In this document: positions 1 through 64,000 of the stretch, in pieces
Numbering within the stretch: position 1 is the stretch's first letter
How the letters are laid out: each line of letters opens with the position of its first letter
Virus record (IMG/VR): IMGVR_UViG_3300027917_000018
Span: 96,001-160,000 of that record
DNA from: a virus
Taxonomy: Duplodnaviria; Caudoviricetes
DNA length: 64,000 nt
Direction: 5' to 3' (one strand)
Program-made: the position numbers and the translations under genes
The notes under the pieces: generated by a model
The model's database searches: none
What the model was told of the DNA's origin: nothing
What the model saw: the letters and a program-made list of their open reading frames with translations, nothing else

Positions 1-1125
1 TATATCGAGTTGAGCGGTTCGACGGCGAGCGGGTCGATCGCCGTGGTTCAGACGTGGGGAAGCGGTGGACTGCCGTGGCCGCACCACATGGAGGCGACCA
101 ATCCCTGCTTTGACGCGGTGTGGGTGCCGGACCAAACTGGCCACGTTTACAAAGTCACGCTGGAGGCTGGCTCGGATTACACCGCCAGGTTTGTGGCGAC
201 TCCGGGCACCTACGGTAACCAGGAGGAGACCGGCGCGCACGTGGGTTTGAGTGGCACGACGGCGGCGAACTACCTGGTCGTGACCGGCTACGGATCGGTT
301 GTTCAGCAGCCCTACGCGGGGACACTTACCACGCCTCCGCTTTACATGTACCTCCATGACGTGCTGCTGGAGGATGTGGGCGGCTCCACGACCTACAACC
401 GGTGGACTGATCCGAACGTGGATGGGCAGTCCATTGGCTACCCGACCATCGATCAAGCTGGTGAAATCTCGCTGACCAACAGCACCAGCCTGCGGGCCGG
501 AACCTACCGGCTCAAGGTGACCAGCGGCAACTTGGGCAAGGTTGACGAGGCGTTCGACGGATTCAGGGTGCTCATTACCGTTGGTGACGCCACCATCGAC
601 CGGACACTGCTGGCAGGCTACGGCGGCAACAACTTCACCGGCACGGATGAATTTGAGTTCAGCCTGGACCACGACATCGACGGTGAGTGGTTGCTCACTT
701 TCGACTGGACCAATCCCTATGAGGACGTGACACGGGGCACGATCCGCCAACTGGTCATTTACGGCTACCAGCTCCGGCGGCTGGAGACCAACATTTACAA
801 GGTTGACGTTCAGGTCGCCGGGACGGAGCCCGACGTGGAACGCATGGCTATCTTTGGTGAGACGGGCGACGGCGGCGTGACGCCCGGCGGCTGGATGGCC
901 CAGTACAACGACTACGGCACGGTCGCGACTTGGCGGCACGAGGGCACGGTTTACCCCTCCAACGACACGCTGACCAGCCGGTACCCGTTGGCGAATTTGC
1001 TCACCGGGATGACCGGGGACAAGCGGGAGGACGTTCTATTCACTGTCTACGGCACCCGTAGCTGGTTTGTCCTGCCGACGGCCTCGACAACCACCTTGAG
1101 CGGGACCTCGACCATTGTGACATGA
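1..1125 (+). CDS. virion structural protein (beta-rich, tail/baseplate-like), 5'-truncated
   Basis: Frame is open from base 1; T/G/D/Y-rich, beta-strand-like; overlaps the next gene by 4 nt (ATGA). Confidence 0.6.
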   Translation, partial: YIELSGSTASGSIAVVQTWGSGGLPWPHHMEATNPCFDAVWVPDQTGHVYKVTLEAGSDYTARFVATPGTYGNQEETGAHVGLSGTTAANYLVVTGYGSVVQQPYAGTLTTPPLYMYLHDVLLEDVGGSTTYNRWTDPNVDGQSIGYPTIDQAGEISLTNSTSLRAGTYRLKVTSGNLGKVDEAFDGFRVLITVGDATIDRTLLAGYGGNNFTGTDEFEFSLDHDIDGEWLLTFDWTNPYEDVTRGTIRQLVIYGYQLRRLETNIYKVDVQVAGTEPDVERMAIFGETGDGGVTPGGWMAQYNDYGTVATWRHEGTVYPSNDTLTSRYPLANLLTGMTGDKREDVLFTVYGTRSWFVLPTASTTTLSGTSTIVT

Positions 1126-2393
1126 ATCAGGTAGGCGACGACAAGACGTTTTACGTGGCGGCCCACACCAGCGGTGCCCGCTACGTCTGGAAGTACTGGG
1201 ACGGGGCCACGGCGGTCTCGGCGCAGAGCGCTGGCAGCAACGTCAAGCGCCTCAACCTGGGCGGCAATCCGGCGGAGGGTTTCACCGTGCCGGTGCGGTG
1301 CGAGGTCGTCGACCCGATCAAAGGCGAAACCGTTTACATCACGACGGGCCGCCTCCCGGTCAACAACCAGCCGACGCTTTACGGCAGCCCGACGGTCAGC
1401 AACAACGACGCGGCTTTCCCCTACCAGACCACCATCGCGATCCGGGCTTATGACTTGGAGGACGCCGGAATTCAGTTCCTGTGGTACTCCGGCAGCAACC
1501 CGGTTAGCGGGTTGGACACGACTTCGGCGAGCATCAGCGTTGAGGGCACCTACTACGGCACGCTGACGGGCCTGACCCGCCAAACCTACCTCAACCAGTT
1601 TAGCACGACGATTTACGGATCGGGCACGACGATGACCTGCAAGATCATCGACGGGGACGCCGGGACGCGCAGGCTGAATTTCGACTTCCGGGGCTACGAT
1701 CCGGCGGCCCCGTCCTTCTCGGTGGCCGCCACGCCCGACGCGCTGACCGCGCAAGCTACCGCCCTGACGACTCAGTTCATCGCGCCGGGCCAGGTGGCCA
1801 ACTTGAGCGCCTACGCCTATGATCCGGTGCCCGGCCAGTTGGTGTTTACGTGGGACCTGAACGGCACCAACGGCTGGAGCGCCCCGGACATTCCCTTCAT
1901 CTACGCCAACGACGGCACGTCGGTCGAGCAGGGCTACAAGAGCGAGTGGCAGCGGCAGTTGGAGGACGAGACGGTCGGTGGCCGAAAGCGGGTGATTGTT
2001 TGGGTGACCAATCCGACCACGAACAAAACCACCAGCACCTATTTCGACATCAACACGGCCATTAACCAGGCCCCGAGCTTCAGCAGCGTCGACATGTACG
2101 ACCCCATTAGCGGGGAGCAGATCACCAGCATCACCAAGGCGGCCTTGCCCACCAGGACCCTCGTCCGGTTTTCCGGCACGGCCAGCGATCCCAACTCGGA
2201 CGTGGTGACCTACAAGTGGGATTTCACGGTTCCGGTTTCGCCCAGCACCTACACACTTTATGGGCGCGATGCGTTCGTCGATGTCAGCGATTGGCCGTCC
2301 GGGGCCTACAGCACTTTGGGTATCGTCACGGCCTACGACCGGTTCGAGCAGGCCAGCAGCCCGGCCAACATTCCCAGTCTGACGGTGACTTAA
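1122..2393 (+). CDS. virion structural protein with Ig/PKD-like repeats
   Basis: Repeated A-Y-D-P..G-(Q/D)-(L/V)-(V/T)-(F/Y)-x-W-D elements (AYDPVPGQLVFTWDL, ASDPNSDVVTYKWDF). Confidence 0.6.
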   Translation: MNQVGDDKTFYVAAHTSGARYVWKYWDGATAVSAQSAGSNVKRLNLGGNPAEGFTVPVRCEVVDPIKGETVYITTGRLPVNNQPTLYGSPTVSNNDAAFPYQTTIAIRAYDLEDAGIQFLWYSGSNPVSGLDTTSASISVEGTYYGTLTGLTRQTYLNQFSTTIYGSGTTMTCKIIDGDAGTRRLNFDFRGYDPAAPSFSVAATPDALTAQATALTTQFIAPGQVANLSAYAYDPVPGQLVFTWDLNGTNGWSAPDIPFIYANDGTSVEQGYKSEWQRQLEDETVGGRKRVIVWVTNPTTNKTTSTYFDINTAINQAPSFSSVDMYDPISGEQITSITKAALPTRTLVRFSGTASDPNSDVVTYKWDFTVPVSPSTYTLYGRDAFVDVSDWPSGAYSTLGIVTAYDRFEQASSPANIPSLTVT

Positions 2394-2402
2394 AGATTAT
2401 TG

Positions 2403-2431
2403 TTGACGGCTAGTTGCTTCAGTGCCATATT
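2403..2431 (+). promoter_or_regulatory. sigma70-like promoter
   Basis: TTGACG-17 nt-CATATT, ending 10 nt before ATG 2441. Confidence 0.55.
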
Positions 2432-2440
2432 ACTCCCGCT

Positions 2441-3094
2441 ATGGCACTAAAACGTCTTAAAGTCAAAACGGTCCCGGCCTCTGCGAAGCCGGGAGAAATT
2501 CCTGAAATCTCCATCGAGGGCGACCTCGTTCGGCAGTACAACAAGGCCAGCGATGCGGCCAAGCAGGCGGAGGCCACGATGAAGGAGCTGAAGCCCGATG
2601 TCCTGGAAATTGGGCAGGGCGAGGTCCTCACGCGCTCCGTTGCCGACCCCATTCACCCGACCTTCACGGTCAAGCTGGTCGACGAGACTGGCGAGGCGCT
2701 GCGGGTCCAGTTCACCAAGCGCTATGGGCAGATTGCCGACGTGGACGCCTTGGAGCAGCTCTTCGAGGAAGCCGACGTGGACATCAACCAGCACGTTCAG
2801 GAGAAAGTGGTTGGTGTTTTCGATTCCAAGGTTTTCCTCGACGACAAGGGCGAGTTCAGCCGTAAGAAGTACGATGCCTACCTCAAGGCGGTACAGGCGG
2901 TCGCGGCCAAGTTCGGCGACAGCTGCCCGTTGTCCACCGACAAGCAGATCACGCCCAAGGATACGTGGCACGACAAGCGGTGGTCGGTCTTCACGAGCGT
3001 TGAATCCCAGGCCGAGCTGGTGCGTCTGATGCCCAATACGACTCAGATTGTGCCGGTCCGGGCCAAGAACGGCGACAAATTGCCTGCTGAGTAG
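2441..3094 (+). CDS. hypothetical protein
   Basis: 217-aa ORF; start placed at ATG 2441 just after the promoter. Confidence 0.7.
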   Translation: MALKRLKVKTVPASAKPGEIPEISIEGDLVRQYNKASDAAKQAEATMKELKPDVLEIGQGEVLTRSVADPIHPTFTVKLVDETGEALRVQFTKRYGQIADVDALEQLFEEADVDINQHVQEKVVGVFDSKVFLDDKGEFSRKKYDAYLKAVQAVAAKFGDSCPLSTDKQITPKDTWHDKRWSVFTSVESQAELVRLMPNTTQIVPVRAKNGDKLPAE

Positions 3095-3120
3095 TCCCTA
3101 AGTCCCAGCCCAACCCCAGG

Positions 3121-3151
3121 CGGGCCACCAGCAATGGTGGCCCGTTCTTTT
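3121..3151 (+). terminator. intrinsic terminator
   Basis: CGGGCCACCA-gcaa-TGGTGGCCCG perfect 10-bp stem followed by TTCTTTT. Confidence 0.75.
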
Positions 3152-3157
3152 ATGGTG

Positions 3158-3466
3158 ATGAAGAACAACGGCAGACCCAAGCATCAGACAAAGCCAGAAC
3201 GTTTACGCGAGCGACTTCGGGGCCGACCAGACAACGACTTCAAAGTCGCTATGATTCAAGCCATTCAGAAGGTGGAAATAGTGAGCCATCCCAGCCAGCA
3301 GGAAGCCTTTGACCTGTTGGGCATGGCGATCACATTCTACGACCGCAAGGACGCGCTTCGGGCGCAACTGGCCATGTTTTTCGCCGGGGCCATCGCGGAT
3401 GACCGGGTGGCCGAAAAGGTCCGTGCCCTGGTGTTCTCCCATACGACCGTCCCCAAGCGGAATTGA
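3158..3466 (+). CDS. hypothetical protein
   Basis: ORF; start moved downstream of the terminator hairpin. Confidence 0.55.
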   Translation: MKNNGRPKHQTKPERLRERLRGRPDNDFKVAMIQAIQKVEIVSHPSQQEAFDLLGMAITFYDRKDALRAQLAMFFAGAIADDRVAEKVRALVFSHTTVPKRN

Positions 3467-3564
3467 AAATTATTGATTACCTGTAGCAGATCGTTTACAT
3501 TAGGTGTGTGCCTCATTACTGGTGGTTTTATGAGCCAGCACACCGGCAGCGCGGTCGGCATTCT

Positions 3565-4110
3565 ATGCAACCTGAATCAGTCAAAGAGAAAGCAGTCGAG
3601 GATTTCCGCCGTGGTGACCCCTTAAAGGACATTGCGATCCGTTACGGCGTATCCGAAGGATCGGTCAGTCTATGGGCCAAGGCGGCGGGCTTGCGCCGCA
3701 GCCGAGGTTGTCGGCCCAAGCTGCGGCCTAGCCGCACGGACTGGGAAATCGTCGAAGCCGTGCGCTCCGTGACCAACGGCCACCCGACGCTCAAGGAGAT
3801 TGGCGAGCAGTTCGGCGGCATGTCGCGGGCCGGGGTTCATCGCATCTACAAGAAATGGCGGCACTGGAAACCCAAGATGCCATTCCCGAAGGGCTCGGTG
3901 ATTCGGTACGGCAAGCACGACTACGAGGTCGTCGAGCCGGGACTTTTTGCCGGGCTGGTTCGTGGAATCGATACGGGCCGGACCCGCGAGGTTGAATGGG
4001 TGACCACAACCACACAGGCGGTCCTTCTCAAGGGCCGCCGCCGTTCAAAGACTCTTTCGTATGAGGAGCCTGTTTCAAACCATCGGAAGATGGCTCGACG
4101 GCTGGAATGA
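3565..4110 (+). CDS. double helix-turn-helix DNA-binding protein
   Basis: PLKDIAIRYGVSEGSVSLW and PTLKEIGEQFGGMSRAGVHRI HTH patterns. Confidence 0.7.
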   Translation: MQPESVKEKAVEDFRRGDPLKDIAIRYGVSEGSVSLWAKAAGLRRSRGCRPKLRPSRTDWEIVEAVRSVTNGHPTLKEIGEQFGGMSRAGVHRIYKKWRHWKPKMPFPKGSVIRYGKHDYEVVEPGLFAGLVRGIDTGRTREVEWVTTTTQAVLLKGRRRSKTLSYEEPVSNHRKMARRLE

Positions 4111-4194
4111 GCATCCGAGCCATATTATCACCCTTGGCGTCGTCGCCCTGATCCTGGGCGGGTTGGCCATAACCTTTGCGTTATTGGCCACCCC

Positions 4195-4743
4195 ATGAGG
4201 ATTCGACTCAACCCAAACCGGGGCCGCCTGGCCTTAACCCTCGGAGGACTGATTGTCGGCATCATGCTTTTGATCGTCGGCTTCGCCGTCGTTTTCCTGC
4301 TCTTGCGTTTGGCCAAGATCAAGCCGCGTGAGCTTCCCGACGACGTTCAGGAGGAGATGGAGCGGGAGTACCCAGGCTACGAGACCAACCACAGCGCTCA
4401 GGCGTGGCCGGTACACTACGTTCCAGCGGCCCTGGACTTGGTAACGCCCGAACCCAACGCGCCGATTTACGAGAAGGTCCTCATCGACAACGACTTTCTG
4501 GTTCAAAAGTGCATCGACGGGACGCTGACCAACTGGCTGACCGAGTTCCACTGGATCATCAGCGGGTACTCCTTCGACATGGCTGAGGACGAGAACGGCG
4601 TGCCGTGGGTTTCCGGCTTTGCTGCGTTTACGAACGAGGGTGTCTCGTATCGAATGAAGGAGGACTACTCGGGCTTCGACATCCAAGTCGCGCCCGAGGT
4701 CATGGCCACCAACCGGGCGATGTTCTGGAGGACGACCAAGTAG
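4195..4743 (+). CDS. membrane-anchored hypothetical protein
   Basis: N-terminal hydrophobic segment LALTLGGLIVGIMLLIVGFAVVFLLL. Confidence 0.6.
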   Translation: MRIRLNPNRGRLALTLGGLIVGIMLLIVGFAVVFLLLRLAKIKPRELPDDVQEEMEREYPGYETNHSAQAWPVHYVPAALDLVTPEPNAPIYEKVLIDNDFLVQKCIDGTLTNWLTEFHWIISGYSFDMAEDENGVPWVSGFAAFTNEGVSYRMKEDYSGFDIQVAPEVMATNRAMFWRTTK

Positions 4744-4754
4744 TTCCGCGCCCT

Positions 4755-4763
4755 GTAATTAGG
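4755..4763 (+). promoter_or_regulatory. GTARTTAR motif (candidate late promoter)
   Basis: GTAATTAGG; TAATTA ends 4 nt before GTG 4766. Confidence 0.5.
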
Positions 4764-4765
4764 GT

Positions 4766-5278
4766 GTGATCTATCGGTTCCGCAGTCCCGCCTTCGTCGG
4801 TGCGCTCGGTGGACGGCCCAACGACCAAATCGAGGGCTATACCGCCGGGCCGTACGACACCTTCGAGGGGTACACGCCTGCCGACCCCGTCACCAAGACT
4901 CTGAACTACGGCTACGGCTGGACTGGCCCGTGGGTTCTAGCCTCAAGCGAGTTTGGGGCGACGGCTGAGGATTCGTACGAGAGCTATCCGACACAAGACC
5001 CAATTGGCACGCTGAACCAGGGCACTGGCTGGCAGGGCCAATGGATCGCGTCAGACAGTGCTTACGGCCTTCAGTCCACAGAGACGTTTGAAGATTACGG
5101 CACCGGCCAGGTCACGGAAGTTTTGCAAGGCGGTACCAACTGGACCGGCACAGCTTCGTTCTTCCTGAACTACCTTGGCACCGAAACCTTTGAGTATGGA
5201 ACCGGGACAGCCGTTCCGTCGGCGATGATCGACGGCCTTGGATGGAACGGCACGACGAGCATCGAAACCAACGTTTAG
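4766..5278 (+). CDS. tail-tip/fibre accessory protein with FExY / GWxGxW repeats
   Basis: Four imperfect repeats (DTFEGY, DSYESY, ETFEDY, ETFEY; GWTGPW, GWQGQW); resembles the N-half of 48078-49349. Confidence 0.55.
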   Translation: MIYRFRSPAFVGALGGRPNDQIEGYTAGPYDTFEGYTPADPVTKTLNYGYGWTGPWVLASSEFGATAEDSYESYPTQDPIGTLNQGTGWQGQWIASDSAYGLQSTETFEDYGTGQVTEVLQGGTNWTGTASFFLNYLGTETFEYGTGTAVPSAMIDGLGWNGTTSIETNV

Positions 5279-5280
5279 CT

Positions 5281-6015
5281 ATGGCACTGATTGGCCTGAC
5301 AACCTTCGGAGACGGCGACCACAAATACCTCCAGCTTGGCAACGAGGAATGGGGCCGCGAGTACTCAATGGGCACCAACTGGACCTTGCTGCGGGTTGTG
5401 GCGCTCGTAAACGTCGTGCCCAGCGGCACCAGCAACATCCCCAACGGCCATCTGCGCTTGGGCGTTTCAGCTGCCAGGGATGATCACCTTGGCAGTGGGA
5501 GCGCGGGATTATGGTACGGCTCAATCGCTTGTGGGAACAACACATCCGCTTCGTTGGTAGGTGGCGTTTGGACGTACAACGCGGGCGGCGGCGAGCCTTA
5601 TTTCAGCAGCTCCAGCCACTATCGCATGCGGTCTGTCGGCGGTGTGCTGAGCGGCAGCTCCAACGCGGGCGGCCATTACATTCCGACCACAGAAGGAACG
5701 CCGCGCCGGGGTATCCTGGCCACCGAATGCTACAAGAGCGGCCTGAACATGATTGTCGGGGCCAACTACGTTACGGCCTCGACAGTCGACTTCACGCTCA
5801 GTAATGCGATCGAGTTGGCTGAAACCGGGTTCACCAAAGTTTTGGGTGCAGGCTTCAGTGTAGCCGGTCAAACGGTCAACGGCGGGAGCACCACCTTTGG
5901 CGCTCACGACACGAACGCCGCGCTCTACGGGGACTCAATCGCCGCCCACATTTCCTGGAGTTCAACCGTCTATCCCCTACGTGTTTACGCCGTAGCCGTA
6001 GCCCGGATCGCCTAG
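5281..6015 (+). CDS. tail-associated protein, paralog family A
   Basis: GTNWTLLRV motif shared with 6019, 49346 and 50094. Confidence 0.55.
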   Translation: MALIGLTTFGDGDHKYLQLGNEEWGREYSMGTNWTLLRVVALVNVVPSGTSNIPNGHLRLGVSAARDDHLGSGSAGLWYGSIACGNNTSASLVGGVWTYNAGGGEPYFSSSSHYRMRSVGGVLSGSSNAGGHYIPTTEGTPRRGILATECYKSGLNMIVGANYVTASTVDFTLSNAIELAETGFTKVLGAGFSVAGQTVNGGSTTFGAHDTNAALYGDSIAAHISWSSTVYPLRVYAVAVARIA

Positions 6016-6018
6016 CTT

Positions 6019-6768
6019 ATGTCTGCGTCAATCATCATTCGTGACTTCGAGGCCGCCGATCAAAAGCGGATCGTGCTCAGCAATTCCGAGATGGCCAGGA
6101 TTTTCGACATTGGCACGAATTGGAATCAGCTCAGAATCGGTGTCCACTACATCCTGACCGACCCAGGCCACGACCTGTACACACCCAGGAATTACTACGG
6201 CGTGATTGCCAGCCCCAACGGCAGCAACGGCGTGCTTACCTCCTCCACGAGCCATTTCCTGGGTTGTCGTAACAATCCCTCAATCGCAATGGTTCGGATC
6301 GGGATCGTTGGGGACACGCCCGGCCAGTCCTACTTCCGGGCGAACAACACCAGCAGCCACCAGGTTGTCAAGCGCATCGGTTCAACCGATACGGCAGTTG
6401 CCGTTGCGACTGGCAACCAGTCCTTGGTTGGAACGCCGACGACCCGGCGCAGCGTGCTCCTGGTGGAAATCACCAAGGGTAGCCCAAACTTCACGGTTCA
6501 GGCTGCCGCTTTGCGCGGCGACCAGGCCCTTACGACTACCGGCGTGCTGGATACGACCACCGCAAATTTGACGGCGGCAATGGAGGCTGCCGACATGACT
6601 GGAGCGGTAACGGCGCTCAACCTGGGCATCAGCTATCTGCTGCGGACTGCGAGCACCATCGCCGTAAACGAGGCCGCCGACGGCTATTTCAATGCTGTCT
6701 GTATCGGCTGGGGCCATACGACGCACTTGATGGAGGTCAGCAACCTGCTGGTCTCGAAGGTCAGCTAG
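6019..6768 (+). CDS. tail-associated protein, paralog family A
   Basis: GTNWNQLRIG, ITKGSPNF and EAADGYFNAV..EVSN..KVS closely match 50094-50816. Confidence 0.6.
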   Translation: MSASIIIRDFEAADQKRIVLSNSEMARIFDIGTNWNQLRIGVHYILTDPGHDLYTPRNYYGVIASPNGSNGVLTSSTSHFLGCRNNPSIAMVRIGIVGDTPGQSYFRANNTSSHQVVKRIGSTDTAVAVATGNQSLVGTPTTRRSVLLVEITKGSPNFTVQAAALRGDQALTTTGVLDTTTANLTAAMEAADMTGAVTALNLGISYLLRTASTIAVNEAADGYFNAVCIGWGHTTHLMEVSNLLVSKVS

Positions 6769-7270
6769 TCAGGAAGCGGTCGTCGGTGACCTGGATCGGC
6801 ACGCCCTTCAGGTCGATGGGGAACCAAAGATTGACGGCTTCCTTGGCCGGACCCATTGGCTCCATCTCCACCGCCTCGGACTCGCGCACGAGTTTTTGGA
6901 TGCCAAAGAGGTTGAGGATGCGCTGGACGCTGCCGATGTCCGGGTAAAGGCGGGGCAGGCTGCTGCTGACCTGGAAATGGGCTTTCCAGCCGTCGGTATG
7001 CTGCTCGATGACGAAAACGACCCGGCAGGCGTTCTTGCTGCGCTGTGCCGTGTCCGGTTCCGGGCTGCTGGAGGGCCGCTGTACCGGCTCCAGGGCGTCG
7101 AGCATCAAGACATGGTTCGGATCAGCGCCGGGCGGCTTGGTGCCCGCAGCGAGCCGTTTACGCATGTCCGTGAGGCTGTAGCGGTGGGCCAGGGCAAATT
7201 CGCGCACCTGGGCGGCCCGCTGCTTGGCTTCCTCGTCGATGATGTAGGTCCGCAAATCGGTGTTGGCCAT
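6761..7270 (-). CDS. hypothetical protein
   Basis: ATG 7270 preceded by AGGAG Shine-Dalgarno. Confidence 0.65.
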   Translation of the reverse strand: MANTDLRTYIIDEEAKQRAAQVREFALAHRYSLTDMRKRLAAGTKPPGADPNHVLMLDALEPVQRPSSSPEPDTAQRSKNACRVVFVIEQHTDGWKAHFQVSSSLPRLYPDIGSVQRILNLFGIQKLVRESEAVEMEPMGPAKEAVNLWFPIDLKGVPIQVTDDRFLTS

Positions 7271-7284
7271 ATCTCCTAGAACGG

Positions 7285-7584
7285 TTAATTGATGGCGGCG
7301 GCAAAGCCCCGGACCGTTTCCCGCCACCATCCCAGGACGACCGGATCGGCTTTGAGGACATCCGCCAGCGCGTCGTACGGCTGCTCGAAGGTTTCCGCCA
7401 CGAACGTCTGGTGGGGCAGGAGCGTCAGGTCCACGGGCTCGAAGAGCACCACGTCGCAGGTGGTTGTGTCCGGGTCCCATTTCCACATGAACCCGATGAT
7501 CTGGTCCCCGTTGAAGATGGCCTGACCTGGCCGGACATCCAGCGAGTGATCCCGCATCTGCATTTGATAGTGCTGAACTCTCAT
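7285..7584 (-). CDS. hypothetical protein
   Basis: ORF in a tightly packed minus-strand run. Confidence 0.55.
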   Translation of the reverse strand: MRVQHYQMQMRDHSLDVRPGQAIFNGDQIIGFMWKWDPDTTTCDVVLFEPVDLTLLPHQTFVAETFEQPYDALADVLKADPVVLGWWRETVRGFAAAIN

Positions 7585-7588
7585 TTGT

Positions 7589-7879
7589 TTACAAATCTAT
7601 CAAGGCCGCTTCACGCTTGTTCTCTTGTAGAACGGCTTCGCCTTTGTCCCGGTCAGCATCCAGGAGCGTGAGCTGCTTTTCGTGGTACCACGCGGTAACG
7701 TGCCAGCCATCCGGCTCGTGGACCAGCAGGTTGTAATCGTGATGGTTGTTGCCGCCGTAGGCATCGCTGTAGCTGTGGACGACGATCGCCTCAAGCCCCG
7801 CTGGAAAGTGGGTCATTGCCGGGCCAAGATTGTCAGCGATCCTGACGCGGTGTCCCCGAAAGAATTTCTGCTTTTTCAT
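7589..7879 (-). CDS. hypothetical protein (SH3-like beta pattern)
   Basis: MKKQKFFRGHRVRI...WYHEKQLTLL; ATGA-coupled to the upstream gene. Confidence 0.6.
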   Translation of the reverse strand: MKKQKFFRGHRVRIADNLGPAMTHFPAGLEAIVVHSYSDAYGGNNHHDYNLLVHEPDGWHVTAWYHEKQLTLLDADRDKGEAVLQENKREAALIDL

Positions 7880-8394
7880 AATGCGACGTGCCCGTAGAAG
7901 ACCCGCTCGGCCCGGTAGTTGAAGTTGGAGCCGGTGACCGCCGCGATGAAGCTGACGCGGTTGTTCTTGTCCCAGCCGTCCAGTTCGCACTGGCCGTGCC
8001 ACATGCCGTGAGCCAGCAGGTAGCAGTTGCACCTGAACTTGGCCCATATCATCCGTATTCGGCTGGGCGGGCTCTTGCAGGATTCCACCAGCTCCACCTT
8101 GGCCGTCGGGCTCAAGGTGATGCTGAAAGCGTGGTCGCCGGTCAGGAACCGGTAATCGCCCTGGAGCAGGTCGCCGTAGCCGAAGGGCTTGCGATCCCCG
8201 CACCGGATGCACTCATCCCATTGGTTGCCCGTGATGTCCCGGTTGCCGTGATAGTCGCAGGGCGTGGCCACGCATTGGGTGACCCAGCGCTCCCTGGGGT
8301 GATAGGGATTGCCGATCACGTGCGGCCCGGCGTGGCCCTCGGCCATCGTGCATGGGCTGCCGGTATCGGGGTTGGTGCTGGGGCACGGCTTCAT
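7876..8394 (-). CDS. Cys/His-rich hypothetical protein
   Basis: ORF with several C/H clusters; coupled to its neighbour. Confidence 0.5.
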   Translation of the reverse strand: MKPCPSTNPDTGSPCTMAEGHAGPHVIGNPYHPRERWVTQCVATPCDYHGNRDITGNQWDECIRCGDRKPFGYGDLLQGDYRFLTGDHAFSITLSPTAKVELVESCKSPPSRIRMIWAKFRCNCYLLAHGMWHGQCELDGWDKNNRVSFIAAVTGSNFNYRAERVFYGHVAL

Positions 8395-8420
8395 AAGGAA
8401 GTGAGGAGGCCGCAGGTGGA

Positions 8421-8777
8421 CTACTTGCTCGCGTGTGTCGCAGGTTCCGTTCTAGCGCCACGCCCTTTCTTGCGAGGGCGGCTCCGGCGCGGCTTTGATC
8501 CGGGAGGCGCGGCCTCCTCAAAGGCTTTCTTGACGATCGACTGGTCCAAGGGCGCGAACTTCTTGCTGAAGTGAACGGTCTCCCGGAGCATCCGGCTCAC
8601 GATTTCCAGCCGGAGCGCGGTCAGCTCGTGGGCCACCTGGTCGAATTCGTCCCGGAAGTAGAGGATGACCTCCACCAGCTCGGCCTTGGTGGTCTTGGGC
8701 GAGAGCATGTCCTCCGAGATGTCGTTGCTGATCTGGAGGATTCGGTCGATTGGAATGCGATAATGTTTACGCTTCAT
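8421..8777 (-). CDS. hypothetical coiled-coil protein with basic tail
   Basis: Helical heptads, K/R-rich C-terminus; start approximate. Confidence 0.5.
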   Translation of the reverse strand: MKRKHYRIPIDRILQISNDISEDMLSPKTTKAELVEVILYFRDEFDQVAHELTALRLEIVSRMLRETVHFSKKFAPLDQSIVKKAFEEAAPPGSKPRRSRPRKKGRGARTEPATHASK

Positions 8778-9144
8778 AAAGTCGAATTGCGGTTCGTTCC
8801 CAGTAGGCTTGCCGCTCCCGCTTACCGTCAAACACCCAGCTGGCGTGCTGGACGACGTTGTCGGTCGCGTCGTCCGTAAACACCCACCCGCCCTCGGTTG
8901 CCAAGAGAATCGTGCCGTCCCGGCGCGGCCCGACCGCCACCAGGCAGAACGGCCACCGAAGATACTCGAAGTTGTGGCACCACAGCTCTTTGGCGACCAC
9001 GTAAACGGCTGCCGCGTCGATCCGCCTGGCCACGTGAATCAGCTTCTCGGGCAGCTGGAACCGGATGAAAGGCACGGCTTCGTCGGGCGTGTGGATGGCC
9101 TCGGTCGCCTTGATCGCCCGCAAAGCTCGTTCCTTCAGGTTCAT
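8767..9144 (-). CDS. hypothetical protein
   Basis: ATG 9144 overlaps the stop of the upstream gene. Confidence 0.55.
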   Translation of the reverse strand: MNLKERALRAIKATEAIHTPDEAVPFIRFQLPEKLIHVARRIDAAAVYVVAKELWCHNFEYLRWPFCLVAVGPRRDGTILLATEGGWVFTDDATDNVVQHASWVFDGKRERQAYWERTAIRLYEA

Positions 9145-9419
9145 CGCGCCATCTTCAAAAGCCGCTCCGCATGCTCCTTGCGCAGGACTTCGGCCATTTT
9201 GATCAGCGCCTCGCCCATGACCTGGTTCATTTCGTTGGTTTCGATGCCTTGCAGGGCGTGGCCGTAGCTTTCCAGCACTGCCGCCTCGTAAAGGGGCTTC
9301 TGCTTGAGCCAGTCGATCTGCTCCTGGTACTGCTGCGGCGTCGGGCATTTGTGCAGCAGCATGACCGTGAGCAACGTCGCGCACACGGCGGACCAGAGCA
9401 CTCGTTCTTTGTTTCTCAT
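9141..9419 (-). CDS. hypothetical protein with N-terminal TM/signal segment
   Basis: VLWSAVCATLLTVMLL; ATGA-coupled. Confidence 0.55.
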   Translation of the reverse strand: MRNKERVLWSAVCATLLTVMLLHKCPTPQQYQEQIDWLKQKPLYEAAVLESYGHALQGIETNEMNQVMGEALIKMAEVLRKEHAERLLKMAR

Positions 9420-9862
9420 GACGTGCGGTTCAACAGAATTCGGGTCAAAGCGACCGATCTTTGGGTATAGAACAGCAATTCGTCGCCGTAGTGGTAGCCC
9501 GTCATGTTCATGAGCCAGTGGAGCACGTCGCCAATTTGCTCCTCGCCCGCGCCTTCCAGGACACAAGCCAGCTCGAACGCCTTGGCGTGCTTGTCTGATC
9601 CGCCGCACTTCTTGAAGGTCGCCGACAGGATGTCAGGCCGGTCGAACCATTCCCGCAGCTCCGGGGTGATCTTCACGTTTTTGATCTGGAAGGCGACCCG
9701 CTTGCTCAAGTGGTCGCTGTAGCGGGCAAAGAACAGCGGCTCGCCAAAGTGCTCCCGGAGCGCCTTGCCCGTCTCCAACGCCCACCGGCAGTAGTCCTCG
9801 TGGGACATGTCCGTGTCCAGTTCCACGGTGACCATCGTCCACTTCCTGGCAAACAAGCCCAT
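9416..9862 (-). CDS. hypothetical protein
   Basis: ORF in a coupled run. Confidence 0.55.
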   Translation of the reverse strand: MGLFARKWTMVTVELDTDMSHEDYCRWALETGKALREHFGEPLFFARYSDHLSKRVAFQIKNVKITPELREWFDRPDILSATFKKCGGSDKHAKAFELACVLEGAGEEQIGDVLHWLMNMTGYHYGDELLFYTQRSVALTRILLNRTS

Positions 9863-9863
9863 A

Positions 9864-10100
9864 TCAGCCCTTTTTCGACCGGCGCTTCTTCTCTTTTTCA
9901 CGCTGTTCCTTCCAATGACGTTCCATAGATTCCAGCTCAGCCCGGAGAACCGCGACAAAGCCTGGGTTGTCTGCGTAGAGGCGGATGCGCTCCTGAAGCT
10001 TGGCCCTTTGTTTGTAGTAGCGGTTGCGCAAATAATTGCGCTGCGTTTCCTCCATCGCGGCTTGTTGCATCGATCCCATATCAGCTTTCCTCCGGCTCAC
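9864..10100 (-). CDS. small basic hypothetical protein
   Basis: R/K-rich helical ORF. Confidence 0.5.
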   Translation of the reverse strand: MSRRKADMGSMQQAAMEETQRNYLRNRYYKQRAKLQERIRLYADNPGFVAVLRAELESMERHWKEQREKEKKRRSKKG

Positions 10101-10452
10101 GGCTCTCGATGGACGACGGCAACGGCGGCAAGGGCACGGCCAGGATGTCGGGGTGCTTGGGCGCGGTCATGATCTTGCGGGCGGCGCAGAAGCGCTTGCT
10201 GTAGGCCAACAGAGCGTCGCGTTCCCTTTCCGGCACGCTGTTCAATTCGTCCTCGGTAGCCCGTCGCACTTCCAGGTCCTCGCCAAAGCGCATGATGCAC
10301 CCGCACATGGCGCACACTGACCAGTCTCCAGGCTCAGGCATGCGGCCCGTAGGACTGGAGGCAGCGTCCATCTTCTCGTGGCAGTCCGGGCAATACCCCG
10401 CCTCGGGCACCCGCCGCCGTTTCAAGCCTGCTGGAATGATGATTCGTGACAT
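10081..10452 (-). CDS. Zn-ribbon protein
   Basis: CPDC ... CAMC. Confidence 0.55.
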   Translation of the reverse strand: MSRIIIPAGLKRRRVPEAGYCPDCHEKMDAASSPTGRMPEPGDWSVCAMCGCIMRFGEDLEVRRATEDELNSVPERERDALLAYSKRFCAARKIMTAPKHPDILAVPLPPLPSSIESREPEES

Positions 10453-10455
10453 AAT

Positions 10456-10848
10456 TCAAGCGCCGTGGTTCTTGCACACGGCCATCAACGTCTGTAGAAC
10501 GTGGTTGTAATCCCCGCTCATGGCCTCGTCGGTCAGCTCCTTGATGCGGGCGTCCGGCCACCCAGCCTTTCGAGCGCCCCGGCGAACCTGTGCGATCAAG
10601 TTCATGGCATTGCCGTCAAGGCCGACGAGCCGCACAGGCACCTTGGGCAGGTCGGCGAATCGGGCTTCGAGGGAGCCTGCGGCATTCCATTGTTGGCTGT
10701 ACTTCTCCACAGCGGCACGAGCCTCATCCATGCTGATGTCACCGGGGACGCAGGCGTAGGTCGCCTGGGCGAATTCGGCGGGTGTGCCGTGCTTTTTGGC
10801 CAGCTTCCTTTGAGCGGGCGTCAGGGTGTCAGTGAGCTTGGGTGGCAT
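10456..10848 (-). CDS. hypothetical protein
   Basis: C-terminal LVGLDGNAMNLIAQVRR..SGDYNHVL motif of a type seen in phage hypothetical proteins. Confidence 0.6.
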   Translation of the reverse strand: MPPKLTDTLTPAQRKLAKKHGTPAEFAQATYACVPGDISMDEARAAVEKYSQQWNAAGSLEARFADLPKVPVRLVGLDGNAMNLIAQVRRGARKAGWPDARIKELTDEAMSGDYNHVLQTLMAVCKNHGA

Positions 10849-10864
10849 GGATTAAAGAATTACA

Positions 10865-10893
10865 TTGACCAGTAAGTCATGCAAGCGTAATCT
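10865..10893 (+). promoter_or_regulatory. sigma70-like promoter in divergent intergenic region
   Basis: TTGACC-17 nt-TAATCT in an AT-rich gap between divergent gene runs. Confidence 0.45.
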
Positions 10894-11001
10894 GTTCGGG
10901 CATTTCTGCTAAATCGCACGCGCCGAGTTAAAAACGTTTGACGGGAAAGCGCTCACGGTTTACGCCAGCGATGCGTAGTCAGCCGGTTTATGCAACGAGC
11001 A

Positions 11002-11031
11002 AAATAACGGATCGCCAAATAACGGATCGCC
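11002..11031 (+). repeat. 15-bp tandem repeat x2 (AAATAACGGATCGCC)
   Basis: Two exact copies immediately before ATG 11033. Confidence 0.9.
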
Positions 11032-11032
11032 C

Positions 11033-11848
11033 ATGAAGGAACCAAGAAACGCTGCTGACCCCAAAGCGCTCCAGCGGTTTGTCGATAGGGTGCGCAGGCA
11101 AGCTCACCGCCAGTTCGGCGAGGACATCTTCGTTGATGTTTACGACAGCGCCGTGGCCCAGCGGCTTCAGCTGCTGGCAGTGCCCCACTACCATCTTTGC
11201 GAAACCAACGAGGAATTGCTGCGCGGAGCGGAGCTGGCGATTGCCAACTTGAGGCACGTCTGCGACTACACTGACGCGTGGCTGCGGCATATTGAGTTGG
11301 CGCACCGCGACGACCGCGAAATGCGCGAGCTGGAGGCGCTGGCCAAAAAGCTGTGGCCAGGATTCCCCGTTGCTTTTTCGACAAGCTACTCGGGTTTTGA
11401 CCGGCGCTCGGACGAGGTCATTCGGCGGCCCAAGCAGCTTGCAAGCTTGCGCACGGACAGTGATTCGCGTGCTGGGCTTCACAAAGAGCGCCTGGCCTAC
11501 CTTCATCTGGCGGCTAAGGAAATGGCCAAGCCTACGTGGCGGCGCGGCATCACGATCAAGGAAATCCTGGTCACGATGACGAGCTATTCCATGAGCGTGT
11601 ACGCCAGGACCAACATCACGCAGGAAGAGCTGCGGCGTGCGGCGGCGTACCGGGAAACGATGCGTGACGCCGACAAGGCGGTGGCTGAATGGGCAGCGGC
11701 GCACGGCCTTGAAAAAGAAGGTATTTCCCGTCGAGAGCTGACGCGAATGATTGAGTTCTTTGCTAAGCAGACGCTGAAGGCTTACGCCAAGAAGCGGCGA
11801 TCCGTAACACGGCGATCCGTAACACGGCGATCCGTAAAACGAGGATAG
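11033..11848 (+). CDS. hypothetical helical protein
   Basis: 271-aa ORF ending in RRSVT x3; no catalytic motif recognised. Confidence 0.65.
   Translation: MKEPRNAADPKALQRFVDRVRRQAHRQFGEDIFVDVYDSAVAQRLQLLAVPHYHLCETNEELLRGAELAIANLRHVCDYTDAWLRHIELAHRDDREMRELEALAKKLWPGFPVAFSTSYSGFDRRSDEVIRRPKQLASLRTDSDSRAGLHKERLAYLHLAAKEMAKPTWRRGITIKEILVTMTSYSMSVYARTNITQEELRRAAAYRETMRDADKAVAEWAAAHGLEKEGISRRELTRMIEFFAKQTLKAYAKKRRSVTRRSVTRRSVKRG
11795..11839 (+). repeat. 15-bp tandem repeat x3 (CGGCGATCCGTAACA)
   Basis: Three copies, the last with 1 mismatch; inverted relative to the 11002 array. Confidence 0.9.
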
Positions 11849-11851
11849 GAT

Positions 11852-12130
11852 ATGAGCGCAGAAAGTGAGCAGCTGAAGGCTTTGGCCAAGGCGGTAGAGG
11901 GTTTGGCCAAAGAAGCAGGCTCAATCGGCATGCTCAGCATGTCGCTTGACGATCTGAAGGATAAAGTTTCCGCCAACCAGGAGTACACTATCGCGCATCT
12001 GCTTGGTGAGATTTCTCTTTCAGGTTACAGGATAGCTGACGGCCTTGTGCTGGTCGCTCACGCAATCAATCCTGATCTGATCACCAAGGAAGACGTGGAG
12101 GGTTTGATGGCTAGGCATCCACGAGCATAG
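11852..12130 (+). CDS. hypothetical protein
   Basis: ORF with an AGGA-like RBS. Confidence 0.55.
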   Translation: MSAESEQLKALAKAVEGLAKEAGSIGMLSMSLDDLKDKVSANQEYTIAHLLGEISLSGYRIADGLVLVAHAINPDLITKEDVEGLMARHPRA

Positions 12131-12231
12131 AATGAGCAAAGCAACGATTTGGGGAGCCGCCCAACGGGTGACGACTGGAGGCGCTGAGTGGCGTCTTCGG
12201 GCTCCCCTTAACATCCGATCCGTAATACCAC

Positions 12232-12696
12232 ATGGAATCCAAACTCAAGCTCGGACAGACGGTCACGGACAAAATCACCGGCCTGACCGGCGTCATTACC
12301 TGCATCGCCGAATTCATGCACTCGCCGCCCCGCGTCTGCGTGACGCCGCGCAAGAAGCCCAAGGACGCGGAGAAAGAGAGCGACCACTGGCTGGACGAGG
12401 CCAGGCTCAAACCAGGCAAGATCGCGCTGAAGGTGGAACGGAAGCCCGCCACGGTTCCTTTTGGCCAGAAGGTCAAGGACCCGATCAGCGGTTTCAGCGG
12501 CGTGGCCACCGCCCGGTTCTTCCACATCAACGGGTGTATCCAAATCGAGGTCACCCCGGACAAGCTCAAGGCGGACGGCAGCATCATCAAACCGTGGGCC
12601 TTTGACGAGCAGCGCCTGGAATGGAAAGGCAAAACCGAGAGTAAGGCAGGTCCGGGCGGCCCGTCGATCGAATGCCCAGGTTTACCGACATGCTAG
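12232..12696 (+). CDS. protein with two tandem SH3/KOW-like modules
   Basis: LGQTVTDKITGLTG..WLDEARL and FGQKVKDPISGFSG..AFDEQRL. Confidence 0.65.
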   Translation: MESKLKLGQTVTDKITGLTGVITCIAEFMHSPPRVCVTPRKKPKDAEKESDHWLDEARLKPGKIALKVERKPATVPFGQKVKDPISGFSGVATARFFHINGCIQIEVTPDKLKADGSIIKPWAFDEQRLEWKGKTESKAGPGGPSIECPGLPTC

Positions 12697-12953
12697 CAAA
12701 ACTTGCCAGACTGACAGTTTGTGACTGTGGTTTTCCGACGCTCGATGAGCGCATTCCGCTGGGCACGGAGTACGAGATTGATCCCGACAAGCGAAAGCAG
12801 GCCACGATGTTTTGTGGAGGTTGCGGCAAGCCAATAGAACTTGTGGTGGTGTACGCCGCCCCGCGCCTGTTTGGGCAAACGGGCGGTTTTTTGCCGGAAT
12901 GTTTGTTCGACAATTTGCCCCGGCGGGCGTCGGCGGAGGCACAGCCGGACTGA
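12690..12953 (+). CDS. Zn-ribbon protein
   Basis: CDCG ... CGGC. Confidence 0.55.
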   Translation: MLAKLARLTVCDCGFPTLDERIPLGTEYEIDPDKRKQATMFCGGCGKPIELVVVYAAPRLFGQTGGFLPECLFDNLPRRASAEAQPD

Positions 12954-13007
12954 AAATCCGTCGAGTGAGACCGTCCGGTCGCCGGGGCACCTATTACAGG
13001 AGTAGCT

Positions 13008-13295
13008 ATGACGAAGGAACAAGCGGAAAGACTGATCGTAGTGCTTGAGACCTTGGTAAACGGAGGATTGTCTGACGCGGCTGCCGCAGCCTGCGCGGGC
13101 GCTGTCAGCGACAATGTTGAGTCAATAGCCACGAGTTTAGCTGACGTGGCCAACTCAATTTCTGACGGCAGGTTGCCCTCTCTTAGGCCAGCTAGTCCAG
13201 AGCCGTCGTTGTCAGAAGCGGTAAAAGGAGCTGGGCAGAATATCCGCAAAGGTCTGGAAACCTTAGCCGACGCCATTCTGGCAGGCAAGTCCTGA
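13008..13295 (+). CDS. hypothetical protein
   Basis: AGGAG RBS upstream. Confidence 0.55.
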   Translation: MTKEQAERLIVVLETLVNGGLSDAAAAACAGAVSDNVESIATSLADVANSISDGRLPSLRPASPEPSLSEAVKGAGQNIRKGLETLADAILAGKS

Positions 13296-13387
13296 TGATT
13301 TGCGCTGGGTGGCCCCAGTGCGGCGGCGGGCGCGCCTCTGTGAGGCTTAAACGGGTTGTAGCCCGCCGCCTTTCCGTTCTATTGGGT

Positions 13388-13711
13388 ATGAGCGCACAAT
13401 CGTTTACATCCAATCATTGGACCACCCCGGACGGCGTGCCAGCTGGTGGCTGCTCCTTCGGCACGGGCTTCTGCATCTCCTGGCAAAACGGGCCGCTCGG
13501 TCGCGGCGAGGATCGCTTGCCGCACAACGGGGCGTTTGTCGAAACTTTGCTGGAGGTCGTGGCCGACCGGCTGGTGTACTACCAGAACAGCCGGTTCGCG
13601 TGCGACGAGAACACCGACGCCCTTGAGCACATCGGCAAGGCGCTGGAAACACTGCGTTCCAGGACGGCCAAGCGGGAGGCCCGCCAGGTGGAGGGTACTG
13701 CGGAGGTTTAA
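13388..13711 (+). CDS. tad1: Tad1-like anti-defence nucleotide-sponge protein
   Basis: WQNGP..NG..E.LL.VV.DRL..YQ..FAC.EN..AL.HI..AL..L.SRT..RE.R.VEGT matches the Tad1 pattern as I recall it (FQKG..HG...DLLEIVRDRL..FQ.GPF..REN..AL.H.EEAL..R..R.V.GT). Confidence 0.72.
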   Translation: MSAQSFTSNHWTTPDGVPAGGCSFGTGFCISWQNGPLGRGEDRLPHNGAFVETLLEVVADRLVYYQNSRFACDENTDALEHIGKALETLRSRTAKREARQVEGTAEV

Positions 13712-13713
13712 CA

Positions 13714-14202
13714 ATGCCACGCGATACCAGTGCGGAGGCGTACGCAGCTATCAGGGAGTCCGGCTACTTGGGGCAAACACTGTGGGCTGTTTACGATTGC
13801 CTTTACAGGTTCGGTGGGCGCTACGGTGACGGCCAGGGGCTTTCTCAGACCGAATGCTACCACACCGCAATCGATAAGGGGCTTGTTGAGGCCGACAAAA
13901 AGGACTCATTAGGCCCGCGCTTTGCGCCGCTGGAGCGAATGGGCATCATACAGCGCGTGGCCAAACGTCAGTGCCACTATACCGAACGAACGGTTTGGTG
14001 CTACGATGCGACAAGCTTTGTGCCTACTTCCGAGCAAGTCGCGGAGGCGCTTCGACGCCCGAGGACATTTTGGGCCGTGTTGGGTAAAGGCGAGCGGGCT
14101 GGCGTTCTTTGGCTGGACAAGAAGGAGGCCAAGGAAGACTTGCGACAAACAAGCGCCGAGCTGCCCGGCAGCGAGATGTTTGAGGTTACGGAGAGGGTAT
14201 GA
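13714..14202 (+). CDS. winged-helix DNA-binding protein
   Basis: VYDCL..GLSQTE..GPRFAPLERMGIIQRV. Confidence 0.5.
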   Translation: MPRDTSAEAYAAIRESGYLGQTLWAVYDCLYRFGGRYGDGQGLSQTECYHTAIDKGLVEADKKDSLGPRFAPLERMGIIQRVAKRQCHYTERTVWCYDATSFVPTSEQVAEALRRPRTFWAVLGKGERAGVLWLDKKEAKEDLRQTSAELPGSEMFEVTERV

Positions 14203-14684
14203 GGTCGACGGGCACTCACATTCCCTTCACAGTGCTGGCGGCGACGCTTTGCCCAAGCTTGCCGATGGCGGAGCTGGGCATGGGCCATTACAGCACGCCC
14301 ATCTTCAATGCCTTGGCCCGCCTGGGCCGCCGGGTGCTGAGCTACGAGACGAACGAGACCTGGCTCAAGGTTTTCCAGCCCTTAGCCCACCCCAACCACC
14401 AGATGCTGCTGGTCAAGGACGGCTGGGAGAACGAGCGGCTGGAGCAAAAGTGGGGCTTCGTCCTGGTAGACATGGAGCCGCCCGAGGCCAGGGCTCCGGT
14501 GATTCGGCGCTTATCGGACTGGGCGCAAGTCCTCGTTCTCCACGACACCCAGGACCCGATCTACGGCTACGCGCCCATTTGGCCGCTGTTCAAGTACCGA
14601 GCGGACTATACGTTTTGGCCGACAACAACGGCAGTCGTGAGCAATGCCATTGACGTGCGGAAGTTCTTTCCGGGACCAGAATGA
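14199..14684 (+). CDS. class I SAM-methyltransferase-like protein
   Basis: ELGMGHYST (motif I variant), VLSYE, FVLVD, VLVLHD. Confidence 0.55.
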   Translation: MRSTGTHIPFTVLAATLCPSLPMAELGMGHYSTPIFNALARLGRRVLSYETNETWLKVFQPLAHPNHQMLLVKDGWENERLEQKWGFVLVDMEPPEARAPVIRRLSDWAQVLVLHDTQDPIYGYAPIWPLFKYRADYTFWPTTTAVVSNAIDVRKFFPGPE

Positions 14685-14736
14685 GAATTATGGAAATTTC
14701 ATTGACGGCTATCTTATGCCGTGAGAACGTGTAAGC

Positions 14737-15321
14737 ATGAAGCTTTCTCCAGAACTGGCTGACAGCCTGCCCAAAGCCGAGACCCCGGCCAGGCTGGTGG
14801 GCTCGCCTCGGCAAATCGGATGGGCTGAAACCATCCGGCAGCAGATGCTCGACAAGGTTTCCAGGGCCACCGCCGGGCTTGGCGAGGGATGGGCCGGGCA
14901 GGTCGAGGTCTACAGCGTCTTGCTTGCCGCCGACGACGCCTCTTGGTTCATCGCCAACAAGGACAAGGAATTTTGGGAAATGAACTGGGACTGGCTCGGG
15001 CTGACGCCGGAACAGCGGCAGGAGCGGAAGCAGGCGCACTATCGAGCGAGTGGCAGGCCCAGCGGGCGCACCAAAGGCATTCAGGAAGACACTGAAGATA
15101 CCCCGGCACCCCAGGCCAAAAGGCGCGAGCAGGCACAAGCTTACCTGGTTTCTTTCCGTCAGTCCATTAACGGCAAAGTCAAAATCGCAAATGCGCTGAC
15201 CACACGGAATCCGGTCGACTGGCTGACCGGCGTGCTGGAGCGCGGGGACGATGTGGCGCTTGTAAACGCGTGGGCCATCTCGCCGGAGCAGTACACCGCC
15301 CTTGCCCGGAAGCTTCCGTAA
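14737..15321 (+). CDS. hypothetical protein
   Basis: LVGSPRQIGWAETIR motif of a type common in phage hypotheticals. Confidence 0.55.
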   Translation: MKLSPELADSLPKAETPARLVGSPRQIGWAETIRQQMLDKVSRATAGLGEGWAGQVEVYSVLLAADDASWFIANKDKEFWEMNWDWLGLTPEQRQERKQAHYRASGRPSGRTKGIQEDTEDTPAPQAKRREQAQAYLVSFRQSINGKVKIANALTTRNPVDWLTGVLERGDDVALVNAWAISPEQYTALARKLP

Positions 15322-15326
15322 CGCGT

Positions 15327-15893
15327 ATGAGTATTTGGGACCGAGACTTTTCCATCAGGCTGACGAGCAGCCGGGTCATTGGCAAAACCCGCAAGCTCAA
15401 GACCCGCTGGAGGGTTGAGGAGGGGCAAGACCTTCAAGCTTTCCATTCTGCCGACGCCGAGGACGCGTTGGCCGTTGAACTGGGATACGAACCGCCACCC
15501 GGAGTAAGCACCATGAGACAAATCCACATCAACAAGACCGAACTGCTCGCGATCGTGCGGAAGAACCGCGCCGAGCACCGCGACATCTTCCTGAAGTCGC
15601 AGAAGAAGTACCGCCAGGTCGCCATCAAGGCCCTGGACGCCCAGCTCAAGGCGGCCCGTAACGGCAGACCGTTCCAGCTTGCCAGCCTGATCCAGCTCGA
15701 AGCGCCCGAGGACCACACCGAGGAATACGACCGAGCGATCAAGATGCTGGAGATGAGCACCGACGAGACCATCCTGATCACCAACGACGAATTCAAGTGC
15801 TACGTCGAGGACAAGTGGCACTGGAGCCGCGAGTGGGCGGTCAGCAACATGCGCTACACCAAATCCGCCAAGCTGTCCGCCTTGGCAAGATGA
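15327..15893 (+). CDS. T4 gp23 (major capsid)-like fragment fused to a helical hypothetical domain
   Basis: KTRKLKTRWRVEEGQDLQAFHSADAEDALAVEL resembles the conserved gp23 R.LK..(W/Y).+E.AQDL.A.HG.DA..EL segment; possible second start at 15513. Confidence 0.55.
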   Translation: MSIWDRDFSIRLTSSRVIGKTRKLKTRWRVEEGQDLQAFHSADAEDALAVELGYEPPPGVSTMRQIHINKTELLAIVRKNRAEHRDIFLKSQKKYRQVAIKALDAQLKAARNGRPFQLASLIQLEAPEDHTEEYDRAIKMLEMSTDETILITNDEFKCYVEDKWHWSREWAVSNMRYTKSAKLSALAR

Positions 15894-15894
15894 C

Positions 15895-16296
15895 GTGGAG
15901 GCCCCGTATCCAGCCCACATGCCGTACGCGCCGGAGCCGGTGGAGAGCGCCCGCAAGCGCATGCCCGCCGCGCTCCACGACGTTTACGATCCGCTAGAGG
16001 TTGAGGCTGGCAAGCAAACCAGGCCAGGGCTGCTGCGCAAGCATGTCTTTGACTTTGAGGACGGGATGCGCATGATCGTTTCCCGAGAGACAATGGACGG
16101 CAAGCTCTGGATTCATGCCAGCTTCAGTTGGTTTGCGCCACCGCCGGTTCTGGAGATTGCGGAATCAAGGATCGAGGAACGGCTGCGACAGGCGGTTGGC
16201 TACACCGGCTTCATGCAGTTGGTGATGCGGTTTGCCACGCCCAAGGGAATTCTGCATCTCCTCATGGACCCGGACCGGGTCGACTCGTCACCGTGA
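15895..16296 (+). CDS. hypothetical protein
   Basis: ORF in a coupled run. Confidence 0.55.
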   Translation: MEAPYPAHMPYAPEPVESARKRMPAALHDVYDPLEVEAGKQTRPGLLRKHVFDFEDGMRMIVSRETMDGKLWIHASFSWFAPPPVLEIAESRIEERLRQAVGYTGFMQLVMRFATPKGILHLLMDPDRVDSSP

Positions 16297-17189
16297 AAAA
16301 CAAGCCCGAAAAAACCCACGTTTGTCCGCACTGCGCGGAAAAGTTTGAATACCCAGCTTGGTTGAAAAGGCACATCAAGAGGCATCATGCGACCGCCCAA
16401 ACGGACCGCTTCCAAATCCTTGGCGCACTGGCGCAGAAAGGTCCCGAGTCGTCCGTGGAGGACATGCTTGGCCAGGCCCACGCGGCGCTGAACCGGCGGC
16501 TGGTAAATCTCGCCGAGGAGCGGGCAAGCCTTAACAAGCAAGCCGACCAGCTCAACGAGAAAGCCGACAGGGTTGTCCGCCGGATCAGGGAAGTTGAGGA
16601 GGAGATACGGCGGCTGGAGGCGGAGCGCCAAAAGGCTGAGGCGGCTCTCAACGCGATTCCCAGCCTCCCGGACTTGCCGCAGCCTCAGCTTCCGGCTCAA
16701 AGCCCGCTTGCCGCTGAGAGCGAAATGCAGGAGGTCCCAGTAGAAAGGCGACGGCGCAGGCTTAACGAAAAGCTGGGCAAGGTCGTGGTTCAACAGGGCG
16801 TAAGAGTCTCCGTGAACGACAATCCAAGGTTTTTGCGCTTTCGCCGCATGCTGGAGCTGATGTTTAGAGGCGACCCGGCCTGGAACAGGCAGATGATCAA
16901 CTCGGCTTACAAGGCGTACGTCATCACGAGCCTGAAGCTGTATCCGGCAAACGACCCTGTGCGCGTCAAGTGCGGCAAGGGCAGTAAACTCAGCAATACC
17001 AAGGTCGACATCGATTGGCTGGCTTCGCAGCTGGCCAACCGGTGCCCGAAGTACGGCCAGAAGCCTGATGAGGTTGCCAAAGCAATCGCCGATGCCGAGC
17101 GCGACGCAGCGGCGTTGAACAGGGCATGGCGTGACCGATGCCTCGAACAGCGCGACAAGCTCAGGGGTCACGCCGATGAAGACGCATGA
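16293..17189 (+). CDS. C2H2 zinc-finger plus coiled-coil protein
   Basis: CPHCAEKFEYPAWLKRHIKRHH; long heptad region; GTG start coupled to the upstream stop. Confidence 0.65.
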   Translation: MKNKPEKTHVCPHCAEKFEYPAWLKRHIKRHHATAQTDRFQILGALAQKGPESSVEDMLGQAHAALNRRLVNLAEERASLNKQADQLNEKADRVVRRIREVEEEIRRLEAERQKAEAALNAIPSLPDLPQPQLPAQSPLAAESEMQEVPVERRRRRLNEKLGKVVVQQGVRVSVNDNPRFLRFRRMLELMFRGDPAWNRQMINSAYKAYVITSLKLYPANDPVRVKCGKGSKLSNTKVDIDWLASQLANRCPKYGQKPDEVAKAIADAERDAAALNRAWRDRCLEQRDKLRGHADEDA

Positions 17190-17559
17190 GGAGAAGGTCC
17201 GCACCGCCGAGGCCAGCCTGATTAGGTTGAGCCGGACCCGCCGTATTGGCTTTGTGATCTTCGGTTTTGGCGTGCCCATGCAGTTTCTTCAGGTGGCGGC
17301 GTGGGCGCTCTCCTTGAGCCTGGGGTTCGACTGGCTGGAGGTCATTCCGCTGGTGATCAACACGGTCATCCTGTTTTGGTGGGCGCTTCTAGCACGCAAC
17401 AACTACCTGGAGTGGAAAGAGGTTGAGGCGATCCGTAAGCTTTGGGCGCAGTTGAAGCAGCCCCTGCCGCACGGCTACTTGCTCCATGTTCAGGACCAGA
17501 TCGAGGCGTTTTGCGAGCGCGTGGCCAAACGGCCATCTCTGTGGACGGGCCGTTGTTAG
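17176..17559 (+). CDS. membrane protein (about 2 TM)
   Basis: Two long hydrophobic segments. Confidence 0.55.
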   Translation: MKTHEEKVRTAEASLIRLSRTRRIGFVIFGFGVPMQFLQVAAWALSLSLGFDWLEVIPLVINTVILFWWALLARNNYLEWKEVEAIRKLWAQLKQPLPHGYLLHVQDQIEAFCERVAKRPSLWTGRC

Positions 17560-17562
17560 TTA
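17557..17562 (+). promoter_or_regulatory. TAGTTA motif (candidate late promoter)
   Basis: TAGTTA ends 4 nt before ATG 17567. Confidence 0.45.
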
Positions 17563-17566
17563 AAGC

Positions 17567-18001
17567 ATGGTAGCATCGAAGATCGATTCGACGTTTTGGA
17601 TCGGCACCAGCCAGGCTCCCGGCTATTTGGTCGATGGCGGCAAAATCAAGGGTGTCATGAACTGCGCGTTCGACCTGGACATCCAGGTGCCTGACGGCGT
17701 GCTCTACGCGAAGGTGCCCTTGGTCGATGGCCCCGGCAATGCGCTCCACGCGCTCATCGGCGCGGCCCTTTGCCTGCGGCAAATCGTGGAGCTGGGCAAA
17801 GTGCCGGTGCTGGTCCATTGTCACAGCGGGTCTTCTCGTAGCGTGGTGGTTTTAGCAACGTACCTGGCATGGCAAAAGAAATGGACAGTGCAAAAGGCCC
17901 TGGCCCTGATTCAGAGCCAGCGCGAGATTGCCGCCCCGAAGCCGGAGCTGGTGGAGCTGGCCAGCCGCAGTGTCGACCTGCTGAGCGTCCTGCTCTGGTA
18001 A
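17567..18001 (+). CDS. dual-specificity/tyrosine protein phosphatase
   Basis: VLVHCHSGSSRS = HCx2Gx2RS P-loop; upstream NCA and downstream IAAPKP features of DSPs. Confidence 0.85.
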   Translation: MVASKIDSTFWIGTSQAPGYLVDGGKIKGVMNCAFDLDIQVPDGVLYAKVPLVDGPGNALHALIGAALCLRQIVELGKVPVLVHCHSGSSRSVVVLATYLAWQKKWTVQKALALIQSQREIAAPKPELVELASRSVDLLSVLLW

Positions 18002-18311
18002 TCAAGGACCATGCCTGTCGAGCGCTTGCCGAGCCGCTGACTGTGTGGGTGCCGCTCCGGCTTCCTCAAGGTCCGATCGGAACAGCTCTTTCCGCGCAGT
18101 TGATCGGGCTTGCCGAACAAGGCATACCCATTTCCACTGGCGGGCGCATCGCGCATCCGCTGTTCCAGTGTGACTTCGACTTAGAGCATAGGCGCGTGCT
18201 CGTGCCGAAATTACGGATCGGCGAAATAGTTAACGTTTCTGTGCGGTGGGGCATTGGTCGTGACGGCGAGCCCGAGGTTCTCGGCATGGACCTTTGCCGT
18301 TCTTCAAAGTC

Positions 18312-18773
18312 ATGAGAGCCACCGTGAGCATCAGCACTGCCGCTGAGGCCATCGACGAAATCAAGAGCTACAAGCGCATTCGTCGTTCCAACGACCCAAG
18401 CAAGAAGTTCCGAGACTGGCACTTCTCACTTGGGCACGGACTGCCTTCGATGGACATTGATTTTGTCGAGTACCGCCCGAACAGGGAAGGCGAGCTTATC
18501 CCGGTGGCGATGTACGAGCTGACCTGCTCTGAAGTGGTGCCGATACCGCCGCGCTACCTCGACCAGGTTTGGACCCGGCTATTTCACGACAAGCCCCAGG
18601 CGCGGGTGATGCGCTACATTGCCAGGATCATCAATGTGCCCGCGTTGATCGTGCTTCACACCGAGGACTTGACCGACATTTGGGTCTACAACGTGCTGAA
18701 GATGGGCCGCTGGTACCACACGACCCTGGAAGATTTAGGTGAGTGGATTGACGGCCTGAGAGTACGCGAATGA
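18312..18773 (+). CDS. hypothetical protein, possible PD-(D/E)xK-like fold
   Basis: MDIDFVEY...AMYELT pattern; weak. Confidence 0.4.
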   Translation: MRATVSISTAAEAIDEIKSYKRIRRSNDPSKKFRDWHFSLGHGLPSMDIDFVEYRPNREGELIPVAMYELTCSEVVPIPPRYLDQVWTRLFHDKPQARVMRYIARIINVPALIVLHTEDLTDIWVYNVLKMGRWYHTTLEDLGEWIDGLRVRE

Positions 18774-19549
18774 TCGAACATGTGGTCCAGTACAGTGGTG
18801 GGGCCTGCTCGTTTTGGGCGGCCAAACGGGTGATTGACCGTTACGGATCGGACACGGTGGTCCTGCTCTTCGCCGACACGAAGATGGAGGACGAGGACCT
18901 CTACCGGTTCCTGGACGAGACCAGCCAGTTCCTGCGCGTGCCCATCACCAAAATCGAGGACGGGCGGACCCCGTGGCAGGTGTTCTTCGACGAGCGTTTC
19001 CTGGGCAATACCCGCGTCGATCCGTGCTCCAAGATTCTCAAGCGGGAGCTGCTTTGGAAGTGGATGACTGAGCACGCCCCGAAGGCCACGGTCCACGTGG
19101 GTCTGGATTGGACCGAGGACCATCGCCTGGAGCGCCTGCGCACTTATCGGCCTGAATTCAAGATTGAAGCACCGATGATGTGGGACCCGCTGGTGGACAA
19201 GCCAGACATGCTCATCGAGCTGAAGAAGCTTGGGTTCGAGCTGCCTCGGCTCTACAAGCTCGGGTTCGCCCACAATAACTGCGGCGGCTTTTGCATCAAG
19301 TCAGGCCAGGCGCAGTTTCGTTTACTGCTCACCGAAATGCCCGAGCGCTACGCGTTCCACGAGGAACAGGAGCGCAAGCTGCGGGCCTTCCTGGACAAGG
19401 ACGTGGCCGTGCTGCGGGACCGGCGCGGTGGAAAAACCAGGCCGATGACGCTTGAAGAATTTCGTAAACGCCTTCAAGCTGACGGTGATGAGCCCTCTGA
19501 CTGGTATGCAAGGGACGAATTTGGAGGTTGTGGTTGCGCCATAGACTGA
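18770..19549 (+). CDS. PAPS-reductase-fold (adenine nucleotide alpha-hydrolase-like) protein with Cys cluster
   Basis: VVQYSGG..S PP-loop, LLFADT..EDEDLYRF, CSKILK, HNNCGGFCIK, C-terminal GGCGC. Confidence 0.75.
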   Translation: MIEHVVQYSGGACSFWAAKRVIDRYGSDTVVLLFADTKMEDEDLYRFLDETSQFLRVPITKIEDGRTPWQVFFDERFLGNTRVDPCSKILKRELLWKWMTEHAPKATVHVGLDWTEDHRLERLRTYRPEFKIEAPMMWDPLVDKPDMLIELKKLGFELPRLYKLGFAHNNCGGFCIKSGQAQFRLLLTEMPERYAFHEEQERKLRAFLDKDVAVLRDRRGGKTRPMTLEEFRKRLQADGDEPSDWYARDEFGGCGCAID

Positions 19550-19723
19550 TGAGACTTGCACGAGGCATCCAGTTCACCGTTGGCCAATCTTTGGCGGAGA
19601 CAGTGGAGCCGAGGTCAGGCGGATGGTGGGTGTGCATCGTAGAGGATCATGCGTACGACGTGCGCATTCACGAATTCGCCATCGCTGAGGCGCTTGCCAG
19701 GGAGGCGTCACGATCAAGAGACC

Positions 19724-20113
19724 ATGAAGAAGGAATCAAATCCACCGCCGGTACTGCCGCGCCCTAATCCGCCGCCCGCGCCGCCCGCTTCGGACGGATA
19801 CCGCAAGCTGGGCAGCCTCTTCGTCCCGGAATCGGTGACGGAGACGCAACCGATCGTCAACTGGTTCGCGACCGAGATGGAGCGCCAACTGGCCGCCGCC
19901 AAGCACAAGGACAGTCCGGCCCACTGGCGGTCGACCGACGTTTTCAGTCTCAAGAAGCGGCTTTGGGACTGTCGAGCCAACCTTAATGCCGCCACCAACG
20001 AAAACCCAACCCAGGTCCTCCAGGAGGCCGCCGCGATGGCCAACGTGCTGTTGATGATCGCGGACTGGTACGAGAGCCGACTGGTGATCCTGGACATCGA
20101 CGGAACAGAATAG
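19724..20113 (+). CDS. degenerate MazG-like (all-alpha NTP-PPase) protein
   Basis: FATEMERQL..K..W..L..RL..EAAAMANVLLMIAD pattern, but the acidic catalytic residues are not conserved. Confidence 0.4.
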   Translation: MKKESNPPPVLPRPNPPPAPPASDGYRKLGSLFVPESVTETQPIVNWFATEMERQLAAAKHKDSPAHWRSTDVFSLKKRLWDCRANLNAATNENPTQVLQEAAAMANVLLMIADWYESRLVILDIDGTE

Positions 20114-20133
20114 CCTAACCTAGAGGATTACCT

Positions 20134-20766
20134 ATGTGGCACCAATGCTTGGACGATTTGGAAGACCCTTGTTTGGTCATCACAGACGCCGGGAGCTTGC
20201 AGTACCTGATGAACCGTTTCGTTGAACACCTGTGCGCCGATTTGGAAGACCGCGACTTTAAGCCAAAAAAGGCGTGGCTGGCTTTACGCAAGAAAGTCTT
20301 TGACGTGCCAGAAGACGAAGACCTGCCTTATGACAGTGACGTGAGTCAGGATGACTTGGACAAAATCTTCCAACTTTGGCTCTCGGACTGTTCAGCACAA
20401 CACGTTGAAGATGAAACTTACAGCGTGGCTGCCAAATTAAGATATGGGCTCGCTGCGGGAGCTGTGTGGTTCACCGCTTTAGAATGCTACAAGTTTTGGG
20501 AGGGCGTGGCTTGGTCTGAGAACAGTCCGGCTGAATTCTATGACGTTGACGATGGAGATGATGAACATGCCAGAGAGGTCGCGCTGTGGGGTGCGCTGCT
20601 GAATATATGCCAGCCGTCAGATGCAGAAGACGGTGAGATGGACGCGGAGGACGCGGGCCTCGAAGAGGAAGCGGCTGAAAGCCTGCAAAATCAACGGAAT
20701 CTTTTTGAGAAGTTCGGAATAGAGATTAAGTGCCGCAAGCTTAGCCGTGGTGACACAGATGAGTAG
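20134..20766 (+). CDS. acidic hypothetical protein
   Basis: D/E-rich 210 aa; GAGGA RBS. Confidence 0.6.
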   Translation: MWHQCLDDLEDPCLVITDAGSLQYLMNRFVEHLCADLEDRDFKPKKAWLALRKKVFDVPEDEDLPYDSDVSQDDLDKIFQLWLSDCSAQHVEDETYSVAAKLRYGLAAGAVWFTALECYKFWEGVAWSENSPAEFYDVDDGDDEHAREVALWGALLNICQPSDAEDGEMDAEDAGLEEEAAESLQNQRNLFEKFGIEIKCRKLSRGDTDE

Positions 20767-20848
20767 CCCGCCCGGACCTGATGCCGGTGCGCCCCGCCGT
20801 TTTCATCAGGCGGCGGGGACGGCCACTTTCAAACCGAGGCGCAGGAGC

Positions 20849-21055
20849 ATGATTCGGGTCCTGCGCGAGAAATGGCCGCAGCTGACCTGGACGGCGCACC
20901 GGGTCGGTTTCGGATCGTGGCTCTACGAAGCCTCCAACGGCTGGATGGGCTGGTGGACCGCGTCGATGGATGAGGACGCCGATCCGTTGTGGCACCGCTT
21001 CTACGTTTACAAGTCCTCGACCAACGAACCGCCCGAGCAAGTTTTCCTATCGTGA
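20849..21055 (+). CDS. small Trp-rich hypothetical protein
   Basis: AGGAG RBS before ATG 20849. Confidence 0.55.
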   Translation: MIRVLREKWPQLTWTAHRVGFGSWLYEASNGWMGWWTASMDEDADPLWHRFYVYKSSTNEPPEQVFLS

Positions 21056-21067
21056 TATAGTTTGGTC

Positions 21068-21298
21068 ATGAACTACGCGAGCGCCTACGAGCTGGTGATG
21101 GCCGGGTTTGTCCGGCACCACCGGAGGAAACCAACACAAATGGAGGCCAGGATGCTGATGAAGTGCCTCAAGTCGCGCCAGTTTCACCAGCACCTGGAGC
21201 AGGTCACCGCAGCCCATCCTGGCGCTGAATACGTCGTGACTTTCGACGGTGAATTCCTTTCCATCACGCCCACGGACGAGCAGGCTTTCTCCGCATGA
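21068..21298 (+). CDS. hypothetical protein
   Basis: Coupled ORF. Confidence 0.5.
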   Translation: MNYASAYELVMAGFVRHHRRKPTQMEARMLMKCLKSRQFHQHLEQVTAAHPGAEYVVTFDGEFLSITPTDEQAFSA

Positions 21299-21513
21299 GC
21301 CAGGTATTCTGGAAATCCTCGATGGGTGAGTGGCACTGTTACGGATCGGACGGTTGGAGCCTGTGCGGCTTCTTTCAGCTCAAAGCGCAGCGCAAAGGGC
21401 CGCAGAAGGAGCCAAAGTTCCAGGAAGCCTTTGACCGCATTGAAGCCTGCCAGCGCTGCTGGAACGAATACCAGCGAATAAAGGCTTCCACCAATGGCGG
21501 ATCACGTTCTTGA
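21295..21513 (+). CDS. small Cys/His protein
   Basis: WHC..SLCG..CQRC. Confidence 0.5.
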   Translation: MSQVFWKSSMGEWHCYGSDGWSLCGFFQLKAQRKGPQKEPKFQEAFDRIEACQRCWNEYQRIKASTNGGSRS

Positions 21514-21718
21514 TCGCATGAACGATCGAGAACGCCTGGAGTTTTTGAAGGCGCTGGACAAGGCGGATTTTGAGGTTTCCGATTGGGAAGCCCAGTTTAT
21601 CGAGAGCCAGCTGCGGCGCGAGCAGGAGTACGGCGATTTTGAAGAGATTTCGTTTACGCCGAAGCAGCGCCAGTGTATTGATGACCTGGTTTCCAAGTAC
21701 GACCAGCGACTGAAATAA
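21494..21718 (+). CDS. hypothetical protein
   Basis: SDWEAQFIES..FTPKQ motif. Confidence 0.55.
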   Translation: MADHVLDRMNDRERLEFLKALDKADFEVSDWEAQFIESQLRREQEYGDFEEISFTPKQRQCIDDLVSKYDQRLK

Positions 21719-21722
21719 GCTT

Positions 21723-22145
21723 ATGAGCACCTGGTTTGAAGTCTATCACGAAAAGCTGCCGCTGAAGGTCACCGTGCCCACCGAAGAGGATGCGAGGAAG
21801 CTTGCGGAATCCTTCGATGGGCTGGCAGCCAACGGTGTGTGGAGGTACCGACGCGTCGGCGTAAACGATTGCCCGAGGCCGCCACAGGCACCAGAGCCAA
21901 CGCACCCAACCGTCGAGGAGCTGCTTCAGCTCATGCTCCAGCACGGCCAGGACGTGGCGGTATTGTTTGTATGGAACAGCAAGACAGGCCCCACCGTTTT
22001 GACAGCAGGGCACCAGGAGCAGGACTCACTCGCGGCCATCGAGGCTGGCCAGAAGCTTCGTGTGGCCTTGGGCTTGGGCGACGATATGACGGAAATCGAA
22101 AACCGAACCGACGAACACGGACCATGTGGGACGCCGTCAAACTGA
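21723..22145 (+). CDS. hypothetical protein
   Basis: ORF in run. Confidence 0.5.
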   Translation: MSTWFEVYHEKLPLKVTVPTEEDARKLAESFDGLAANGVWRYRRVGVNDCPRPPQAPEPTHPTVEELLQLMLQHGQDVAVLFVWNSKTGPTVLTAGHQEQDSLAAIEAGQKLRVALGLGDDMTEIENRTDEHGPCGTPSN

Positions 22146-22336
22146 CTGGCTTTTGGATAGTCGCGGCGATCCTGGCCGTTCCAGCGATCGTTGGTGCGGT
22201 TGTTGCCGTCGTTCTGGCCGTGGTTGCGCTGGGAATTGCGGCCATCGGCATCATTCCGGTGCTCATCTGGCTTATCCTGGCTGATGCCCGCTACTGGAAA
22301 AATCTCGCTACCCGAGGGGTTGAGCACCGCAATTAA
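22124..22336 (+). CDS. small membrane protein
   Basis: Almost entirely hydrophobic (2 TM). Confidence 0.5.
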   Translation: MWDAVKLTGFWIVAAILAVPAIVGAVVAVVLAVVALGIAAIGIIPVLIWLILADARYWKNLATRGVEHRN

Positions 22337-22522
22337 GCGGCGGGCACTAGAGGTCTTGACCACAGCCTGTCACTGGTGCGGTGCTCCGGGTGCCACGCGT
22401 CAGCCCTGCCGGACGGCCTACGCGGATGACCGGCTCAATGAGGTCCATGCGCTATGCCCTGAGTGCGCGGAGGAATACCACGCCTACTGGGACGCAATGT
22501 GGGCCGAATATCACGCATCGCG

Positions 22523-22753
22523 ATGAACGAAGAAGAAAAAGCCAAGCTGTGGAAGCTGGTGGCCCGGTGGCATAAGGACGCCGACCAGTACGCCAAGCAG
22601 GTGGAGGAGGCGCGAGCTGCTGGAACACCGTACGAGCAAATGCTGGCGGCCAAGACCTTTCTGCGCCAGTGCGGCAAGGATTTGGAAGCAGTCGTTCATG
22701 AAATCACGGCCCCGAAAGAACAGCCGAAGCCCGAAAAGTCAGCTGAAGGCTAA
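22523..22753 (+). CDS. hypothetical protein
   Basis: Helical ORF. Confidence 0.5.
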   Translation: MNEEEKAKLWKLVARWHKDADQYAKQVEEARAAGTPYEQMLAAKTFLRQCGKDLEAVVHEITAPKEQPKPEKSAEG

Positions 22754-22887
22754 GCTGGCGAGACTGGCACTTGAGTACGCTCACTGCATTGCCCGCAAGA
22801 ACTACTGGGCGCAGCGGGCGGAAAACGTCGCCATCCGCAAGACGCTCCTGAGTAATCCCACGATGACCCTCCAGGAGCTTCGCCCGC

Positions 22888-22896
22888 GTAGTTAAA
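22888..22896 (+). promoter_or_regulatory. GTAGTTAAA motif (candidate late promoter)
   Basis: TAGTTA ends 8 nt before ATG 22903, the first gene of a coupled operon. Confidence 0.45.
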
Positions 22897-22902
22897 GGCA
22901 AG

Positions 22903-23934
22903 ATGCCAAAGTATGCAGTCGTGCCAAGCCACCTGATGGGCGGCCCGGAGAATCCCGGCATGCGCTGGGATGCCGCCTATTTGATGATCCTGGCCGACCT
23001 GCTCAATCCCCAGCTGTCGATCGAGGAGGCTACCGATCTTTTGGAGAAGCACCTGGAGGAGAAGAAAATCCGGGTAGGCGACCTGTGGCGGCTTTCCGGG
23101 ACCCCATCCGCCGTCAAGGAGCTGGGCAAGAAGTTTGGTCTCGAAGTTACGGATCGCGTTCGCCCGCGATTCACGGCGGTCTTCATGGAGCTGCTCCGGC
23201 GGCACAAGGACCGGCTCCGGCACCAGGCCAAGAGCATCGAGCAGCAACTGGACGACCTTGACCAGCGTTTCCAGGCTGAAGCCCTCGCCGCCAGCGTGCT
23301 CGAAGGCTACAGGGAGACGGATGATTACAGCGCCGAGTACGCCAAGTTCAACGATCTATCCAAATGGCCAATTTCTGCAAAAAGAGGCGCTTTCTTGGAC
23401 TATGGACTGGCCAAGGAATGGGCTCGGTATTTGGCAAACGGAACCTACACACTTGATTGGTGGGGCACGCGGCTGGAGGACATTCCTTGGGCTGCCGAAA
23501 GCATAGCCAGGTTTTTTGGGTCCAAATGGGAACGGAAAGAAGACAGGGAAGCCGTTCAAACTCTCAATAATGCAGCGGCTCAAGTCATTGACGTTGAGAC
23601 GATCCACGAGCCACTAGCGCTCCCGCCTCCGCGCACGACCGGCGAATCCTTGGCCGCCAGCGTGCTCGAAGGCGTCGTATTGGAGGGTGAGGGCATCGAG
23701 GCCCGCCTCAAGGCTGCCGCCAAGAAGATCAAGCATTCCGGGGATTACGGGATGCTTTACTACCATCCCGAGAAGCACGAGGTCCACTGGACGGCGGCGG
23801 ATTCGGACGGTGAGCCGGAGCACACGGGCGGCCCCGAAATCATCAAGCTGCTGAAGCTGGATGGCATCAAGCACGTCGAGGTCGGTGACGAGTGGTCCCC
23901 GGACGAGGACGAAGGCTGGAAACGCCTGATATGA
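22903..23934 (+). CDS. multi-module protein with two E-x-LAASVLEG linkers (putative head-cargo polyprotein)
   Basis: EALAASVLEG and ESLAASVLEG; repeated also at DNA level (gccgccagcgtgctcgaaggc). Confidence 0.6.
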   Translation: MPKYAVVPSHLMGGPENPGMRWDAAYLMILADLLNPQLSIEEATDLLEKHLEEKKIRVGDLWRLSGTPSAVKELGKKFGLEVTDRVRPRFTAVFMELLRRHKDRLRHQAKSIEQQLDDLDQRFQAEALAASVLEGYRETDDYSAEYAKFNDLSKWPISAKRGAFLDYGLAKEWARYLANGTYTLDWWGTRLEDIPWAAESIARFFGSKWERKEDREAVQTLNNAAAQVIDVETIHEPLALPPPRTTGESLAASVLEGVVLEGEGIEARLKAAAKKIKHSGDYGMLYYHPEKHEVHWTAADSDGEPEHTGGPEIIKLLKLDGIKHVEVGDEWSPDEDEGWKRLI

Positions 23935-25124
23935 CGCCCAATCAGCAAGATCGCGCTCTGAAGAATGCCAGCCGGTGGCTGCACAAGTACCGGCGGGCCG
24001 CCCGGCAGACCCTTGGCCCGGAGCGCGCCAAGTATCAGCAAGCCGCCCGGAATTATCGTGGATGGATTTCAACGCTGCGCCGGGACATTGCGAACCGGCC
24101 CACAGAAGAAGGAATTGAGATGAGCAAACTGCACGAAGCTTACGGCTGGGTGGTCAGCTATGACGCCCCAGGTGGCACGAAATGGTACTGGGGCCAGAAA
24201 GGCTGGGTTCAGGACCGGCATCAGGCCAAAGCCTCGATGAAGAAGGCCGATATGATCAGCCTGGCGCAAAGCTTGGTGCGCAACGCCCCGGCCTTGCAGG
24301 ACCGCATCGGCGTTCAGGTGAACGCACCGAAGTTGGAGGGCATTCCTGCAAACACGGGCGAAGATGAAGGGTTCCGTCGGATGAAGCGCCTGGCCGCCAG
24401 ACCGGACAGCGAGCTTGGACCAAGCGCACGCCGCGCCAAAGCGCGGTTCCTGGCGAACAACAAGAAGGCCGATGCCATGTTCAAATGGGCTAAGGGCGTC
24501 AAGGAGGACGTGCCTTTTGCCCAGCCTGCCGGTGGGCCGGACGACCCGTGGCGGCAAAGCATAGTGAAGGTGCCTTACGACCAGTTCGATTTCAGCGGCA
24601 AGCGCGGCAAAGAAGACGTGGAGGACGAGGACGACGAGGAAAAAGAGACCGAGAAGCCCAAGGCCAAAAGCCGTTTTGACCTCAAGTTCGATGAGTCCGA
24701 GACGCTCGCCTCCAGGGTCCTGGAGACTGGCGAACGCAGCAAGCGCGACATCTACAATGAGCTGGAGCGCTTGTGGGCGGAGCGCGACGAGATGCAGCGG
24801 CTCCAGCGGTTCATGGCCAAGTGGGCGCTCATCAAGGACGAGCTGGGCATCAGCGACGCGGACATCCAGGCCCTGGACATCGAAACCAAGGGCGACGGCA
24901 GCAAATGGGCGGTGGGCATCTACCTCAAGGAGCCGCGCTATGACCTGAAGATGCAGCGGGCCGACGCCCGCCGTAAACGTTTGGATCGTGAGTGGGCCGA
25001 GAAGAATCCTCATTTGCACCGCAGTCAGAAGCCGTCGTGGTCGCCGGGTCACCGGCATTCCAGCTCCAGCTACATCGCTTTGGAGCAGCCGCTTTATCTG
25101 CCCAAAGCCTACTTCAAGAAATGA
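23931..25124 (+). CDS. multi-module protein with ETLASRVLE linker (putative head-cargo polyprotein)
   Basis: Internal MSKLHEA and ETLASRVLET; acidic spacer. Confidence 0.55.
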   Translation: MTPNQQDRALKNASRWLHKYRRAARQTLGPERAKYQQAARNYRGWISTLRRDIANRPTEEGIEMSKLHEAYGWVVSYDAPGGTKWYWGQKGWVQDRHQAKASMKKADMISLAQSLVRNAPALQDRIGVQVNAPKLEGIPANTGEDEGFRRMKRLAARPDSELGPSARRAKARFLANNKKADAMFKWAKGVKEDVPFAQPAGGPDDPWRQSIVKVPYDQFDFSGKRGKEDVEDEDDEEKETEKPKAKSRFDLKFDESETLASRVLETGERSKRDIYNELERLWAERDEMQRLQRFMAKWALIKDELGISDADIQALDIETKGDGSKWAVGIYLKEPRYDLKMQRADARRKRLDREWAEKNPHLHRSQKPSWSPGHRHSSSSYIALEQPLYLPKAYFKK

Positions 25125-27262
25125 AGGTTGCCGGGCACGAGGTTGAGACCGTCACCCATCCGCATCACGGCGGCTGGATGGCGATAGCCTACCTCGAAGG
25201 CGGCAAGCAAGTGGCCGGAGCGCCGTGCGACACCAAAGAGCTGGCCGAGAAAGACCTTCACGACAAGCTCTACGACATGCTGCGGCCCAAGTTCGATCCG
25301 AAGAAAACCTACGAGCAATCCGAGGAATACCAGCAGCGCGTGATTGCGAGAGCAGAAACGTTTACGCCTTTCAAGCGAGCGATGTGGGACCTCGATGTGG
25401 CACTGACTGACCGCGCCTTCGAGGCCGCCAGCCAGTACCACCACTACCCGGATACGCCGGATAAGTGGTTTGCCCAGGGCGGCGAATGGTACCTGAGCGA
25501 TGGAGGTTACAGCCGCGTCGTTTACAGCGAGGAGACCGGGAGGCTGTTCCTGACCAGCAACAGCCGCGACCAGGTCAAGGCGCGGTGGGACGAGGCGCTG
25601 CCCCAGCGGGCCAAGGCCGAGGCCATCATTAACGACTACATGCGCCAGGAGCTGGGCGAGGCCAAGACCAAGTTTGCCGCCGTGGTGCTGCTGAAGGACA
25701 AGGACGACCCCAAGGCTCTGATCATCAAGCGGGATGACGAGCCCGAGGCGGGCAAGTGGGCCTGTCCTGGTGGCCACTGCGATCCGGGCGAGGACGACGA
25801 GGCGGCAGCCCACCGGGAGCTGAAGGAGGAGACGCGCTTGTCCGCCGAGAGCCTGGTTCCGCTGGGCAAGACCGCCGATGGCACGGCCATGTTCTGCGGC
25901 TGGGCCAAGACCGAGGACGCCAAAGGCACAGCCACCGACGACGCCGAGGGCCTCAAGTGGGTCTCGGTCGACAACCTGCCGGAGCTGGCATTTGGCAACG
26001 AAAAGCATATCCGCCAGGCCGTTCGCAAGCTCAAGGCCAAGGAGGAGGCACTCCAGCTCGCCCGCGAGGTTCTTAATGAGGTCACGCCTCGGGAGCTTTT
26101 AAGTCGGCACCCCGGAGAGGCAGAGCCGTACGTTTTCTTTCAGCCGTCGGGCATAGAATCGTTCAAGCTACCCCTCCAAAAAGTGGCTTCGACTTACGGT
26201 TGGGATTACACACAGGCTGAGCTTAGCCAGGAACAGCTAAACTGGCTCGACCTCCACGGTGAGTCTGTTTTTATAGCCTTGAACGACTACGGAGCAATCA
26301 ATAGCGACATTCTGGACGCAAACGACGAAACTGCGGGTACTTTCAGCGTCGTTGGTAACCTCGATAGCGCTACAGAAGTCAACAGTCTCGAACGTCTCAC
26401 GCCGCCGTGGCGCACGGAAGGCAAGATCGGCAGTCCGCGCCAGAACCGTTGGAACCCGATGGGGCTTCACCGCAATCACCGGGGCCAGCTCGTGGACAAG
26501 TACGGGCGCGTCATGGACGTGGACTGGGATGAGTTTGAGCGCAAGCGCCTGAAGCCCGGCGAGGAATTGAAGAGCCCGAAGGTGCTCAATCCGCTTCACC
26601 AGGCGGCCAAGGCCACCGGCCAGGTCGAGGCGCGGGAGCCAGAAAAACCGGGAAAGCCGATCAGTCCCCGCGAGCTGCTCAGGAAGTACCCGCGTGAACA
26701 GCCCTATCTGCTCAAGGGCGAGATTGAAGACACCCAGCGCCTGGTCAAGGTCCTGGACCGGTTCGACAACGAGGAGCACATCTACGATGACGGCTACGGG
26801 CCGCTGTGGGTCATGCGGGAAAGCCTGGGCATCACCGGCATTGCCCGAGCCCGTTCGTGGGAGGATGCCTATAGCATCGCCGAGGACGAGTTCTTCCATG
26901 AGGCGGATGAAACGGTCGAAGAGCTTCAGAAGGAGTACGGCTTTCGGCGCGAGCACGTCAAGATCGTGCGCGATCCGAAAACCGGCGAGGAGCGAGATGT
27001 TCAGCAGGGCGACTATCCGTTTGCGGAAACCGGCGTCGAGTTCGTGCGTTGGGAGACTAGGGAAACCCCTGACCCGGACGGCTGGATTGACAACGAGCTG
27101 TTCCAGGAGGCGTACGGCTTCAGGCCAAACGGCCCCAATGCCCGCGACACGCACCAGCACGGTATTTACCAAAAGGACCTCAACGGCGAGGTCTTGGACG
27201 AGCTGACGCCAGCCCTGGCCGAAGAGCTTCAGTTGAGAATCTACGTGGAGGACGAAGAATGA
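25121..27262 (+). CDS. mosaic protein containing a Nudix hydrolase domain
   Basis: GGHCDPGEDDEAAAHRELKEET Nudix box near 25770-25835; internal LAREVLNEVTPRELL and ISPRELL linkers. Confidence 0.8.
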   Translation: MKVAGHEVETVTHPHHGGWMAIAYLEGGKQVAGAPCDTKELAEKDLHDKLYDMLRPKFDPKKTYEQSEEYQQRVIARAETFTPFKRAMWDLDVALTDRAFEAASQYHHYPDTPDKWFAQGGEWYLSDGGYSRVVYSEETGRLFLTSNSRDQVKARWDEALPQRAKAEAIINDYMRQELGEAKTKFAAVVLLKDKDDPKALIIKRDDEPEAGKWACPGGHCDPGEDDEAAAHRELKEETRLSAESLVPLGKTADGTAMFCGWAKTEDAKGTATDDAEGLKWVSVDNLPELAFGNEKHIRQAVRKLKAKEEALQLAREVLNEVTPRELLSRHPGEAEPYVFFQPSGIESFKLPLQKVASTYGWDYTQAELSQEQLNWLDLHGESVFIALNDYGAINSDILDANDETAGTFSVVGNLDSATEVNSLERLTPPWRTEGKIGSPRQNRWNPMGLHRNHRGQLVDKYGRVMDVDWDEFERKRLKPGEELKSPKVLNPLHQAAKATGQVEAREPEKPGKPISPRELLRKYPREQPYLLKGEIEDTQRLVKVLDRFDNEEHIYDDGYGPLWVMRESLGITGIARARSWEDAYSIAEDEFFHEADETVEELQKEYGFRREHVKIVRDPKTGEERDVQQGDYPFAETGVEFVRWETRETPDPDGWIDNELFQEAYGFRPNGPNARDTHQHGIYQKDLNGEVLDELTPALAEELQLRIYVEDEE

Positions 27263-27705
27263 GCGACGTTGTCAGGCGCATGTTAGGTGAGAGCGTGTGG
27301 GACCCGCCCAAGGGCATGGTTCAGTGTCCGGCTTGCGAGGCAATGGGCTACGTCGATGAGGAAGGCAATCCCCACGGTCCCGACACGCCCGGCGCGGAGC
27401 CTTGCTACTTGTGCCACGGCAAGCGCTTTGTGAAACCCGAGGTTGCCAAGGACCATGAGGGCAGGACCAAGGCCAAGATGCGGGAGTACGGCATGGAGTC
27501 TCGGGATGAAGTGCGAGCCGTTATCGAGGACACGCGGCCCGTGAAGTTTTACCGGTGCCCGCACTGCAACGAGGAGATTTTCGAGAAGCACGACTACGTT
27601 GACGAGTCCGGCGTGACCCGCCACCGGGGCTGTGGCGGAGCGTTTAAGTGGCCACCGCCGAGCCCGGAACAAAAGGCGTGGCTGGACAAACTACTGAGCA
27701 GGTAA
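27259..27705 (+). CDS. double zinc-finger protein (DnaJ-type CxxC pairs)
   Basis: CPACEAMG..CYLCHG; CPHC..HRGCG; N-terminus MSDVVRRMLGES resembles the leader. Confidence 0.6.
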   Translation: MSDVVRRMLGESVWDPPKGMVQCPACEAMGYVDEEGNPHGPDTPGAEPCYLCHGKRFVKPEVAKDHEGRTKAKMREYGMESRDEVRAVIEDTRPVKFYRCPHCNEEIFEKHDYVDESGVTRHRGCGGAFKWPPPSPEQKAWLDKLLSR

Positions 27706-27708
27706 GCT

Positions 27709-28278
27709 ATGCCAATTGTCAAAAACTTCACCCGGCAGGCCAGCAGTGCTGGCGGCGACCTCGTGCCCGTGCTCAAGAGCCTGGGCGGCGACCAGTTTGA
27801 TGAGCGCACGATGGAGCTGCGCAATTTCTTTGGCATCAAACTGACGACCACGGACGTTAATCGCAGCGGCGCGTCTACTCCGGTGGACGACCAGTTCACG
27901 GTGGCGCTCACGCAAGGTGTTCAGGTCATGCTGGAATATCGAATTGCCTGGACGCTTCCGGCGTCTCCGACTGCTACAGGCATTGAGTTTGGCTGGAATT
28001 TTCCGCTCTCTCCAGCCTTCACGGACGGCTACCAAATCAACTGGTATGAGTCGATCGCCGCAGGTGCCAGCACTATTGTAGGTCTTGTTTCCAATGGCGA
28101 GGGAGCGCCTGTGCCCATCTTTGCCAACACCACTGCCATTCGGAACAACGGCAGGTGGCACGTCGAGGGCTTCTTTGTTGTGACACCCACGTCGAGCGGC
28201 AACGCCGAATTCTTTTGGGGCAATTGCACGGATGTTACCCGCAGCGCGGGCAGCCACGTGCGCGTCACACCTGTATGA
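27709..28278 (+). CDS. beta-rich probable virion protein
   Basis: T/G/N-rich beta pattern. Confidence 0.5.
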   Translation: MPIVKNFTRQASSAGGDLVPVLKSLGGDQFDERTMELRNFFGIKLTTTDVNRSGASTPVDDQFTVALTQGVQVMLEYRIAWTLPASPTATGIEFGWNFPLSPAFTDGYQINWYESIAAGASTIVGLVSNGEGAPVPIFANTTAIRNNGRWHVEGFFVVTPTSSGNAEFFWGNCTDVTRSAGSHVRVTPV

Positions 28279-28610
28279 GTCGAGCCCGCGCCATCTTGGA
28301 AGCGGAGACGCCCAAGAGCGTTATGGCGGAGCTGCCATCGGATGAAATTGAAATCCGTTGTCACCTTCAGGACAATCGGCTTCACAGCGGGCGGGAGGTT
28401 TCCGATCCTGGCAGTCACTTTGACCGCGTGGTTGTTTCGGGCCGCGATTGGCCAAAGGTCGAGCAGCTTGGGCTTTGGCTGGAGCCCGACCCGGACGAGC
28501 GTGGCGTTTACTGGTGCGGCGACCTTTACGTCACCGAGCTGCAAGGTGCGCTTGACGATGCCGGGATCAAGCATGACTGGTGGGAAAGCGATCCCCTGGA
28601 GGACGAATGA
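28275..28610 (+). CDS. leader-bearing protein (MSRARAILEAETPK)
   Basis: True start ATG 28275 is ATGA-coupled. Confidence 0.75.
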   Translation: MSRARAILEAETPKSVMAELPSDEIEIRCHLQDNRLHSGREVSDPGSHFDRVVVSGRDWPKVEQLGLWLEPDPDERGVYWCGDLYVTELQGALDDAGIKHDWWESDPLEDE

Positions 28611-28945
28611 GCCGCGCCCGAGCCATCCTGGAGGCTGAGCCTCGCGACCTGATGCGCCGCGCCGCCCAGCGTGAGAAGGCCGAGGCAGGCAAGTGGCCGG
28701 TTCAACCCGGCGACAAGGGCTTCCTTTTCATTCTCGGCGAGAATCCGAACCTTTCTTTGAACGTCTACGCGCCGACCACCGCCCTGGCCGTCGAACGCTG
28801 CAATCAGGTTCTTAAGGAGCTGTTCCCCGACGGCTTGATGCACCGGAATGACCGCTGGGACACGACCTTTCATTTTGATTGGACGAAATTGGAGGCCAGG
28901 GACTCGGACATCTACGATGAGTGGGCGCTGGATGCTGAGCGGTGA
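28607..28945 (+). CDS. leader-bearing protein (MSRARAILEAEPR)
   Basis: ATG 28607 is ATGA-coupled. Confidence 0.75.
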   Translation: MSRARAILEAEPRDLMRRAAQREKAEAGKWPVQPGDKGFLFILGENPNLSLNVYAPTTALAVERCNQVLKELFPDGLMHRNDRWDTTFHFDWTKLEARDSDIYDEWALDAER

Positions 28946-29352
28946 TTGACGGACAGCTACTAAAGTGAAACGTTTTAGCAGATGGTTAGTATCAAACAGC
29001 GCGCCCTGGTGGCGTTGGTGCTGTTCGCCCGCCGCGAGAAGGCGCGGGCGCTTCGGGCCAAACATGCTTTGGCTCAGCAGGTAACGCGTGCATACGCCAG
29101 AAAAAAGATCAGGAAGTCATGGTACGTCCGTATCCGTGTTTGAGAAAGCGGATGAAGCTGCGGCAGCTTGCCATTCTGCGTCAGCAGCGGGCGGAGACGG
29201 CTATCCTCGAAAATCTTCCCAACTTCACCCGTGAAGAGATTGAAAGCCTGCGCGGTTTCTGTGTCCCTGTGGAAAAGCTGCGCAAGCTGTTGCTGGAGCA
29301 TTCTTGAAGAATTTTGTTTACGACATAAGCGTGCGGGCTTAAATTCGTTTAC

Positions 29353-29664
29353 ATGAATCGAGTCCGCATCACCCTCGAAGTCGACAGTAGTTTCCTCAAT
29401 CTTCTCCGGGCCAAATGTACGCTCAAAGGCTGGACCCGCTGGTCGCCCAACTACAAAGGTGAAGAGCTTCCTCCAGAGCTTGATCCGGCAGGCGTGCTGG
29501 CCATTCTGGTTCTTGGGGAAGGATTGGGCCAGGTCTCTGAGGTAATCGACGCGACGGTGCCGCCGACGTGGCGGCCCCACGTGGATGTGATCCACGACGA
29601 ACGCCGCGTTTACAGCGAAGGAAAGCAGATCGGCGGACCGAAGTATGAGGTACCCACCAGTTAA
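29353..29664 (+). CDS. hypothetical protein
   Basis: 103-aa ORF. Confidence 0.5.
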   Translation: MNRVRITLEVDSSFLNLLRAKCTLKGWTRWSPNYKGEELPPELDPAGVLAILVLGEGLGQVSEVIDATVPPTWRPHVDVIHDERRVYSEGKQIGGPKYEVPTS

Positions 29665-29866
29665 GATCATCGAGGCTGTCCTGCGGGGCAGCATAGACCA
29701 TCGCGTGCGGCGCTCCGTAACGCATTTCAGGCACTTCTTCCGGGCGTACGACGCCAACGGGGAGATAACCTCCGAGCCGGACCAGGTCGTCCGGGTAGAA
29801 CCCACCCAGCGGTGCCTGGAGTACCAGGAAAGCCTCTCGGCTACAGCCTAACCGCCCGCCCGGCGG

Positions 29867-29875
29867 GTAGTTAGA
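29867..29875 (+). promoter_or_regulatory. GTAGTTAGA motif (candidate late promoter)
   Basis: TAGTTA ends 4 nt before GTG 29878; a GC hairpin lies immediately upstream. Confidence 0.45.
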
Positions 29876-29877
29876 GA

Positions 29878-30045
29878 GTGAAGAAACCGGCCACAGACCA
29901 GGTCTTTGCGGGTCTGGCAGCCCTCTCGTTTCTGGCGGGAATCGTTTTGATCTTCTATGGGGAAAAGGCCATTGGGTCCGCCTGTGTCTGCCTGGGAACA
30001 TTTTTCCTGTTTCTTTCGGTAATCCTTCAGACGCCTGAGACTTAG
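29878..30045 (+). CDS. 55-aa two-TM membrane peptide (not in ORF track)
   Basis: Hand translation: MKKPATDQVFAGLAALSFLAGIVLIFYGEKAIGSACVCLGTFFLFLSVILQTPET. Confidence 0.55.
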   Translation: MKKPATDQVFAGLAALSFLAGIVLIFYGEKAIGSACVCLGTFFLFLSVILQTPET

Positions 30046-30109
30046 CCGTATCCAATAATCTTAAATTCTGCTTGAAGAGGCGTGGCGGCTGGTGTAAGTT
30101 CAAGCCGCT

Positions 30110-30376
30110 ATGACAGGTCATCTTGATGAACGGTGTTTTCGGTGTCACCAGCCTTTGTCCTTTGAGTCCACGGGTGCGGGCTGGACGGTTTTCTGCGGCT
30201 ACGGCCCCTGCAAGCTGGTTCCAGCCAATACAGGCGCTACGGGCCGGACCCAGGAGGAGGCCCTTGCCGCATACAAGGCGCTGGAGGACCAGCTGTGCCC
30301 GGATTGCGACGGCAACGGGGTGGACGAGGACGAGAACTGCTGCCCAGCCTGCAAAGGCTCCGGCCTGGAGGTATGA
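30110..30376 (+). CDS. zinc-finger protein
   Basis: CFRC, C..C, CPDCDGNG..CPACKGSG. Confidence 0.6.
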   Translation: MTGHLDERCFRCHQPLSFESTGAGWTVFCGYGPCKLVPANTGATGRTQEEALAAYKALEDQLCPDCDGNGVDEDENCCPACKGSGLEV

Positions 30377-31491
30377 ACTACGACGACTACAACCGCATGT
30401 GCGAGAACATCGCGCCCGAGGCCGCCAAGGTTTGGTGCTCGATCGTCGACTTCATGAAGCAGGTCAGCGAGCACCATTCAAAGGACGTGGTTTGGAATCT
30501 GGTCGAGCCTCGGCGCACGGTCGCCCCGAACGGCTATCACCCGCATAAGATCGTGGCCTCGATGCTCTACACGACGCTGGTGGAGGCGCACGACAAGGCT
30601 GCTCACCAAATCGATCCAGTCGGCATGGAGATTACGGCCACGGCCATTGCCTACCAGGTCGTGCGCCACGAGGTCCCGGTCTATTACGTGAAGGAGGAAT
30701 TTGCCCGCGCCGTGGCCGCAACCGATTTGCCCGACGACTTCTTTTTGGCTGACCTACATTGGCCGCGCCCCGCGATGGTGATTGGCTGGCCGGTGGCGTT
30801 CATGAAGGAGATGGTCGGGGCCGATGTCTCCTACGTCTTTGCCGCGAGCTTCCAAAAGAATGTCGACTACAAGCCGCCCTTTCCGCTCCAGGGCAAGGTC
30901 ATCTTCATGCCCGACGACAAGGTTGCCTGGCATCACGTGTTGTGGGAGCAGGGCAACGTCGGCAGCTACCTCTCAGCCTACTGGACGAGGGATCGCGTGG
31001 CGGACACGGTGACCAAGTACACCTACACCGATTTTACCGGCAGGCACGACGAAGCTAGGATTATGGTCGACGAGGAGCGCAGCAACAAGATCAGCGGCCT
31101 CATGCTCAAGCTGCTCCTGGTGCTCAACATGATGCCCCACCTGATCGAGACCGGCACGATTCAGCGCAAGGAGAAGGTCAAGAAGGGCATTGTGCGCCAG
31201 GCGCTCTGGAATCCGAACATCATCGGCGGCAAGTACCGCGTCAGCACATCGGGCCAGGGCGATGGCACCCACGCCAGCCCCAGGATGCACTGGCGGCGCG
31301 GACATGTCGCCTTCGTGGCCCGACGGAAAAAAGGAGCAGACTTTCTGTCGGTCGGCGTCATGCCGCGCCGAACAGATGGTAACATCGATTGGGACAGAGT
31401 CACGCCTGAGCAGCGGGAACTTTTCTGGTCCTGCCATGAGCGCAAATGGCTGGAGCCGGTCCTGGTCATGGCCCCGGAGGATGTGGAATGA
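30373..31491 (+). CDS. phage hypothetical protein with SPRMHWRRGH motif
   Basis: C-terminal SP..HWRRGH motif of a type seen in large phages; ATG 30373 coupled with GGAGG RBS. Confidence 0.65.
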   Translation: MNYDDYNRMCENIAPEAAKVWCSIVDFMKQVSEHHSKDVVWNLVEPRRTVAPNGYHPHKIVASMLYTTLVEAHDKAAHQIDPVGMEITATAIAYQVVRHEVPVYYVKEEFARAVAATDLPDDFFLADLHWPRPAMVIGWPVAFMKEMVGADVSYVFAASFQKNVDYKPPFPLQGKVIFMPDDKVAWHHVLWEQGNVGSYLSAYWTRDRVADTVTKYTYTDFTGRHDEARIMVDEERSNKISGLMLKLLLVLNMMPHLIETGTIQRKEKVKKGIVRQALWNPNIIGGKYRVSTSGQGDGTHASPRMHWRRGHVAFVARRKKGADFLSVGVMPRRTDGNIDWDRVTPEQRELFWSCHERKWLEPVLVMAPEDVE

Positions 31492-31772
31492 GCTGTCACC
31501 ACACCTGGCACCAAGTCGACACGACCGAGGCTGTCGAGGACGGCGTGACGGTCCGCACCTACGTTCACGAGTGTCCCGCCTGCGGCAAGCGCAAGCGCAC
31601 CAAGCGGGCGATTAACGCCATGCCGACTTACGCCAAATGGAAGCGGGAGCTGGAAAAACTGGTGGAGAAAGCCTGGGACGCCGGGCTGGCCTTCGACGTG
31701 GACGGCAAGCCCCTGACCCTGGACCGGGTGTCGACCCGGTACTTAAGGCATGAAGACGGAGCGAAAGGGTGA
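31488..31772 (+). CDS. small Zn-binding protein
   Basis: CHH..HECPACG. Confidence 0.5.
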   Translation: MSCHHTWHQVDTTEAVEDGVTVRTYVHECPACGKRKRTKRAINAMPTYAKWKRELEKLVEKAWDAGLAFDVDGKPLTLDRVSTRYLRHEDGAKG

Positions 31773-32012
31773 CGTTTGGAAGTGCTGGACACGACAGATC
31801 AGCCGCTTCAAGCACGTGGAGCTGCAAGCCAGCCGATGGAAGCATTGGTGCTGGTTTTCTTTTGTTGCCGAGTGGACCAGGTGTCAGGACCACGCCGGGC
31901 TGCGGCTGGAGGCCGAGGTCCTGGGCTACAGCCTCATCTTCCTCATCTACGACCAACGTCATTGGGACCACGATCGCAACGATTGGAGCCGACTGCCCTA
32001 GTTCTTATAGGC

Positions 32013-33128
32013 ATGGAACTGGAACGGCCCATCGTAATGGCGTCCGGCTGCTATGACTTGATTCACGCCGGGCATTTGGAATTCCTCGAAGAGGCCAAGA
32101 AACTTGGCCGCTCCCTGGTTGTGACAATCGCCGGGGACAAGGTATTGGCCCAGCACAAGCACCGCGTCGCTGGGTTGCCTGCCGAAAATCGTAAACGGCT
32201 CGTGGCCGGACTGAAGCCCGTCGATTACGTGATCATCACGGACTGCGGCGAGCTGGGCATGGACTTTCTGCCGCACTTCCTGGACATCAAGCCGGACTAT
32301 CTGGCGGTGACAGGCGACGACACGTTCGCCGAGCAGAAGCTCAATCTGTGCAAGGCCAATCGGTGCAACTATGTCCAGCTGCCAAAGACCCCACCGCCCG
32401 GCGGCGCGATCAGCACCACTGACATCCGGCGGCGCATCAATGCCCGGTCGGTGGTGCCGCTCCGCGTGGACTTTGGCGGTGGGTGGCTCGACGTGCCCAA
32501 GCTCTCCAGGCCAGGAGCCTACATCGTCAACTGTACGATCGAGCCGGTGGTGACCCTGACCGAATGGCCTTATGAGCATAACAGCGGCCTTGGTGGCAGC
32601 GCTGCCGCCAGCCTGTTGACGGGCCGCAATGCCATTGAGACTGAGCTGGCCACGGCGGGCTGGCAGGACCCAGCAGTCATCCTGGAAACCGGGTGCTGCA
32701 TTTGGGCCAGTGGCCGGTTCCCGGACCTGCGCCAGAAAGTAAACCCCGAGTTTCTGCTGGGCCGCATGGCCCTCCTGTGGACTGGCAAACCTCACCGGCA
32801 ATCCACAGGCGAGGCGGTCGACCTTGAGCGAGACTATGACTTGATCGCCAAGGCCGGGTCAGTCGCTGCGATGGGAGTCGCGATCCAGAAGCTCAAAGAG
32901 CTGGCTCGGGGCGTCCAGATGTCCTATGAGGCGCAGGTCGGTGAAGGCATGGACCCGCTGCCCGACGCGCCGTGCCTGGCGCGCAAATACTGCGGCAGCG
33001 GTTACGGCGGCTACGCTGTTTACATTTTTGAGCACCAGCGCACACGCACTGAATGGGCCAAAGAGGTAGGGGCCAAGATCATTGAGCCTTACATCAGGGG
33101 CGTCGGTGCCAGCCAATCTGAGATATGA
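32013..33128 (+). CDS. cytidylyltransferase-like (HIGH) domain fused to a compact GHMP sugar-kinase domain
   Basis: GCYDLIHAGHLEFLEEAKKLG; then PLRVDFGGGWLD, SGLGGSAA, GWQD, KYCGSGYGGY. Confidence 0.8.
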   Translation: MELERPIVMASGCYDLIHAGHLEFLEEAKKLGRSLVVTIAGDKVLAQHKHRVAGLPAENRKRLVAGLKPVDYVIITDCGELGMDFLPHFLDIKPDYLAVTGDDTFAEQKLNLCKANRCNYVQLPKTPPPGGAISTTDIRRRINARSVVPLRVDFGGGWLDVPKLSRPGAYIVNCTIEPVVTLTEWPYEHNSGLGGSAAASLLTGRNAIETELATAGWQDPAVILETGCCIWASGRFPDLRQKVNPEFLLGRMALLWTGKPHRQSTGEAVDLERDYDLIAKAGSVAAMGVAIQKLKELARGVQMSYEAQVGEGMDPLPDAPCLARKYCGSGYGGYAVYIFEHQRTRTEWAKEVGAKIIEPYIRGVGASQSEI

Positions 33129-33562
33129 CACACCTAGAGGAACTTGAGAAAATCAAGCCCGAGCTGGGCGAGGACGCGGCCTACGCTATCGGCTGGTCGG
33201 TCGTGATCACGGCACCCGGCAGCCAAGGTCGGTACCAAACCGGGGAGCTGGCGTCCTTTTACGTCCGGCAGCTGGATTGTGAGGCGCACGTGATCTTCGC
33301 GAATGAGAAGGACACGATCGCCAGCCTGGGCCGTTCGCAGCAGAGCTACACGACCATCAAGGTCACCTTTTACGATGCGCTGGTGCTCCTAGCCCTGGAA
33401 CACGTGGTATCCTTTGCCCCGGAGGTCTACCCGGTCTTTTACGATCTGAGCATCAAGCATAAGATTCCAATGGCCAATCTCAGGCCCGCGACCCCAGGCC
33501 ACTGGCGGACCATTCGGCCCTGTGTCACGGACGATCAGATCGGCTCGGGTAATGTCGTATGA
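33125..33562 (+). CDS. hypothetical protein
   Basis: Coupled ORF. Confidence 0.55.
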   Translation: MTHLEELEKIKPELGEDAAYAIGWSVVITAPGSQGRYQTGELASFYVRQLDCEAHVIFANEKDTIASLGRSQQSYTTIKVTFYDALVLLALEHVVSFAPEVYPVFYDLSIKHKIPMANLRPATPGHWRTIRPCVTDDQIGSGNVV

Positions 33563-34017
33563 AGCAAACCAACATCGAGGCCGTTAAGCATCACCTGGCC
33601 AAGGTGGCGGCCAAAACTGAGGGCGCAAACGATGGGTTCGTGGAGCGCATGCACCAGATTGTCGAGCAGATCGGCTCGTTGGACCCTGACAAAGACGGGC
33701 CGACCCGCTGGGCTTATGAGACGGCGCTGTGGTCGGCAGACGCGGCCTTGGGCAACTACGAGCTGAAGCGGCACCGGCTGGCCCTGGCTTGCATTGTCAT
33801 GATCCAGATAATGTGCGACGAGCGGGCGGCCTCCATTTACGGCAGTGCCTGCGCGCACCTACAGCTGCTCAAGCAGGTCCAAGACGGAATGCACCATATC
33901 GCCAGCGTGGAGGTCGTGGCTATGATGCCCGCCAAGTTGACGAAAATCCCCAAGAAGCCCAAGCGCAAAAAGAAGGGCAAGACGCTGGGGTTAGGCGGCG
34001 ATCCGTCACTAAATTAG
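33559..34017 (+). CDS. hypothetical protein
   Basis: Coupled ORF with basic tail. Confidence 0.55.
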   Translation: MKQTNIEAVKHHLAKVAAKTEGANDGFVERMHQIVEQIGSLDPDKDGPTRWAYETALWSADAALGNYELKRHRLALACIVMIQIMCDERAASIYGSACAHLQLLKQVQDGMHHIASVEVVAMMPAKLTKIPKKPKRKKKGKTLGLGGDPSLN

Positions 34018-34048
34018 GGTTTTACTGTTGACGGGTAGGTGCTACATT

Positions 34049-34513
34049 ATGAGCATGTTGAGGAAAATCATCAGCGGCGGGCAGACCGGCGCGGACCGCG
34101 CAGCCCTGGATGTCGCCATGACCAAAGGCATCCAGCACGGCGGTTTTTGCCCCAAAGGCCGCAAGGCCGAAGATGGCCCGATCCCTGGTGTCTACCAGCT
34201 GGTCGAGGCGGCGGGAGGCTATCGCGACCGCACCGAGCGCAACGCGGCCCACGCCGACGGAACCGTGCTCTTCTGCCCGGTTCATCCAGGCCCCGGCAGC
34301 CGCCTGACTCTTGCCGTCTGTCAGCGCTTCGAGAAGCCGCTGCTTCACATCTACCCAACCAAGCCCGTCGACGAAGCCGCCCAGGTCCTGCGCAAATTCA
34401 TCAAAGAGCACGACATCCGAGTGCTCAACGTCGCGGGGTCCCGCGCCTCGAAGGAGCCCGGCATTTACAATTTCGTCGTTCTGGTCCTGACCAAGGCCCT
34501 GGGAGGTAGTTAG
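34049..34513 (+). CDS. SLOG-superfamily protein (putative molybdenum carrier/YpsA-like)
   Basis: KIISGGQTGADRAALDVA..HGGFCPKGR.AEDG..RTERN..ADGT..LNVAGSRAS. Confidence 0.85.
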   Translation: MSMLRKIISGGQTGADRAALDVAMTKGIQHGGFCPKGRKAEDGPIPGVYQLVEAAGGYRDRTERNAAHADGTVLFCPVHPGPGSRLTLAVCQRFEKPLLHIYPTKPVDEAAQVLRKFIKEHDIRVLNVAGSRASKEPGIYNFVVLVLTKALGGS

Positions 34514-34514
34514 G
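34506..34514 (+). promoter_or_regulatory. GTAGTTAGG motif (candidate late promoter)
   Basis: TAGTTA ends 4 nt before GTG 34517. Confidence 0.55.
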
Positions 34515-34516
34515 AC

Positions 34517-34735
34517 GTGAGCCGCGCTCGGTCCATTCTCAACGAAGTCACAGACGTTCCGTCCAGCTTTCCCCGCGACCGCACCACCAAGGTCAAGGCT
34601 GGGGACGGCTGGATTTACGTTCGCCCGGCGGGCAGTGGCTTCTATGTGACCGCCACTGGCATGAAGGGTGAGCAGGTGCCCGCCAAGGACATCCGGTGGT
34701 TCGTGCGCGAGCTTTACGCTTTCATGACCCAATAG
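34517..34735 (+). CDS. leader-bearing small protein (MSRARSILNEVT)
   Basis: Leader motif. Confidence 0.7.
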   Translation: MSRARSILNEVTDVPSSFPRDRTTKVKAGDGWIYVRPAGSGFYVTATGMKGEQVPAKDIRWFVRELYAFMTQ

Positions 34736-34743
34736 TTAAAGTG

Positions 34744-35511
34744 ATGGCTTCGCCGAGAGACATGCTGGCCAGGTCGCCGTTTACGGGCAGGCGCTTCGCA
34801 ACTGCCGACGGTTACACCTTCTACGAAAAGCGCGACGGCTCCTGGGTAGACAACCTGGACCCGGAGCGCGTCGACATGTCGTTCGGCAGCGAAGAGGAGG
34901 CCATCAGCGGGCTAGTCGACGCCGGTTACACGCCCGAGGAGGCCAAGCAGCTTATCGCTGGAACCTGGGAGCCCAGTCCCGAGGAGGAAGAAATTCTGCG
35001 GCAGTGGTTTCAGGGCGAAAGCATGGGCCGCGCCCGTGCGATCGTGGAAGAGGAAAGCCCGCGCTCGTTTCTCAAGAAAATTGGTGCTGACCCATTTGGC
35101 AGGGTGGCTATCCGCGTAGGTGCTCCGCTTAACCCTCAGACGGTTGTGGTGCCAGTTCACTGGGTTTACGACATGGTTTCGACCGGAGGCGATTCACTTC
35201 CAGGGGTTGTGCTTCACACTGGCGACGCGCCGCCCGCGCCCCAGGGAATGACCAAGCCGCAGTACTCCTGGATGCTGGCCGTGATCGCTTATGCGTTAAA
35301 CGAAGGTCCAGTGTTTCAGGAAGACCGCCCGAGGGACGATGCTGACCGCGAGATGGACCCGGAAGACGATATGTGGCTGCCGGATTTCAGCTGGGAATTC
35401 CTGGGCGGGGAGAAGGTCTTCGACCGGGCGATGGAATGGGCCATAGAGCATCCCGGCGAGCGCGCCGGTTATGAGTTCCCCAAAGGTTTCGACGGACCCG
35501 TCGTTGGCTAG
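34744..35511 (+). CDS. two-module protein with an internal full leader (MGRARAIVEEESPR at 35023)
   Basis: Starts MASPRDML; in-frame Met-leader mid-gene; TAGTTA at 34733-34738 upstream. Confidence 0.7.
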   Translation: MASPRDMLARSPFTGRRFATADGYTFYEKRDGSWVDNLDPERVDMSFGSEEEAISGLVDAGYTPEEAKQLIAGTWEPSPEEEEILRQWFQGESMGRARAIVEEESPRSFLKKIGADPFGRVAIRVGAPLNPQTVVVPVHWVYDMVSTGGDSLPGVVLHTGDAPPAPQGMTKPQYSWMLAVIAYALNEGPVFQEDRPRDDADREMDPEDDMWLPDFSWEFLGGEKVFDRAMEWAIEHPGERAGYEFPKGFDGPVVG

Positions 35512-35596
35512 GCACAGTGCTCCCTGGCTGAGGCAAAACGTTTACAGCTTCTGTTTCGATATTTCAAGGCCAGGATCGTTCTTAATGTGAACGATC

Positions 35597-36376
35597 ATGG
35601 ACATCACTGGCCGACAACTGATCGTCGCCTACGGTGGCGGCGTAAACAGCAGCGCATTCCTCATCGAATTCGTGCGCCTCAAGATAGTTCCCACGCTGAT
35701 CCTGTTCAGCGACACGGGAGGGGAGCGCCCGGAGACTTACGCGTTCATCGACGAATTCTCACTGTGGCTCCAGGAGCGCGGTCTGCCGGGAATCATCACC
35801 GTCAAGAAGGGCGGGATGCAGGAAACCCTGGAGGAAAACTGCCTGCGCAAGGAGATGCTGCCGTCCATCGCCTACGGCTTCAAGACCTGCTCCGAAAAGT
35901 ACAAGATCAGGGCGCAGGAGAAGTTTGTCCGGCACTACGAGCCTACCAAGGCCATCCTCAAAGCGGGCGGCAAGCTCGTGAAGGTGATTGGCTACGATGC
36001 CGGGGAAGGCCGCCGGGCCAAGCAATACGAGCACAAGGAGTACGATTACTGGTATCCGTTGATCGAGTGGGGCTGGGAGCGCAAGAAGTGCGAGCAGGTC
36101 GTGCGGGAGGCTGGGTTCCGGCCCGCCAAGTCCAGCTGCTTCTTCTGCCCGTCGATGACCAAGCGGGAGATTCTTCAGCTTCGGCAGGAACACCCGGATT
36201 TGATGGCGCGGGCGCTGGAGATGGAGGCCAAGGCCGCCCCGAACCTGGCCACCGTCAAGGGCCTTGGCCGACGCTTCAACTGGGGAGAATTCCTGCAATC
36301 AGTCGATTCAGGCGATCCGAAAGCCATGAAGTGGCAGTGTGACGTGGAAACGCCGTGCGGATGCTACGACGGATAG
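35597..36376 (+). CDS. second PAPS-reductase-fold protein with Cys cluster
   Basis: IVAYGGGVNS, LFSDTGGERPETY, CSEKYK, IGYD, YPL, KSSCFFCP, C-terminal PCGC. Confidence 0.8.
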   Translation: MDITGRQLIVAYGGGVNSSAFLIEFVRLKIVPTLILFSDTGGERPETYAFIDEFSLWLQERGLPGIITVKKGGMQETLEENCLRKEMLPSIAYGFKTCSEKYKIRAQEKFVRHYEPTKAILKAGGKLVKVIGYDAGEGRRAKQYEHKEYDYWYPLIEWGWERKKCEQVVREAGFRPAKSSCFFCPSMTKREILQLRQEHPDLMARALEMEAKAAPNLATVKGLGRRFNWGEFLQSVDSGDPKAMKWQCDVETPCGCYDG

Positions 36377-36692
36377 CCGCCGTCAAATTGCGGTGTCGCT
36401 GCGGTCGTGGTGCGGGCACGGTGTAGGTCACGACGTTGGAAGGCTCGGACTCCAGCGCTGACGTGTTGTAGCAGGTCGCGTAGAACGCGTAGGTTCTGCC
36501 CGGTTCCAAAGCTTCGATCACGGTGTTGGTGACGTTGCCGCAGTCCTTGACGACCGTGTAGTTTCCAGGAGGCGATCCGTAATAAATCCGGTAGCCCGCA
36601 ACGTCCGGCTCCGGGTTCGGGTCCCAAGCCAGCATTACCGTGGCGGCATGCGTCATGGCCAGCGAGCAAAGGAGAAAAACGAGCGTTCTCAT
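36276..36692 (-). CDS. secreted fibronectin type III domain protein
   Basis: Signal peptide, then LAWDPNPEPDVAGYRIYYG..LEPGRTYAFYATCYN..ESEPSN. Confidence 0.8.
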   Translation of the reverse strand: MRTLVFLLCSLAMTHAATVMLAWDPNPEPDVAGYRIYYGSPPGNYTVVKDCGNVTNTVIEALEPGRTYAFYATCYNTSALESEPSNVVTYTVPAPRPQRHRNLTAAIRRSIRTAFPRHTATSWLSDRLNRLIAGILPS

Positions 36693-37933
36693 CGGAACGA
36701 ATAGAGCGTCGAGCGCCCAAAGCCTGGCTCGTCACGGTCGTAGCCGGTGTCTCTGACAAGACCACGCGCTGCCAGCCGCAGAAGCGCCCGCTCCATGTAA
36801 ACGTAACCCATACCGGTGGAATCGCGCCAGAAAAAGCGCTCGATGCCGCCGTTCTTGAGCTGGGTCAGAATGCTGATCAGGAAGCTTTCGCAGGCGGCGT
36901 CCCTGTAGGGTAAGTCGCTGTCCGCCCAATACACGGCGCTCAGAAACAACATTTCCCTGCCGCTCACCTTCTTCCAGAGCGTTGTCGCGGCAGCGAGCTT
37001 GTTGCGCTCGTTCCACTGGGTTACGGCGGGCTGCCCGCCCTCAACGTGCGTAGTCTTCCAGTCAAAGTTGGGCTGTGCGACCACCTGCAATCCTGCGCGC
37101 CGCAGCAAGGCGCGAGGGCTTACGGCCTCCACCAGGCCGAACACGGCCATGCCCGACCGGTTTGTCAGCCTGACGACGCCTTCCCGCGCCAAAGCTTCCA
37201 GCGCGTCCAAGAACGGATCGCCGGGTTTGAAGAGGCTGAAGAGGAATCTGCCGATACCGCGTGCCTTGGCCTGATCGAAGATGCTTTTGAGAAAAGCTTG
37301 TCGGAAGCTTGGGTCCAGTTCGTCCGGGCCGTCGGCGCGGATCACCAAGGTATCTCCGTCGTGGAAGCTCGTGCTGGCGAACGTATAGGGCTCATGGGTT
37401 TGCCAGACCGTGTCCTGGTAGCGGCTTCGCCGCCGGTACCAGTCTGCGTCGGCAGGCACGGCCATCGGCTTGCCGAATCCAGTCTTCAGCAGGCTCTTGG
37501 GGTCTTCGGCCTCCTCGACGTTTTCCTCCTCGTAGGGGACCAGCCGCCAATGAAATACGCCGGTCTGCTCCTCCCCGGTGGTGGAAACTTCGGCGGGAAT
37601 CCGCCAGGTCTCGGCCCCGGAGCGCTCGCCGCGCTTGAGCGCTTGCCAGACCTTTCGATCATAGTCGAAGATTTCCTCGAACTGCTCGCTTTCTACGTCG
37701 ACCGTGGTGCGATCGGCCAGGAAAGCGTGGACGCCGTACATGCCGTCAAGTTGATCGATGTCGCTGGCGTGGGAGCCGTGAATCTCCGGGTCACGCCCGA
37801 TCCGAAACGGCGTGTACTCGTCCAGCTCGATTGTGTTAACGTAGTAATAGCCAGGTAGGATGTGCTCCTGGCTCATGCGCTTAAGCCAGGCTCGCGGTGT
37901 TTCAGCTTCCAGAATGGCTCGTGCGCGGCCCAC
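36689..37933 (-). CDS. leader-bearing polyprotein with two similar alpha/beta (GNAT-like?) modules
   Basis: MGRARAILEAETPR; internal EAEDPKSLL and EAVSPRALL. Confidence 0.75.
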   Translation of the reverse strand: MGRARAILEAETPRAWLKRMSQEHILPGYYYVNTIELDEYTPFRIGRDPEIHGSHASDIDQLDGMYGVHAFLADRTTVDVESEQFEEIFDYDRKVWQALKRGERSGAETWRIPAEVSTTGEEQTGVFHWRLVPYEEENVEEAEDPKSLLKTGFGKPMAVPADADWYRRRSRYQDTVWQTHEPYTFASTSFHDGDTLVIRADGPDELDPSFRQAFLKSIFDQAKARGIGRFLFSLFKPGDPFLDALEALAREGVVRLTNRSGMAVFGLVEAVSPRALLRRAGLQVVAQPNFDWKTTHVEGGQPAVTQWNERNKLAAATTLWKKVSGREMLFLSAVYWADSDLPYRDAACESFLISILTQLKNGGIERFFWRDSTGMGYVYMERALLRLAARGLVRDTGYDRDEPGFGRSTLYSFR

Positions 37934-37935
37934 GC

Positions 37936-37954
37936 CTTAATTACGGTAGTTAGA
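37936..37954. promoter_or_regulatory. back-to-back GTARTTAR motifs (divergent)
   Basis: Minus strand GTAATTAAG (hexamer 4 nt before GTG 37933); plus strand GTAGTTAGA (hexamer 5 nt before ATG 37958). Confidence 0.6.
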
Positions 37955-37957
37955 ACG

Positions 37958-38359
37958 ATGAACGCTGAGACGGAAGGCCGATGGTCGAAGGCTGTAGGGA
38001 CGATGCGCGAGCTGATGAAACAGCACGTTCAGGCTCACGCAAAAGTCCGGGAACTGTACTTCTCGATCCTTTACCACGCTGAGCTGGAGAAAGCTGGCCT
38101 CAAGAAAGACCAGGTCTCCTACCTGGTCCACGGGGCCAATCTGCCTGCGGGTGGCAAGTTCAGTCGGCAGCAGATGGCCAGGGCCTACCCGGATTGGGCG
38201 TTCGGCGTGAAGCTCAAGCCGACCGAGGGCGAGACCGAGGGCAAGATCGTGTGGTTCGAGAATCCGATTCCGCCCAAGGAGAAGCTCCACATCGAGGACC
38301 TGGAGACGCCCGCTCAGCGACAAGAACGTTTACGAATCAAGAGCCTTGGCTTGGAATGA
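37958..38359 (+). CDS. hypothetical protein
   Basis: ATG 37958 follows the motif. Confidence 0.6.
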   Translation: MNAETEGRWSKAVGTMRELMKQHVQAHAKVRELYFSILYHAELEKAGLKKDQVSYLVHGANLPAGGKFSRQQMARAYPDWAFGVKLKPTEGETEGKIVWFENPIPPKEKLHIEDLETPAQRQERLRIKSLGLE

Positions 38360-38517
38360 GCTTAGCCCGTGACATCCTGGAGGCCGAATCGCCTCGTGCC
38401 TTTATGAAGAGGCTGCCGATCCACCAGCTGGAGCGGCTCGGCGTGTGGAAGGTCCGGCGCACGCCACGGATGCCCGACCCGGACGACGATTCCGGCGATG
38501 CTTGGGCACATTTATGA
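38356..38517 (+). CDS. 53-aa leader-bearing peptide (MSLARDILEAESPR)
   Basis: ATGA-coupled on both sides. Confidence 0.65.
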   Translation: MSLARDILEAESPRAFMKRLPIHQLERLGVWKVRRTPRMPDPDDDSGDAWAHL

Positions 38518-40625
38518 GCGCGGCCCGTAACATCCTGGATGCTGAGACGCCGCGCTTTGTTCTCAAGGCGCTAGGCCGCCGCACGCTCGGCGTTTCGACC
38601 AAGCTGCTGCGCTCCTATCTGCGCCAGGAGGGCTTTCCGGTCGTTCAGCTTTACCGGCGCAGCAACAAGTGGCAGGACGCGATTGAAATGACAATCGTGG
38701 CCAGCGACCCCACGCTCCGCACCGACGCCGTGCTCTACGAGGTTATGGCCAGGGTCGAGAATTGGCTTGAGCAGAACTACCCCAAACTCGCGCCTCTCTT
38801 GTCCGTGAACGGCTGGGTTGCGCTTTGGCGTGACCAGAACAGCTTTGAGATTTCGATTACCAACCAGTACCGAGAGCAGACAGAAGCTCTGGAAAGCCCG
38901 GCCTCCGTACTGCACCAGATCGCGACCAACACGGTCATGGCCAAGCACGCGGACTTTCGGCAAGTCGCGGACGACGTGTGGCTCCTGGACGCGGGGAACT
39001 TTCAGGCCGAGGCTCGGGTCAAGCAGTCCGCGCAGGGCCGCCAGTGGGACCTTGCGATCTTTACGGTGACACACGGACCGTACCGGCGTACGCCCCAGGC
39101 AAGCTGGAACAATCTTACGGATCGCCAGTTCGCGATGGTGATGACGAACGTTTTTGGGGTGGCCGAGGCGGTGGACCCGCGCTCGCTTCTGCGAAAGCTG
39201 TACGACCCATCCGACCCGGTCGTTTCGGCCCTCGTCAAGATAGGCTTTCAGAAGGTGCCCGGCGGCCCGGAGAAGCGGCATCGGTTTGAGCTGCGGCGCG
39301 GCAATCGCACGTACGATCTTTGGTGGTACTGGGACGCGGCTCCGGGCGGCGGCAGGGAGCGTCGGTGGGACTTCGACGTGTGGGAAGATAATCCCGGTGG
39401 CGGCAAAGAACTGGTGGGCAACCACAATTCCATAGGCGACGGGCTTATTGCGAGGCTGCTCGGCAGCGGCTACGGCCTTTTGCCAGAATCCAGGAAACTC
39501 ATCGAGCAGGAGACTGAATCGCCGCGAGGCTTCCTTAACCGGCTCAGGCGGGAGCGCCTGTACTTCGGACAGCGGTTCGAGCGCGTGCCCTTTGGTGCCC
39601 GATGGGGCATGAACGCTCACGTTCGTAGGCTTTCCGACGATGGCGAGCCTGAAGTATTTGTTCAGCCGTCGGCCAGCTCCAGGCCGGTGCCGCTAGACCT
39701 GCAAGCATCTTTGGAAGTGGCTCAGCTGAGCCCGACGGGGTTTGAGTGGGGCTACGGCGGGAGCGGCCCGCATCAGCTTGCCCTGGCCCTTCTTTTGGAC
39801 GTGACCAGCGATCCCCAGCGGGCGTACCACGCACACCACGCCTTTACGGCAAGCGTCATTGCGCACTTGCCGCGCAAGGAATGGACGCTGACCTCCAGGA
39901 GGATTCTGAGCTGGCTGTCTGCCTGGGAAAACACGGGCGTCAAGGAAGCCGTCAGTCCCAGGGAGCTTTTGGTGCCCAGGGCCGCGCACGCGGTCGGGCA
40001 TTGGCTGGCCAGTTTGAAGTTCCACAAGGTCGGCGATGCCTGGCAAAGGTTTTGGCACGGGCATGCGCAAATGGACGTGGAGCCCCAAGGCCAGGACAAG
40101 TGGAAAGTGACGGTTTGGCGCTTGCCGAGCCCAACGGCTTTCGGCTTGCGCCTGCGCCGCAAGCTGCGCGCAACCAGCACCGTGCCGCTCGGGGCTGTGC
40201 CCCAGGTTGTGCAAAAGTGGGTCAAGGAGCTGAGTGTCGAGCAGGACCCTGAGCTTGCCGAGGCCGCCGAGACACCGCGATCCGTGCTTAAGGCATTGCC
40301 CAAGTTCGACGAGGACACGGAGGTCACGCTGCGTTGGCTGCGCCATGTGGTCGGCCAGCACATCGTTCGGCAGGTTGACATCGTGAGCGAAAGGCCAGAT
40401 TTCCAGCATACCGACGCCCGCCTTTACGTGATCATTGAGGTCAGCCAGGGCTACCAACGACAGCCGCTCCTCCGGCGCTACTGGGTCGATTTTGCCAGCC
40501 GGGGTGTGCTGGCCCAGGCGCTGCGCCAATGGGCCAACCTGCAAGGGGCTAAGCTCCGCGTGGACGGCCAGGACGCTGGCAAGGTCGCATACCGTAATCC
40601 CGTTTTGGCAAAACTTGCCGCATGA
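38514..40625 (+). CDS. leader-bearing six-module polyprotein including a DUF6166-like domain
   Basis: MSAARNILDAETPR; linkers at 38883, 39165, 39510, 39945, 40260; FEWGYGGSGPHQLALALL. Confidence 0.8.
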   Translation: MSAARNILDAETPRFVLKALGRRTLGVSTKLLRSYLRQEGFPVVQLYRRSNKWQDAIEMTIVASDPTLRTDAVLYEVMARVENWLEQNYPKLAPLLSVNGWVALWRDQNSFEISITNQYREQTEALESPASVLHQIATNTVMAKHADFRQVADDVWLLDAGNFQAEARVKQSAQGRQWDLAIFTVTHGPYRRTPQASWNNLTDRQFAMVMTNVFGVAEAVDPRSLLRKLYDPSDPVVSALVKIGFQKVPGGPEKRHRFELRRGNRTYDLWWYWDAAPGGGRERRWDFDVWEDNPGGGKELVGNHNSIGDGLIARLLGSGYGLLPESRKLIEQETESPRGFLNRLRRERLYFGQRFERVPFGARWGMNAHVRRLSDDGEPEVFVQPSASSRPVPLDLQASLEVAQLSPTGFEWGYGGSGPHQLALALLLDVTSDPQRAYHAHHAFTASVIAHLPRKEWTLTSRRILSWLSAWENTGVKEAVSPRELLVPRAAHAVGHWLASLKFHKVGDAWQRFWHGHAQMDVEPQGQDKWKVTVWRLPSPTAFGLRLRRKLRATSTVPLGAVPQVVQKWVKELSVEQDPELAEAAETPRSVLKALPKFDEDTEVTLRWLRHVVGQHIVRQVDIVSERPDFQHTDARLYVIIEVSQGYQRQPLLRRYWVDFASRGVLAQALRQWANLQGAKLRVDGQDAGKVAYRNPVLAKLAA

Positions 40626-41437
40626 GCCGCGCCTTACAGCTTATTCTTGCCGAGGCCCGCCGCAAGCCGGAGAGCCCGAAGTCCATAATGAAGGCGATCG
40701 GCAACCCGGACATCGCAAGCCTGCTGGAGTACGCGCCCGAGGACTTTCGTAGAGCCTATTACGCCAAGCAGACCGCCGAGTGGGACCCGGATTTTGCCGC
40801 TGAGGCCGATTGGAGCCCGTCGCCCGGCGATCATTACGAGGATGAGGAGACCGGCGAGGAGCGTGTGGAGTGGTGGCGCACGGCCTATTATCCGGTTTAC
40901 CGGACCGAAGACGGCAAGATTTACGAGGAAGTCCATTCGGTGGACGGGGACGGCAACCACGAGTACGAGGTCGAGGCCGAGGTTGGCACCGACGAATGGC
41001 GGCGGCAGCAAAGGGATTGGTACCAAGCGCCGCAAAGGCTGTGGAAGGACTACTGGGAATACGTGGCCGAGACCGGGGACGACGCTTTGGGCGAAATCTT
41101 CGTGCCCCGTGAGAAGACCACGCACAAGTGGGTCGCCGGATTTACGCAAGAGCCCGATGGCAGGCTCAAGTTTTGGGGTGCCCGCCCAATTGGGCGCGAG
41201 CAGAGCCACCCGCCGATCCGTAATCTTGACGAGGTCCCGCAGCACGTGAAGGACTATCTCCTCGTTGATCAGGATGGGTACAGCGAGGCTACACTGGATG
41301 ACCTGAAGCGGGAGAACGGCAAACAGGACAAGCAAGGCCGGTGGCAGGTTTGGTTCACCACCGAGCAAGAGAAGGAGCCTGAGAACGTCGTGGATTTCAT
41401 CAAGCGCAAGGCCCGCGAGCAGTTGGAGAGGCAATGA
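40622..41437 (+). CDS. leader-variant acidic protein (MSRALQLILAEARRKPESPK)
   Basis: Leader variant; W/Y/E-rich. Confidence 0.7.
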   Translation: MSRALQLILAEARRKPESPKSIMKAIGNPDIASLLEYAPEDFRRAYYAKQTAEWDPDFAAEADWSPSPGDHYEDEETGEERVEWWRTAYYPVYRTEDGKIYEEVHSVDGDGNHEYEVEAEVGTDEWRRQQRDWYQAPQRLWKDYWEYVAETGDDALGEIFVPREKTTHKWVAGFTQEPDGRLKFWGARPIGREQSHPPIRNLDEVPQHVKDYLLVDQDGYSEATLDDLKRENGKQDKQGRWQVWFTTEQEKEPENVVDFIKRKAREQLERQ

Positions 41438-41715
41438 GCAGAGCACGCCAGATCATCGAGGCCGCCGAGACACCGCGATCCGTAATTTCGGCGATCCGTA
41501 AAACCAGGTTTGAGCTTGGCATCCAGGACATCATGCGCGACGCCAAAGAGCTGGAGGCTAGGCTGGAGAAATCCGGGGTCATGAACCTCATGGGCTGGTT
41601 TGACGATTCCGCCGTGGCGCAGGCGATCATGCAACTGGCGATCGAGCGGCGAGGCGCTCCCGGCACGAAGCGGGCGCTTTCAGCCATCAAACGGCACGGA
41701 CACTCAGTTTTGTGA
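41434..41715 (+). CDS. leader-bearing protein (MSRARQIIEAAETPR)
   Basis: Leader motif, coupled. Confidence 0.7.
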   Translation: MSRARQIIEAAETPRSVISAIRKTRFELGIQDIMRDAKELEARLEKSGVMNLMGWFDDSAVAQAIMQLAIERRGAPGTKRALSAIKRHGHSVL

Positions 41716-42710
41716 CGCGAGCAAGAGCCATCCTGGAAGTCGAGACGACACGAACCGGCAAGTTCGTGTCCGCCGTATTGACGCGGGCCAGCCAGGATGA
41801 GCTGCTGGATGCCTTTCCGCCCATCCATCCCAACGTTTACGCGCACCATGCCACGCTGGCGTTCAAGCCCACGGAGCCCGCGCTGGACCGGTACGTGCCC
41901 TACCTGGGCGAGCGGCTTTACCTGTCGGTGATTGGCTACGGCGAAGACGACAAGGGCCAGGCCGTCGTGGTGGACGTTCAGAGCGAGAACCGCATCCCGC
42001 ACATTACCATTTCGACCGCCGACGGCGTTGGCCCGGTCTACTCGAACAAGCTCCTGGAGGCTGGCTACGAGACCGTGGACGGGCCAGAACTGGAAGCTTT
42101 GGTGGACATCGAGAACCTCGGGGAATCAGTTCTGGAGCTGGACCCGCAAGGTGGGTTGCGCCTGACGCCCAGGCCCAAAAAGCCAGGCTCCATCTGGACT
42201 TACCGCCGCCAGGCAGCCGAGGGCGGCCCAAAGCCCTACCGCCGAGTCCGAAGCTTGCCCAGCGGCGGCCAGGTTGAAATCTACGCCGCCTACCACAAGC
42301 AGGCCGCTCCGCTAGAGCTGTTGCGCCAGGCTAAGCAGTATGGACCTCTGGTCGGTAAGATGGCGCGGGCGGGCGCGGATGACCTGACTGCTGCTTTGGA
42401 GGGATACGGCATCACCGAGGTCGTGCCGATTCCAAGCCGGAGCCCAATGGCGGGCCGGTTCGCCCGGCTTCTGGCCAATCGCTTGGGCGTGCCGATCCGT
42501 GATCGTTTGCAGCGGGACTATCCGATCGGCCACGTGCCCATCCATCTGAGAAAAGCTGTGGCCCAGCGCACCATTTCAGCCACGGGACGCCCGCGCCACC
42601 CGCTGCTGGTGGACGAGTACGTCACCACCGGGGCAACCATCATGGCCGCCGCCGAGGCGCTTTTACGGCAGGGAGCCCGGCAGGTCACCGCAGCCGCTTT
42701 TGCGATATGA
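41712..42710 (+). CDS. leader-bearing 2H phosphoesterase plus ComF-like phosphoribosyltransferase fusion
   Basis: HHATLAF and PHITIS 2H motifs; LGESVLE linker; LLVDEYVTTGAT PRPP-binding loop. Confidence 0.8.
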   Translation: MTRARAILEVETTRTGKFVSAVLTRASQDELLDAFPPIHPNVYAHHATLAFKPTEPALDRYVPYLGERLYLSVIGYGEDDKGQAVVVDVQSENRIPHITISTADGVGPVYSNKLLEAGYETVDGPELEALVDIENLGESVLELDPQGGLRLTPRPKKPGSIWTYRRQAAEGGPKPYRRVRSLPSGGQVEIYAAYHKQAAPLELLRQAKQYGPLVGKMARAGADDLTAALEGYGITEVVPIPSRSPMAGRFARLLANRLGVPIRDRLQRDYPIGHVPIHLRKAVAQRTISATGRPRHPLLVDEYVTTGATIMAAAEALLRQGARQVTAAAFAI

Positions 42711-43003
42711 GCCGAGCCCGCGCAATTTTGGAGGCTGAGACTCCCAAGGGCATCATGCAGCAGTTTAGTCCGGGCAGCCGGTTCATCATGCAGCCTTTAA
42801 GCCCGCAGGAGATTGAAACGCTTGCCGATGTCATCGCGATGGGACCGCTGACGCGGCAGCCCTGGCACGAGAAGTTCCTCGAACTGGGGTACCTGACGCT
42901 CTACGACGACATGCCCGATGCCGTGGAGGCCGCCGATGGGTTTGCCAAAGCGTTCTACGACAAGAATGGCTTCATTCGCCAGGGCTGGCTTCAGCAGCGC
43001 TAG
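42707..43003 (+). CDS. leader-bearing protein (MSRARAILEAETPK)
   Basis: Leader motif, coupled. Confidence 0.7.
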   Translation: MSRARAILEAETPKGIMQQFSPGSRFIMQPLSPQEIETLADVIAMGPLTRQPWHEKFLELGYLTLYDDMPDAVEAADGFAKAFYDKNGFIRQGWLQQR

Positions 43004-43410
43004 AGCATCCGCACGCCCTTGAGCACTGGAGCGGGCGGGTCTCGCCGGTAAATCAGAATCCCGTACTTCTTCGGGGCCGCTCCCTGGTTGGCGATGGTGT
43101 AGCTGAGCGCATTGGTCGAGGCTGAGCGCCCAACCGCGTACCAGCCATCTCCAATGTATTCCAGCAGTAGCAGTTGGTTGGCCTCCGGGTAATTGGTAAA
43201 CGCTCTGGTGTCGAACGTCTGGTTGAACTGCGTCCTGACAATGACGTTCGTATGGCTGAACGTCCCCGCTTCGCTGGCGAGGGTCGTGATGTTGGTGATG
43301 CTGAACACGTTGGTTGCCACAGTTGAGGGGCTGAGCAGCTCAAAATGCTCGTCGGGCCTGGCGACGGCTGTACACAGCACGGCAAGGCACAGAGGGAGAA
43401 TCCTTTTCAT
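43000..43410 (-). CDS. secreted protein
   Basis: MKRILPLCLAVLCTAVA signal peptide. Confidence 0.6.
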   Translation of the reverse strand: MKRILPLCLAVLCTAVARPDEHFELLSPSTVATNVFSITNITTLASEAGTFSHTNVIVRTQFNQTFDTRAFTNYPEANQLLLLEYIGDGWYAVGRSASTNALSYTIANQGAAPKKYGILIYRRDPPAPVLKGVRML

Positions 43411-43446
43411 GGGGCTAATCTGCCGAGCCTTGGGCAATCTGTCTAG

Positions 43447-43455
43447 GTAGTTAGG
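43447..43455 (+). promoter_or_regulatory. GTAGTTAGG motif (candidate late promoter)
   Basis: GTAGTTAGGACGTG, identical to 34506; hexamer 4 nt before GTG 43458. Confidence 0.55.
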
Positions 43456-43457
43456 AC

Positions 43458-43718
43458 GTGAAGAGCTTGCTGGTCATCGCTCTTGTCCTTCTGGCGGGAT
43501 GCACGACTTCATCCGAGAAGGGCAAAGTGACCCGGCATTACGTCTTCGGTTTCGGCGTGGTGACAGTTGACAGGGCAGCGGCGCAGGCTGAAGTGCGCTC
43601 CGTGCGCGCCTTTGGCGTTTACGGTTCTGCGCAGCAGTTTGCAGCTGGATACGTGGACACCTTGTCGACACTGGTGCCGGACGGAACAACGAACCTATTG
43701 ATCGAAGTGCGCAAATGA
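43458..43718 (+). CDS. lipoprotein
   Basis: MKSLLVIALVLLAGC lipobox. Confidence 0.7.
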   Translation: MKSLLVIALVLLAGCTTSSEKGKVTRHYVFGFGVVTVDRAAAQAEVRSVRAFGVYGSAQQFAAGYVDTLSTLVPDGTTNLLIEVRK

Positions 43719-44332
43719 AACTGTGGCTTTTTCCACCCATTCTCGCGCTGCTGGCCGCCGGATGCACGACGCGGCATGCGGTGATCACGTCCACAGGCAA
43801 CGTCTTTGGCTTTGAGCTGGCGCAGAATCCCTCCAGCGGGATGTACCAAGCCAAGCTGGGCTATGCCAGGACTGAGTTTGCCTACGTGCCCTCCAACCGA
43901 TCGACCTCCACCAACGAGACCAGCTTTGGGCTCGGGGCCAGGGACGTGCCCGACGTGCTCATGGAACTGAAGTTTCAAAACGTATTCAAAGGCGGCGGTC
44001 TCTATCAGCGCCTGGCCATAGGGACTGTGGCAGTCAGCCAGCCAGGAGCGGCCTTTATGTTCGCCAAGGGGCCTGACGGAACCTTGGACCCGGATACGGC
44101 TGCGGCGATAGCCAACGTGAAGACGATCCCCGAGGCCAAGCCGGATTTGATGGCGGCCTTGGCTCCGCTGGCCAACGCCTACCAGAATTCCATGAACCAG
44201 AATGAATTCGACATGGTGGCCGCCGGGCAGGGATACCCCAGCTTTCAAACGTTTCTGACCAACCCCAATTTGACGCTTGAAGGCGTTTACAAGATGGCCG
44301 ACGAGCTGCGTAAACAGGGACTGATCGAATGA
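43715..44332 (+). CDS. lipoprotein
   Basis: MKLWLFPPILALLAAGC lipobox. Confidence 0.7.
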   Translation: MKLWLFPPILALLAAGCTTRHAVITSTGNVFGFELAQNPSSGMYQAKLGYARTEFAYVPSNRSTSTNETSFGLGARDVPDVLMELKFQNVFKGGGLYQRLAIGTVAVSQPGAAFMFAKGPDGTLDPDTAAAIANVKTIPEAKPDLMAALAPLANAYQNSMNQNEFDMVAAGQGYPSFQTFLTNPNLTLEGVYKMADELRKQGLIE

Positions 44333-44478
44333 CCACCGTGCTCCGAATCCCACTGACCACCGCCAACCTCGACCAGGCTATCGCGAACACGTGTGATGTG
44401 CAGAAGGCCGCAGGTTATCGGCTGGCAGGATGTTTCTCGGTCGGCGACCAACTTGTCCTCATCTTTCAGAAACCATGA
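44329..44478 (+). CDS. 49-aa protein (not in ORF track)
   Basis: ATGA-coupled on both sides; MTTVLRIPL...VLIFQKP. Confidence 0.55.
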   Translation: MTTVLRIPLTTANLDQAIANTCDVQKAAGYRLAGCFSVGDQLVLIFQKP

Positions 44479-45392
44479 GCTTAGCCGTTTACGTTTATTT
44501 CGACGGATCGAATCTTCAGCAGAAGATCGACTCAGACGACTATGCCTATGCGGGTAGTTGGGCCGCCGCGACGCCCTACTACGCTGCCTCGCTCGATGTG
44601 GTTGATTACGGCGACGCCCGCTACGTCGCGATACGGGACAACACGAATTTCGCCCCGCTCCGCAGACCGCCCAGGGGTCAAAATGAGGTCTGGTCCATTC
44701 TCTCGAAGATTCAGGAAGGTGACGAGCCACCGTGGCCCGCGCCGCCGCAGACCGAGGTCGCCCTGGAAACGGCGTGGGCAGGCACCGCGCTAGCCCAGCT
44801 GGCCTACGACACCGGCACCGTTGCTCTTTATATGGCCTGGCAGGGCACTCAGGATGCCCGCGTGGCCAATGACCTGGCCTACCTGGCGCTTCAGACTGCC
44901 TGGATTGGGACCAGCGCTGCTGGCGTGGACCTGGCGATCCAGGCCCTGGAAACCGCCTGGATGGGTACGGCGACCGCCAATACGGCGATCGAGACGGCTT
45001 GGGCCGCCACCGCCGCAGGCTCCAATTACGTCCAGAAGTCCGGGGACACGATGACGGGTAACCTGGTTGTGCCCCAGGTCATCATCGGCTACGGCACAGT
45101 TCCCTACTCGGCAGCTGCCGCCGGGACGATCCAGTACGACTTCAACGGCCCCGGCTACCAGCACACAACCATCGAGGGCGCACTGCACATTTCGGTCAAG
45201 AACATGACGGCGGGCGCGGAAATCGCCGTTCCGGTCACCTTCAACGGCAGCTTCCAAGTCGGCTTTCCAGGCCAGTGGACCTGGTACACCGAGCCACCCA
45301 CGGAGCTGAACGGAGCGGGCGAGACGATTTTTGCCTTTGCCGCCTTTGGAACGGACATGGTGGACGTTCGGGCAGCCCACGCAACGCGATAG
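44475..45392 (+). CDS. tail fibre-like protein with CBM5/12-like module and ALETAWxGT repeats
   Basis: AGSWAAATPY..DVVDYGDARYVA; five A(L/I)(E/Q/Y)(T/M)AW repeats. Confidence 0.65.
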   Translation: MSLAVYVYFDGSNLQQKIDSDDYAYAGSWAAATPYYAASLDVVDYGDARYVAIRDNTNFAPLRRPPRGQNEVWSILSKIQEGDEPPWPAPPQTEVALETAWAGTALAQLAYDTGTVALYMAWQGTQDARVANDLAYLALQTAWIGTSAAGVDLAIQALETAWMGTATANTAIETAWAATAAGSNYVQKSGDTMTGNLVVPQVIIGYGTVPYSAAAAGTIQYDFNGPGYQHTTIEGALHISVKNMTAGAEIAVPVTFNGSFQVGFPGQWTWYTEPPTELNGAGETIFAFAAFGTDMVDVRAAHATR

Positions 45393-45398
45393 ACGCTT

Positions 45399-47696
45399 AT
45401 GCCAGTTTCAGCATCAGACCAATACGCATACATCAACCTGAGCAGTCAGGTGGTGAATGTCTCGGGCGGTGAAGTCAACGATCGCGGCGTTTACTCGCAA
45501 GCCGAGTTTTACGCGATCAACGACGTGGTGGAGTACTTGAACAGTCTCTACATCTGCCTCACACCCAATTCTGCCCAGCCGCCGACGGCCATTGTCGATG
45601 ACAACTGGTCGGCTTTCGTTCAGACCACGGGCGAGGCCCCGCTGACTATCGAGCAGCTCTACGAAATTGTTCTCCAGAATTATCAGGTGACGCTGTACGG
45701 CACCCAGCTGGCCTACACCGCCTTGGAAACTGCTTGGACGGGAACGGCGCTGGCAAATACCGCGATTCAAGTCGCCTACGACGGGACCAACGCCGCCAAC
45801 TTGGCGCTTACGCAGGTTAACAACGCGCTCACGGTGGCCTATGCGGGCACCGAGCTGGCCTATACCGCGCTGCAAACGGCTTGGACCGGGACCAACACAG
45901 CCAACAGCATCAATATCATCAGCGCGGCAGCCAACGGCACCGACATCAGTGCCGGGCGCTCCGGGGACAATCTTCGGGTCAAGAGCATCATCCCCGGCGT
46001 CGACGTTTACATTGAGGACTACGGAACGGCGGTCGAAATCGGCTCGACCGGTCCCAGCGCGGTGCCTGTTGGGCTGGAAGGCGAGGCGTACATCTTCGTG
46101 GGCGGCGACGCCTCGGGGACTGTAAACGGCGACGCGCTCGTGGCGGCCCACACGGCGGCCAAGACCAAGACGCCGCACGGCCAGGCTCTATCGGCCAACA
46201 ATCGGTACACCATCTTCCTGCTGCCGGGCAATTATACGCTGACCGACGACGCGCTTCAGTTGGACACCAGCTACATCGACCTTATTGGTCTCGGCAAAGG
46301 CCGCGAAGCCTATCTGACCTCCAGCGGTAACACGCTGCGCGTAACCTCGTCGACCGGACACAATCGCCTGGCCAATCTGACGATTCACACGTCGGCTGCG
46401 GCCACCAACAGCAACACCGGCAAGCACGCTTATTCGGGCGAGTTTTCCAGCTCGGCCAGCACGTTTGAGGCGAGGAACGTTTTGTTTACGTCAAACAACA
46501 ACTACAACGCGATGAAGGCGCAGGCGGGGATGTACGGGACCTACATCGACTGCGAGTGCGATAAGGAGGGCGGATTCAACTGCGCTTTCCAGTCCTGGTC
46601 GTCATCCGTCGGCCTCTACGGGAAGTTCATCCGGTGCAAAGCTAAAACGTACTCTTTTGGCGCGACCTTCAACGTCAACCAAACGGTGACGTTGTCGGGC
46701 CAGTTTATCCAGTGCGAGGCGGAAGAAGATTCGTTCGGCAAAAACCAAACCTACGACACGACCATGAGCGGCTATTTCCACAGCTGCCGAGTCAATTCCA
46801 GCGGAGGGTACTGCTTTGGCCACGTGAGCACGGCGGGCCGGACCCTCACGATGTCGGGCATCTTCATCGGCTGCGTGGACGTTGGCAATGGGTTCTGTTT
46901 CGGCAATGTGATCGTGCATGGGAACGTGACGATGAGTGGCATCTTCATGAACTGCACCACCAACGGCGCAGGGTTCGGAACAAACAATTACACGTTTGGG
47001 TCTTCCACTGGCACCCGGCTTCTGAGCGGCGTGTTCATGGACTGCCGCACTACGGGCTACGGCTTTGGCGGCGGTACGACGGCGGGTGGCACAACAACGC
47101 TGTCGGGCCGCTTCGTCAACTGTGAAGCCGTTCAAAACGTTTTTTGTTTTGGTTACGGGGCCAACACCGATTGCTCGGGCTACTTTTTCAACTGCCGGGC
47201 AGGCGGAGAGGCTTTTGGCACAGGCGGTGGCGTGGCCTCTGGAACCTTTATTGGCTGTGTGGCAGGCGCTGGCTCTTTCGGCGGCACCGACACGGGCAGC
47301 TCGACGGGAGGCACGGCTTCAGGAACCTTCATCTCCTGCGTTGGCGGTGCCTACAGTTTCGGCGGAGCGGACGTGAGCGGCTCTCCGGGCACTATGTCGG
47401 GCACGATGCAGAACTGCGTGCTCACCGGACTGCTCTATGCCACGGTGACGGGCAAGATTGAGAACATGCGGATCGAGGCCACAGGCTCCAACCAAAATGC
47501 GGTGCTGATCGGCAGCAACGGCAGACTTTACGGTTGCACCTTGATCAAGACCGGAACCGGCTATGCGATCAGCGGCACAGGCTCGATCACAGCCAAGGTC
47601 GCTCACTGCCGGATGAACAGTGGCCCGGACCCAGGTTTCACCTTCACCAACGGAATCGAGACCCCGTACAACGTCGTGGATAGCGACATCACTTGA
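45399..47696 (+). CDS. tailspike/tail fibre with predicted right-handed beta-helix
   Basis: N-terminal CBM-like module and ALETAW repeats; about ten SG-x-F-x-x-C repeats in the C-half. Confidence 0.75.
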   Translation: MPVSASDQYAYINLSSQVVNVSGGEVNDRGVYSQAEFYAINDVVEYLNSLYICLTPNSAQPPTAIVDDNWSAFVQTTGEAPLTIEQLYEIVLQNYQVTLYGTQLAYTALETAWTGTALANTAIQVAYDGTNAANLALTQVNNALTVAYAGTELAYTALQTAWTGTNTANSINIISAAANGTDISAGRSGDNLRVKSIIPGVDVYIEDYGTAVEIGSTGPSAVPVGLEGEAYIFVGGDASGTVNGDALVAAHTAAKTKTPHGQALSANNRYTIFLLPGNYTLTDDALQLDTSYIDLIGLGKGREAYLTSSGNTLRVTSSTGHNRLANLTIHTSAAATNSNTGKHAYSGEFSSSASTFEARNVLFTSNNNYNAMKAQAGMYGTYIDCECDKEGGFNCAFQSWSSSVGLYGKFIRCKAKTYSFGATFNVNQTVTLSGQFIQCEAEEDSFGKNQTYDTTMSGYFHSCRVNSSGGYCFGHVSTAGRTLTMSGIFIGCVDVGNGFCFGNVIVHGNVTMSGIFMNCTTNGAGFGTNNYTFGSSTGTRLLSGVFMDCRTTGYGFGGGTTAGGTTTLSGRFVNCEAVQNVFCFGYGANTDCSGYFFNCRAGGEAFGTGGGVASGTFIGCVAGAGSFGGTDTGSSTGGTASGTFISCVGGAYSFGGADVSGSPGTMSGTMQNCVLTGLLYATVTGKIENMRIEATGSNQNAVLIGSNGRLYGCTLIKTGTGYAISGTGSITAKVAHCRMNSGPDPGFTFTNGIETPYNVVDSDIT

Positions 47697-47697
47697 T

Positions 47698-48081
47698 ATG
47701 TCACAGACCAACCAAGGCAACAGGATTCTGACCACCGACCCCTACTGGCAGGGGCCTAGCGTGGGAGCCCACCAGGTCATCGGCTATGCGGGCACCGTGA
47801 TGGTTGACTTCGCGGGAAGCATGTCGGCCTACCAAACCGTCACGCTGTCAGGGAACATCCACTTTGACGTGATGAATATGGCCGGTGGAGCCAACAACCA
47901 CGGTGTCAGCATCCGGGTAATCGGGGACGGCAGCGACCGCCTCGTGGGCTACAACACGGACATCAAGTGGCTCGGCACCGCTCCAGGCACTCAGGCGGCC
48001 AATAAGGTTTCGGTTGCGAGCTTCACCGCCTACGGCACGCTGCCGACGGACGTGGTGGCGGTTTATGCGAAGCAGCGATGA
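47698..48081 (+). CDS. small tail-associated protein
   Basis: Resembles the C-terminal module of 44475-45392 (DF.G..YQ..T+.G.+H...NM). Confidence 0.55.
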   Translation: MSQTNQGNRILTTDPYWQGPSVGAHQVIGYAGTVMVDFAGSMSAYQTVTLSGNIHFDVMNMAGGANNHGVSIRVIGDGSDRLVGYNTDIKWLGTAPGTQAANKVSVASFTAYGTLPTDVVAVYAKQR

Positions 48082-49349
48082 CCGTAAACGTCAATTTCAC
48101 GTGGTTTGATCTGCCGTACCTGGCCTACGCCGGAGAGGCGGGGCCGCCGCCCGACGGTTGGGAGCCTTTCTCCGACTACGCGATTGACTACTACGCCGTA
48201 AACAATCCGTTTCCCTACGGCGGCCAGAATTTTGCGGGCACTTGGTACGCCTCGCCGTCTTCGGAGGGCATCCAAGCCTGGGAGGGCTGGGAATACACAA
48301 CCGGAACCTTGGGCCAGGACAAGGGCACAAGCAGCCTGGATCAGCTGGGCATTGGTTTTGAAGGGACTTGGTATGGCCAGCACAGCGACAGCTATTTCGT
48401 CGGCGAGGACCGGTGGAATTACGGAGCGGGCACCGTCTTCCAGGAGTACGCGGGCACTGAGTTTAACGCGGTCGACGGATTTAGCGGCACCTGGTACGCC
48501 GTGGACAGAGATTACAGCGCCCATGATGACTTTTCCAGCTATGGAACGAGCAGCGGCACGTTTGGCGGCGTTGAGATTGAGCAGATGGGAGCCGGTACCG
48601 TGCCGCTGGCCGCCGGAGGCGCGTGGGCCGGTACCTGGGCGGTTGGTGAGGGCACCTACCCGTCCTTAAGCCCAATTCTGCTCCTGGATTCTGGCTCAGC
48701 TTTCTCCGGCAGCCTGTCGGGCACCGCCGCCGTCTGGTTGGATTTTTCAGGATCGGGCAATCACTTCTACGAGTACACTGCGGGCGGCGGCCCGGTCATC
48801 GACTGGAACAACGCCCTCAACGGCTACCCCGTGCTTTCGTTCGGGACATTCTCCGAGAACCGGCTTTATCGCCAGCAGTTCGTTCAGGACCGTGGCAGCG
48901 TCGAGGCATTCCTGGTCGTGCGAGCGGACGCAGACCCGCCGCCTGCTGGACCAAATGTCGGTGCTTGGGCCAATTTCAGCCAGAACACACCTTCCAGCCA
49001 CACACCGTTCTCCGACGGCAACATCTATGAGAACATGTGGTCGGCGACGCGGTTCTCGTTCAACCCGACTACGCCGCTGAATCAATGGCTGGTGTACAAT
49101 GTCCGCCATAGCGGCTACCGGGTGCAGGTTGAACTGAACGGCACCGAGTTGGCCTACAATACCACTCAGACCTTGGACGTGACGGCATCGGTGACAGGGA
49201 CCTACGTCCTTGGAGCTGGGGTGGCTTCCGGCCCCACCTACTACGCCTGGCTTGGCAAAATGGCCCATGTCCGCGTTTACGACCACGTGCTTTCACCTTC
49301 GGAGCGCGGAGACGTGGTGAAAGAACTCAAAGCCAGGTTTGCGATATGA
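48078..49349 (+). CDS. tail protein with GxW repeats and C-terminal LamG/ConA-like domain
   Basis: GFEGTWY, GFSGTWY repeats; WLVYNV..ELNG..GKMAHVRVYDHVLSPSE. Confidence 0.7.
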   Translation: MTVNVNFTWFDLPYLAYAGEAGPPPDGWEPFSDYAIDYYAVNNPFPYGGQNFAGTWYASPSSEGIQAWEGWEYTTGTLGQDKGTSSLDQLGIGFEGTWYGQHSDSYFVGEDRWNYGAGTVFQEYAGTEFNAVDGFSGTWYAVDRDYSAHDDFSSYGTSSGTFGGVEIEQMGAGTVPLAAGGAWAGTWAVGEGTYPSLSPILLLDSGSAFSGSLSGTAAVWLDFSGSGNHFYEYTAGGGPVIDWNNALNGYPVLSFGTFSENRLYRQQFVQDRGSVEAFLVVRADADPPPAGPNVGAWANFSQNTPSSHTPFSDGNIYENMWSATRFSFNPTTPLNQWLVYNVRHSGYRVQVELNGTELAYNTTQTLDVTASVTGTYVLGAGVASGPTYYAWLGKMAHVRVYDHVLSPSERGDVVKELKARFAI

Positions 49350-50092
49350 GCCTAACCTTTCTGGCAAGAGAAGACGTGGTTTCGATTTCATCGGAGGCCC
49401 TGGTTCTGCGTTCCTCCAGCGTAGCCCGACAGTTGCCCTGGGGCAGCGACTGGCAGCAGCTTATGATCGGGGTTCGCTTTAGGATTGATGGTGGCTGGGT
49501 CAGTTACGGCGACGCGGTGACGAACATGAACTTTGGAACAGCCACGGCGATCCCCAGGTGGCAGGTGGGCCTTTGCTCCGGTGGCCAGGCGGTGGTTGAT
49601 GACGGCATCAATCACTTTTGCGGGGCCATCAGTTTCCTAAACACCTGGGGAAACGCGGGCACGTCCGAAAGCGACCGAGGCTACACCGTAGGTCCTGGCG
49701 GAATGCTGATCGCGACGCAGATCGGATGGACCAGAACCAGCTACGGCGGTAGCATTTCTGCGGCAAGCGCCGGTTTTACCGCCACGGAGGGCCTGGCCTG
49801 CGCGATTTTCGTGCAGATTACCAAGGGCAGTCCCACCTGGAGTTTGAAGTACGCGATACCCAACGCTTATTCTAATGGCGACACGAAGACGGCCCAACAG
49901 GTGTCGGTTATGTGCGAGACCGACATCGAGAACGCGCCTACTTGGGATAGCGGCTATCAAAGGTCCAATTCAGCTGGAACGCCCACCATCGACGAAAGCA
50001 CCTACGGGCCGCTGGATTCGGTCTGCCTGTACTGGAATTGGCAGATGCCCAGGATGAGGATTTTCGACATCTACGTACACAAAAGGTACTGA
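49346..50092 (+). CDS. tail-associated protein, paralog family A
   Basis: GSDWQQLMIG, ITKGSP. Confidence 0.6.
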   Translation: MSLTFLAREDVVSISSEALVLRSSSVARQLPWGSDWQQLMIGVRFRIDGGWVSYGDAVTNMNFGTATAIPRWQVGLCSGGQAVVDDGINHFCGAISFLNTWGNAGTSESDRGYTVGPGGMLIATQIGWTRTSYGGSISAASAGFTATEGLACAIFVQITKGSPTWSLKYAIPNAYSNGDTKTAQQVSVMCETDIENAPTWDSGYQRSNSAGTPTIDESTYGPLDSVCLYWNWQMPRMRIFDIYVHKRY

Positions 50093-50093
50093 C

Positions 50094-50816
50094 ATGATTG
50101 CGATTACAGAAAGGATTATCGGCGGGTCGACGGACCAGAACGTGCGGCTCCAAACTGCCGGGCTGTCCCGGCCCATGTCGATCGGAACCGACTGGACCAA
50201 AATCCGTGTGGGCATCCGCTACGCGTTTAATCTTGGCACGTACACAGGCAGCCTGTCGGGCACGCCCAGGTTTGGTTTTGGCATCTGCGCGAATGCCCAG
50301 TACGAGATTTTCAGCTACACGAACGTTTCCCACATGTTTGGCATTTTGAGCAATGCCACCACGATGACTCCTGGGTTGTCCGGTTCTGAGTACGCGATAA
50401 CGGTAGGCGGCGGTGGCATTCTTTTGGCGGACAAGGTGGGAAGCACGATCACCACAGGGTCGGGATCACTTTCGGCGGGCACGGCGCTTTCGGCGTCGCC
50501 GCAGGATGGCCGAAGCTGTCTGTGGCTCCAAATTCAAAAAGGAAGCCCCAACTTCACCTGCGACATGTGCTATCCGGGAAGTGCGGCACCGGCAGTGATC
50601 GACTTGAGTGAGTCCGAGTTTTTCCTGGGCATGGAAACTGATCCGGGCAGCATTCCCGCTTTGAGCGGTAATTTCTCGGGCTACCAGTCCAGAACTGCTA
50701 TTGCCCACGCCTTGGATGAGGCGGCCAACGGCTATTTTAACGGTGTCTGGATCGACTGGAATAGGACAACCTGGTCGGTCGAGGTTTCGGACGTAGCCGT
50801 TTACAAGGTGTCCTAG
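50094..50816 (+). CDS. tail-associated protein, paralog family A
   Basis: GTDWTKIRVG, QKGSPNF, EAANGYFNGV..EVSD..KVS. Confidence 0.6.
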   Translation: MIAITERIIGGSTDQNVRLQTAGLSRPMSIGTDWTKIRVGIRYAFNLGTYTGSLSGTPRFGFGICANAQYEIFSYTNVSHMFGILSNATTMTPGLSGSEYAITVGGGGILLADKVGSTITTGSGSLSAGTALSASPQDGRSCLWLQIQKGSPNFTCDMCYPGSAAPAVIDLSESEFFLGMETDPGSIPALSGNFSGYQSRTAIAHALDEAANGYFNGVWIDWNRTTWSVEVSDVAVYKVS

Positions 50817-50825
50817 CGGGCCAGT

Positions 50826-50834
50826 GTAGTTAGG
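50826..50834 (+). promoter_or_regulatory. GTAGTTAGG motif (candidate late promoter)
   Basis: TAGTTA ends 7 nt before ATG 50840. Confidence 0.5.
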
Positions 50835-50839
50835 GGCGT

Positions 50840-51346
50840 ATGAAGACAAAACTAGCTTCGACCCTACTGGCGCTGATTGTCGCAGTATCAGCGATTTCGT
50901 TTACGACGGGATGCCGGACTACCAACCCGGACACGGGTGAAGTGGTCTTTGATCCTGTGCGCACTGAGAAAGTTCAGGCCGCGATCAAGCCCGCTATCGC
51001 GACGGGTGTCTTGATCGGCATTCGCCAGGAAGCCCAGGCTGCCACGGCTTTTGTCCTGGCGGAGCAGGTCTTGCAGGACCTGGTAGGCCAGCGGCAGATT
51101 GACCCAACGGTGGTCAACGACGCCCTGATAAAACTGAACCTGGCCGCCCTGCAAAGCCAGGACGCCAAGCTTGCGGCCCAGGTCGGCATCAACACCATGC
51201 TGGCCCTGTACAATGCGGCGGTGGCGGATCGCGTTCAGGCAGACATCGCCGAGGACCAGTACCTGTACGCCATTTTGCAGACTCTGGCCGACGGCGTCTC
51301 GATGGGACTGACCCAGGCCAAAGAGGCGGGCTTAATCTCGCCATAA
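50840..51346 (+). CDS. lipoprotein (possible lysis accessory)
   Basis: Signal ending FTTGC; lies next to a holin-like gene. Confidence 0.6.
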   Translation: MKTKLASTLLALIVAVSAISFTTGCRTTNPDTGEVVFDPVRTEKVQAAIKPAIATGVLIGIRQEAQAATAFVLAEQVLQDLVGQRQIDPTVVNDALIKLNLAALQSQDAKLAAQVGINTMLALYNAAVADRVQADIAEDQYLYAILQTLADGVSMGLTQAKEAGLISP

Positions 51347-51368
51347 GGCTTTAGCTGGCCATAGGTAC

Positions 51369-51402
51369 CAAGGGGCGGCCTTCTTGTTTGGGCCGCCCCT
51401 TG
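51369..51402. terminator. GC-rich hairpin, probable terminator
   Basis: CAAGGGGCGGCC / GGCCGCCCCTTG 12-bp stem, followed directly by TATTTAGG. Confidence 0.6.
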
Positions 51403-51436
51403 TATTTAGGGTGGCGACTATCGCCGTCGAAAAACT

Positions 51437-51823
51437 ATGAATACGACAAAAGCACTGAAATGGGCGGTTTTTTGCGTGTTGACTCTTCCCGTGCTCCTAT
51501 TCGCGCAGGACGAGACCCCACTCGCCGAGCTGCCTAAAAGCACGCAGGAGTTTTGGGTCCTGGGCATCGCTGTTGTTTCCCCGCTGATCGTTCAGGGGAT
51601 CAAGTGGGCGGTTCCCAAGATTCCGAAGCTTCTGCTACCAAGCGTCACACCCTTCATCGGCATGGCTTTGGGCTATGGGCTGAATGCCCTGGGCACGGCT
51701 GACCTGGGATGGGTGGATGCTGCGCAAGCGGGCGCTCTGGCCGTCTTCGTTCGCGAGGTCGTCAACCAAGCGGTGAAGTCTCGGCAGGCGGCTGACACAC
51801 CGGCCCAGCCTCCTTCTGGCTAG
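51437..51823 (+). CDS. holin-like membrane protein
   Basis: Three to four hydrophobic segments, charged C-tail. Confidence 0.5.
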   Translation: MNTTKALKWAVFCVLTLPVLLFAQDETPLAELPKSTQEFWVLGIAVVSPLIVQGIKWAVPKIPKLLLPSVTPFIGMALGYGLNALGTADLGWVDAAQAGALAVFVREVVNQAVKSRQAADTPAQPPSG

Positions 51824-52853
51824 GGATTTCAACTGAACCTTCATCCTCCCCTGCGGGTGGCTCATCCGCAGGGGATTTTCGTTTACGGTCTGTTCGGTTC
51901 AATTCATCGGCGAGGCTGTACTGCCTGATCTTGTTGTAAAGCGTTTGTCGCCCGATCCGCAGCCGCTGCGCTGCGTGCTTGATGTTGCCGTGGCAGCCTT
52001 GGATGGCCTCGATGATAAGCCTGCGCTCCGCCAGCTCAATCGGCCCCAGTGTATGGCCCTGTTCCGCCTTTTCCTGCGCCGTTTTGTCGAGGGCAGCCTG
52101 GGCGACCGGAGGGCTGAATCCGTCGGGCGGTAGGGAGTGTCGGTAGCCCAAAGCCAGCACGCGTTGTATTTCGTTCTCCAACTGCCGGACGTTGCCAGGC
52201 CATTCGTAAGCCAGTAGAGCTTCCTTGGCTTCCTTACCGAGGTAGACGGGTTCGGTAACAGCCTGTTCCTTAGCGTACCAATTGAGAAACGTTTCGGCCA
52301 GGGGCAGAATGTCATTTCTTCGATTGCGCAGCCGGGGCAGAAAAAGCGTGACGGCACCGATGCGGTAGTAAAGGTCAGGACGTAAACGTTTTTGTTCGAG
52401 CAGCATTTCTGGCAGGTTGCTCACGGCGCAAATCAGCCGAAAGTTAATGGCGTCCTCCTTGGTGCTCCCGACGCGTCGGACTTTCCTTTCCTGAAGGACC
52501 CGCAGCAGCTTTGACTGTGCTCCCAGCGGCATTTCGCTCAGCTCGTCCAGGAAGAGGGTGCCGCCATCCGCTGCCCCGATCAGGCCCGTGCGGTCGTTGC
52601 TGGCCCCAGTGTAGGCACCACGGGCCGCGCCGAACAGCTCGCTCTCGACGAGGTCTTTGGGCAATGCCGCGCAGTTGACACAGATCATCGGCTGTTTGCG
52701 CCGAGGGCTGTTCTCATGGATATGGCGTGCAACGACTTCCTTGCCCGTTCCGGTCTCGCCGCAGAGCAGGATGGGAATGCCGCTGGCAGCAATCTGGTTG
52801 CAGGTGGCTACCAGAGCTTGCATTGCTGAACTGGCGAATACGGGCTTGTACAT
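51762..52853 (-). CDS. sigma54-dependent enhancer-binding protein (AAA+ plus Fis HTH, no N-terminal sensor)
   Basis: GETGTGKE, ESELFG, GAYTGA, GGTLFLDE, RPDLYYR, WPGNVRQL, HAAQRLRIGRQTLYNKI. Confidence 0.92.
   Translation of the reverse strand: MYKPVFASSAMQALVATCNQIAASGIPILLCGETGTGKEVVARHIHENSPRRKQPMICVNCAALPKDLVESELFGAARGAYTGASNDRTGLIGAADGGTLFLDELSEMPLGAQSKLLRVLQERKVRRVGSTKEDAINFRLICAVSNLPEMLLEQKRLRPDLYYRIGAVTLFLPRLRNRRNDILPLAETFLNWYAKEQAVTEPVYLGKEAKEALLAYEWPGNVRQLENEIQRVLALGYRHSLPPDGFSPPVAQAALDKTAQEKAEQGHTLGPIELAERRLIIEAIQGCHGNIKHAAQRLRIGRQTLYNKIRQYSLADELNRTDRKRKSPADEPPAGEDEGSVEIPSQKEAGPVCQPPAETSPLG
51847..51879 (+). terminator. intrinsic terminator
   Basis: TCCCCTGCGG / CCGCAGGGGA stem followed by TTTT. 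Confidence 0.65.
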
Positions 52854-52860
52854 AGGTTAA

Positions 52861-53313
52861 ATGATACCGCGAGACGTTTTCTACGATCGACTCGGCAAGC
52901 ACTGCCAGCAGTGTGAGCACTGGGCCAACGTCTGCCTTAAGGGCCATGCGTCCAGCTCGCCGGAGGGCTGCCCGATCTACAAGTTTCCGCCGATCCAGGG
53001 AGCCCAATACGCGTCCGTGCGCGAAGCCCCGTCGCCACCGGCCTTCGCCAATTGCTGCGGTAACACTATCCAAGAACTGGAACCGTTAACCTGGCCGCAA
53101 GTTTTGGCGCATTTTGCCGAATCCATGACGAAGTGGATCGCGTCGGGAATGAAGGTCGTCAAGAAGGACACGCACATGAGCCGCTACGGCACCTGCAAGC
53201 TCAACACGTGCGGGGAATTCCGGGATTTCTACTGCCACCACTGTAAGTGCATCGCTTACTGCAAGGCCAAGCTGGCGACGGAAACGTGCCCGAAGAAGCT
53301 CTGGCCTACATGA
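52861..53313 (+). CDS. Cys-rich protein (DUF6171-like C-terminus)
   Basis: CQQC..C..CP; CHHCKC..KAKL..ETCPKKLW. Confidence 0.6.
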   Translation: MIPRDVFYDRLGKHCQQCEHWANVCLKGHASSSPEGCPIYKFPPIQGAQYASVREAPSPPAFANCCGNTIQELEPLTWPQVLAHFAESMTKWIASGMKVVKKDTHMSRYGTCKLNTCGEFRDFYCHHCKCIAYCKAKLATETCPKKLWPT

Positions 53314-54061
53314 CTTCGAGCTGGGTGCCGTCTTCCGTCGGGCTGATGTAGATTTCGCCGTAGGAATGAGCAGCTGCCGTGAGCCGCTCGCCCGCCTCTT
53401 CATCGTCCGTGAAATCGCCATCCCAAAAGCCAGCGCCGTGGCCGTTGCGGGTTAGCCAGAAGTCGTGCCCGGCCCGTGACGGATCGCCTTCGATGTCCCG
53501 CCAGTTTTTCTTCCAGAAGTCTTCGCATTCAGCCCGGAGCGTCTCTCGGGCCGCGTCGGTGAAGTCCCCGGTGTCGTAATCACGGTCCAGTGGGTGGCCG
53601 TGGCCTTCAGGGTCAACGGCGTCGTTGTTGCTGCTCCAGATGGCTGTCTCCAAGTATTGCTCGAAGAATTCTTCGGGCATTTCGGGCACGTGCGGGGCGT
53701 GCTTTTTGAGAAACTCACGGGGCGTTTCGGCCTCTACGACATCGCTGATTTCCCCGACGCCATGTCCGGTTGAGCTGACGAGAAAGATTTTGTTTACAGA
53801 AGGGCCTATAAGCCTTGGGTAGCCAAGCGGCTTGCCTAAGAGATTGTGGGCAATGCTCTTGGCGTCCTTGTAATCTCGTGTCGACCCATTGTCCGGCGTT
53901 CCACGGCCCCAATACCAGTGGGGTATGCCGTAGGTCCAGTAATAGGGAGTGCCTTCAGCCACACCGACCAGGAAAAACCGTGGATTGCGAAACTTGTGCT
54001 TGAGCAAGTCCCTGGGCGATTCCCCGGCCAATCCGTCGATGATAGCCCGTGCCCGGCTCAT
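53306..54061 (-). CDS. leader-bearing two-module protein; C-module with AGHDFWLTRNGHGAGFWD
   Basis: True start 54061 (MSRARAIIDGLAGESPR); internal EAETPREFL at 53734. Confidence 0.75.
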   Translation of the reverse strand: MSRARAIIDGLAGESPRDLLKHKFRNPRFFLVGVAEGTPYYWTYGIPHWYWGRGTPDNGSTRDYKDAKSIAHNLLGKPLGYPRLIGPSVNKIFLVSSTGHGVGEISDVVEAETPREFLKKHAPHVPEMPEEFFEQYLETAIWSSNNDAVDPEGHGHPLDRDYDTGDFTDAARETLRAECEDFWKKNWRDIEGDPSRAGHDFWLTRNGHGAGFWDGDFTDDEEAGERLTAAAHSYGEIYISPTEDGTQLEVM

Positions 54062-55068
54062 AGGTCGCGCTCCCGCTTTACGTCGTGGGCGTAGTAGTCC
54101 AGCTTGAAGCCCATCTTTTGCGCCAGCCGCCACGGCGCTTCTTCGCGGGTCTCTGGCGGAAGGTAGCCCCTGTGGCGCAGCCAGTCGAAGGCGCGGGTCA
54201 GGTAGTGGTCGCCGTAGCCTCCGGCCATCGGGAGCGTGTGAACCAACTCGCCGTTTACATAAATGTCCGCCGTGTTGTAGGTGTTGCCATAGGTTCGGCG
54301 AAACCACCGCCTGCCGATGACGGCGACTTCGCGCAGGACAAAGTGCTTTTTCAGAAGGTCGCGGGCCGACACCGCCTCCTGTTGGGGCCTGGGCGGCAGT
54401 AGCGGCGCAAAGATGTTTACGAACTGCTCCTTCGGGAGAAGCCGCGACATCATGCTCATCAGGTCATAAATGTCGCCCAGCGGGATTGGCTTTTCGCCGG
54501 ATATGTCGTACCAGACCTTGTCCTTTTTCTCCCAAAAAGAGCCGCCGGATGGCAGATCGATGCGCCGCCCGGTCCATTCAGTCTTGCGCTTGAAAAACTC
54601 ACGAGGATTCACGGCCTCGACGACTTTGGGCCTGGTCTGCTCACGCGGCCAGAGCACGATGCGCCATTCACGAGGCCCGGCTACGCCGTCCACCCTACCG
54701 CTTCGCTGGCCTTTGCTGGCGTTGGGATACATTTTTGAGGTGTACCTGTGCATTTCGTCGGCGATGACCTGCTCTTCCTCATCCGTGAAATCCAGCAAGT
54801 CGGGATGGTTGGGATACCGCTGGAAGGTCTGCTCGAAGCCTAAAGCGTCTTCCACATCGTTGAGCAAACCGTACTCGCCGTCTTGTGGGAACACCGAGCC
54901 GTCGTCCCCAATGCCGACGGGCACGTATTCGGTCTGGTCATCGTCCATCATCGGCGGCTTACGGATCGCCAGATAGTAGCCTTCTCCGCCAGGTGGCAGC
55001 AGACGCGGCAGCCGCTTGATAATGGATCGCGGGCTCTCAGCCTCAATGATGTCGCGTGCCCGGCTCAT
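54058..55068 (-). CDS. leader-bearing three-module polyprotein
   Basis: MSRARDIIEAESPR; EAVNPREFF (54618), EAVSARDLL (54378). Confidence 0.75.
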   Translation of the reverse strand: MSRARDIIEAESPRSIIKRLPRLLPPGGEGYYLAIRKPPMMDDDQTEYVPVGIGDDGSVFPQDGEYGLLNDVEDALGFEQTFQRYPNHPDLLDFTDEEEQVIADEMHRYTSKMYPNASKGQRSGRVDGVAGPREWRIVLWPREQTRPKVVEAVNPREFFKRKTEWTGRRIDLPSGGSFWEKKDKVWYDISGEKPIPLGDIYDLMSMMSRLLPKEQFVNIFAPLLPPRPQQEAVSARDLLKKHFVLREVAVIGRRWFRRTYGNTYNTADIYVNGELVHTLPMAGGYGDHYLTRAFDWLRHRGYLPPETREEAPWRLAQKMGFKLDYYAHDVKRERDL

Positions 55069-55304
55069 TTTTGAGCGTAAGCCTTTTTGATCGCGTCCGG
55101 CGGATCGGCGGCCATGAGGCGCATGGTGCTGCCATCGTCGAAGGTGACGATGTGCATGACTTCGGGCATCAAGTCCGAAGCGGGCGTGTTGGGCTGGGCG
55201 ACCTCGGCGCTTACGGGCCGCCTGGCGCGGCGGGCCGCCTGGCTAAAGCGCTTGATTTTGTCCCGAGCGGACTCAGCCTCCAGGATGGTGCGCGCACGGC
55301 TCAT
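55065..55304 (-). CDS. leader-bearing small protein (MSRARTILEAESAR)
   Basis: ATG 55304 overlaps the upstream stop. Confidence 0.7.
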   Translation of the reverse strand: MSRARTILEAESARDKIKRFSQAARRARRPVSAEVAQPNTPASDLMPEVMHIVTFDDGSTMRLMAADPPDAIKKAYAQK

Positions 55305-55561
55305 TTCCACTTTCCTGGCGTCAGCAGCTTCATGCGCTCGATCGCCTGGATCAGTTCCTCGGGGTCTAGGTTTTCACCAAGCGCTTCGAGCCACGACCGG
55401 ATGCGCTCCCGGTAGTCGGGATTTTTGCCTTTCCAGACCGGCCAGTTGTTCATCCAATCATGCCGTCCGATGACCTGTTCAACGAAGTCGGCAGCGAGGT
55501 CTTCAGCCTCGCTGATGCGCGGCGGGTGATAGTGGAGTGTAGGGTCCATCTGTAGGTACAT
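55301..55561 (-). CDS. small protein with leader-like ISEAEDLAADFVE
   Basis: First gene of the minus-strand leader cluster; start uncertain. Confidence 0.5.
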   Translation of the reverse strand: MYLQMDPTLHYHPPRISEAEDLAADFVEQVIGRHDWMNNWPVWKGKNPDYRERIRSWLEALGENLDPEELIQAIERMKLLTPGKWK

Positions 55562-55596
55562 ACGTGAGCGGCGAGGCACAGACTTGCCCAAGGCGA

Positions 55597-56001
55597 ATGC
55601 AGGAAGTAGGGCCTTGGAAGAAGGCAGAAAACGTGGACTCATGGGAAGCCCGCGACGGCCACCGCTTTTGCTCATTCTGCGGGTGCCTTCACCCGGACGA
55701 GTTCCTGGAGATGGCCGAGTCGGGCGAGCAAATTATCCCGACCGACAAGAGCTACAAGGTCTATGTAAGAACAATGGGCACAGGTGTTTGCAGCATGTGC
55801 CGTGGCTCGGGCAAAATGGAGGATGGCCGCAAGTGCCCTGTATGCCAGGATGGTCGAGCCTGGAGCGGCCCGCAGCTCAAAGCCTATTTTCAGCACTTTA
55901 GCGAGGAGCAGGCTCAGCGGTTCACACGGTTGCACAATGAGAGACGGCTGATCATGGCGCATCCTGGTCACTTTTACGTGAAGCCGTTCTTCTGGAAGTA
56001 G
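55597..56001 (+). CDS. hypothetical protein with inserted DnaJ-type zinc finger
   Basis: CSFCGCLHP; CSMCRGSG..CPVCQDG. Confidence 0.6.
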   Translation: MQEVGPWKKAENVDSWEARDGHRFCSFCGCLHPDEFLEMAESGEQIIPTDKSYKVYVRTMGTGVCSMCRGSGKMEDGRKCPVCQDGRAWSGPQLKAYFQHFSEEQAQRFTRLHNERRLIMAHPGHFYVKPFFWK

Positions 56002-56003
56002 AC

Positions 56004-56789
56004 ATGGCAGCGAACCCTTGTGGCATTTTACAGGCACTGGTCGCGTGGCAGATGTCCGTCATCGCCTCGCTGAACAAGAAATTTGCCGCGCTTCAGCGCC
56101 TGACTGAGCTGTTGGAGCAGCTGGGCGACATCTCCAACGCCCTGCCCGCCAGCCTCGATGAGCTGGTGCCGGTCATCGACATCGACCTCGACGTTTACAC
56201 GGCGCTTCAGGTCAACTGTCCTTTCCTGAACCTGCCACCGGCCACGACCGAGGACCTCAACGCGCTGAGAAGCCGCGTAAATGCGGCCTACGCGCTCCTG
56301 GCGCGGGACATCCTGAAGCATCCCTGGATCAGAATGAACAAGGTTCAGGCCATGCTCAACGACTATCAGCAGAAGGTCAATTACCCGTACGGTGAGGACT
56401 ACATCCGCTGCTTGAACAGCGTATGTGCGGCGATCGGTGCCGTGGGCGGCTTTCTCTCCAACATGAGCCAGGTCAACATCGTGAGCGAGCTGGCCAACTT
56501 TGGAGAGAACTTCGTGCGAAACAGCGGACGCGTGCTTTCGGACGCGGCCAAGATCAAGGCCGAAGATGCACTCGACGTTTACAACGGCCTGCTGGACCTG
56601 CGGGACGATACGCTCCAGGACTTCCAGCAGCCCGGCTCGCCGCAGCGGCCTCCGTTGCGCCTGGGCCGTTACGAGGAGCCCGATTTCACTTTCCAGGACG
56701 ATGCGTGGCGCACGAGTTTCCCCGATGGTTTTCCGTCTGGCGCGATTACCAACGTGGGCAGCGTGATACCGCCGTCGGCGCAGCAATAA
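56004..56789 (+). CDS. hypothetical protein (possibly structural)
   Basis: 261-aa helical ORF. Confidence 0.6.
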   Translation: MAANPCGILQALVAWQMSVIASLNKKFAALQRLTELLEQLGDISNALPASLDELVPVIDIDLDVYTALQVNCPFLNLPPATTEDLNALRSRVNAAYALLARDILKHPWIRMNKVQAMLNDYQQKVNYPYGEDYIRCLNSVCAAIGAVGGFLSNMSQVNIVSELANFGENFVRNSGRVLSDAAKIKAEDALDVYNGLLDLRDDTLQDFQQPGSPQRPPLRLGRYEEPDFTFQDDAWRTSFPDGFPSGAITNVGSVIPPSAQQ

Positions 56790-56826
56790 GTTGAACCGGT
56801 TGGAGAAACGAAATAAGGTAAACAGA

Positions 56827-57009
56827 ATGAAGCATCCTGACGATGGAAAATTCGTGGTCGTACAGGGCAGCGAGCGGATGACCGGCACAATGGACGAAAG
56901 CGCGGCCAAGCAAGAGGCTGAGCGCTTGCGCAAGCTCCAGGAGGGCAAGCAGCAGGAAGGCCAGCCGCCCGCCGAGGCACCGAAAGTAGTGCAGAACCTT
57001 TACGGTTAA
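56827..57009 (+). CDS. small hypothetical protein
   Basis: AGG RBS; 60 aa. Confidence 0.5.
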   Translation: MKHPDDGKFVVVQGSERMTGTMDESAAKQEAERLRKLQEGKQQEGQPPAEAPKVVQNLYG

Positions 57010-57024
57010 TCTGTTCTATGCTTT

Positions 57025-57756
57025 GTGCCCGCCCGACGAAAGAAGGCTAGACGGCCAAGAGAAGTTCAAGGCGCTCCGGTTCAAGCCGAGCAAGCGCCGC
57101 CGCAAGAAGCGCTGCCAGAAGCGCAGAACGTTAATCTTCCGGCCAGGCTACCGGTAGCTCAGCCCGGTGAGCCCAACATTCCCCGCAGTGCCGAGGATGT
57201 CGTGGCCAACGTCATCAACCGGCAGCTCCTCGACGAAATCGAGAATCCGCCTGAAGCCGACCCGCTCGATCCCGAAATTATCAGCCTCCAGGAAGTCCTG
57301 AAGGCCATCGATGAGGGGCGGCCCGTCGCGGAGCTGACGCCGTTGATTGCCCACGCCACCAGCGGCCAGGACCAGCTTGACACGCTTGTTTACACCCATT
57401 ACCGCCGGTACCGAGCTAAGAAGCTTTTGCGGTGGCTGGAGAACGACGCCCACGCAGATCGGTTCCTGAATCGGGCTTTCCGCCGTGGCGACTTGACGCC
57501 CGCCGAGGCCCTTGTCTTCAAGCGCCTGGCCCAGTCCGAAATCAAGGAGCAAGCCATGCAGATTCTAAACGAGCTTCGCGAAGGTGCCCCGACCGTCGCG
57601 CCGGAAGAGGCAGCCACGCGTATCGACTACAACCTCCATCAGACTTCGGATCGCACGGTCATTACCAAGACGTTTGAGAAGATGACGCCGCAGGGCCGCG
57701 AGATTGTGCGCAAGCTGATCTTTCGGGCTAGGACAAAACTGTTTACGAAAAAATGA
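57025..57756 (+). CDS. hypothetical helical protein upstream of terminase
   Basis: 243 aa; position is compatible with a small terminase but no motif was recognised. Confidence 0.5.
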   Translation: MPARRKKARRPREVQGAPVQAEQAPPQEALPEAQNVNLPARLPVAQPGEPNIPRSAEDVVANVINRQLLDEIENPPEADPLDPEIISLQEVLKAIDEGRPVAELTPLIAHATSGQDQLDTLVYTHYRRYRAKKLLRWLENDAHADRFLNRAFRRGDLTPAEALVFKRLAQSEIKEQAMQILNELREGAPTVAPEEAATRIDYNLHQTSDRTVITKTFEKMTPQGREIVRKLIFRARTKLFTKK

Positions 57757-58076
57757 TCGCGACGCTGAGCAGTTTTACTCCGGTCAGCGATTCCACGGAC
57801 AGCACCTATTACTACTCGATTTCAAATTCCGAGCACACTGCTCCCGAGTTCCTGCCGGGTTTCTATTTGCTGCGTTACGTGGACAGGTATGCGTCGACGG
57901 ACGAAATCTATAAGCTGATCCATGCGGCAGAAATGCGCTGCCGTGATTTGAGCGGGCTTTATCGCACGCCGCGTAAACAATTTCCCCTTCGAGCGTTTCA
58001 GGCTCCCCGAGTGATTCGCCAGCCGTGCTGGTCCGCCAGGCGGTGGCGCTCCGTCACGTAATCCGTTCTGTAAGGC

Positions 58077-58604
58077 ATGAGCACGCAGCCGCCAATCGTG
58101 GCGGTCATCGGCGCGCCGACGCTCGTGCCGCGCCTGGTGACCGCGTTGAAAGAGAAGGGCTACCACGACCCCATCGTGCCTGACGACACTGAGTTGCAGC
58201 ACGAGCCGTCGATGCGCAAGTTCCTGAGCTACGCCAGTCCCGACGTTTTGGTGATCGCGCAGGACCGTGTTAAGGCCGAGTCCGCGAGCATGGTTCAGGC
58301 ACTGCTGACCGGCATCTTCGCGTTCCAGTGTTCAATGGGACTGGCCAAGGTCGTTTTGCTGACCGGCGTATGGCCGGACCCTGAATTCTGGACGCTCGTC
58401 AACATCGGCCAGGTCATGATGAAGGAGGGCAAAATCACGCTCGGCTGGTACCTGAAGCACCCCAAAAGCCCGGCCATGCTCGACTGGGCGGAGGAGTCGG
58501 TTCTAGCAATGCGTGAGCTTTTACAGGCGCAAGAAGCGAACCAGAAAAGCGCCCAAGGCCAGGACCAAAAAGAGCAAGTGCGCAACGAAGTGGTGTCGCA
58601 ATGA
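58077..58604 (+). CDS. degenerate Rossmann-like (epimerase/reductase N-terminal-like) protein
   Basis: VAVIGA..L..KGY...EL......FL....PDVLVIA layout; weak. Confidence 0.35.
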   Translation: MSTQPPIVAVIGAPTLVPRLVTALKEKGYHDPIVPDDTELQHEPSMRKFLSYASPDVLVIAQDRVKAESASMVQALLTGIFAFQCSMGLAKVVLLTGVWPDPEFWTLVNIGQVMMKEGKITLGWYLKHPKSPAMLDWAEESVLAMRELLQAQEANQKSAQGQDQKEQVRNEVVSQ

Positions 58605-59007
58605 GCGGGCGGTCAACAATACGGGCCGCCTCCTGCGGCATTGCTGGAAATGCCGATCACGAATGCTCAAGGAGCGACACCCCGAGACCTACGCCCTTAA
58701 CGCGATGCGCCAACGCGCCAAGCAGCGCGGCATGCCGTTTACCATTACGCTCAGCGAGTGGCGGGAATTTTGTCGAAAGACCGGTTACCTCGAAAACAAA
58801 GGCAAGGAACCCGATTCCTACACGGTTGACCGGATCGACGACAGCAAGGGCTACCACATCTGGAACATCCGAATTTTGAGCCATGCCGAAAACAGCAGAG
58901 ACCAATACCGGAACTTCGAGCCGGGCGAAGAAAGAGAATTCGCCGACGAGGAGGACTTCAGCCAGGACGCCCCGGCGTACCAGCCAGAGCCAGGCGAGCC
59001 TTTTTAA
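58513..59007 (+). CDS. HNH-like (His-Me finger) endonuclease
   Basis: F.ITL..W..F..G....TVDRIDDSKGYHIWNIRIL..EN; N-terminal Cys pairs; start uncertain. Confidence 0.7.
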   Translation: MSFYRRKKRTRKAPKARTKKSKCATKWCRNERAVNNTGRLLRHCWKCRSRMLKERHPETYALNAMRQRAKQRGMPFTITLSEWREFCRKTGYLENKGKEPDSYTVDRIDDSKGYHIWNIRILSHAENSRDQYRNFEPGEEREFADEEDFSQDAPAYQPEPGEPF

Positions 59008-59008
59008 G

Positions 59009-59260
59009 GTGCCAGAAAGCTTACGGATCGGCCAAAGCGAGGCTCAGGTCCTGGTCTTCGTTTACCAAAATCCAGGGCTGGACCTGGAGGAATGGCCGGA
59101 CCATGTGCGCCGCCTTCGTGCCGTGGAGAAGCTGCGCAAGGAGCGACGTATCACGCGGAAGTACTTCCCGACCCGTTATTACTTGAGCCGGTCAGGTTAC
59201 CCTGTGGCAAGTTGGATTGTACGGTTAAATGGCCTCCAGCAACACAAGTACGCGATCTAA
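59009..59260 (+). CDS. small winged-helix-like protein
   Basis: GTG 59009 follows TAAG; basic helical pattern. Confidence 0.4.
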   Translation: MPESLRIGQSEAQVLVFVYQNPGLDLEEWPDHVRRLRAVEKLRKERRITRKYFPTRYYLSRSGYPVASWIVRLNGLQQHKYAI

Positions 59261-61316
59261 GCCTCGTCGGCTGTCCCGGCAGCAGCGGATCGATCGCGTT
59301 TTGGAGCTTGGTTTCGCGGGCGAGGACGTTGACAAGCTGTTGGAGGCGCTGAACGAGACCGAGCGCGAATGGCTTTGGGACGAGCTGGCCACGCTCAAGC
59401 GCACCGAGTCCGTTAAGGAGAAGGAATCCAAGCGCTTTGACTTTCTCCACAACCCACCGTTGATGGAACAGTACATCAACGACGACTATTACCTGGGAAA
59501 AACGCTGCGGCCCAGCGAGGAGAACATCGGCATCTACCCGCGCTGGGCGCAGGTCCTGACCAGGGATTTCAACATCGATTCCAGGATTCATAACGCCGTG
59601 ATCACGGGATCGCTTGGTATCGGCAAAACCTGGATCATGGTGGCGATCCTGCTCTACCGAATCACGGTCACCACGCTGCTGCGTAACCCGCAGAACTTCT
59701 TCGGCCTGGCCCGTGGCTCGAACATCATCTACAACATTCTGTCGGTCACACGAGAAACCGTGCGGCAGACCGCCTTTGGGGATGCCATCAACTTCATGAC
59801 GGCCAGCCCCTATTTCCTGGAGGAGCTGCGCTTTGACCCGGAGATGGAGTACTCCAAGTCAATCGTCCCGTTCCGCAACAACATCTTCCTGACGGCGGGT
59901 TCCAAGGGGTGGCACGTCTTAGGACGGAACGTCCTGGGCGTGGGCCTGGACGAGGGGAACTTCCGTTTGGAGCAGGACCCGGATGAGCGAGCCTACTCGC
60001 TTTACGATCAGGTGCGGACCCGTATCAGCAACCGGTTTCAGAAGATCGAGGGCTTTCTGCCCGCCATTTCGCTGATCGCTTCCTCGGCAAGTGACGAGTC
60101 ATCGTTTACGGAAACGGTTATCAAGGACATTGAAAAGGCTGGCAGCCCGTCGACCCAGGCCGTTTACCGGGAGCCCGTTTACAGAATCAAGCGGCACGAG
60201 CTGAAACTGGGCAAGCGCTGGTTTCGAGTCTCCTACGGGCTTAAGAATCAGGAGCCGTCGATCATGCGCGGCTGGTACTTCGAGAATGGCGAGCCGATTC
60301 CCGAGGAAGGGCCGCACGAGGACCCGCCCAAGGGAGCCAAAACAGAGCTGGTGCCGGAGATGTACTTCGCAGACTTTCGGCGCAATCCTCGGGTAAATCT
60401 TCAGTCGGTTTCAGGCATTTCGACCGGTGGCAGCCACCGGTTGTTCTCCTCAATGATCGATGTGGAGCGCTGCATCGAGATTTCGGAAATGGAGGGCGTA
60501 GTCAACCCCGTCAAGGGCCAGCAGCGTCTTTTGCCCATTTCGGTAGAGGACAACCTGAACCTGTGGGACTACATGGTTCATTCGACCTTCCTGACCCGCG
60601 TTCAGTCGAAGGTTCAGCCCAAGCGGCACCCGAACCGGCTGCGCTACGTTCATTTGGACTTGGCCACGGTCAGCAAGGCAGGCATCTCGGTCTGCCACTT
60701 GGTTGGCGGCAAAAAGGTCGAAGGCGTGATCCGGGACGGCGAGCCTTTCGACGAGTACCGCCTGATTGTCGAGTACGACTTCATCCTTACGATCTGCGCA
60801 GGGCAGGTCAAAGGCATCAATTTCGACAAGATTTGCCGATTTTTCTTCTGGCTCCGGGACATGTGCGGCTTCCGCTTCGGGCTGATCACCGCAGACTGGT
60901 TTCAGTCGGAAATGCCTCTGCAAACGCTTGAGGCTGCTGGCTTTAAGGTCGACAAGCAGTCGTTGGATAAGGACAAGGCGGCCTACACCGCCTGGCGGAC
61001 CGGATTTGAGGACTTGCGAATCCGGCTCTATCGCCAGGATGAGATGCTGGATGAGGCGGAGCAGTTGATGGAAGGTGACAAGAAGTTTGACCATCCGGCA
61101 ACCGGCTCGAAGGACACAACCGACGCCTGCGCCGGAGCCTACTTTAACGCCGTCAACAGCGACGAGCGCACGACCTTGCTGACTCAGGCTGTGCCGAGTA
61201 TCCACGGCTACACCACCGAGGAGGCGCTGGCTTTGCAAGCCGGTGGCCAGGCCATCATGGAGATTCCGCTACCGTCGAGAACCTATCGAACCGTCAAGGA
61301 GCACCGGCTGAAGTAA
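59229..61316 (+). CDS. terL: terminase large subunit
   Basis: VITGSLGIGKT (Walker A), VGLDE (Walker B), YVHLDL and KDTTDACAG (RNase H-like nuclease). Confidence 0.9.
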   Translation: MASSNTSTRSKPRRLSRQQRIDRVLELGFAGEDVDKLLEALNETEREWLWDELATLKRTESVKEKESKRFDFLHNPPLMEQYINDDYYLGKTLRPSEENIGIYPRWAQVLTRDFNIDSRIHNAVITGSLGIGKTWIMVAILLYRITVTTLLRNPQNFFGLARGSNIIYNILSVTRETVRQTAFGDAINFMTASPYFLEELRFDPEMEYSKSIVPFRNNIFLTAGSKGWHVLGRNVLGVGLDEGNFRLEQDPDERAYSLYDQVRTRISNRFQKIEGFLPAISLIASSASDESSFTETVIKDIEKAGSPSTQAVYREPVYRIKRHELKLGKRWFRVSYGLKNQEPSIMRGWYFENGEPIPEEGPHEDPPKGAKTELVPEMYFADFRRNPRVNLQSVSGISTGGSHRLFSSMIDVERCIEISEMEGVVNPVKGQQRLLPISVEDNLNLWDYMVHSTFLTRVQSKVQPKRHPNRLRYVHLDLATVSKAGISVCHLVGGKKVEGVIRDGEPFDEYRLIVEYDFILTICAGQVKGINFDKICRFFFWLRDMCGFRFGLITADWFQSEMPLQTLEAAGFKVDKQSLDKDKAAYTAWRTGFEDLRIRLYRQDEMLDEAEQLMEGDKKFDHPATGSKDTTDACAGAYFNAVNSDERTTLLTQAVPSIHGYTTEEALALQAGGQAIMEIPLPSRTYRTVKEHRLK

Positions 61317-61321
61317 TTAAG
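61313..61321 (+). promoter_or_regulatory. GTAATTAAG motif (candidate late promoter)
   Basis: TAATTA ends 4 nt before ATG 61324. Confidence 0.55.
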
Positions 61322-61323
61322 GT

Positions 61324-61653
61324 ATGGCTGACCGCGTACAGCTTCCACCTTATTCGATGTGGGCCAAGACTCCCGCCTATCCGGCGACGGCGGACGGGCA
61401 GAACATCGTCGTGTTCGGGATGTTGCAGGACGTGATCGTGCCCGACCCGACGGATGTAACCTACAAGGTGCCGGTGGGAGCGCGCTACCGCCTCGATTTG
61501 ATTTCGCAGAGCTTTTACGGCGTTCCCGATCTGTGGTGGGTGATTGCGCGTGTAAACGGAATTCTCGATCCGGTGGTCGGAGCCACGCCGGGTGCGACTA
61601 TCCGAGTGCCCACTAAGGCTCGGTTGGCCAGGGAAGGTCTGTTGAGCGTCTGA
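61324..61653 (+). CDS. LysM-like baseplate/tail protein
   Basis: RLDLISQSFYGVPDLWWVIARVNGI.DP...G.TIRVP. Confidence 0.8.
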   Translation: MADRVQLPPYSMWAKTPAYPATADGQNIVVFGMLQDVIVPDPTDVTYKVPVGARYRLDLISQSFYGVPDLWWVIARVNGILDPVVGATPGATIRVPTKARLAREGLLSV

Positions 61654-61669
61654 GCCAGGAGCAAGCGAT

Positions 61670-62149
61670 ATGGGATTACTGACTGAGAACAAGCTGAAAT
61701 CGGTTATCGAGCTGCCCATTGCCCTGCCCGCCACGAAGGTCAGGCAGGGCGACTGGCTGATCGCCGCCAGCGTTAAAATCAGCGGTCAGCAGCGGCTATC
61801 GATCCGCCACATGACATTCCAGTTGTCGGAGGCGAATGTGGATGTGGGCGACATCGAGCCTGGCAATAAGGTCATCCCGAACCTGGGGCTGGCCTACGTC
61901 GTTCTGCGCAAGGACTACGTCTCGGGTGTTCCGGGCGGCAGTGGTGCGCTCGATTCACTTTATCTCGACGATATTGGCTCCACGACAACGAGCACCGTAT
62001 CGGCGCTCTACAGCGAGGCCGGAACGTACTCGATTCTCGTGGCCAACAACATGCAAGCTGTTTCGGGCGTGACAATTCCGACGAGCACGTCGATCGATTT
62101 CACGCTGGTTCTAACCGGACACATTCGCCTGGAGCTGATCGGTGCCTGA
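61670..62149 (+). CDS. virion protein, paralog family B
   Basis: ELPIALPATK..; ends FTLVLTGHIRL; similar to 62996. Confidence 0.55.
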   Translation: MGLLTENKLKSVIELPIALPATKVRQGDWLIAASVKISGQQRLSIRHMTFQLSEANVDVGDIEPGNKVIPNLGLAYVVLRKDYVSGVPGGSGALDSLYLDDIGSTTTSTVSALYSEAGTYSILVANNMQAVSGVTIPTSTSIDFTLVLTGHIRLELIGA

Positions 62150-62999
62150 TCGACCCGTCAAAGCTTTCCTGAGCCGGGCGCATTACAGCGCCGAGCTTTG
62201 GGCGTTCACCGAACATGAGCTGTCCGGCGACAATGCCAGGCGATGCCAGCGGGACGGCCAATTCTTTTACGAGCGGTTGGGCGGTGAGCCCCTGCGTGTC
62301 ACTCGCGGTGGCGGGGTGCCGGGCGCAACGGGCCAAGATCAGAAAGCGGTTCAAGAGTTCGACAACGCAATGCGGGCTCTTTATCGCGGGCGTTCTCAGG
62401 GCCAGGAGATTCAGGGGCCGGTGTTGGTTAAGGCTTACGATGACCCCAACAACCTGGCCGAAAATGAAATGGATGAGCTAGCCACTGAATGGCGCTGGGT
62501 AAAGGCCACGCATGACGGTCGGTTCATTGGCTGGTACGCCGCCGAATCCGACCCACGAGCTTTCTTCAGCAAGTTTTCGCGGGAGCGCGTCGCCGAGCAT
62601 GTTCAGAAGAATTTGGAAGGCTGGGGATGGACGCAGCAGTACGATCTGATCACCGTTCGCTACGACTTTCCGGGGCTTTTTATCAACTGGCGCGGTGATG
62701 GTGCCCAAGCCCACGCCAGGATTAAGCTCAAGATCAAACCTCCAGCGGTATTTCGGGATTTGTTTGTGAAGCAGACCGTCATCGGAATTGGGGACGTGGA
62801 CCAGGTCTACATTCAGCTGATCGACGTGGACCAGGCTCTTCCGCCGATTGGGGCTTGGACCAAGACCTTCTGCACCAACCCCGAAAAGGACGTGCCGACA
62901 TACGAGCAGGCCCGGTCCGCCTTCGAGATGCTGAGACGCCAACTGGAAATGCGTGCCATCAACAAAGGCCAGATGATTTTTGGATGGGGACAAGCATGA
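62142..62999 (+). CDS. hypothetical protein in structural cluster
   Basis: 285-aa ORF overlapping both neighbours. Confidence 0.55.
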   Translation: MPDRPVKAFLSRAHYSAELWAFTEHELSGDNARRCQRDGQFFYERLGGEPLRVTRGGGVPGATGQDQKAVQEFDNAMRALYRGRSQGQEIQGPVLVKAYDDPNNLAENEMDELATEWRWVKATHDGRFIGWYAAESDPRAFFSKFSRERVAEHVQKNLEGWGWTQQYDLITVRYDFPGLFINWRGDGAQAHARIKLKIKPPAVFRDLFVKQTVIGIGDVDQVYIQLIDVDQALPPIGAWTKTFCTNPEKDVPTYEQARSAFEMLRRQLEMRAINKGQMIFGWGQA

Positions 63000-63415
63000 G
63001 CCGATACGTTTCAGAGAGCTATTTCGAGACGGTGCGGACGCTACCGGTTGCGCTGGCGCAAACGGAGCTGAAGCGCGAGAACTCGCTTGTGATCTGTCGG
63101 CTGCCGCTGGCGTTGAACCAGACGCTGGAGCTTCGGTCTCTGACACTGCACATTATCAAAATCTTAACCCCAGGGGTGAAGCCTTTCAGCGAGGTCACCG
63201 TCAACGGGATCGCCAGCGTCGGCCTTCAGTTTGCTGGAATGGCCACCGGCATGATTGGCTCGGTCAACCTGGAGAATGTTGGGTCGGCGACCTGGAATCC
63301 CTACGAGCCGGTGTTGATCACGGCTCCGGGCACTTATCAGGTAACCGTCCGAAACCACACGAACAACGTGGACATGGCCATTGCCGTGACCGGCAGCGTG
63401 AAGATTTTCAGTTGA
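62996..63415 (+). CDS. virion protein, paralog family B
   Basis: TLPVALAQTE..; ends MAIAVTGSVKI. Confidence 0.55.
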   Translation: MSRYVSESYFETVRTLPVALAQTELKRENSLVICRLPLALNQTLELRSLTLHIIKILTPGVKPFSEVTVNGIASVGLQFAGMATGMIGSVNLENVGSATWNPYEPVLITAPGTYQVTVRNHTNNVDMAIAVTGSVKIFS

Positions 63416-63416
63416 T

Positions 63417-64000
63417 ATGCCAGCGCCCTATCCACCAGTACCGTCACAGCTCGAAGCCGCCCTGCTGGTTGTCCTGCGGGATTCGGTGACCTGGGAATCC
63501 GCGTTGGCTCCGATGGATTCATCGGGAACCTATTCGGGCACGCTTACTGAGCCCGGTAGCACCGGCCCGTTCAATGCCCTGGAGTACCAGCGGCGGGACC
63601 GGGAGCTGGCGTGGCTGGACACCCGCAACGCAGCTGCCGTGGTCGAGGTCAGTCTGGAAGTGGCGGACGTGTGGAATGCCTCTGCGCTCCGCCCGATCAT
63701 GCAGGGGCCGCAAATCGGCCACATCACCTACAACGAGCAAGCGTCTGCGCAGGGGCTGCTCAGCAAGGTGGTCCACGTCACCAACGCCTCCGTTCCCAGG
63801 GATGCGCTCAGCACGGACAAAGACCTAGTAGGGCGTGATCTGCTCGTTTACGAGACCCTTTACAACGCCTGCGCAAATCTCTTTGTGCCGCCGCCCATCA
63901 CCAGCAGCGGCTCGGAAATCCCCGGCGTGACGGCCTGGGCGACCGGGTACGGCTCGGCGCAGCGCAAAGACATCAGTACAGCGCTGCCGCTTGGACGCGG
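63417..64000 (+). CDS. hypothetical protein, 3'-truncated (not in ORF track)
   Basis: ATG 63417 right after the upstream TGA; frame open to window end (MPAPYPPVPSQLE...). Confidence 0.65.
   Translation, partial: MPAPYPPVPSQLEAALLVVLRDSVTWESALAPMDSSGTYSGTLTEPGSTGPFNALEYQRRDRELAWLDTRNAAAVVEVSLEVADVWNASALRPIMQGPQIGHITYNEQASAQGLLSKVVHVTNASVPRDALSTDKDLVGRDLLVYETLYNACANLFVPPPITSSGSEIPGVTAWATGYGSAQRKDISTALPLGR

Follow-up and report, generated by a model that had tools for sequence, protein, structure and literature searches.

A dispersed, asymmetric DNA word of a T4-like jumbo phage as a candidate recognition site of a lineage-specific protein

Stoperators of Cluster A mycobacteriophages are located in short intergenic spaces, follow the direction of transcription and are inactive when reversed, and the operator/stoperator readers described for this cluster include L5 gp71, Bxb1 gp69 and the TipsytheTRex repressor (PMC9283540). 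The word TTACGGATCG analyzed here is dispersed over the 203-kb genome of a T4-like jumbo phage from sediment (202,975 bp; hereafter G000) and resembles these sites in several respects. Both are short and asymmetric (about 13 bp in Cluster A, 10-12 bp here), have more than 20 copies over the phage genome (here 29 exact copies and 70 members of a wider family), occur at promoter/start regions and elsewhere, are lineage-specific and turn over between relatives. Unlike Cluster A sites, the word has an orientation that is independent of gene direction, both in G000 and at the start codons of two related contigs, L344 and L345. As for location, 8 of the 23 family copies in these two contigs directly precede a called start codon, at a distance of 1-3 nt, and 59 of the 70 in G000 are intragenic (genes called by our own rough gene finder). 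In addition, the carrier is a T4-like jumbo phage, in which no HTH immunity repressor or sign of temperate life was found.

Other repeated words offer partial parallels. Two sets of mycobacteriophage repeats, the start-associated sequences of Cluster K and the 17-bp repeats of Cluster O, are reportedly intergenic and either fixed in orientation or palindromic. The word shares with them a conserved position a few bases before the starts of some genes, but it is asymmetric, used in both orientations and mostly intragenic in G000. The DUS of Neisseria and the USS of Pasteurellaceae are traits of bacterial genomes that are read by the competence machinery and spread fairly evenly. As in these systems (9-12 bp), the word is hyper-abundant, present on both strands and in all reading frames, and made by substitutions; in contrast with them, it is tied to one phage sub-lineage, clumped, arrayed and found at start codons. 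Chi sites (5-8 nt, polar and host-specific) are likewise short over-represented intragenic words with about one copy per few kb, whereas the word is longer, shows no detected polarity and forms arrays. Finally, in P1 incC/incA around repA, in ParR-parC and in TubR-tubC, the gene for the binding protein has one or two arrays of direct repeats next to it or on both sides. Direct-repeat arrays at the gene of a candidate binding protein are also found here, but together with dozens of dispersed single copies, unlike in iterons and type II/III centromeres.

An earlier note on the window (that is, the whole 64-kb stretch of G000 that was analyzed) had listed 16 exact copies of the word, all of which proved real. 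With a seventeenth that had been overlooked (54959-54968, + strand), the window holds 17 copies, 8 on the + and 9 on the - strand, whereas dinucleotide shuffles gave an expectation of 0.05 and a maximum of 1; thus, the claimed over-representation holds. The near-matches at 11005 and 11020 were also real, each having A at position 2, then CC. In the complete genome, TTACGGATCG was the commonest 10-mer, with 29 copies against 0.35 expected under a third-order Markov model (0.35-1 under all models used). Within coding sequence, 12 sense and 13 antisense copies were observed. The codon-preserving shuffles and the dicodon null that the note had proposed as checks left this excess in place: 0.28 sense and 0.50 antisense copies were expected from synonymous-codon shuffles, and 0.64 and 0.33 (maximum 4) from a dicodon (codon-Markov) model fitted to the genes themselves. 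As had been noticed, coding copies lie in different frames; in fact, they occupy all five frame/orientation classes that create no in-frame TAA. The uncommon codons pointed out at that time were confirmed (TTA, 2% of Leu; GTA, 6% of Val; CGA, 9% of Arg), and GGA (13% of Gly) is a further minor codon in the copies. In conserved genes, the site falls in ungapped alignment and has arisen by substitutions. A peptide or codon artefact is ruled out by the use of all stop-free frames and by the codon and dicodon nulls, and there is good support for a signal that selection maintains at the DNA level and that does not simply follow from codon or peptide usage. Import with foreign DNA was also rejected, since lineage-specific genes were no denser in copies than shared ones (p = 0.24). 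A literature search on the word returned PCR primers only.

The exact word belongs to a family with the consensus TWWCGG(AT/GC)CG plus S, which has 70 copies in G000 where about 4 are expected. Its core 8-mer, ACGGATCG, has 73 copies, or one per 2.8 kb. Positions 7-8 are AT in 49 copies and GC in 21, with AC or GT in 3; such a preference would be expected under direct read-out of a GRYC core. The nine other members in the window carry T/A changes at positions 2-3 and/or GC for AT at positions 7-8. No sequence information was found outside positions 1-12, which argues against a promoter with a fixed partner box. Restriction-site avoidance was considered as a context and rejected, since GATC is not avoided in G000 (frequency ratio 0.92).

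The family copies of G000 comprise 23 sense, 36 antisense and 11 intergenic ones, without strand bias, and word orientation is unrelated to gene direction. Enrichment near gene ends is modest, with 24 of 49 copies at no more than 100 bp compared with 31.5% expected, and two copies (11020 and 12216) are adjacent to start codons. Strand and spacing analysis, another check suggested earlier, revealed that gaps between family members are clumped (CV 1.41; null range 0.79-1.23), so even spacing was rejected. Tandem arrays have periods of 11, 15, 16 and 19 bp; a scan for sigma70 promoters and terminators around them found nothing over chance. The copies in the window and the candidate reader genes are listed in Table 1.

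Table 1. Word copies, arrays and candidate reader genes in the window
Feature	Positions	Strand	Context
Gene g126, orphan of 271 aa, candidate reader of the word or its partner	11033-11848	+	Bracketed by inverted arrays
PspF-like sigma54 activator, Fis-type HTH, alternative candidate reader	51762-52853	-	G000-specific
Small protein, weak N-terminal HTH_28-type match, weaker alternative candidate reader	3565-4110	+	
Left array, 2 tandem variant copies (A at position 2, then CC), 15-bp period	11005-11031	+	Within divergent intergenic region 10849-11032; ends 3 nt before ATG of ORF 11033
Right array, 3 exact copies, 15-bp period	11798-11837	-	Last codons of g126; encodes basic five-residue repeat; 15-45 nt before ATG of next gene (11852)
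Exact copy	12216-12225	-	6 nt before ATG of g128 (12232), opposite to gene orientation
Pair of exact copies, 16 bp apart	41476-41501	-	Two different frames of gene 41434-41715
Exact copy	1613-1622	+	Intragenic
Exact copy	17429-17438	-	Intragenic, antisense
Exact copy	18211-18220	+	310-bp intergenic region, 91 nt before gene 18312
Exact copy	18841-18850	+	71 nt into gene 18770-19549
Exact copy	21339-21348	+	17 nt into gene 21322-21513
Exact copy	23147-23156	+	Intragenic
Exact copy	36573-36582	-	Convergent intergenic region
Exact copy	39115-39124	+	Intragenic
Exact copy	41214-41223	-	Intragenic, antisense
Exact copy	54959-54968	+	Antisense in gene 54058-55068
Exact copy	59021-59030	+	12 nt into gene 59009-59260
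Other family members, 10 bp each (starts)	3635(-), 15652(-), 20908(+), 26971(-), 28435(+), 36313(-), 37798(-), 38521(-), 55211(+)		

The 2-copy and 3-copy arrays face each other across g126, beside a divergent intergenic region that is less GC-rich, and they are identical in contigs of two studies. No Pfam family, recognisable DNA-binding domain or HTH was identified in g126. Its AlphaFold2 model, built from 3 sequences, was weak (mean pLDDT 58.6); Foldseek gave no match at E <= 0.001, VIA-align found helical-hairpin matches only (up to Z 6), and there was no usable match in the ESM Atlas. Searches of 1.8 billion representatives and of 5.8 billion proteins revealed two homologs only, encoded on contigs L344 and L345 of sample 3300037424. 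Both are filled with the word: 6 copies in 5.4 kb (0.01 expected) and 10 copies in 17 kb (0.03 expected), and TTACGGATCG is the top 10-mer of L345. On the other hand, 16 capsid relatives (five at least 93% complete) had 0-1 copies and lacked g126; these relatives are too distant for a site-by-site test. L345 is syntenic with the window from 7.9 to 15.9 kb, where proteins are 28-72% identical but the word keeps every letter. L344 and L345 have 79% nucleotide identity; three of five site positions are exactly kept between them, and the others were gained or lost. The placement of copies directly before start codons departs strongly from chance in L344 and L345 (binomial, 6e-8 and 9e-6), and five of the eight such copies are in the orientation of the gene and three opposite to it.

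It should be noted that the co-occurrence of the word and g126 is confounded, because G000, L344 and L345 form one sub-lineage in which other restricted genes, such as g141, also co-occur. A sigma54 activator and a DNA methylase are likewise specific to G000, and G000 has no counterpart of a winged-helix gene that adjoins the g126 homologs of L344 and L345 and encodes 72 aa in the latter. A 3.2-kb contig with a g141 homolog (L346) had no word copy and is too short to be informative. Megablast against phage and plasmid collections found no close relatives. Viral contigs were scanned with g126 and its profile, with g133 and with two more proteins of the window, and no further member of the sub-lineage emerged. 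When viral, genome and metagenome collections were scanned for tandem copies, most matches were tandem repeats of unrelated kinds, and one identical fragment of the G000 phage was recovered; as these scans had no control word, nothing is concluded from the number of matches. Bacterial genomes with tandem copies had 10-57 copies in 4-6.7 Mb, mostly in arrays. Three DNA sequencing runs contain the stretch, in the form of contigs only, and no RNA run is listed as containing it.

Since the only two other contigs known to encode the orphan are both filled with the word, its most likely role is that of a binding site for a phage protein. We therefore consider the word to be an operator-like recognition site of a lineage-specific DNA-binding protein, possibly g126, with a probability of about 0.5. 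Three features of the sequences favor protein binding, namely the arrays bracketing one gene, the start-abutting copies in either orientation and the co-occurrence with the orphan. The bracketed position would probably make g126 the reader. The recognition site, asymmetric and 11-12 bp in length, would then belong to a protein of one sub-lineage of T4-like jumbo phages. Copies before start codons, and those of the divergent control region at about 11 kb, may act as operators, where the protein would sit on the promoter/start region of genes almost without leader. Tandem arrays could give cooperative binding, and single intragenic copies might provide extra binding points serving as roadblocks, sink or scaffold. 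The intragenic majority in G000 and its modest gene-end enrichment are odd for a plain operator and count against one, as do, for g126 as the reader, its weak model and the lack of a recognisable DNA-binding domain.

The earlier note gave a broad list of functions for a selected DNA signal. Of these, the evidence favors a protein-binding site, against which five other readings have to be weighed. A recombination signal, either a Chi-like site that restrains a host or phage exonuclease or a junction where a site-specific enzyme (possibly g126) exchanges, cuts or joins gene cassettes, appears rather unlikely. The density of the ACGGATCG core is within the range of Chi in E. coli, and equal use of the strands is what a circularly permuted genome would need. 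However, 10-12 bp exceeds known Chi sites, neither tandem arrays nor a fixed distance of 1-3 nt to ATG is predicted, and the order of strands along the genome lends none to a Chi-like role (in runs tests, exact copies had z = -0.37 and family members z = -2.27), although a permuted genome would hide polarity. For a cassette junction, many copies in L344 and L345 lie exactly at gene junctions, the g126 unit carries the same hexamer on both outer sides, and gene order varies, g141 adjoining g126 in L344 and L345 and lying 8 kb away in G000. In addition, a 63-aa gene specific to L345 begins at a degenerate copy, and the corresponding place in L344 carries an inverted one. The cassette case, however, comprises a single example, and no recombinase or nuclease domain was found in g126. 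A replication, partition or packaging element is quite improbable. It would rest on arrays of iteron or centromere type near 11 kb that an initiator or adaptor recognizes (g126, or a partner of the phage's TubZ-like tubulin), the single copies being secondary. The clustered direct repeats (2 + 3 copies, 15-bp period) flanking g126 beside the less GC-rich divergent region do recall P1 repA with its flanking iterons and the ParR/TubR centromeres. Yet there are about 60 dispersed single copies rather than one or two loci, start-codon placement in the relatives is not an iteron or centromere feature, and searches revealed no domain of the initiator, ParB, ParR or TubR type. Evenly spaced replication priming is unsupported, since clumped rather than regular spacing makes priming sites unlikely; a primase-type reading thus failed the spacing test.

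A low probability is also given to a target of a sequence-specific modification or nicking enzyme, for example the G000-specific N6/N4 methylase, with the GATC/GGCC core being modified. The permitted cores are classical methylation tetramers, and, of the three genomes compared, G000 alone has an orphan N6_N4 methylase. The window also encodes NUDIX, cytidylyltransferase-like, PAPS-reductase-like and phosphoribosyltransferase domains, and its nucleotide-sugar genes could take part as well. Nevertheless, modification targets are not normally 60-fold enriched, placed at start codons or arrayed, and GATC itself occurs about as often as expected. Enhancer (UAS) sites of the phage PspF-like sigma54 activator, read by its Fis-type HTH, are very unlikely. 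Sites 1-3 nt from an ATG cannot be upstream enhancers, which are situated some 80-200 bp ahead of -24/-12 promoters; no convincing -24/-12 promoter was found in G000 (best score 17.2 of 19.7), and association of the word with sigma54-like sites was at chance level (15.32 vs 15.15), so that this reading failed the promoter-association test. The activator was also not seen on L344 or L345, both of which are fragments. These points outweigh, in our estimate, the confinement of both activator and word to G000 among 17 related records and the general behavior of enhancers, which are orientation-free, act at a distance and often comprise 2-3 adjacent sites. A link through sigma54 activators of array-bearing bacteria was sought and none was found, their proteins being about 40% identical to that of the phage, as any such protein would be. 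Finally, a start-associated signal that acts in the RNA, for ribosome binding or processing, as with the Cluster K sequences, is extremely improbable. The start-abutting copies in L344 and L345 would fit it, and in gene orientation the GGA of the word lies 5-6 nt before the start, like a weak Shine-Dalgarno. It is contradicted by the use of both orientations: three of the eight start copies, and that at 12216 in G000, are reversed, so the RNA would read differently, and antisense and intergenic copies outnumber sense ones in G000.

Thus, recognition by a phage protein is the reading that we prefer. We would suggest only tentatively, as a rather doubtful extension, that g126 is the founder of a new sequence-specific DNA-binding family that forms, with the word, a genome-wide operator/roadblock network in T4-like jumbo phages. 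If so, this would be stoperator-like control of independent origin, orientation-free and largely written into coding sequence. The word provides a concrete handle for such work, being exact across relatives whose proteins have diverged widely and having a distinct position class at start codons, and the orphan gene bracketed by its arrays has turned up only together with the word. A binding result could give a function to a protein family without known fold, and could reveal how the large orphan early gene block of a T4-like jumbo phage is controlled.

The phage genome that holds the window (G000) is one contig of 202,975 bp with 59.8% G+C, which carries a T4-type capsid gene, and the window corresponds to its bases 96,001-160,000; the sequencing runs holding it are marine sediment metagenomes. 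The 10-mer TTACGGATCG (hereafter the word) is the most frequent 10-mer of this genome, with 29 copies compared with 0.35 expected under a third-order Markov model. The window contains 17 copies, whereas dinucleotide shuffles gave 0.05; all 16 positions listed in the earlier note were real, and one more copy, unlisted there, was found at 54959. In coding sequences, 25 copies were observed versus 0.8 expected under synonymous-codon shuffling and 1.0 under a codon-Markov model, even though the latter was trained on the word copies themselves. Thus, the excess survived a dicodon-type null, under which its disappearance would, according to the same note, have refuted the finding. The copies fill all five frame/orientation classes without an in-frame TAA, translate into no fewer than five distinct short peptides and include minor codons (TTA, GTA and CGA, which represent 2% of Leu, 6% of Val and 9% of Arg codons, respectively), so that the previously reported use of different frames and uncommon codons was confirmed. 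The copies at 41476 and 41492 even occupy two different reading frames within one gene. In three genes with alignable distant homologs, the word site lay in ungapped alignment at variable residues and therefore arose by substitutions, not by insertion. TTACGGATCG is a real, strongly selected and lineage-specific DNA word; its earlier interpretation as a selected DNA signal is borne out by the excess under codon nulls and by the use of all stop-free frames.

One-mismatch variants were allowed at positions 2 (A, n=10) and 3 (T, n=10). The family comprising the word and its tolerated variants, T-W-W-CGG-(AT/GC)-CG, has 70 copies in G000 compared with about 4 expected. Positions 7-8 are AT in 49 copies and GC in 21, with AC or GT nearly absent (n=3), and at position 11, 61 of the 70 copies have C or G and one has A; no information content was found beyond position 12. 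The motif is asymmetric except for a small GRYC core. Family copies occur on both strands (33 on plus and 37 on minus) and, relative to the genes as called by us, 23 run in the sense direction, 36 are antisense and 11 lie between genes. Strand runs showed no departure from chance among exact copies (z = -0.37), and across the family there was only weak clustering (z = -2.27). Family spacing was clumped, with a CV (1.41) above the null range (0.79-1.23); therefore, the sites are not evenly spaced, and a reading as regularly placed primase sites was not supported. Tandem groups have copy starts 11, 15, 16, 19 and 35 bp apart. A modest enrichment was observed at gene ends (24 of 49 copies within 100 bp vs 31.5% expected), and copy density was no higher in lineage-specific than in shared genes (p = 0.24).

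We found only 0-1 copies of the word in each of 16 long contigs selected by a major capsid protein with 72-83% identity (capsid relatives). Three of these, fetched whole, have proteins mostly 30-60% identical to those of G000 and are without most genes of window 3-59 kb. A second, commoner word, N-GT-WW-AC-N, is enriched in G000 and its relatives G001, G002 and G006 as differing 'dialects'. Since the relatives have this other word but 0-1 copies of TTACGGATCG, the latter is an extra trait of the G000 sub-lineage. The second-word dialect is C-GTTTAC-G in G000 (96 copies vs 12 expected, mostly read as Val-Tyr), T-GTTTAC-A in G001 and T-GTATAC-A in G002 and G006 (about 80 vs 6); neither G000 nor G001 contains GTATAC. 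The scarcity of GTAC in G001 (8 vs 475 expected) suggests that the dialect shifts around restriction avoidance.

The most striking locus of the word is window 11005-11837, where two arrays bracket the orphan gene g126 (see table); they are identical, without indels, in contigs of two different studies. The hexamer AACGAG flanks this unit (window 10990-11845) on both outer sides: on the left it precedes the array by 5 nt, and on the right it follows the array immediately. This may be a coincidence or a target-site duplication. Elsewhere in the window, contigs of both sequencing runs connect 19609 to 20750, which may represent a variant without the genes g141 and g142 or an assembly-graph link, and both runs contain a diverged second allele of a 120-bp patch at 22558-22674.

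Arrays of the word around g126 and candidate readers of the word
Feature	Position	Strand	Evidence	Remark
Left array			two copies, last ends 3 nt 5' of g126 ATG	edge of divergent intergenic region
g126 orphan gene	11033-11848	+		bracketed by the two arrays; candidate reader
Right array	up to 11837		three copies, opposite orientation to left array	fills last codons of g126
PspF-like sigma54 activator	51762-52853	-	AAA+ sigma54-interaction domain (5.8e-62), lid, Fis-type HTH, GAYTGA loop	candidate reader
Small HTH protein	3565-4110			candidate reader
Orphan N6/N4-type DNA methylase	G000:C1:29166-29912, outside window	+	PF01555, 3.5e-18	candidate reader
72-aa winged-helix protein	L344 1195-1419, L345 6031-6249		HTH_24 3.7e-7, MarR 1.8e-5	candidate reader

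No Pfam family and no IMG/VR homolog were found for g126. An exhaustive phmmer search of 1.8 billion representatives yielded P0003 (27% identity) as its sole homolog, and a profile search of 5.8 billion proteins added P0004 (31%); both are on contigs of one metagenome (L344 and L345). The profile did not match any of the 16 capsid relatives, though it found G000's own copy. L344 has 6 exact word copies in 5.4 kb (0.01 expected) and L345 has 10 plus 7 variants in 17 kb (0.03 expected), the word being the commonest 10-mer in L345 too. L345 shows synteny with window 7.9-15.9 kb, matching its leftward genes, its divergent region and its rightward genes at protein identities of 28-72%, and the word is unchanged in every letter despite strong DNA divergence. 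Between L344 and L345, which are 79% identical where aligned, three of five word positions are exactly kept and one is gained or lost on each side. One kept site is inside the homolog of g128; at that point the peptide of G000 is almost identical and is written in its common codons, with no site, and a copy lies instead 6 nt upstream of g128. Such turnover is what binding sites are expected to show. L345 also has an extra 63-aa gene (7700-7990) with a one-mismatch copy before its start, and the same junction of L344 (2530-2550) has an exact copy in opposite orientation, the single hint of cassette exchange at the word.

On the basis of gene calls taken from the database, 5 of the 17 family copies of L345 (binomial 6e-8) and 3 of the 6 of L344 (9e-6) are followed by a start codon at a distance of 1-3 nt, five of these eight in the gene's orientation and three opposite; two analogous copies are present in G000 (11020 and 12216). 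Because both orientations are used, the pattern argues against a signal acting in RNA and against a promoter box with a direction, and for a protein that would occupy the DNA where these genes begin. If promoter boxes adjoin the starts, a protein occupying such sites, 1-3 nt from the ATG, would cover the promoter. The most likely reading, with a probability of about 0.5, is that the word is bound by a protein and is used like an operator where genes start.

A signal for recombination or cassette exchange is unlikely. Both uptake sequences and Chi share with this word the appearance of one word in all frames, but neither predicts tandem arrays or start-codon placement. Replication or partition elements such as iterons and centromeres would account for arrays but not for dispersed copies, and such a role is less probable still, as is, equally, a modification or nicking target, for which the orphan methylase would be a candidate reader. 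The nearest solved relatives of this enzyme are cytosine-N4 methylases, and it was not found in three relatives compared. Sigma54 enhancer sites, which the PspF-like activator could read, rank lower again, since no convincing -24/-12 promoters were found in G000 and the word showed no association with such matches; therefore, the targets of the activator may be host promoters. It lacks a receiver domain and, among 17 related phage records, occurs in G000 alone; a lone receiver-domain protein is likewise G000-specific. An RNA-level element is very improbable given start-adjacent copies in both orientations.

With regard to readers of the putative binding site, g126 is bracketed by word arrays and accompanies the word on 3 of 3 contigs vs 0 of 16 capsid relatives, a co-occurrence confounded by descent because g141, another gene of the sub-lineage, has the same pattern. 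The AlphaFold2 model of g126 is of low confidence (mean pLDDT of 58.6, with 73-92 in the central part) and matched no known fold. The winged-helix gene is directly upstream of, and overlaps, the g126 homolog in both L344 and L345; it was not detectable in G000. The same decamer was also observed in a Planctomycetota MAG (L139, L172, L102, L127 and L190; 57 copies in 6.5 Mb), in each of some 14 tandem arrays with unit lengths of 29-43 bp, among which those with 35-bp units cannot be coding repeats, and an array of a Myxococcales MAG (L103) has a 14-mer in common with them; no link between these arrays and the phage could be established.

Among known systems, the operator/stoperator network of Cluster A mycobacteriophages comes closest. 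In that network a monomeric repressor binds asymmetric 13-mers, over twenty in number, located at promoters and in intergenic spaces, and site orientation follows transcription and is needed for function (PMC9283540). Here, in contrast, sites occur in either orientation and in G000 mostly within genes; therefore, the word falls outside that class, although it may work in a similar way.

What the first reader, a model, noticed from the sequence alone, without database searches (positions are those of the whole stretch)
28275..55304. Shared N-terminal leader MSRARxILEAE[ST]P[RK] on 14 unrelated coding segments: candidate capsid-targeting/protease signal
Seen: a near-identical 13-15 aa leader begins the ORFs at 28275, 28607, 34517, 37933(-), 38356, 38514, 40622 (variant), 41434, 41712, 42707, 54061(-), 55068(-) and 55304(-), and occurs internally at 35023. 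The sequences after the leader are unrelated to each other. The genes are mostly ATGA-coupled and sit in three clusters on both strands. Known: T4 internal proteins carry a ~10-aa capsid-targeting sequence (IPIII MKTYQEFIAE) that the gp21 prohead protease removes after an (I/L)-x-E site, and giant phiKZ-like phages also process head proteins after Glu. Inference: this is an expanded, phage-specific address label that loads many cargo proteins into the head for cleavage after ILE/EAE and ejection with the DNA. Its size and heterogeneity exceed the few T4 IPs.
Basis: partly seen in the sequence, partly recalled or inferred. Interest (0 to 1): 0.92.

Follow-up and report, generated by a model that had tools for sequence, protein, structure and literature searches.

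The report
Shared capsid-loading tag on phage proteins
An uncultured 203-kb T4-like phage puts the same ~20-residue N-terminal tag, which ends in the cutting site of its T4-type head protease, on about 20 otherwise unrelated proteins and repeats half of it between the domains of larger ones. Most likely it loads a library of proteins into the capsid for delivery with the DNA, as T4 does with its three internal proteins.

Summary
The tag MSRARAILEAE[ST]PRxxLK[KR] begins 13 ORFs and lies inside a 14th. It is conserved as a peptide, not as DNA, and a regex for it gives 13 hits against 0-1 in shuffled genomes.

New findings here:
- The tag has two halves. An N-terminal helix ends in [ILV]-x-E. A second half, (A-x-[ST]-P-R-x-x-L-K-K), also recurs at domain junctions inside five multi-module proteins, mostly preceded by [LIV]-x-E.
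- The genome encodes a T4 gp21-family prohead protease and a gp23-like capsid protein. Both carry L-x-E sites where T4 is cut.
- All six related phages examined (capsid protein 68-82% identical) carry the same kind of tag in their own sequence version. Four of six cargo matches in relatives wear the relative's version, which points to co-evolution with a shared receptor.
- Modules that follow internal sites here are stand-alone tagged genes in relatives.
- Most tagged operons start with the TAGTTA motif that also heads the sheath, portal, baseplate-hub and neck genes; the capsid gene has CAGTTAC.

Best reading (about 0.55): a T4-type capsid-targeting and processing signal, enlarged to a cargo library with polyprotein members. 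Packaging and cleavage are inferred, not shown. This scan has already found similar tags in other uncultured T4-like phages.

The parts
28275..28610 (+). Leader gene (111 aa). Leader MSRARAILEAETPKSVM at 28275-28325. ATGA-coupled to the upstream gene.
   Evidence: 40.5 bits
28607..28945 (+). Leader gene (112 aa). Leader MSRARAILEAE-PRDLMRR.
   Evidence: 31.9 bits
25121..27262 (+). Multi-module protein with a NUDIX domain (aa 186-295). Internal leader-type sites are VLNEVTPRELLSR (26057-26113) and ISPRELLRK (26636-26692). It lies in the TAGTTA-headed operon that runs on to 28945.
   Evidence: The G1 homologue starts with a leader-like helix.
27259..27705 (+). Gene with a loose leader variant, MSDVVRRMLGESVWDPPKGMV.
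   Evidence: Weak, pattern only.
34517..34735 (+). Leader gene (72 aa), first half only (VSRARSILNE). TAGTTA lies 4 nt before the GTG start.
34741..35511 (+). Two-module protein. It starts VMASPRDMLAR (second half only, TAGTTA 2 nt upstream) and has a full internal leader MGRARAIVEEESPRSFLKK at 35023-35085.
   Evidence: (39.6 bits)
36689..37933 (-). Three-module protein (414 aa). N-terminal leader VGRARAILEAETPRAWLKR. Junction sites are NVEEAEDPKSLLK (37475-37531) and LVEAVSPRALLRR (37091-37147). TAATTAA lies 3 nt before the start. The modules look weakly GNAT-like.
38356..38517 (+). Smallest leader gene (53 aa): MSLARDILEAESPRAFMKRL.
   Evidence: 42.2 bits
38514..40625 (+). Six-module protein (703 aa; modules of 123, 94, 115, 145, 105 and 120 aa). 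N-terminal leader MSAARNILDAETPRFVLK. Junction sites are at 38883-38912, 39147-39203, 39492-39548, 39927-39983 and 40245-40301. DUF6166 fills the module between the third and fourth junction sites.
   Evidence: The last module is a stand-alone leader gene in relative G2.
40622..41437 (+). Leader-variant gene (271 aa, acidic): MSRALQLILAEARRKPESPKSIMK.
41434..41715 (+). Leader gene (93 aa): MSRARQIIEAAETPRSVI.
   Evidence: 37.1 bits. The G1 homologue carries the G1-type leader.
41712..42710 (+). Leader gene (332 aa), first half only (VTRARAILEVE). The cargo is a 2H-phosphoesterase-like domain plus a phosphoribosyltransferase domain.
   Evidence: In the near relative L133 it starts ATG MRARAILEVE. 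The G6 homologue starts MNAQNVVKQMLE.
42707..43003 (+). Leader gene (98 aa): MSRARAILEAETPKGIM.
   Evidence: 42.3 bits. An 84%-identical relative has MSRARQIVENETPK.
53306..54061 (-). Two-module protein (251 aa). Leader MSRARAIIDGLAGESPRDLLK. Junction site VVEAETPREFLKK (53696-53752), followed by a phrog_1915 domain.
   Evidence: The second module is a stand-alone leader gene in G1 and G7.
54058..55068 (-). Three-module protein (336 aa). Leader MSRARDIIEAESPRSIIKR. Junction sites are VVEAVNPREFFKR (54580-54636) and QQEAVSARDLLKK (54340-54396). The last module is phrog_6246.
   Evidence: The last module is a stand-alone leader gene in G6.
55065..55304 (-). Leader gene (79 aa): MSRARTILEAESARDKIKR.
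   Evidence: 39.6 bits
22889..22894 (+). TAGTTA motif 8 nt before the first gene of the operon 22903-28945, which ends in two leader genes.
37947..37952 (+). TAGTTA motif 5 nt before gene 37958, which heads the coupled chain 37958-43003 with six leader genes. The divergent TAATTAA at 37937-37943 (-) heads gene 37933(-).

Best explanation
The leader is a T4-type capsid-targeting and processing signal, enlarged into a cargo-loading system. The N-terminal amphipathic stretch (M-S-R-A-R-A-I-L-E) docks the newly made protein onto the prohead core. The phage's gp21-family protease then cuts after the Glu of [ILV]-x-E. The same site, with the conserved second half (A-x-[ST]-P-R-x-x-L-K-K), sits at each domain junction of the multi-module proteins. 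Those would therefore be cut into single ~95-145-aa modules inside the head. The freed proteins, which include NUDIX, 2H-phosphoesterase/PRTase, DUF6166, phrog_1915 and many orphans, stay with the DNA and enter the host with it, probably as take-over or anti-defence factors. Shown here: the motif, its peptide-level conservation, its two-part anatomy, the protease and capsid genes, the clade-wide genome-specific variants, the module-to-gene correspondence, and the shared start-proximal motif. Inferred: docking, cleavage, packaging, ejection and what the cargo does.
For: (1) The genome has a Peptidase_S77 protease (73.8 bits) and a Gp23-family capsid protein (94 bits). (2) T4 gp21 cuts after L/I-x-E, and T4 internal proteins use 10-19-aa N-terminal propeptides as capsid-targeting sequences (PMC9026906, PMC3012670). 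T4 N-termini read here are gp21 MNEPQLLIE, gp22 MLKEQLIAE, gp24 MAKINELLRE and IPII/IPIII MKTYQEFIAE. The leader here is MSRARAILE followed by AE, so Glu falls at residue 9 with Ile at P3. (3) The protease N-terminus carries L-x-E at residues 4-9 in all seven clade genomes. The capsid protein has conserved AIMLE|N (L at P2, M at P3) and LDE|V sites 36-47 residues before the LQPM landmark, against 50 in T4. (4) Each of the six relatives carries N-terminal A-[KRH]-x-[LIV]-[VI]-x-x-L-[LVM]-E leaders in its own version. Counts against the reversed-sequence control are 25 vs 0 in G1, 15 vs 2 in G6 and 10 vs 2 in G2. (5) In four of six cargo matches, the homologue wears the leader version of its own genome, not that of its orthologue. 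That fits co-evolution with a genome-encoded receptor. (6) Three of three junction-delimited modules that have homologues are stand-alone leader genes in relatives. Of the 12 internal sites found, 8 have Glu three residues before the [ST]/D/N and 6 of those also have V or L at P3. In a G1-type polyprotein all five copies follow L-x-E. (7) TAGTTA lies within 17 nt upstream of an ORF start (mostly 2-8 nt) in 31 of 37 occurrences, against 29% for permuted hexamers. It heads the sheath, portal, baseplate-hub, neck and tail-fibre genes, with the variant CAGTTAC before the capsid gene, and it also heads most of the leader operons. (8) The prohead-core gene just upstream of the protease starts with a leader-like MNKSAIVAKLLGEAE in G0 and MKNNWIGKVLGED in G1.
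Against: There is no direct evidence of packaging or cleavage: the phage is uncultured and has no virion proteome. The strongly conserved residues downstream of the Glu (P1' to about P10') go beyond what the short gp21 motif requires, and they are unexplained. Four of the 12 internal sites lack the Glu or the hydrophobic P3 (for example QQEAVSAR and KPISPRELL). Several cargo domains are enzymes that could equally act in the infected cell without being packaged. The complex prediction of the protease with a leader peptide gave no answer. Cargo turnover is only modestly higher than the genome average: 5 of 12 leader genes have a homologue in a relative, against 137 of 238 other genes. The minus-strand cluster 53306-55310 has no TAGTTA upstream.
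Confidence: 0.55

Rival explanations
1. The N-terminal leader is a capsid-targeting propeptide, but the internal copies are only scars of gene fusions between leader-cargo cassettes, or flexible linkers. On this reading they are not cut, and the multi-module proteins are packaged whole.
For: Modules after internal sites are stand-alone leader genes in relatives, so fusion certainly happened. Some internal sites have lost Glu or the P3 residue. T4 Alt and the N4 virion RNA polymerase are packaged as large proteins (PMC5512222).
Against: The internal copies keep the second half, and mostly the [LIV]-x-E, as well as the N-terminal copies do. They have lost the first five residues, which is the pattern expected if targeting is needed once per protein and cutting at each junction. 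The same arrangement is seen independently in G1-type proteins.
Confidence: 0.2
2. The leader is a docking or recognition peptide for some other shared partner and has nothing to do with the capsid. Candidates are a modifying enzyme, a chaperone, a host factor, or a compartment or secretion route.
For: An earlier case in this scan (e1-127136) showed that a shared phage tag can track a radical-SAM enzyme instead of the capsid. The conserved [ST]-P-[RK] looks like a possible modification site. Part of the cargo is enzymatic.
Against: The Ser/Thr is replaced by Asp/Asn in the G1 and G6 versions, so phosphorylation is not conserved. No enzyme gene was seen to accompany the leader genes, which are scattered over several loci. 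The one invariant feature across the clade is the hydrophobic-x-Glu site, which matches the encoded protease. No leader protein has a signal-peptide-like hydrophobic core.
Confidence: 0.15
3. The leader is a small structural or regulatory N-terminal element with no addressing role, for example a helical hairpin for oligomerisation or a translation or stability element, spread by duplication and recombination.
For: The low-confidence AlphaFold2 model draws two short helices at the leader and again at the junction (pLDDT 36.5, not reliable).
Against: Synonymous sites are randomised and the upstream DNA differs, which rules out an RNA or DNA element. The cargo proteins are unrelated, so simple duplication does not explain the spread. 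Genome-specific concerted change of the leader on orthologous cargo needs a shared interacting partner.
Confidence: 0.1

Closest known systems
Phage T4 capsid-targeting sequences (CTS) on internal proteins IPI, IPII, IPIII and Alt, removed by prohead protease gp21 (Mullaney & Black 1996; reviews PMC9026906, PMC3012670)
   Same: Both are short N-terminal peptides ending in hydrophobic-x-Glu followed by Ala. Both sit on mutually unrelated, poorly conserved proteins in a phage that encodes a gp21-family protease and a gp23-family capsid protein. The N-termini of the protease and core proteins have the same form. The T4 literature already proposes the CTS as the way T4-like phages recruit varied proteins into the head.
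   Different: About 20-28 carriers per genome, against 3-4 in T4. The leader is about 20 residues and has two parts, with a strongly conserved stretch after the presumed cut. That second part recurs at domain junctions of multi-module proteins. There is no sequence similarity to MKTYQEFIAE beyond the pattern. The cargo includes recognisable enzyme domains rather than small basic proteins. Nothing has been tested experimentally.
Head, inner-body and ejection proteins of giant phages phiKZ, 201phi2-1 and SPN3US, processed by gp21-related proteases (PMC9026906, PMC5694885, PMC10052503)
   Same: These are large phages that package many proteins. Cleavage follows Glu, propeptides carry several cleavage sites, and the products are ejected with the DNA.
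   Different: Here P3 is I/L/V, as in T4. Those proteins form paralogous families and do not share one common leader on unrelated cargo. The head genes here are of the T4 gp23/gp21 type.
Polyvalent proteins of phages and conjugative elements (Iyer, Burroughs, Anand, de Souza, Aravind 2017; PMC5512222)
   Same: Several unrelated effector-like domains lie in one polypeptide that is predicted to be packaged and delivered with the DNA, possibly after proteolytic release of the domains.
   Different: Polyvalent proteins are recognised by characteristic domains (zincin-like MPTase, ArdC-N, primases, methylases) and by self-processing peptidase domains. None of these was found here. Here the junctions carry a repeated linear motif that matches the head protease.
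CTS-like shared leaders noted earlier in this scan in other uncultured T4-like or giant phages (e1-3862018, e1-1066390, e1-5320617, e1-4036318)
   Same: These are the same kind of observation with the same inference: many unrelated proteins share an N-terminal tag ending in hydrophobic-x-Glu.
   Different: The sequence and the phage clade differ. The two-part structure, the junction copies in polyproteins and the genome-by-genome concerted change documented here were not part of those short notes as I saw them.

Membership tests
T4-type capsid-targeting propeptide (CTS) cargo | Short peptide at the extreme N-terminus of the protein (10-19 residues in T4) | tested here: met
   13 copies begin at the start codon. 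In the library search, about 30 of 36 genuine G1-type hits start at residue 1.
T4-type capsid-targeting propeptide (CTS) cargo | Ends in the gp21 cleavage motif L/I-x-E followed by a small residue | tested here: met
   I-L-E|A in most copies. Glu 9 and Ile 7 are invariant in alignment A1. The T4 comparison was read from NC_000866. The motif definition is from PMC9026906.
T4-type capsid-targeting propeptide (CTS) cargo | The same genome encodes a gp21-family prohead protease and a processed gp23-type capsid protein | tested here: met
   PF03420 at 73.8 bits and PF07068 at 94 bits. L-x-E sites are conserved in both proteins across seven genomes. Five further relatives also have the protease.
T4-type capsid-targeting propeptide (CTS) cargo | Carried by mutually unrelated, poorly conserved proteins | tested here: met
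   No similarity between cargo proteins apart from the motif copies. Different Pfam/PHROG domains or none. 5 of 12 have a homologue in any of six relatives.
T4-type capsid-targeting propeptide (CTS) cargo | The peptide is necessary and sufficient for incorporation into the prohead core and is removed there | not testable with these tools
   The phage is uncultured and has no proteome. The complex prediction gave no answer.
T4-type capsid-targeting propeptide (CTS) cargo | Sequence relatedness to the T4 CTS MKTYQEFIAE | tested here: not met
   Only the pattern (length, hydrophobic-x-Glu-Ala) is shared. The leader is therefore an analogue or a very distant relative, not a recognisable homologue.
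Polyvalent proteins (Iyer et al. 2017) | Signature domains such as MPTase/zincin peptidase, ArdC-N, ParB, primase or methylase in one polypeptide | tested here: not met
   Pfam finds only NUDIX, DUF6166 and weak PRTase/2H hits in the window proteins. It finds nothing in 36 G1-type leader proteins.
phiKZ-type head protein processing | Cleavage motif with a small residue (S/A/G) at P3 before Glu, as recalled from the phiKZ literature (not read in the papers here), plus phiKZ-like head genes | tested here: not met
   P3 is I/L/V in the leader and at most junctions. The head genes match the T4 families.

The most novel reading that the evidence does not exclude
A clade of uncultured ~200-kb T4-like phages uses a two-part, genome-specific address label. 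Its first half targets the protein to the prohead core. Its second half, together with the preceding hydrophobic-x-Glu, is a portable cutting cassette. Leader-cargo cassettes can therefore be fused into polyproteins and cut apart again inside the head. That would give each phage an exchangeable library of 30 or more injected protein modules, with a label that co-evolves with the head core.
Probability: 0.4. Interest if true: 0.8.

Novelty: new variant of a known kind. Interest (0 to 1): 0.62.

Why it matters
If the reading is right, roughly a tenth of this phage's genes encode proteins that travel inside the capsid. That is far beyond the handful known for T4, and the leader becomes a sequence-only way to list them. 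Injected proteins act before any phage gene is expressed, so this list is a natural place to look for new anti-defence and host take-over activities; most of the modules here are orphans. The junction motif would be a compact natural example of a virion-internal polyprotein. The genome-specific versions of the label offer a test bed for how a targeting signal and its receptor co-evolve. The T4 CTS is already used to load foreign proteins into capsids (PMC3012670), so a second, orthogonal label with a built-in release site could be useful in the same way.

Tried and rejected
- DNA-level repeat, promoter or recombination site inside the leader: rejected. Synonymous sites are randomised and the upstream DNA is not conserved.
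- Exact back-translated leader pattern in IMG/VR: 0 hits outside this genome. A profile of the G0 leader on five relatives through the genome search found only two weak matches in G5 and none in the other four, and my own scan also found nothing. The relatives turned out to carry their own versions.
- A single mixed G0+G1 profile did not bridge the versions well.
- The search for homologous proteins with two leader genes returned only the same proteins and one 84% relative.
- Complex prediction of the protease domain (aa 1-215) with residues 1-45 of gene 55068(-): no answer, score 0.00. This is evidence neither for nor against binding.
- AlphaFold2 of gene 54061(-) without an alignment: mean pLDDT 36.5, unusable.
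- ESM Atlas search for gene 37933(-): only weak GNAT-like structural neighbours, TM about 0.3. Treated as a lead only.
- Pfam on 36 G1-type leader proteins: no family.
- No paper mentions DUF6166.
- Phosphorylation of [ST]-P-[RK] as the conserved function: rejected, because relatives have Asp/Asn there.
- Antisense 'MSRARLI' matches (for example genome +150980 and +177070) are the reverse-complement reading of real leaders, not extra copies.

Full report
WHAT THE WINDOW IS. The window is bases 96001-160000 of a single 202,975-bp IMG/VR virus contig with GC 0.60 and a CheckV completeness estimate of 89%. The genome encodes a T4 gp21-family prohead protease (Pfam Peptidase_S77, 73.8 bits). The protease domain sits in a 554-aa ORF at genome 17334-18998, whose C-terminal two thirds are an acidic, coiled-coil, scaffold-like region. 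Directly downstream, at 19041-20498, lies a gp23-family major capsid protein (94 bits). PHROG matches identify a tail sheath, a baseplate hub, a portal, a neck adaptor and a tail fibre. No cultured phage has a capsid protein more than about 29% identical. IMG/VR does hold 60 contigs with capsid proteins 64-84% identical (best segment), several of them 200-240 kb long. The thing is therefore an uncultured clade of T4-like jumbo phages.

- A regex for the first ten residues hits 13 times in the genome, all inside the window. It hits 0-1 times in 20 triplet-shuffled genomes and 0 times in the reversed sequence.
- A profile built from 12 copies scores them 32-42 bits.
- The conservation is on the peptide. 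Arg is written CGA, CGC, CGG, CGT and AGA, and Ala is written with all four codons. Codon identity among identical residues is 0.37, against 0.26-0.40 expected from codon usage. The 30 nt upstream of the starts are unrelated.
- With the leader removed, the proteins share nothing detectable except further copies of the motif.
- Recognisable cargo domains are NUDIX, DUF6166, a weak 2H-phosphoesterase plus phosphoribosyltransferase pair, phrog_1915 and phrog_6246. The rest are orphans.

THE LEADER HAS TWO PARTS.
- The first part, M-S-R-A-R-A-I-L-E, occurs only at N-termini.
- The second part, A-E-[ST]-P-R-x-x-[LFM]-K-[KR], follows it there. It also recurs inside five ORFs, at intervals of about 80-195 residues: 25121-27262, 34741-35511, 36689-37933(-), 38514-40625, and 53306-54061(-) with 54058-55068(-).
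- The 703-aa ORF 38514-40625 is divided into six modules of 123, 94, 115, 145, 105 and 120 aa. The DUF6166 match fills one module.
- Of the 12 internal sites, 8 have Glu three residues before the [ST]/D/N. Six of those also have V or L two residues further upstream (VVE|AE, LVE|AV, VAE|AV, VKE|AV, VVE|AV, VEE|AE). That gives the sites the form [LIV]-x-E followed by Ala.
- Further copies lie outside the window. One longer form is ARQLARAVLE-(acidic)-NPRDFLKK at 175-178 kb and 182.5 kb. Others are at 28.7, 31.9 and 200 kb.

COMPARISON WITH T4.
- According to the reviews, gp21 cuts after L/I-x-E. Virion proteins have 7-65-residue propeptides. The 10-19-residue propeptides of the internal proteins are the capsid-targeting sequences. 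Residues 4 and 7 matter for targeting and residues 8 and 10 for processing. The internal proteins of T-even phages are diverse defence-related proteins that share only the CTS (PMC9026906, PMC3012670).
- I read the T4 N-termini from NC_000866: gp21 MNEPQLLIE, gp22 MLKEQLIAE, gp24 MAKINELLRE, gp67 MEGLIEA, IPII/IPIII MKTYQEFIAE followed by A, and gp23 ...FLTE followed by AEIGG.
- The leader here places Glu at residue 9 with Ile at P3 and Ala at P1'.
- The protease of this clade begins MQQLLEG (G0), MRQYLVEG (G1), MARQYLAEG (G2), MRQYLIEG (G6) and AKQLLYET (G7). This matches the LIE-9 of T4 gp21.
- The capsid protein has conserved AIMLE|N (L at P2, M at P3) and LDE|V sites 36-47 residues before the LQPM landmark, where T4 has its cut 50 residues before VQPM.
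- The prohead-core gene just upstream of the protease starts with a leader-like MNKSAIVAKLLGEAE in G0 and MKNNWIGKVLGED in G1.

THE RELATIVES GIVE THE STRONGEST EVIDENCE. I fetched six related genomes in whole or in large part: G1, G2, G4, G5, G6 and G7, with capsid proteins 68-82% identical.
- None carries the G0 leader. Each has its own version of the same design at N-termini. G1 has M-N-A-K-Q-L-V-N-R-L-L-E-V-G-P-D-E-V-D-P-[KR]-x-Y-L on at least 19-28 ORFs. G6 has A-[HKQ]-x-[IV]-V-x-x-[LM]-L-E. G2 has ...LLEDDDESWKDLV. G5 and G7 have A-R-x-x-[IL]-D-x-L-[IV]-E.
- Counts of the loose pattern at start codons against the reversed-sequence control are 25 vs 0 (G1), 15 vs 2 (G6), 10 vs 2 (G2), 13 vs 1 (G0), 9 vs 1 (G5) and 7 vs 5 (G7, weak).
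- The longer G0 form ARQLARAVLE...NPRDFLKK aligns residue for residue with the G1 form AKQLVNRLLE...DPKDYLKK. The versions are therefore homologous, and the common G0 form is a shortened one.
- In G1 the second half also recurs inside large ORFs, each time after [LIV]-x-E (IKE|AL-DPD, VRE|AI-DPD, VTE|TL-DPD).
- A profile of the G1 version, run against 1.84 billion representative proteins, gave 43 hits at E <= 0.001. About 36 are genuine, and about 30 of those start at residue 1. One 510-aa protein has five copies, each after L-x-E. None of the 36 has a Pfam domain.
- An 84%-identical relative of gene 42707 has the leader MSRARQIVENETPK. Its PRTase neighbour starts ATG MRARAILEVE, which confirms that GTG start in G0.

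LEADER FOLLOWS GENOME, NOT CARGO. Of the six cargo matches to relatives, four homologues wear that relative's leader version, one (the NUDIX protein in G1) begins with a loose leader-like helix, and one (34517 against G6) shows no recognisable leader.
- Gene 41434 has MSRARQIIEAAETPR, while its G1 homologue has MTARVVVDTLLETGPDEFNPR.
- Gene 41712 has VTRARAILEVE, while its G6 homologue has MNAQNVVKQMLE, and the cargo alignment starts right after it.
- The phrog_1915 module is similarly matched in G1 and G7.

This concerted, genome-specific change on orthologous cargo is what a signal read by a genome-encoded receptor should show. It is hard to explain for a passive structural element.

MODULES ARE CASSETTES. 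Three modules that follow internal sites in G0 have homologues in relatives: the last module of 38514-40625, the last module of 54058-55068(-), and the second module of 53306-54061(-). In all three cases the homologue is a separate gene that starts with that genome's N-terminal leader. The G0 multi-module proteins are therefore fusions of leader-cargo cassettes. The fusions have kept the hydrophobic-x-Glu and the second half of the leader at the joint and have lost the first five residues. That is the pattern expected if targeting is needed once per polypeptide and cutting is needed at each joint. It does not prove cutting.

EXPRESSION CONTEXT.
- The hexamer TAGTTA is followed within 17 nt (mostly 2-8 nt) by the start of an ORF of 40 aa or more in 31 of 37 occurrences. 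Permuted hexamers give 29%.
- It heads the tail sheath, portal, baseplate hub, neck adaptor, tail fibre and a prohead-core gene, and the close variant CAGTTAC heads the capsid gene.
- It also heads the operons that contain most of the leader genes. TAGTTA at 22889 heads the chain 22903-28945. TAGTTA at 37947 heads the chain 37958-43003. Genes 34517, 34741 and 37933(-) have it or its variant TAATTAA, as do genome 28756(-), 182454 and 200053.
- Whether it is a late promoter for leaderless mRNAs, as an earlier first-reader note proposed, or a translation signal, it ties the leader operons to the virion genes.
- The minus-strand cluster 53306-55310 lacks it.

WHAT REMAINS UNEXPLAINED OR WEAK.
- The conserved stretch after the presumed cut (through about P10') is more than gp21 is known to need. 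Its role is open: an exosite, a site-exposing element, or a function of the mature N-terminus.
- Some internal sites are degenerate.
- Cargo turnover is only modestly above the genome average: 5 of 12 against 137 of 238 genes with a homologue in a relative.
- The complex prediction and the single-sequence fold were uninformative.

VERDICT.
I put a T4-type capsid-targeting and processing signal with cut junctions at about 0.55. The same signal without junction cleavage is at 0.2, a non-capsid docking peptide at 0.15, and other explanations at 0.1.
- In kind it is known: the T4 CTS, and this scan has met similar tags in other uncultured T4-like phages.
- The two-part label, the polyprotein junction copies, the scale of about 20-28 carriers per genome, and the documented genome-by-genome co-variation make it a new variant of that kind.

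Noticed in passing
window 51762-52853 (-): The phage encodes a sigma-54 enhancer-binding protein. It has the Sigma54_activat AAA+ domain (208.7 bits), a lid domain and a Fis-type HTH, but no receiver or sensor domain. This is unusual for a phage and may take part in its transcription programme.
   Followed up: partly
genome-wide, e.g. window 22889, 34507, 34733, 37947, 43448, 50827; genome 15815, 44198, 68068; variant CAGTTAC at genome 19030 before the capsid gene: The hexamer TAGTTA and close variants sit mostly 2-8 nt before start codons: 31 of 37 occurrences are followed by an ORF start within 17 nt, against 29% for permuted hexamers. TAGTTA heads the sheath, portal, baseplate-hub, neck and fibre genes, and the variant CAGTTAC heads the capsid gene. 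It is a candidate late promoter for leaderless mRNAs or an unusual translation signal.
   Followed up: partly
window 31983-33128, 34028-34513, 35597-36376: Three enzyme genes without a leader lie between the leader clusters: a cytidylyltransferase-like protein with a long C-terminal extension, a circularly permuted YpsA SLOG protein (166 bits), and a weak PAPS-reductase-like protein. They probably act in nucleotide or DNA modification.
   Followed up: no
L001:1417-3081 (genome 17334-18998, outside the window): The prohead protease domain is fused to a ~350-aa acidic, coiled-coil, scaffold-like C-terminal region. This looks like gp21 and gp22 in one polypeptide, and the fusion is conserved in the relatives, whose ORFs are 521-634 aa.
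   Followed up: partly
window 44430-50816 (+): A run of tail-fibre-like genes. They contain repeated ...ALETAW(A/T)GT... heptad-like motifs, a Gly-rich beta-helix-like 765-aa protein, and a LamG/concanavalin-like domain in 48078-49349.
   Followed up: no
window 43000-44332 and 50840-51346: Several small ORFs have lipoprotein-type signal peptides (for example ...LLAGCTT and ...FTTGCRT). TAGTTA lies just upstream of the ORFs at 43458 and 50840.
   Followed up: no
opposite strand of each leader, e.g. window 38337-38462 (-), genome +150980, +177070: The reverse complement of the leader DNA reads ...SRMSRA(R/K)LI in one frame. This mimics the leader and gives false weak profile hits. It is a caution for motif scans, not a feature.
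   Followed up: yes
L135 (JGI contig, 8 kb): In another member of the clade, three genes with the G1-type leader lie next to a homologue of window gene 61324-61653 and a 985-aa protein. Here the leader genes appear to sit inside a tail or baseplate module.
   Followed up: no

What the first reader, a model, noticed from the sequence alone, without database searches (positions are those of the whole stretch)
38514..40625. Polyprotein architecture: the leader's signal recurs between domains
Seen: the 703-aa ORF is cut into roughly 90-145 aa modules by EALESPASVL (38883), EAVDPRSLL (39165), ETESPRGFL (39510), EAVSPRELL (39945) and EAAETPRSVL (40260). These match the second half of the N-terminal leader. 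One module is DUF6166-like (FEWGYGGSGPHQLALALL) and lies exactly between two linkers. The same linkers split 36689-37933 (37513, 37129), 54058-55068 (54618, 54378) and 53306-54061 (53734). Inference: these ORFs are concatenated cargo units released by the prohead protease, each mature piece starting with a conserved [AT]-x-[ST]-P-R-x-x-L helix cap that could be an ejection or DNA-docking tag.
Basis: partly seen in the sequence, partly recalled or inferred. Interest (0 to 1): 0.88.

Follow-up and report, generated by a model that had tools for sequence, protein, structure and literature searches.

The report
Phage cargo polyprotein with repeated linkers
A 203-kb T4-type jumbo phage joins unrelated small proteins into long precursors with one conserved peptide that also starts about 20 of its genes and looks like a cut site for its head-maturation protease, so the pieces are probably loaded into the capsid and cut apart, though no cutting or packaging has been shown.

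Summary
The 703-aa ORF (38514-40625) has a 20-aa N-terminal leader (M-S-R-A-R-x-I-L-E-A-E-[ST]-P-R-x-F-L-K-K type). The second half of that leader recurs at five internal sites. Four of them fit a strict motif, against 0.05 expected; 0 of 20,000 shuffles reached four.

The linkers mark real module borders:
- The DUF6166 fold (aa ~345-474) lies between two linkers.
- Modules occur as stand-alone genes in this window and elsewhere.
- Metagenomic relatives carry the same modules in other orders, always joined at this peptide.
- Codons vary synonymously, and three junctions have no upstream in-frame start codon.

The polyprotein reading is well supported. Release by the prohead protease is plausible but untested.
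- The genome has a T4 gp21-type (S77) protease next to a gp23-type capsid gene.
- The leader reads aliphatic-x-Glu at residues 7-9, like T4 propeptides.
- Three of four checked relatives have related or different leader/linker "dialects", and all keep aliphatic-x-Glu followed mostly by a small residue.
- An ejection or DNA-docking role for the retained tag has no support.

This is a new variant of the T4 capsid-targeting/internal-protein system. The scan has reported similar leader or linker systems on other phage genomes.

The parts
38514..40625 (+). 703-aa six-module precursor (P0001)
   Evidence: One uninterrupted ORF. Modules are aa 10-124, 125-218, 219-331, 332-478, 479-583 and 584-703.
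38514..38573 (+). N-terminal two-part leader. Part A is MSAARNILD (address plus putative cut site, here Asp instead of Glu). Part B is AETPRFVLKAL.
   Evidence: leader profile E 1.8e-11.
38883..38912 (+). Linker 1 (EALESPASVL), a degenerate copy
39165..39191 (+). Linker 2 (VAE-AVDPRSLL). In relative P0003 the same module starts the protein with a full Met leader.
39510..39536 (+). Linker 3 (LIE-QETESPRGFL); keeps traces of leader part A (SRKLIE)
39546..39935 (+). DUF6166 module core (aa ~345-474)
   Evidence: Pfam E 1.3e-23. 4,934 representative proteins match P0001 at E<=0.001; nearly all of the 150 listed are 92-363 aa (mostly 100-150) and align to aa ~336-496. The AF2 model has block-mean pLDDT 91-97 for 385-474, and both linkers lie outside the core.
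39945..39971 (+). Linker 4 (VKE-AVSPRELL)
40260..40289 (+). Linker 5 (LAE-AAETPRSVL); conserved in front of the same module in P0003, P0004 and P0005
37958..38359 (+). First gene of the operon (133 aa, no leader), with TAGTTA 5 nt upstream. In relative P0005 it is fused in front of leader-module 3-module 6.
   Evidence: 49% identity, E 4e-36
38356..38517 (+). 53-aa leader gene, a shortened copy of a 127-aa gene in relative L001
40622..41437 (+). Stand-alone leader gene (271 aa) that forms the third, internal module of relative P0003
   Evidence: 44% identity, E 6e-76; its leader aligns with the internal linker of P0003
41434..43003 (+). Three more leader genes of the same operon (93 aa; 332 aa with a weak, sub-threshold 2H-phosphoesterase-like match plus a PRTase-like part; 98 aa)
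36689..37933 (-). 414-aa three-module leader protein (linkers at 37513 and 37129), with TAATTAA 3 nt before the start
53306..55304 (-). Three leader genes: 79 aa; 336 aa with two linkers; 251 aa with one linker. The last modules match stand-alone phage families phrog_6246 and phrog_1915.
24992..27262 (+). 756-aa protein with a NUDIX module (aa 229-338) followed by an internal leader-like linker at aa 363
28275..28945 (+). Two small leader genes (28275-28610 and 28607-28945)
34517..35511 (+). Leader gene (72 aa, TAGTTA upstream) and a 271-aa ORF with an internal full leader that includes Met at 35023

Best explanation
The ORF is a cargo precursor. Six unrelated small protein modules are made as one chain. 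Each module is preceded by the same peptide that starts about 20 other genes of this phage.

The peptide has two parts. Part A (M-S-R-A-R-x-I-L-E, N-terminal only) most likely works like the T4 capsid-targeting sequence and brings the chain into the assembling prohead. The aliphatic-x-Glu at the end of part A, and in front of most internal linkers, is most likely the cut site of the phage's gp21-type (S77) prohead protease. Part B (A-x-[ST]-P-[RK]-x-hydrophobic-hydrophobic-basic) would stay on each released piece. The pieces would then travel in the head and enter the next host with the DNA.

Shown here: the two-part peptide, its selection at the protein level, its coincidence with module borders, frequent fusion and fission of modules at it, an S77 protease in the genome, and conservation of aliphatic-x-Glu across different linker dialects in related phages.

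Inferred: capsid targeting, cleavage, and delivery into the host.
For: 1. Borders.
- Stand-alone DUF6166 proteins (mostly 100-150 aa) align between linkers 3 and 4.
- The AF2 model with a 124-sequence alignment has block-mean pLDDT 91-97 for aa 385-474 and lower values over both linkers.
- phrog_6246, phrog_1915 and phrog_36523 (113-141-aa families) each match one module next to a linker, and NUDIX ends before one.

2. Fusion and fission.
- P0003 reads leader-module 3, linker, module 6, linker, and a copy of the gene at 40622.
- P0004 and P0005 hold modules 3 and 6 in other contexts.
- Window genes 37958 and 40622 are internal or fused modules elsewhere.
- The syntenic contig L001 has a five-module 547-aa protein.

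3. Constraint. Linker columns are as conserved as domain columns (0.67-0.81 against 0.65-0.71). Codons vary synonymously.

4. Start codons. There is no upstream in-frame start codon at three of the five junctions.

5. Protease.
- Peptidase_S77 (E 4.8e-20) fused to a scaffold-like tail lies next to a Gp23-type capsid gene.
- In the T4 sequence, LTE-65, where the 65-residue gp23 propeptide ends, is followed by Ala. gp21 has LIE at residue 9, its self-cleavage point, and gp67 starts MEGLIE-A. The cleavage facts come from PMC9958956 and PMC9026906.
- The leader here reads I-L-E at residues 7-9, and the protease itself starts MQQLLE-G.

6. Dialects in relatives with 73-82% capsid identity.
- G002 (S77 domain 61% identical) has at least 23 sites of aliphatic-x-E-[SAGD] followed by an acidic DDF-[DE]-x-KDL tag, at N-termini and inside ORFs of 803 to 1545 aa.
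- G001 has MxRAQxIVxxLLE-A..PDE..PK-x-YL leaders and internal EA-x-DPDEIKPK-x-[FY] linkers.
- G003 and G005 have ..LLE-type leaders.
- The element shared by all is aliphatic-x-Glu followed mostly by a small residue.
- In my hand tally, P3 is aliphatic in 17 of 27 internal linkers of this lineage and 14 of 18 in G002, against a background of 0.22 (p 6e-6 and 8e-7).

7. Expression signal. The start-proximal TAGTTA signal precedes the sheath, portal and fibre genes, and also leader genes and operons.
Against: - No experiment and no proteome exist for this uncultured phage.
- The complex prediction of the S77 domain with a leader gave no answer.
- P0001's own leader has Asp where the others have Glu (ILD-A). 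In T4 an Asp at that place blocks processing.
- About a third of internal linkers lack an aliphatic P3.
- The best-conserved residues ([ST]-P-R-x-x-L) lie after the putative cut, which has no T4 counterpart.
- Leader proteins show no bias towards basic pI.
- Aliphatic-x-Glu is a short, common pattern.
Confidence: 0.55

Rival explanations
1. The proteins are uncleaved multi-domain 'polyvalent' effectors. The repeated peptide is a docking or spacer helix, for example binding one common phage or host partner at each module, and not a cut site.
For: The most conserved residues form a predicted helix cap ([ST]-P then an amphipathic turn; helix 337-345). Phage polyvalent proteins with many shuffled domains are known (PMC5512222). 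Some junctions lack an aliphatic P3, or have Asp at the place of the Glu.
Against: Four architectures among four relatives, and the same modules as single genes, suggest that fusion is nearly neutral. That is easier to explain if the chain is cut. The part after the Glu is replaced by an acidic tag in G002 while aliphatic-x-Glu stays. Pfam reported no other family, and so no cis peptidase or typical polyvalent-protein domain.
Confidence: 0.25
2. The precursor is cut at the linkers, but in the cytoplasm by another phage or host protease. The products are not capsid cargo.
For: Nothing links the proteins to particles directly. The genes lie outside the head module.
Against: The junction motif matches the specificity class of the S77 enzyme, and the protease's own N-terminus carries the same motif. 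Leader operons share the start-proximal signal of structural genes. I did not screen all genes for other proteases.
Confidence: 0.1
3. The internal copies are decaying relics of gene fusions. Only the N-terminal leader has a function.
For: Part A is mostly lost at internal sites. One site (ESPASVL) is degenerate.
Against: Part B and the preceding Glu-Ala are as conserved as the domain cores across relatives about 50% identical. They recur at nearly every junction in several phages.
Confidence: 0.06
4. The leader is an export signal of the twin-arginine type ([ST]-P-R-x-F-L-K resembles S-R-R-x-F-L-K), or a DNA-level element.
For: A resemblance of six residues only (from my own knowledge of the Tat motif).
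Against: No hydrophobic stretch follows the motif in any member. The motif occurs internally. Codons vary synonymously and the upstream DNA is not conserved.
Confidence: 0.02

Closest known systems
Phage T4 internal proteins (IPI, IPII, IPIII, Alt) with the ~10-aa capsid-targeting sequence, processed by prohead protease gp21
   Same: A short N-terminal leader is shared by otherwise unrelated proteins. The leader ends in aliphatic-x-Glu at about residue 9. The genome has a gp21-type S77 protease and a gp23-type capsid protein. The cargo set is diverse and fast-changing (PMC3012670, PMC9026906, PMC9958956).
   Different: Here the leader has a conserved second half after the putative cut. That half recurs inside long ORFs as a junction between modules, giving precursors of up to six units. 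There are about 20 leader genes. I saw no sequence likeness to the T4 leader. Nothing has been shown experimentally.
Processed head and ejection proteins of giant phages phiKZ, 201phi2-1 and SPN3US
   Same: Many head proteins are cut after Glu at a three-residue motif by a T4-related protease. Paralogues share N-terminal propeptides (PMC5694885).
   Different: Those motifs have a small residue at P3 (S/A/G-x-E). The substrates are single proteins with propeptides, not chains of unrelated modules joined by one repeated peptide.
Polyvalent proteins of phages and conjugative elements (Iyer et al. 2017, PMC5512222)
   Same: Many unrelated, shuffled domains sit in one polypeptide of a phage. They were proposed to travel with the DNA and possibly to be processed.
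   Different: Processing there is ascribed to a peptidase domain in the same chain, and the word 'linker' does not occur in that paper's text. Here there is no cis peptidase, but a repeated junction peptide matching a protease encoded elsewhere in the genome. The characteristic domains of that class were not found.
Viral polyproteins cut by a viral protease at repeated consensus sites (established for many RNA viruses; from general knowledge)
   Same: One translation product, repeated junction motif, protease encoded by the same genome.
   Different: This is a DNA phage. The units are accessory proteins rather than core replication or capsid proteins, and cutting is inferred to take place inside the prohead.

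Membership tests
T4-type capsid-targeting / internal-protein system | Genome encodes a gp21-type (Peptidase_S77) prohead protease and a gp23-type major capsid protein | tested here: met
   PF03420 E 4.8e-20 and PF07068 E 2.3e-26, in adjacent genes
T4-type capsid-targeting / internal-protein system | One short N-terminal leader on several otherwise unrelated proteins | tested here: met
   About 20 genes. All-against-all BLASTP shows almost no likeness beyond the leader; the exceptions are the gene pairs 36689/54058 and 42707/55065.
T4-type capsid-targeting / internal-protein system | Leader ends in the protease's site (aliphatic-x-Glu) about 10 residues from the start | tested here: met
   I-[LIV]-E at residues 7-9 in most leaders; Asp in P0001 and in the ORF at 54061. 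T4 comparison.
T4-type capsid-targeting / internal-protein system | Leader is sufficient to load a protein into the prohead and is removed there | not testable with these tools
   Needs particles or a reconstituted system. The complex prediction gave no answer.
Polyvalent proteins (PMC5512222) | Two or more unrelated domains in one phage polypeptide, with mosaic architectures among relatives | tested here: met
Polyvalent proteins (PMC5512222) | Characteristic domains, including a zincin-like MPTase in the same chain | tested here: not met
   Above Pfam's own cut-offs only DUF6166 and NUDIX were found; PRTase-like and 2H-phosphoesterase-like matches fall just below them. No peptidase was found.
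DUF6166 (PF19663), module 4 only | Match above Pfam's gathering score | tested here: met
   83.3 bits against a cut-off of 27. No solved structure resembles the model.
Twin-arginine signal peptide | Arg-Arg motif followed by a hydrophobic core and a signal-peptidase site | tested here: not met
   Pro-Arg instead of Arg-Arg, and no hydrophobic stretch after the motif

The most novel reading that the evidence does not exclude
The clade uses a two-layer code. A conserved address plus protease cut site (aliphatic-x-Glu) is followed by a lineage-specific tag that stays on every released module: [ST]-P-R-x-F-L-K-K here, PDE..PK-x-YL in G001, acidic DDF-E-x-KDL in G002. The tag would be read after cutting, for instance for placement in the packed head, ordered ejection or a first contact in the host. 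It would co-evolve with its reader, so that each phage lineage has its own dialect for a library of dozens of injected proteins.
Probability: 0.25. Interest if true: 0.8.

Novelty: new variant of a known kind. Interest (0 to 1): 0.62.

Why it matters
If the reading holds, T4-type jumbo phages carry many small accessory proteins as a few cleavable precursors. New cargo could then be added simply by fusing a gene behind the junction peptide. That would explain the rapid module shuffling seen here. It would also give a sequence rule for predicting which of the many unknown genes of such phages are delivered with the DNA, and so which are early anti-host candidates. The clade is common in metagenomes: more than 200 capsid relatives at 73-91% identity. 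The rule would therefore annotate many genes. The different dialects in near relatives offer a natural experiment on what the protease and the capsid read.

Tried and rejected
- AF2 on the whole protein without an alignment was useless (mean pLDDT 36).
- The complex prediction of the S77 domain (aa 1-200) with a 40-aa leader peptide gave no answer, neither for nor against binding.
- Foldseek against the PDB found nothing for the DUF6166 model, and no paper mentions DUF6166.
- Phage database searches with DNA and with two proteins found no near relative. The capsid protein is at most 29% identical to any deposited phage.
- Searches for module 6 in viral and metagenome contigs found nothing.
- The strict leader DNA pattern has no match in IMG/VR or in GTDB genomes. 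It has 62 matches in metagenome contigs, of which only about five are true leaders.
- A profile of small leader proteins finds only eight proteins in the 5.8-billion collection, several of them this phage's own.
- A charge bias of leader proteins was tested and not found.
- Internal translation starts are rejected as a general explanation.
- A DNA-level repeat or recombination site is rejected because codons vary synonymously.
- A Tat-like signal is rejected for lack of a hydrophobic core.
- Records behind encoding-contig loci cannot be searched whole.

Full report
**What the window is.** The window is bases 96001-160000 of a single 202,975-bp contig with about 60% G+C. The genome encodes:
- a tail sheath, a portal, a baseplate wedge and a fibre protein;
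- a gp23-type major capsid protein;
- directly upstream of it, a gp21-type Peptidase_S77 domain fused to a long acidic, scaffold-like tail.

It is therefore a jumbo myophage of the T4 superfamily. Its capsid protein is at most 29% identical to any deposited phage. It has more than 200 relatives at 73-91% identity in metagenomes.

**Check of the observation.**
- The ORF at 38514-40625 translates without a stop into 703 residues.
- It begins with MSAARNILDAETPRFVLKAL and holds the five quoted internal peptides at exactly the quoted coordinates.
- Four internal sites fit E-x(1-3)-[STDEN]-P-[RK]-x-x-[LIVMF], against 0.054 expected. None of 20,000 shuffles reached four. The fifth site is a weaker copy.
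- The linkers quoted for the three other ORFs are also real.

The leader itself has the consensus M-S-R-A-R-x-I-L-E-A-E-[ST]-P-[RK]-x-F/V-L-K-K. It begins about 20 genes across the genome. With two weak exceptions, these genes share nothing beyond the leader. The codons for the same residues differ freely, including AGC and TCG for Ser, and the upstream DNA is unrelated. The peptide, not the DNA, is under selection.

**Do the linkers mark module borders?** Yes, wherever I could test it.
- *DUF6166.* Pfam places DUF6166 at aa 396-469. An exhaustive profile search found 4,934 representative proteins matching P0001 at E<=0.001. Nearly all of the 150 listed are 92-363 aa, mostly 100-150, and align to aa ~336-496. 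That region lies between linkers 3 and 4.
- *Structure.* An AF2 model of aa 325-495 with 124 such sequences has block-mean pLDDT 91-97 for 385-474. Confidence drops over both linkers. The P-R-G-F-L-N-R-L-R stretch is a short helix in front of the first strand.
- *PHROG families.* Profiles of 113-141 residues match single modules next to linkers in three other leader proteins. A NUDIX domain ends just before a linker in the 756-aa protein.

**Are the modules independent units?** Yes.
- P0003 (498 aa, from a Logan contig) starts with a full Met leader on the homologue of module 3. It continues through a linker into module 6, and through another linker into a copy of the window's separate gene at 40622.
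- P0004 and P0005 carry modules 3 and 6 behind other first modules. The first module of P0005 is the window's separate gene at 37958.
- A syntenic 7.9-kb contig (L001) has the same run of leader genes and a 547-aa protein of five modules.
- Further contigs show the same pattern.
- Across these relatives the linker columns are at least as conserved as the domain columns.
- Three of the five junctions in P0001 have no in-frame start codon upstream, so those modules can only be made as part of the chain.

**How would the units be released?** The literature establishes the T4 model.
- T4 loads its internal proteins into the prohead through a ~10-residue N-terminal capsid-targeting sequence. The gp21 protease then removes it.
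- T-even phages carry a diverse set of such proteins that share only that leader (PMC9026906, PMC9958956, PMC3012670).
- T4-related proteases cut after Glu at a three-residue motif (PMC5694885).

In the T4 sequence itself:
- LTE-65, where the 65-residue capsid propeptide ends, is followed by Ala;
- gp21 has LIE at residue 9, its self-cleavage point;
- gp67 starts MEGLIE-A.

The leader here reads I-L-E followed by Ala at residues 7-10, and the phage's own protease starts MQQLLE-G. Most internal linkers read aliphatic-x-Glu-Ala.

**Evidence from related phages.** The strongest support comes from four IMG/VR relatives with 73-82% capsid identity that I read in full. None of the five IMG/VR relatives searched holds this phage's linker.
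- *G002* has a protease domain 61% identical to this one. It has at least 23 sites of a different peptide: aliphatic-x-E-[SAGD], then an acidic DDF-[DE]-x-KDL tag. The sites lie at N-termini and inside ORFs of 803, 1146, 1192 and 1545 aa. A homologue of module 6 there ends in ..ALQE-GEGDDFEVKDL, at the point where P0003 has ..TGVAE-AVSPKDLL.
- *G001* has a longer, clearly related leader (MxRAQxIVxxLLE-A..PDE..PK-x-YL) and internal EA-x-DPDEIKPK-x-[FY] linkers.
- *G003 and G005* have ..LLE-type leaders.

What all these dialects share is aliphatic-x-Glu followed mostly by a small residue. In my hand tally, P3 is aliphatic in 17 of 27 internal junctions of this lineage and 14 of 18 in G002. The background is 0.22.

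**Weaker support.** A start-proximal TAGTTA signal stands 2-16 nt before 24 called gene starts (typically 4-8 nt), out of 37 occurrences genome-wide. My rough estimate is that fewer than one such placement would arise by chance. It precedes the sheath, portal and fibre genes, and also leader genes and the operon that holds this ORF.

**What speaks against, or is missing.**
- Nothing shows the proteins in particles, and nothing shows cutting.
- The complex prediction gave no answer.
- P0001's own leader has Asp at the cut position, which blocks processing in T4.
- A third of the junctions lack an aliphatic P3.
- The most conserved residues lie after the putative cut.
- Leader proteins are not generally basic.
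- No role for the retained tag can be named from these data.

**Comparison and verdict.** The closest known system is the T4 capsid-targeting/internal-protein system. The defining features that can be read from sequence are met. The functional ones cannot be tested here.

The system differs in three ways: the conserved second half of the leader, its reuse as a junction inside multi-module precursors, and the lineage-specific dialects. Phage polyvalent proteins share the mosaic multi-domain build, but they are thought to be processed by a peptidase in the same chain and have no described junction peptide. My paper searches found no description of cargo precursors joined by a repeated leader-like peptide. 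This scan's notebook holds similar unverified reports on other uncultured T4-type phages, so the theme is recurrent rather than unique.

I rate it a new variant of a known kind. The architecture is secure (about 0.9). Protease release inside the head is more likely than not (about 0.55).

Noticed in passing
whole genome; e.g. window 37948, 34507, 43448, 50827; genome 44198 (sheath), 68068 (portal), 71071 (fibre): TAGTTA (variants TAATTAA, TACTTAA) stands 2-16 nt before 24 called gene starts (typically 4-8 nt), out of 37 occurrences in the genome. I estimate fewer than one such placement by chance. It marks structural genes and several leader genes, and may be a late promoter for leaderless mRNAs or an unusual initiation signal.
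   Followed up: partly
genome 19041-20498 (L004:41-1498), capsid protein aa 19-48: The capsid propeptide holds SRFTEVLE and, 15 residues on, SPRGLWEA. Both loosely resemble the two halves of the cargo leader. The stretch is highly conserved in 17 relatives (..SRFT[DE]xLEWG..P[RK]GLWEA). The leader profile does not score it, so this is only a lead.
   Followed up: partly
genome 1614-2924 (-), L003: A tubulin/TubZ-like GTPase (PF00091 E 1.6e-9, TubZ-like C-terminal domain) in a phage with T4-type head genes.
   Followed up: no
window 51762-52853 (-): The homologue of this gene on relative contig L001 carries sigma-54 activator AAA+ and HTH_8 domains. A phage-encoded enhancer-binding protein lies next to the leader-gene region.
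   Followed up: no
L076:5132-7000 (-), relative contig next to the capsid gene: A 622-aa Cas12f1-like/TnpB gene sits directly downstream of the capsid gene in one relative and is absent at that place in this genome.
   Followed up: no
window 38356-38517: This 53-aa leader gene is a shortened copy of a 127-aa gene of relative L001. Both ends are kept and the middle is lost.
   Followed up: partly
G005 (IMG/VR relative, 224,954 bp): Several proteins have long Gly-x-x repeats (GFQG, GSQG; up to 63 sites per word). These collagen-like proteins are not seen in this genome's window.
   Followed up: no
genome 200320-201603 (+): A leader-like MRRARAIVE lies 40 codons inside a called 427-aa ORF. The true start may be there, which would add another leader gene near the contig end.
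   Followed up: no
window 53306-54061 (-) aa 130-245 and L001:7655-7897 (-): A conserved module with the motif FWLTRNGHGAGFWDG (phrog_1915, unknown function) occurs fused behind a linker here and as a separate small gene in the relative.
   Followed up: partly
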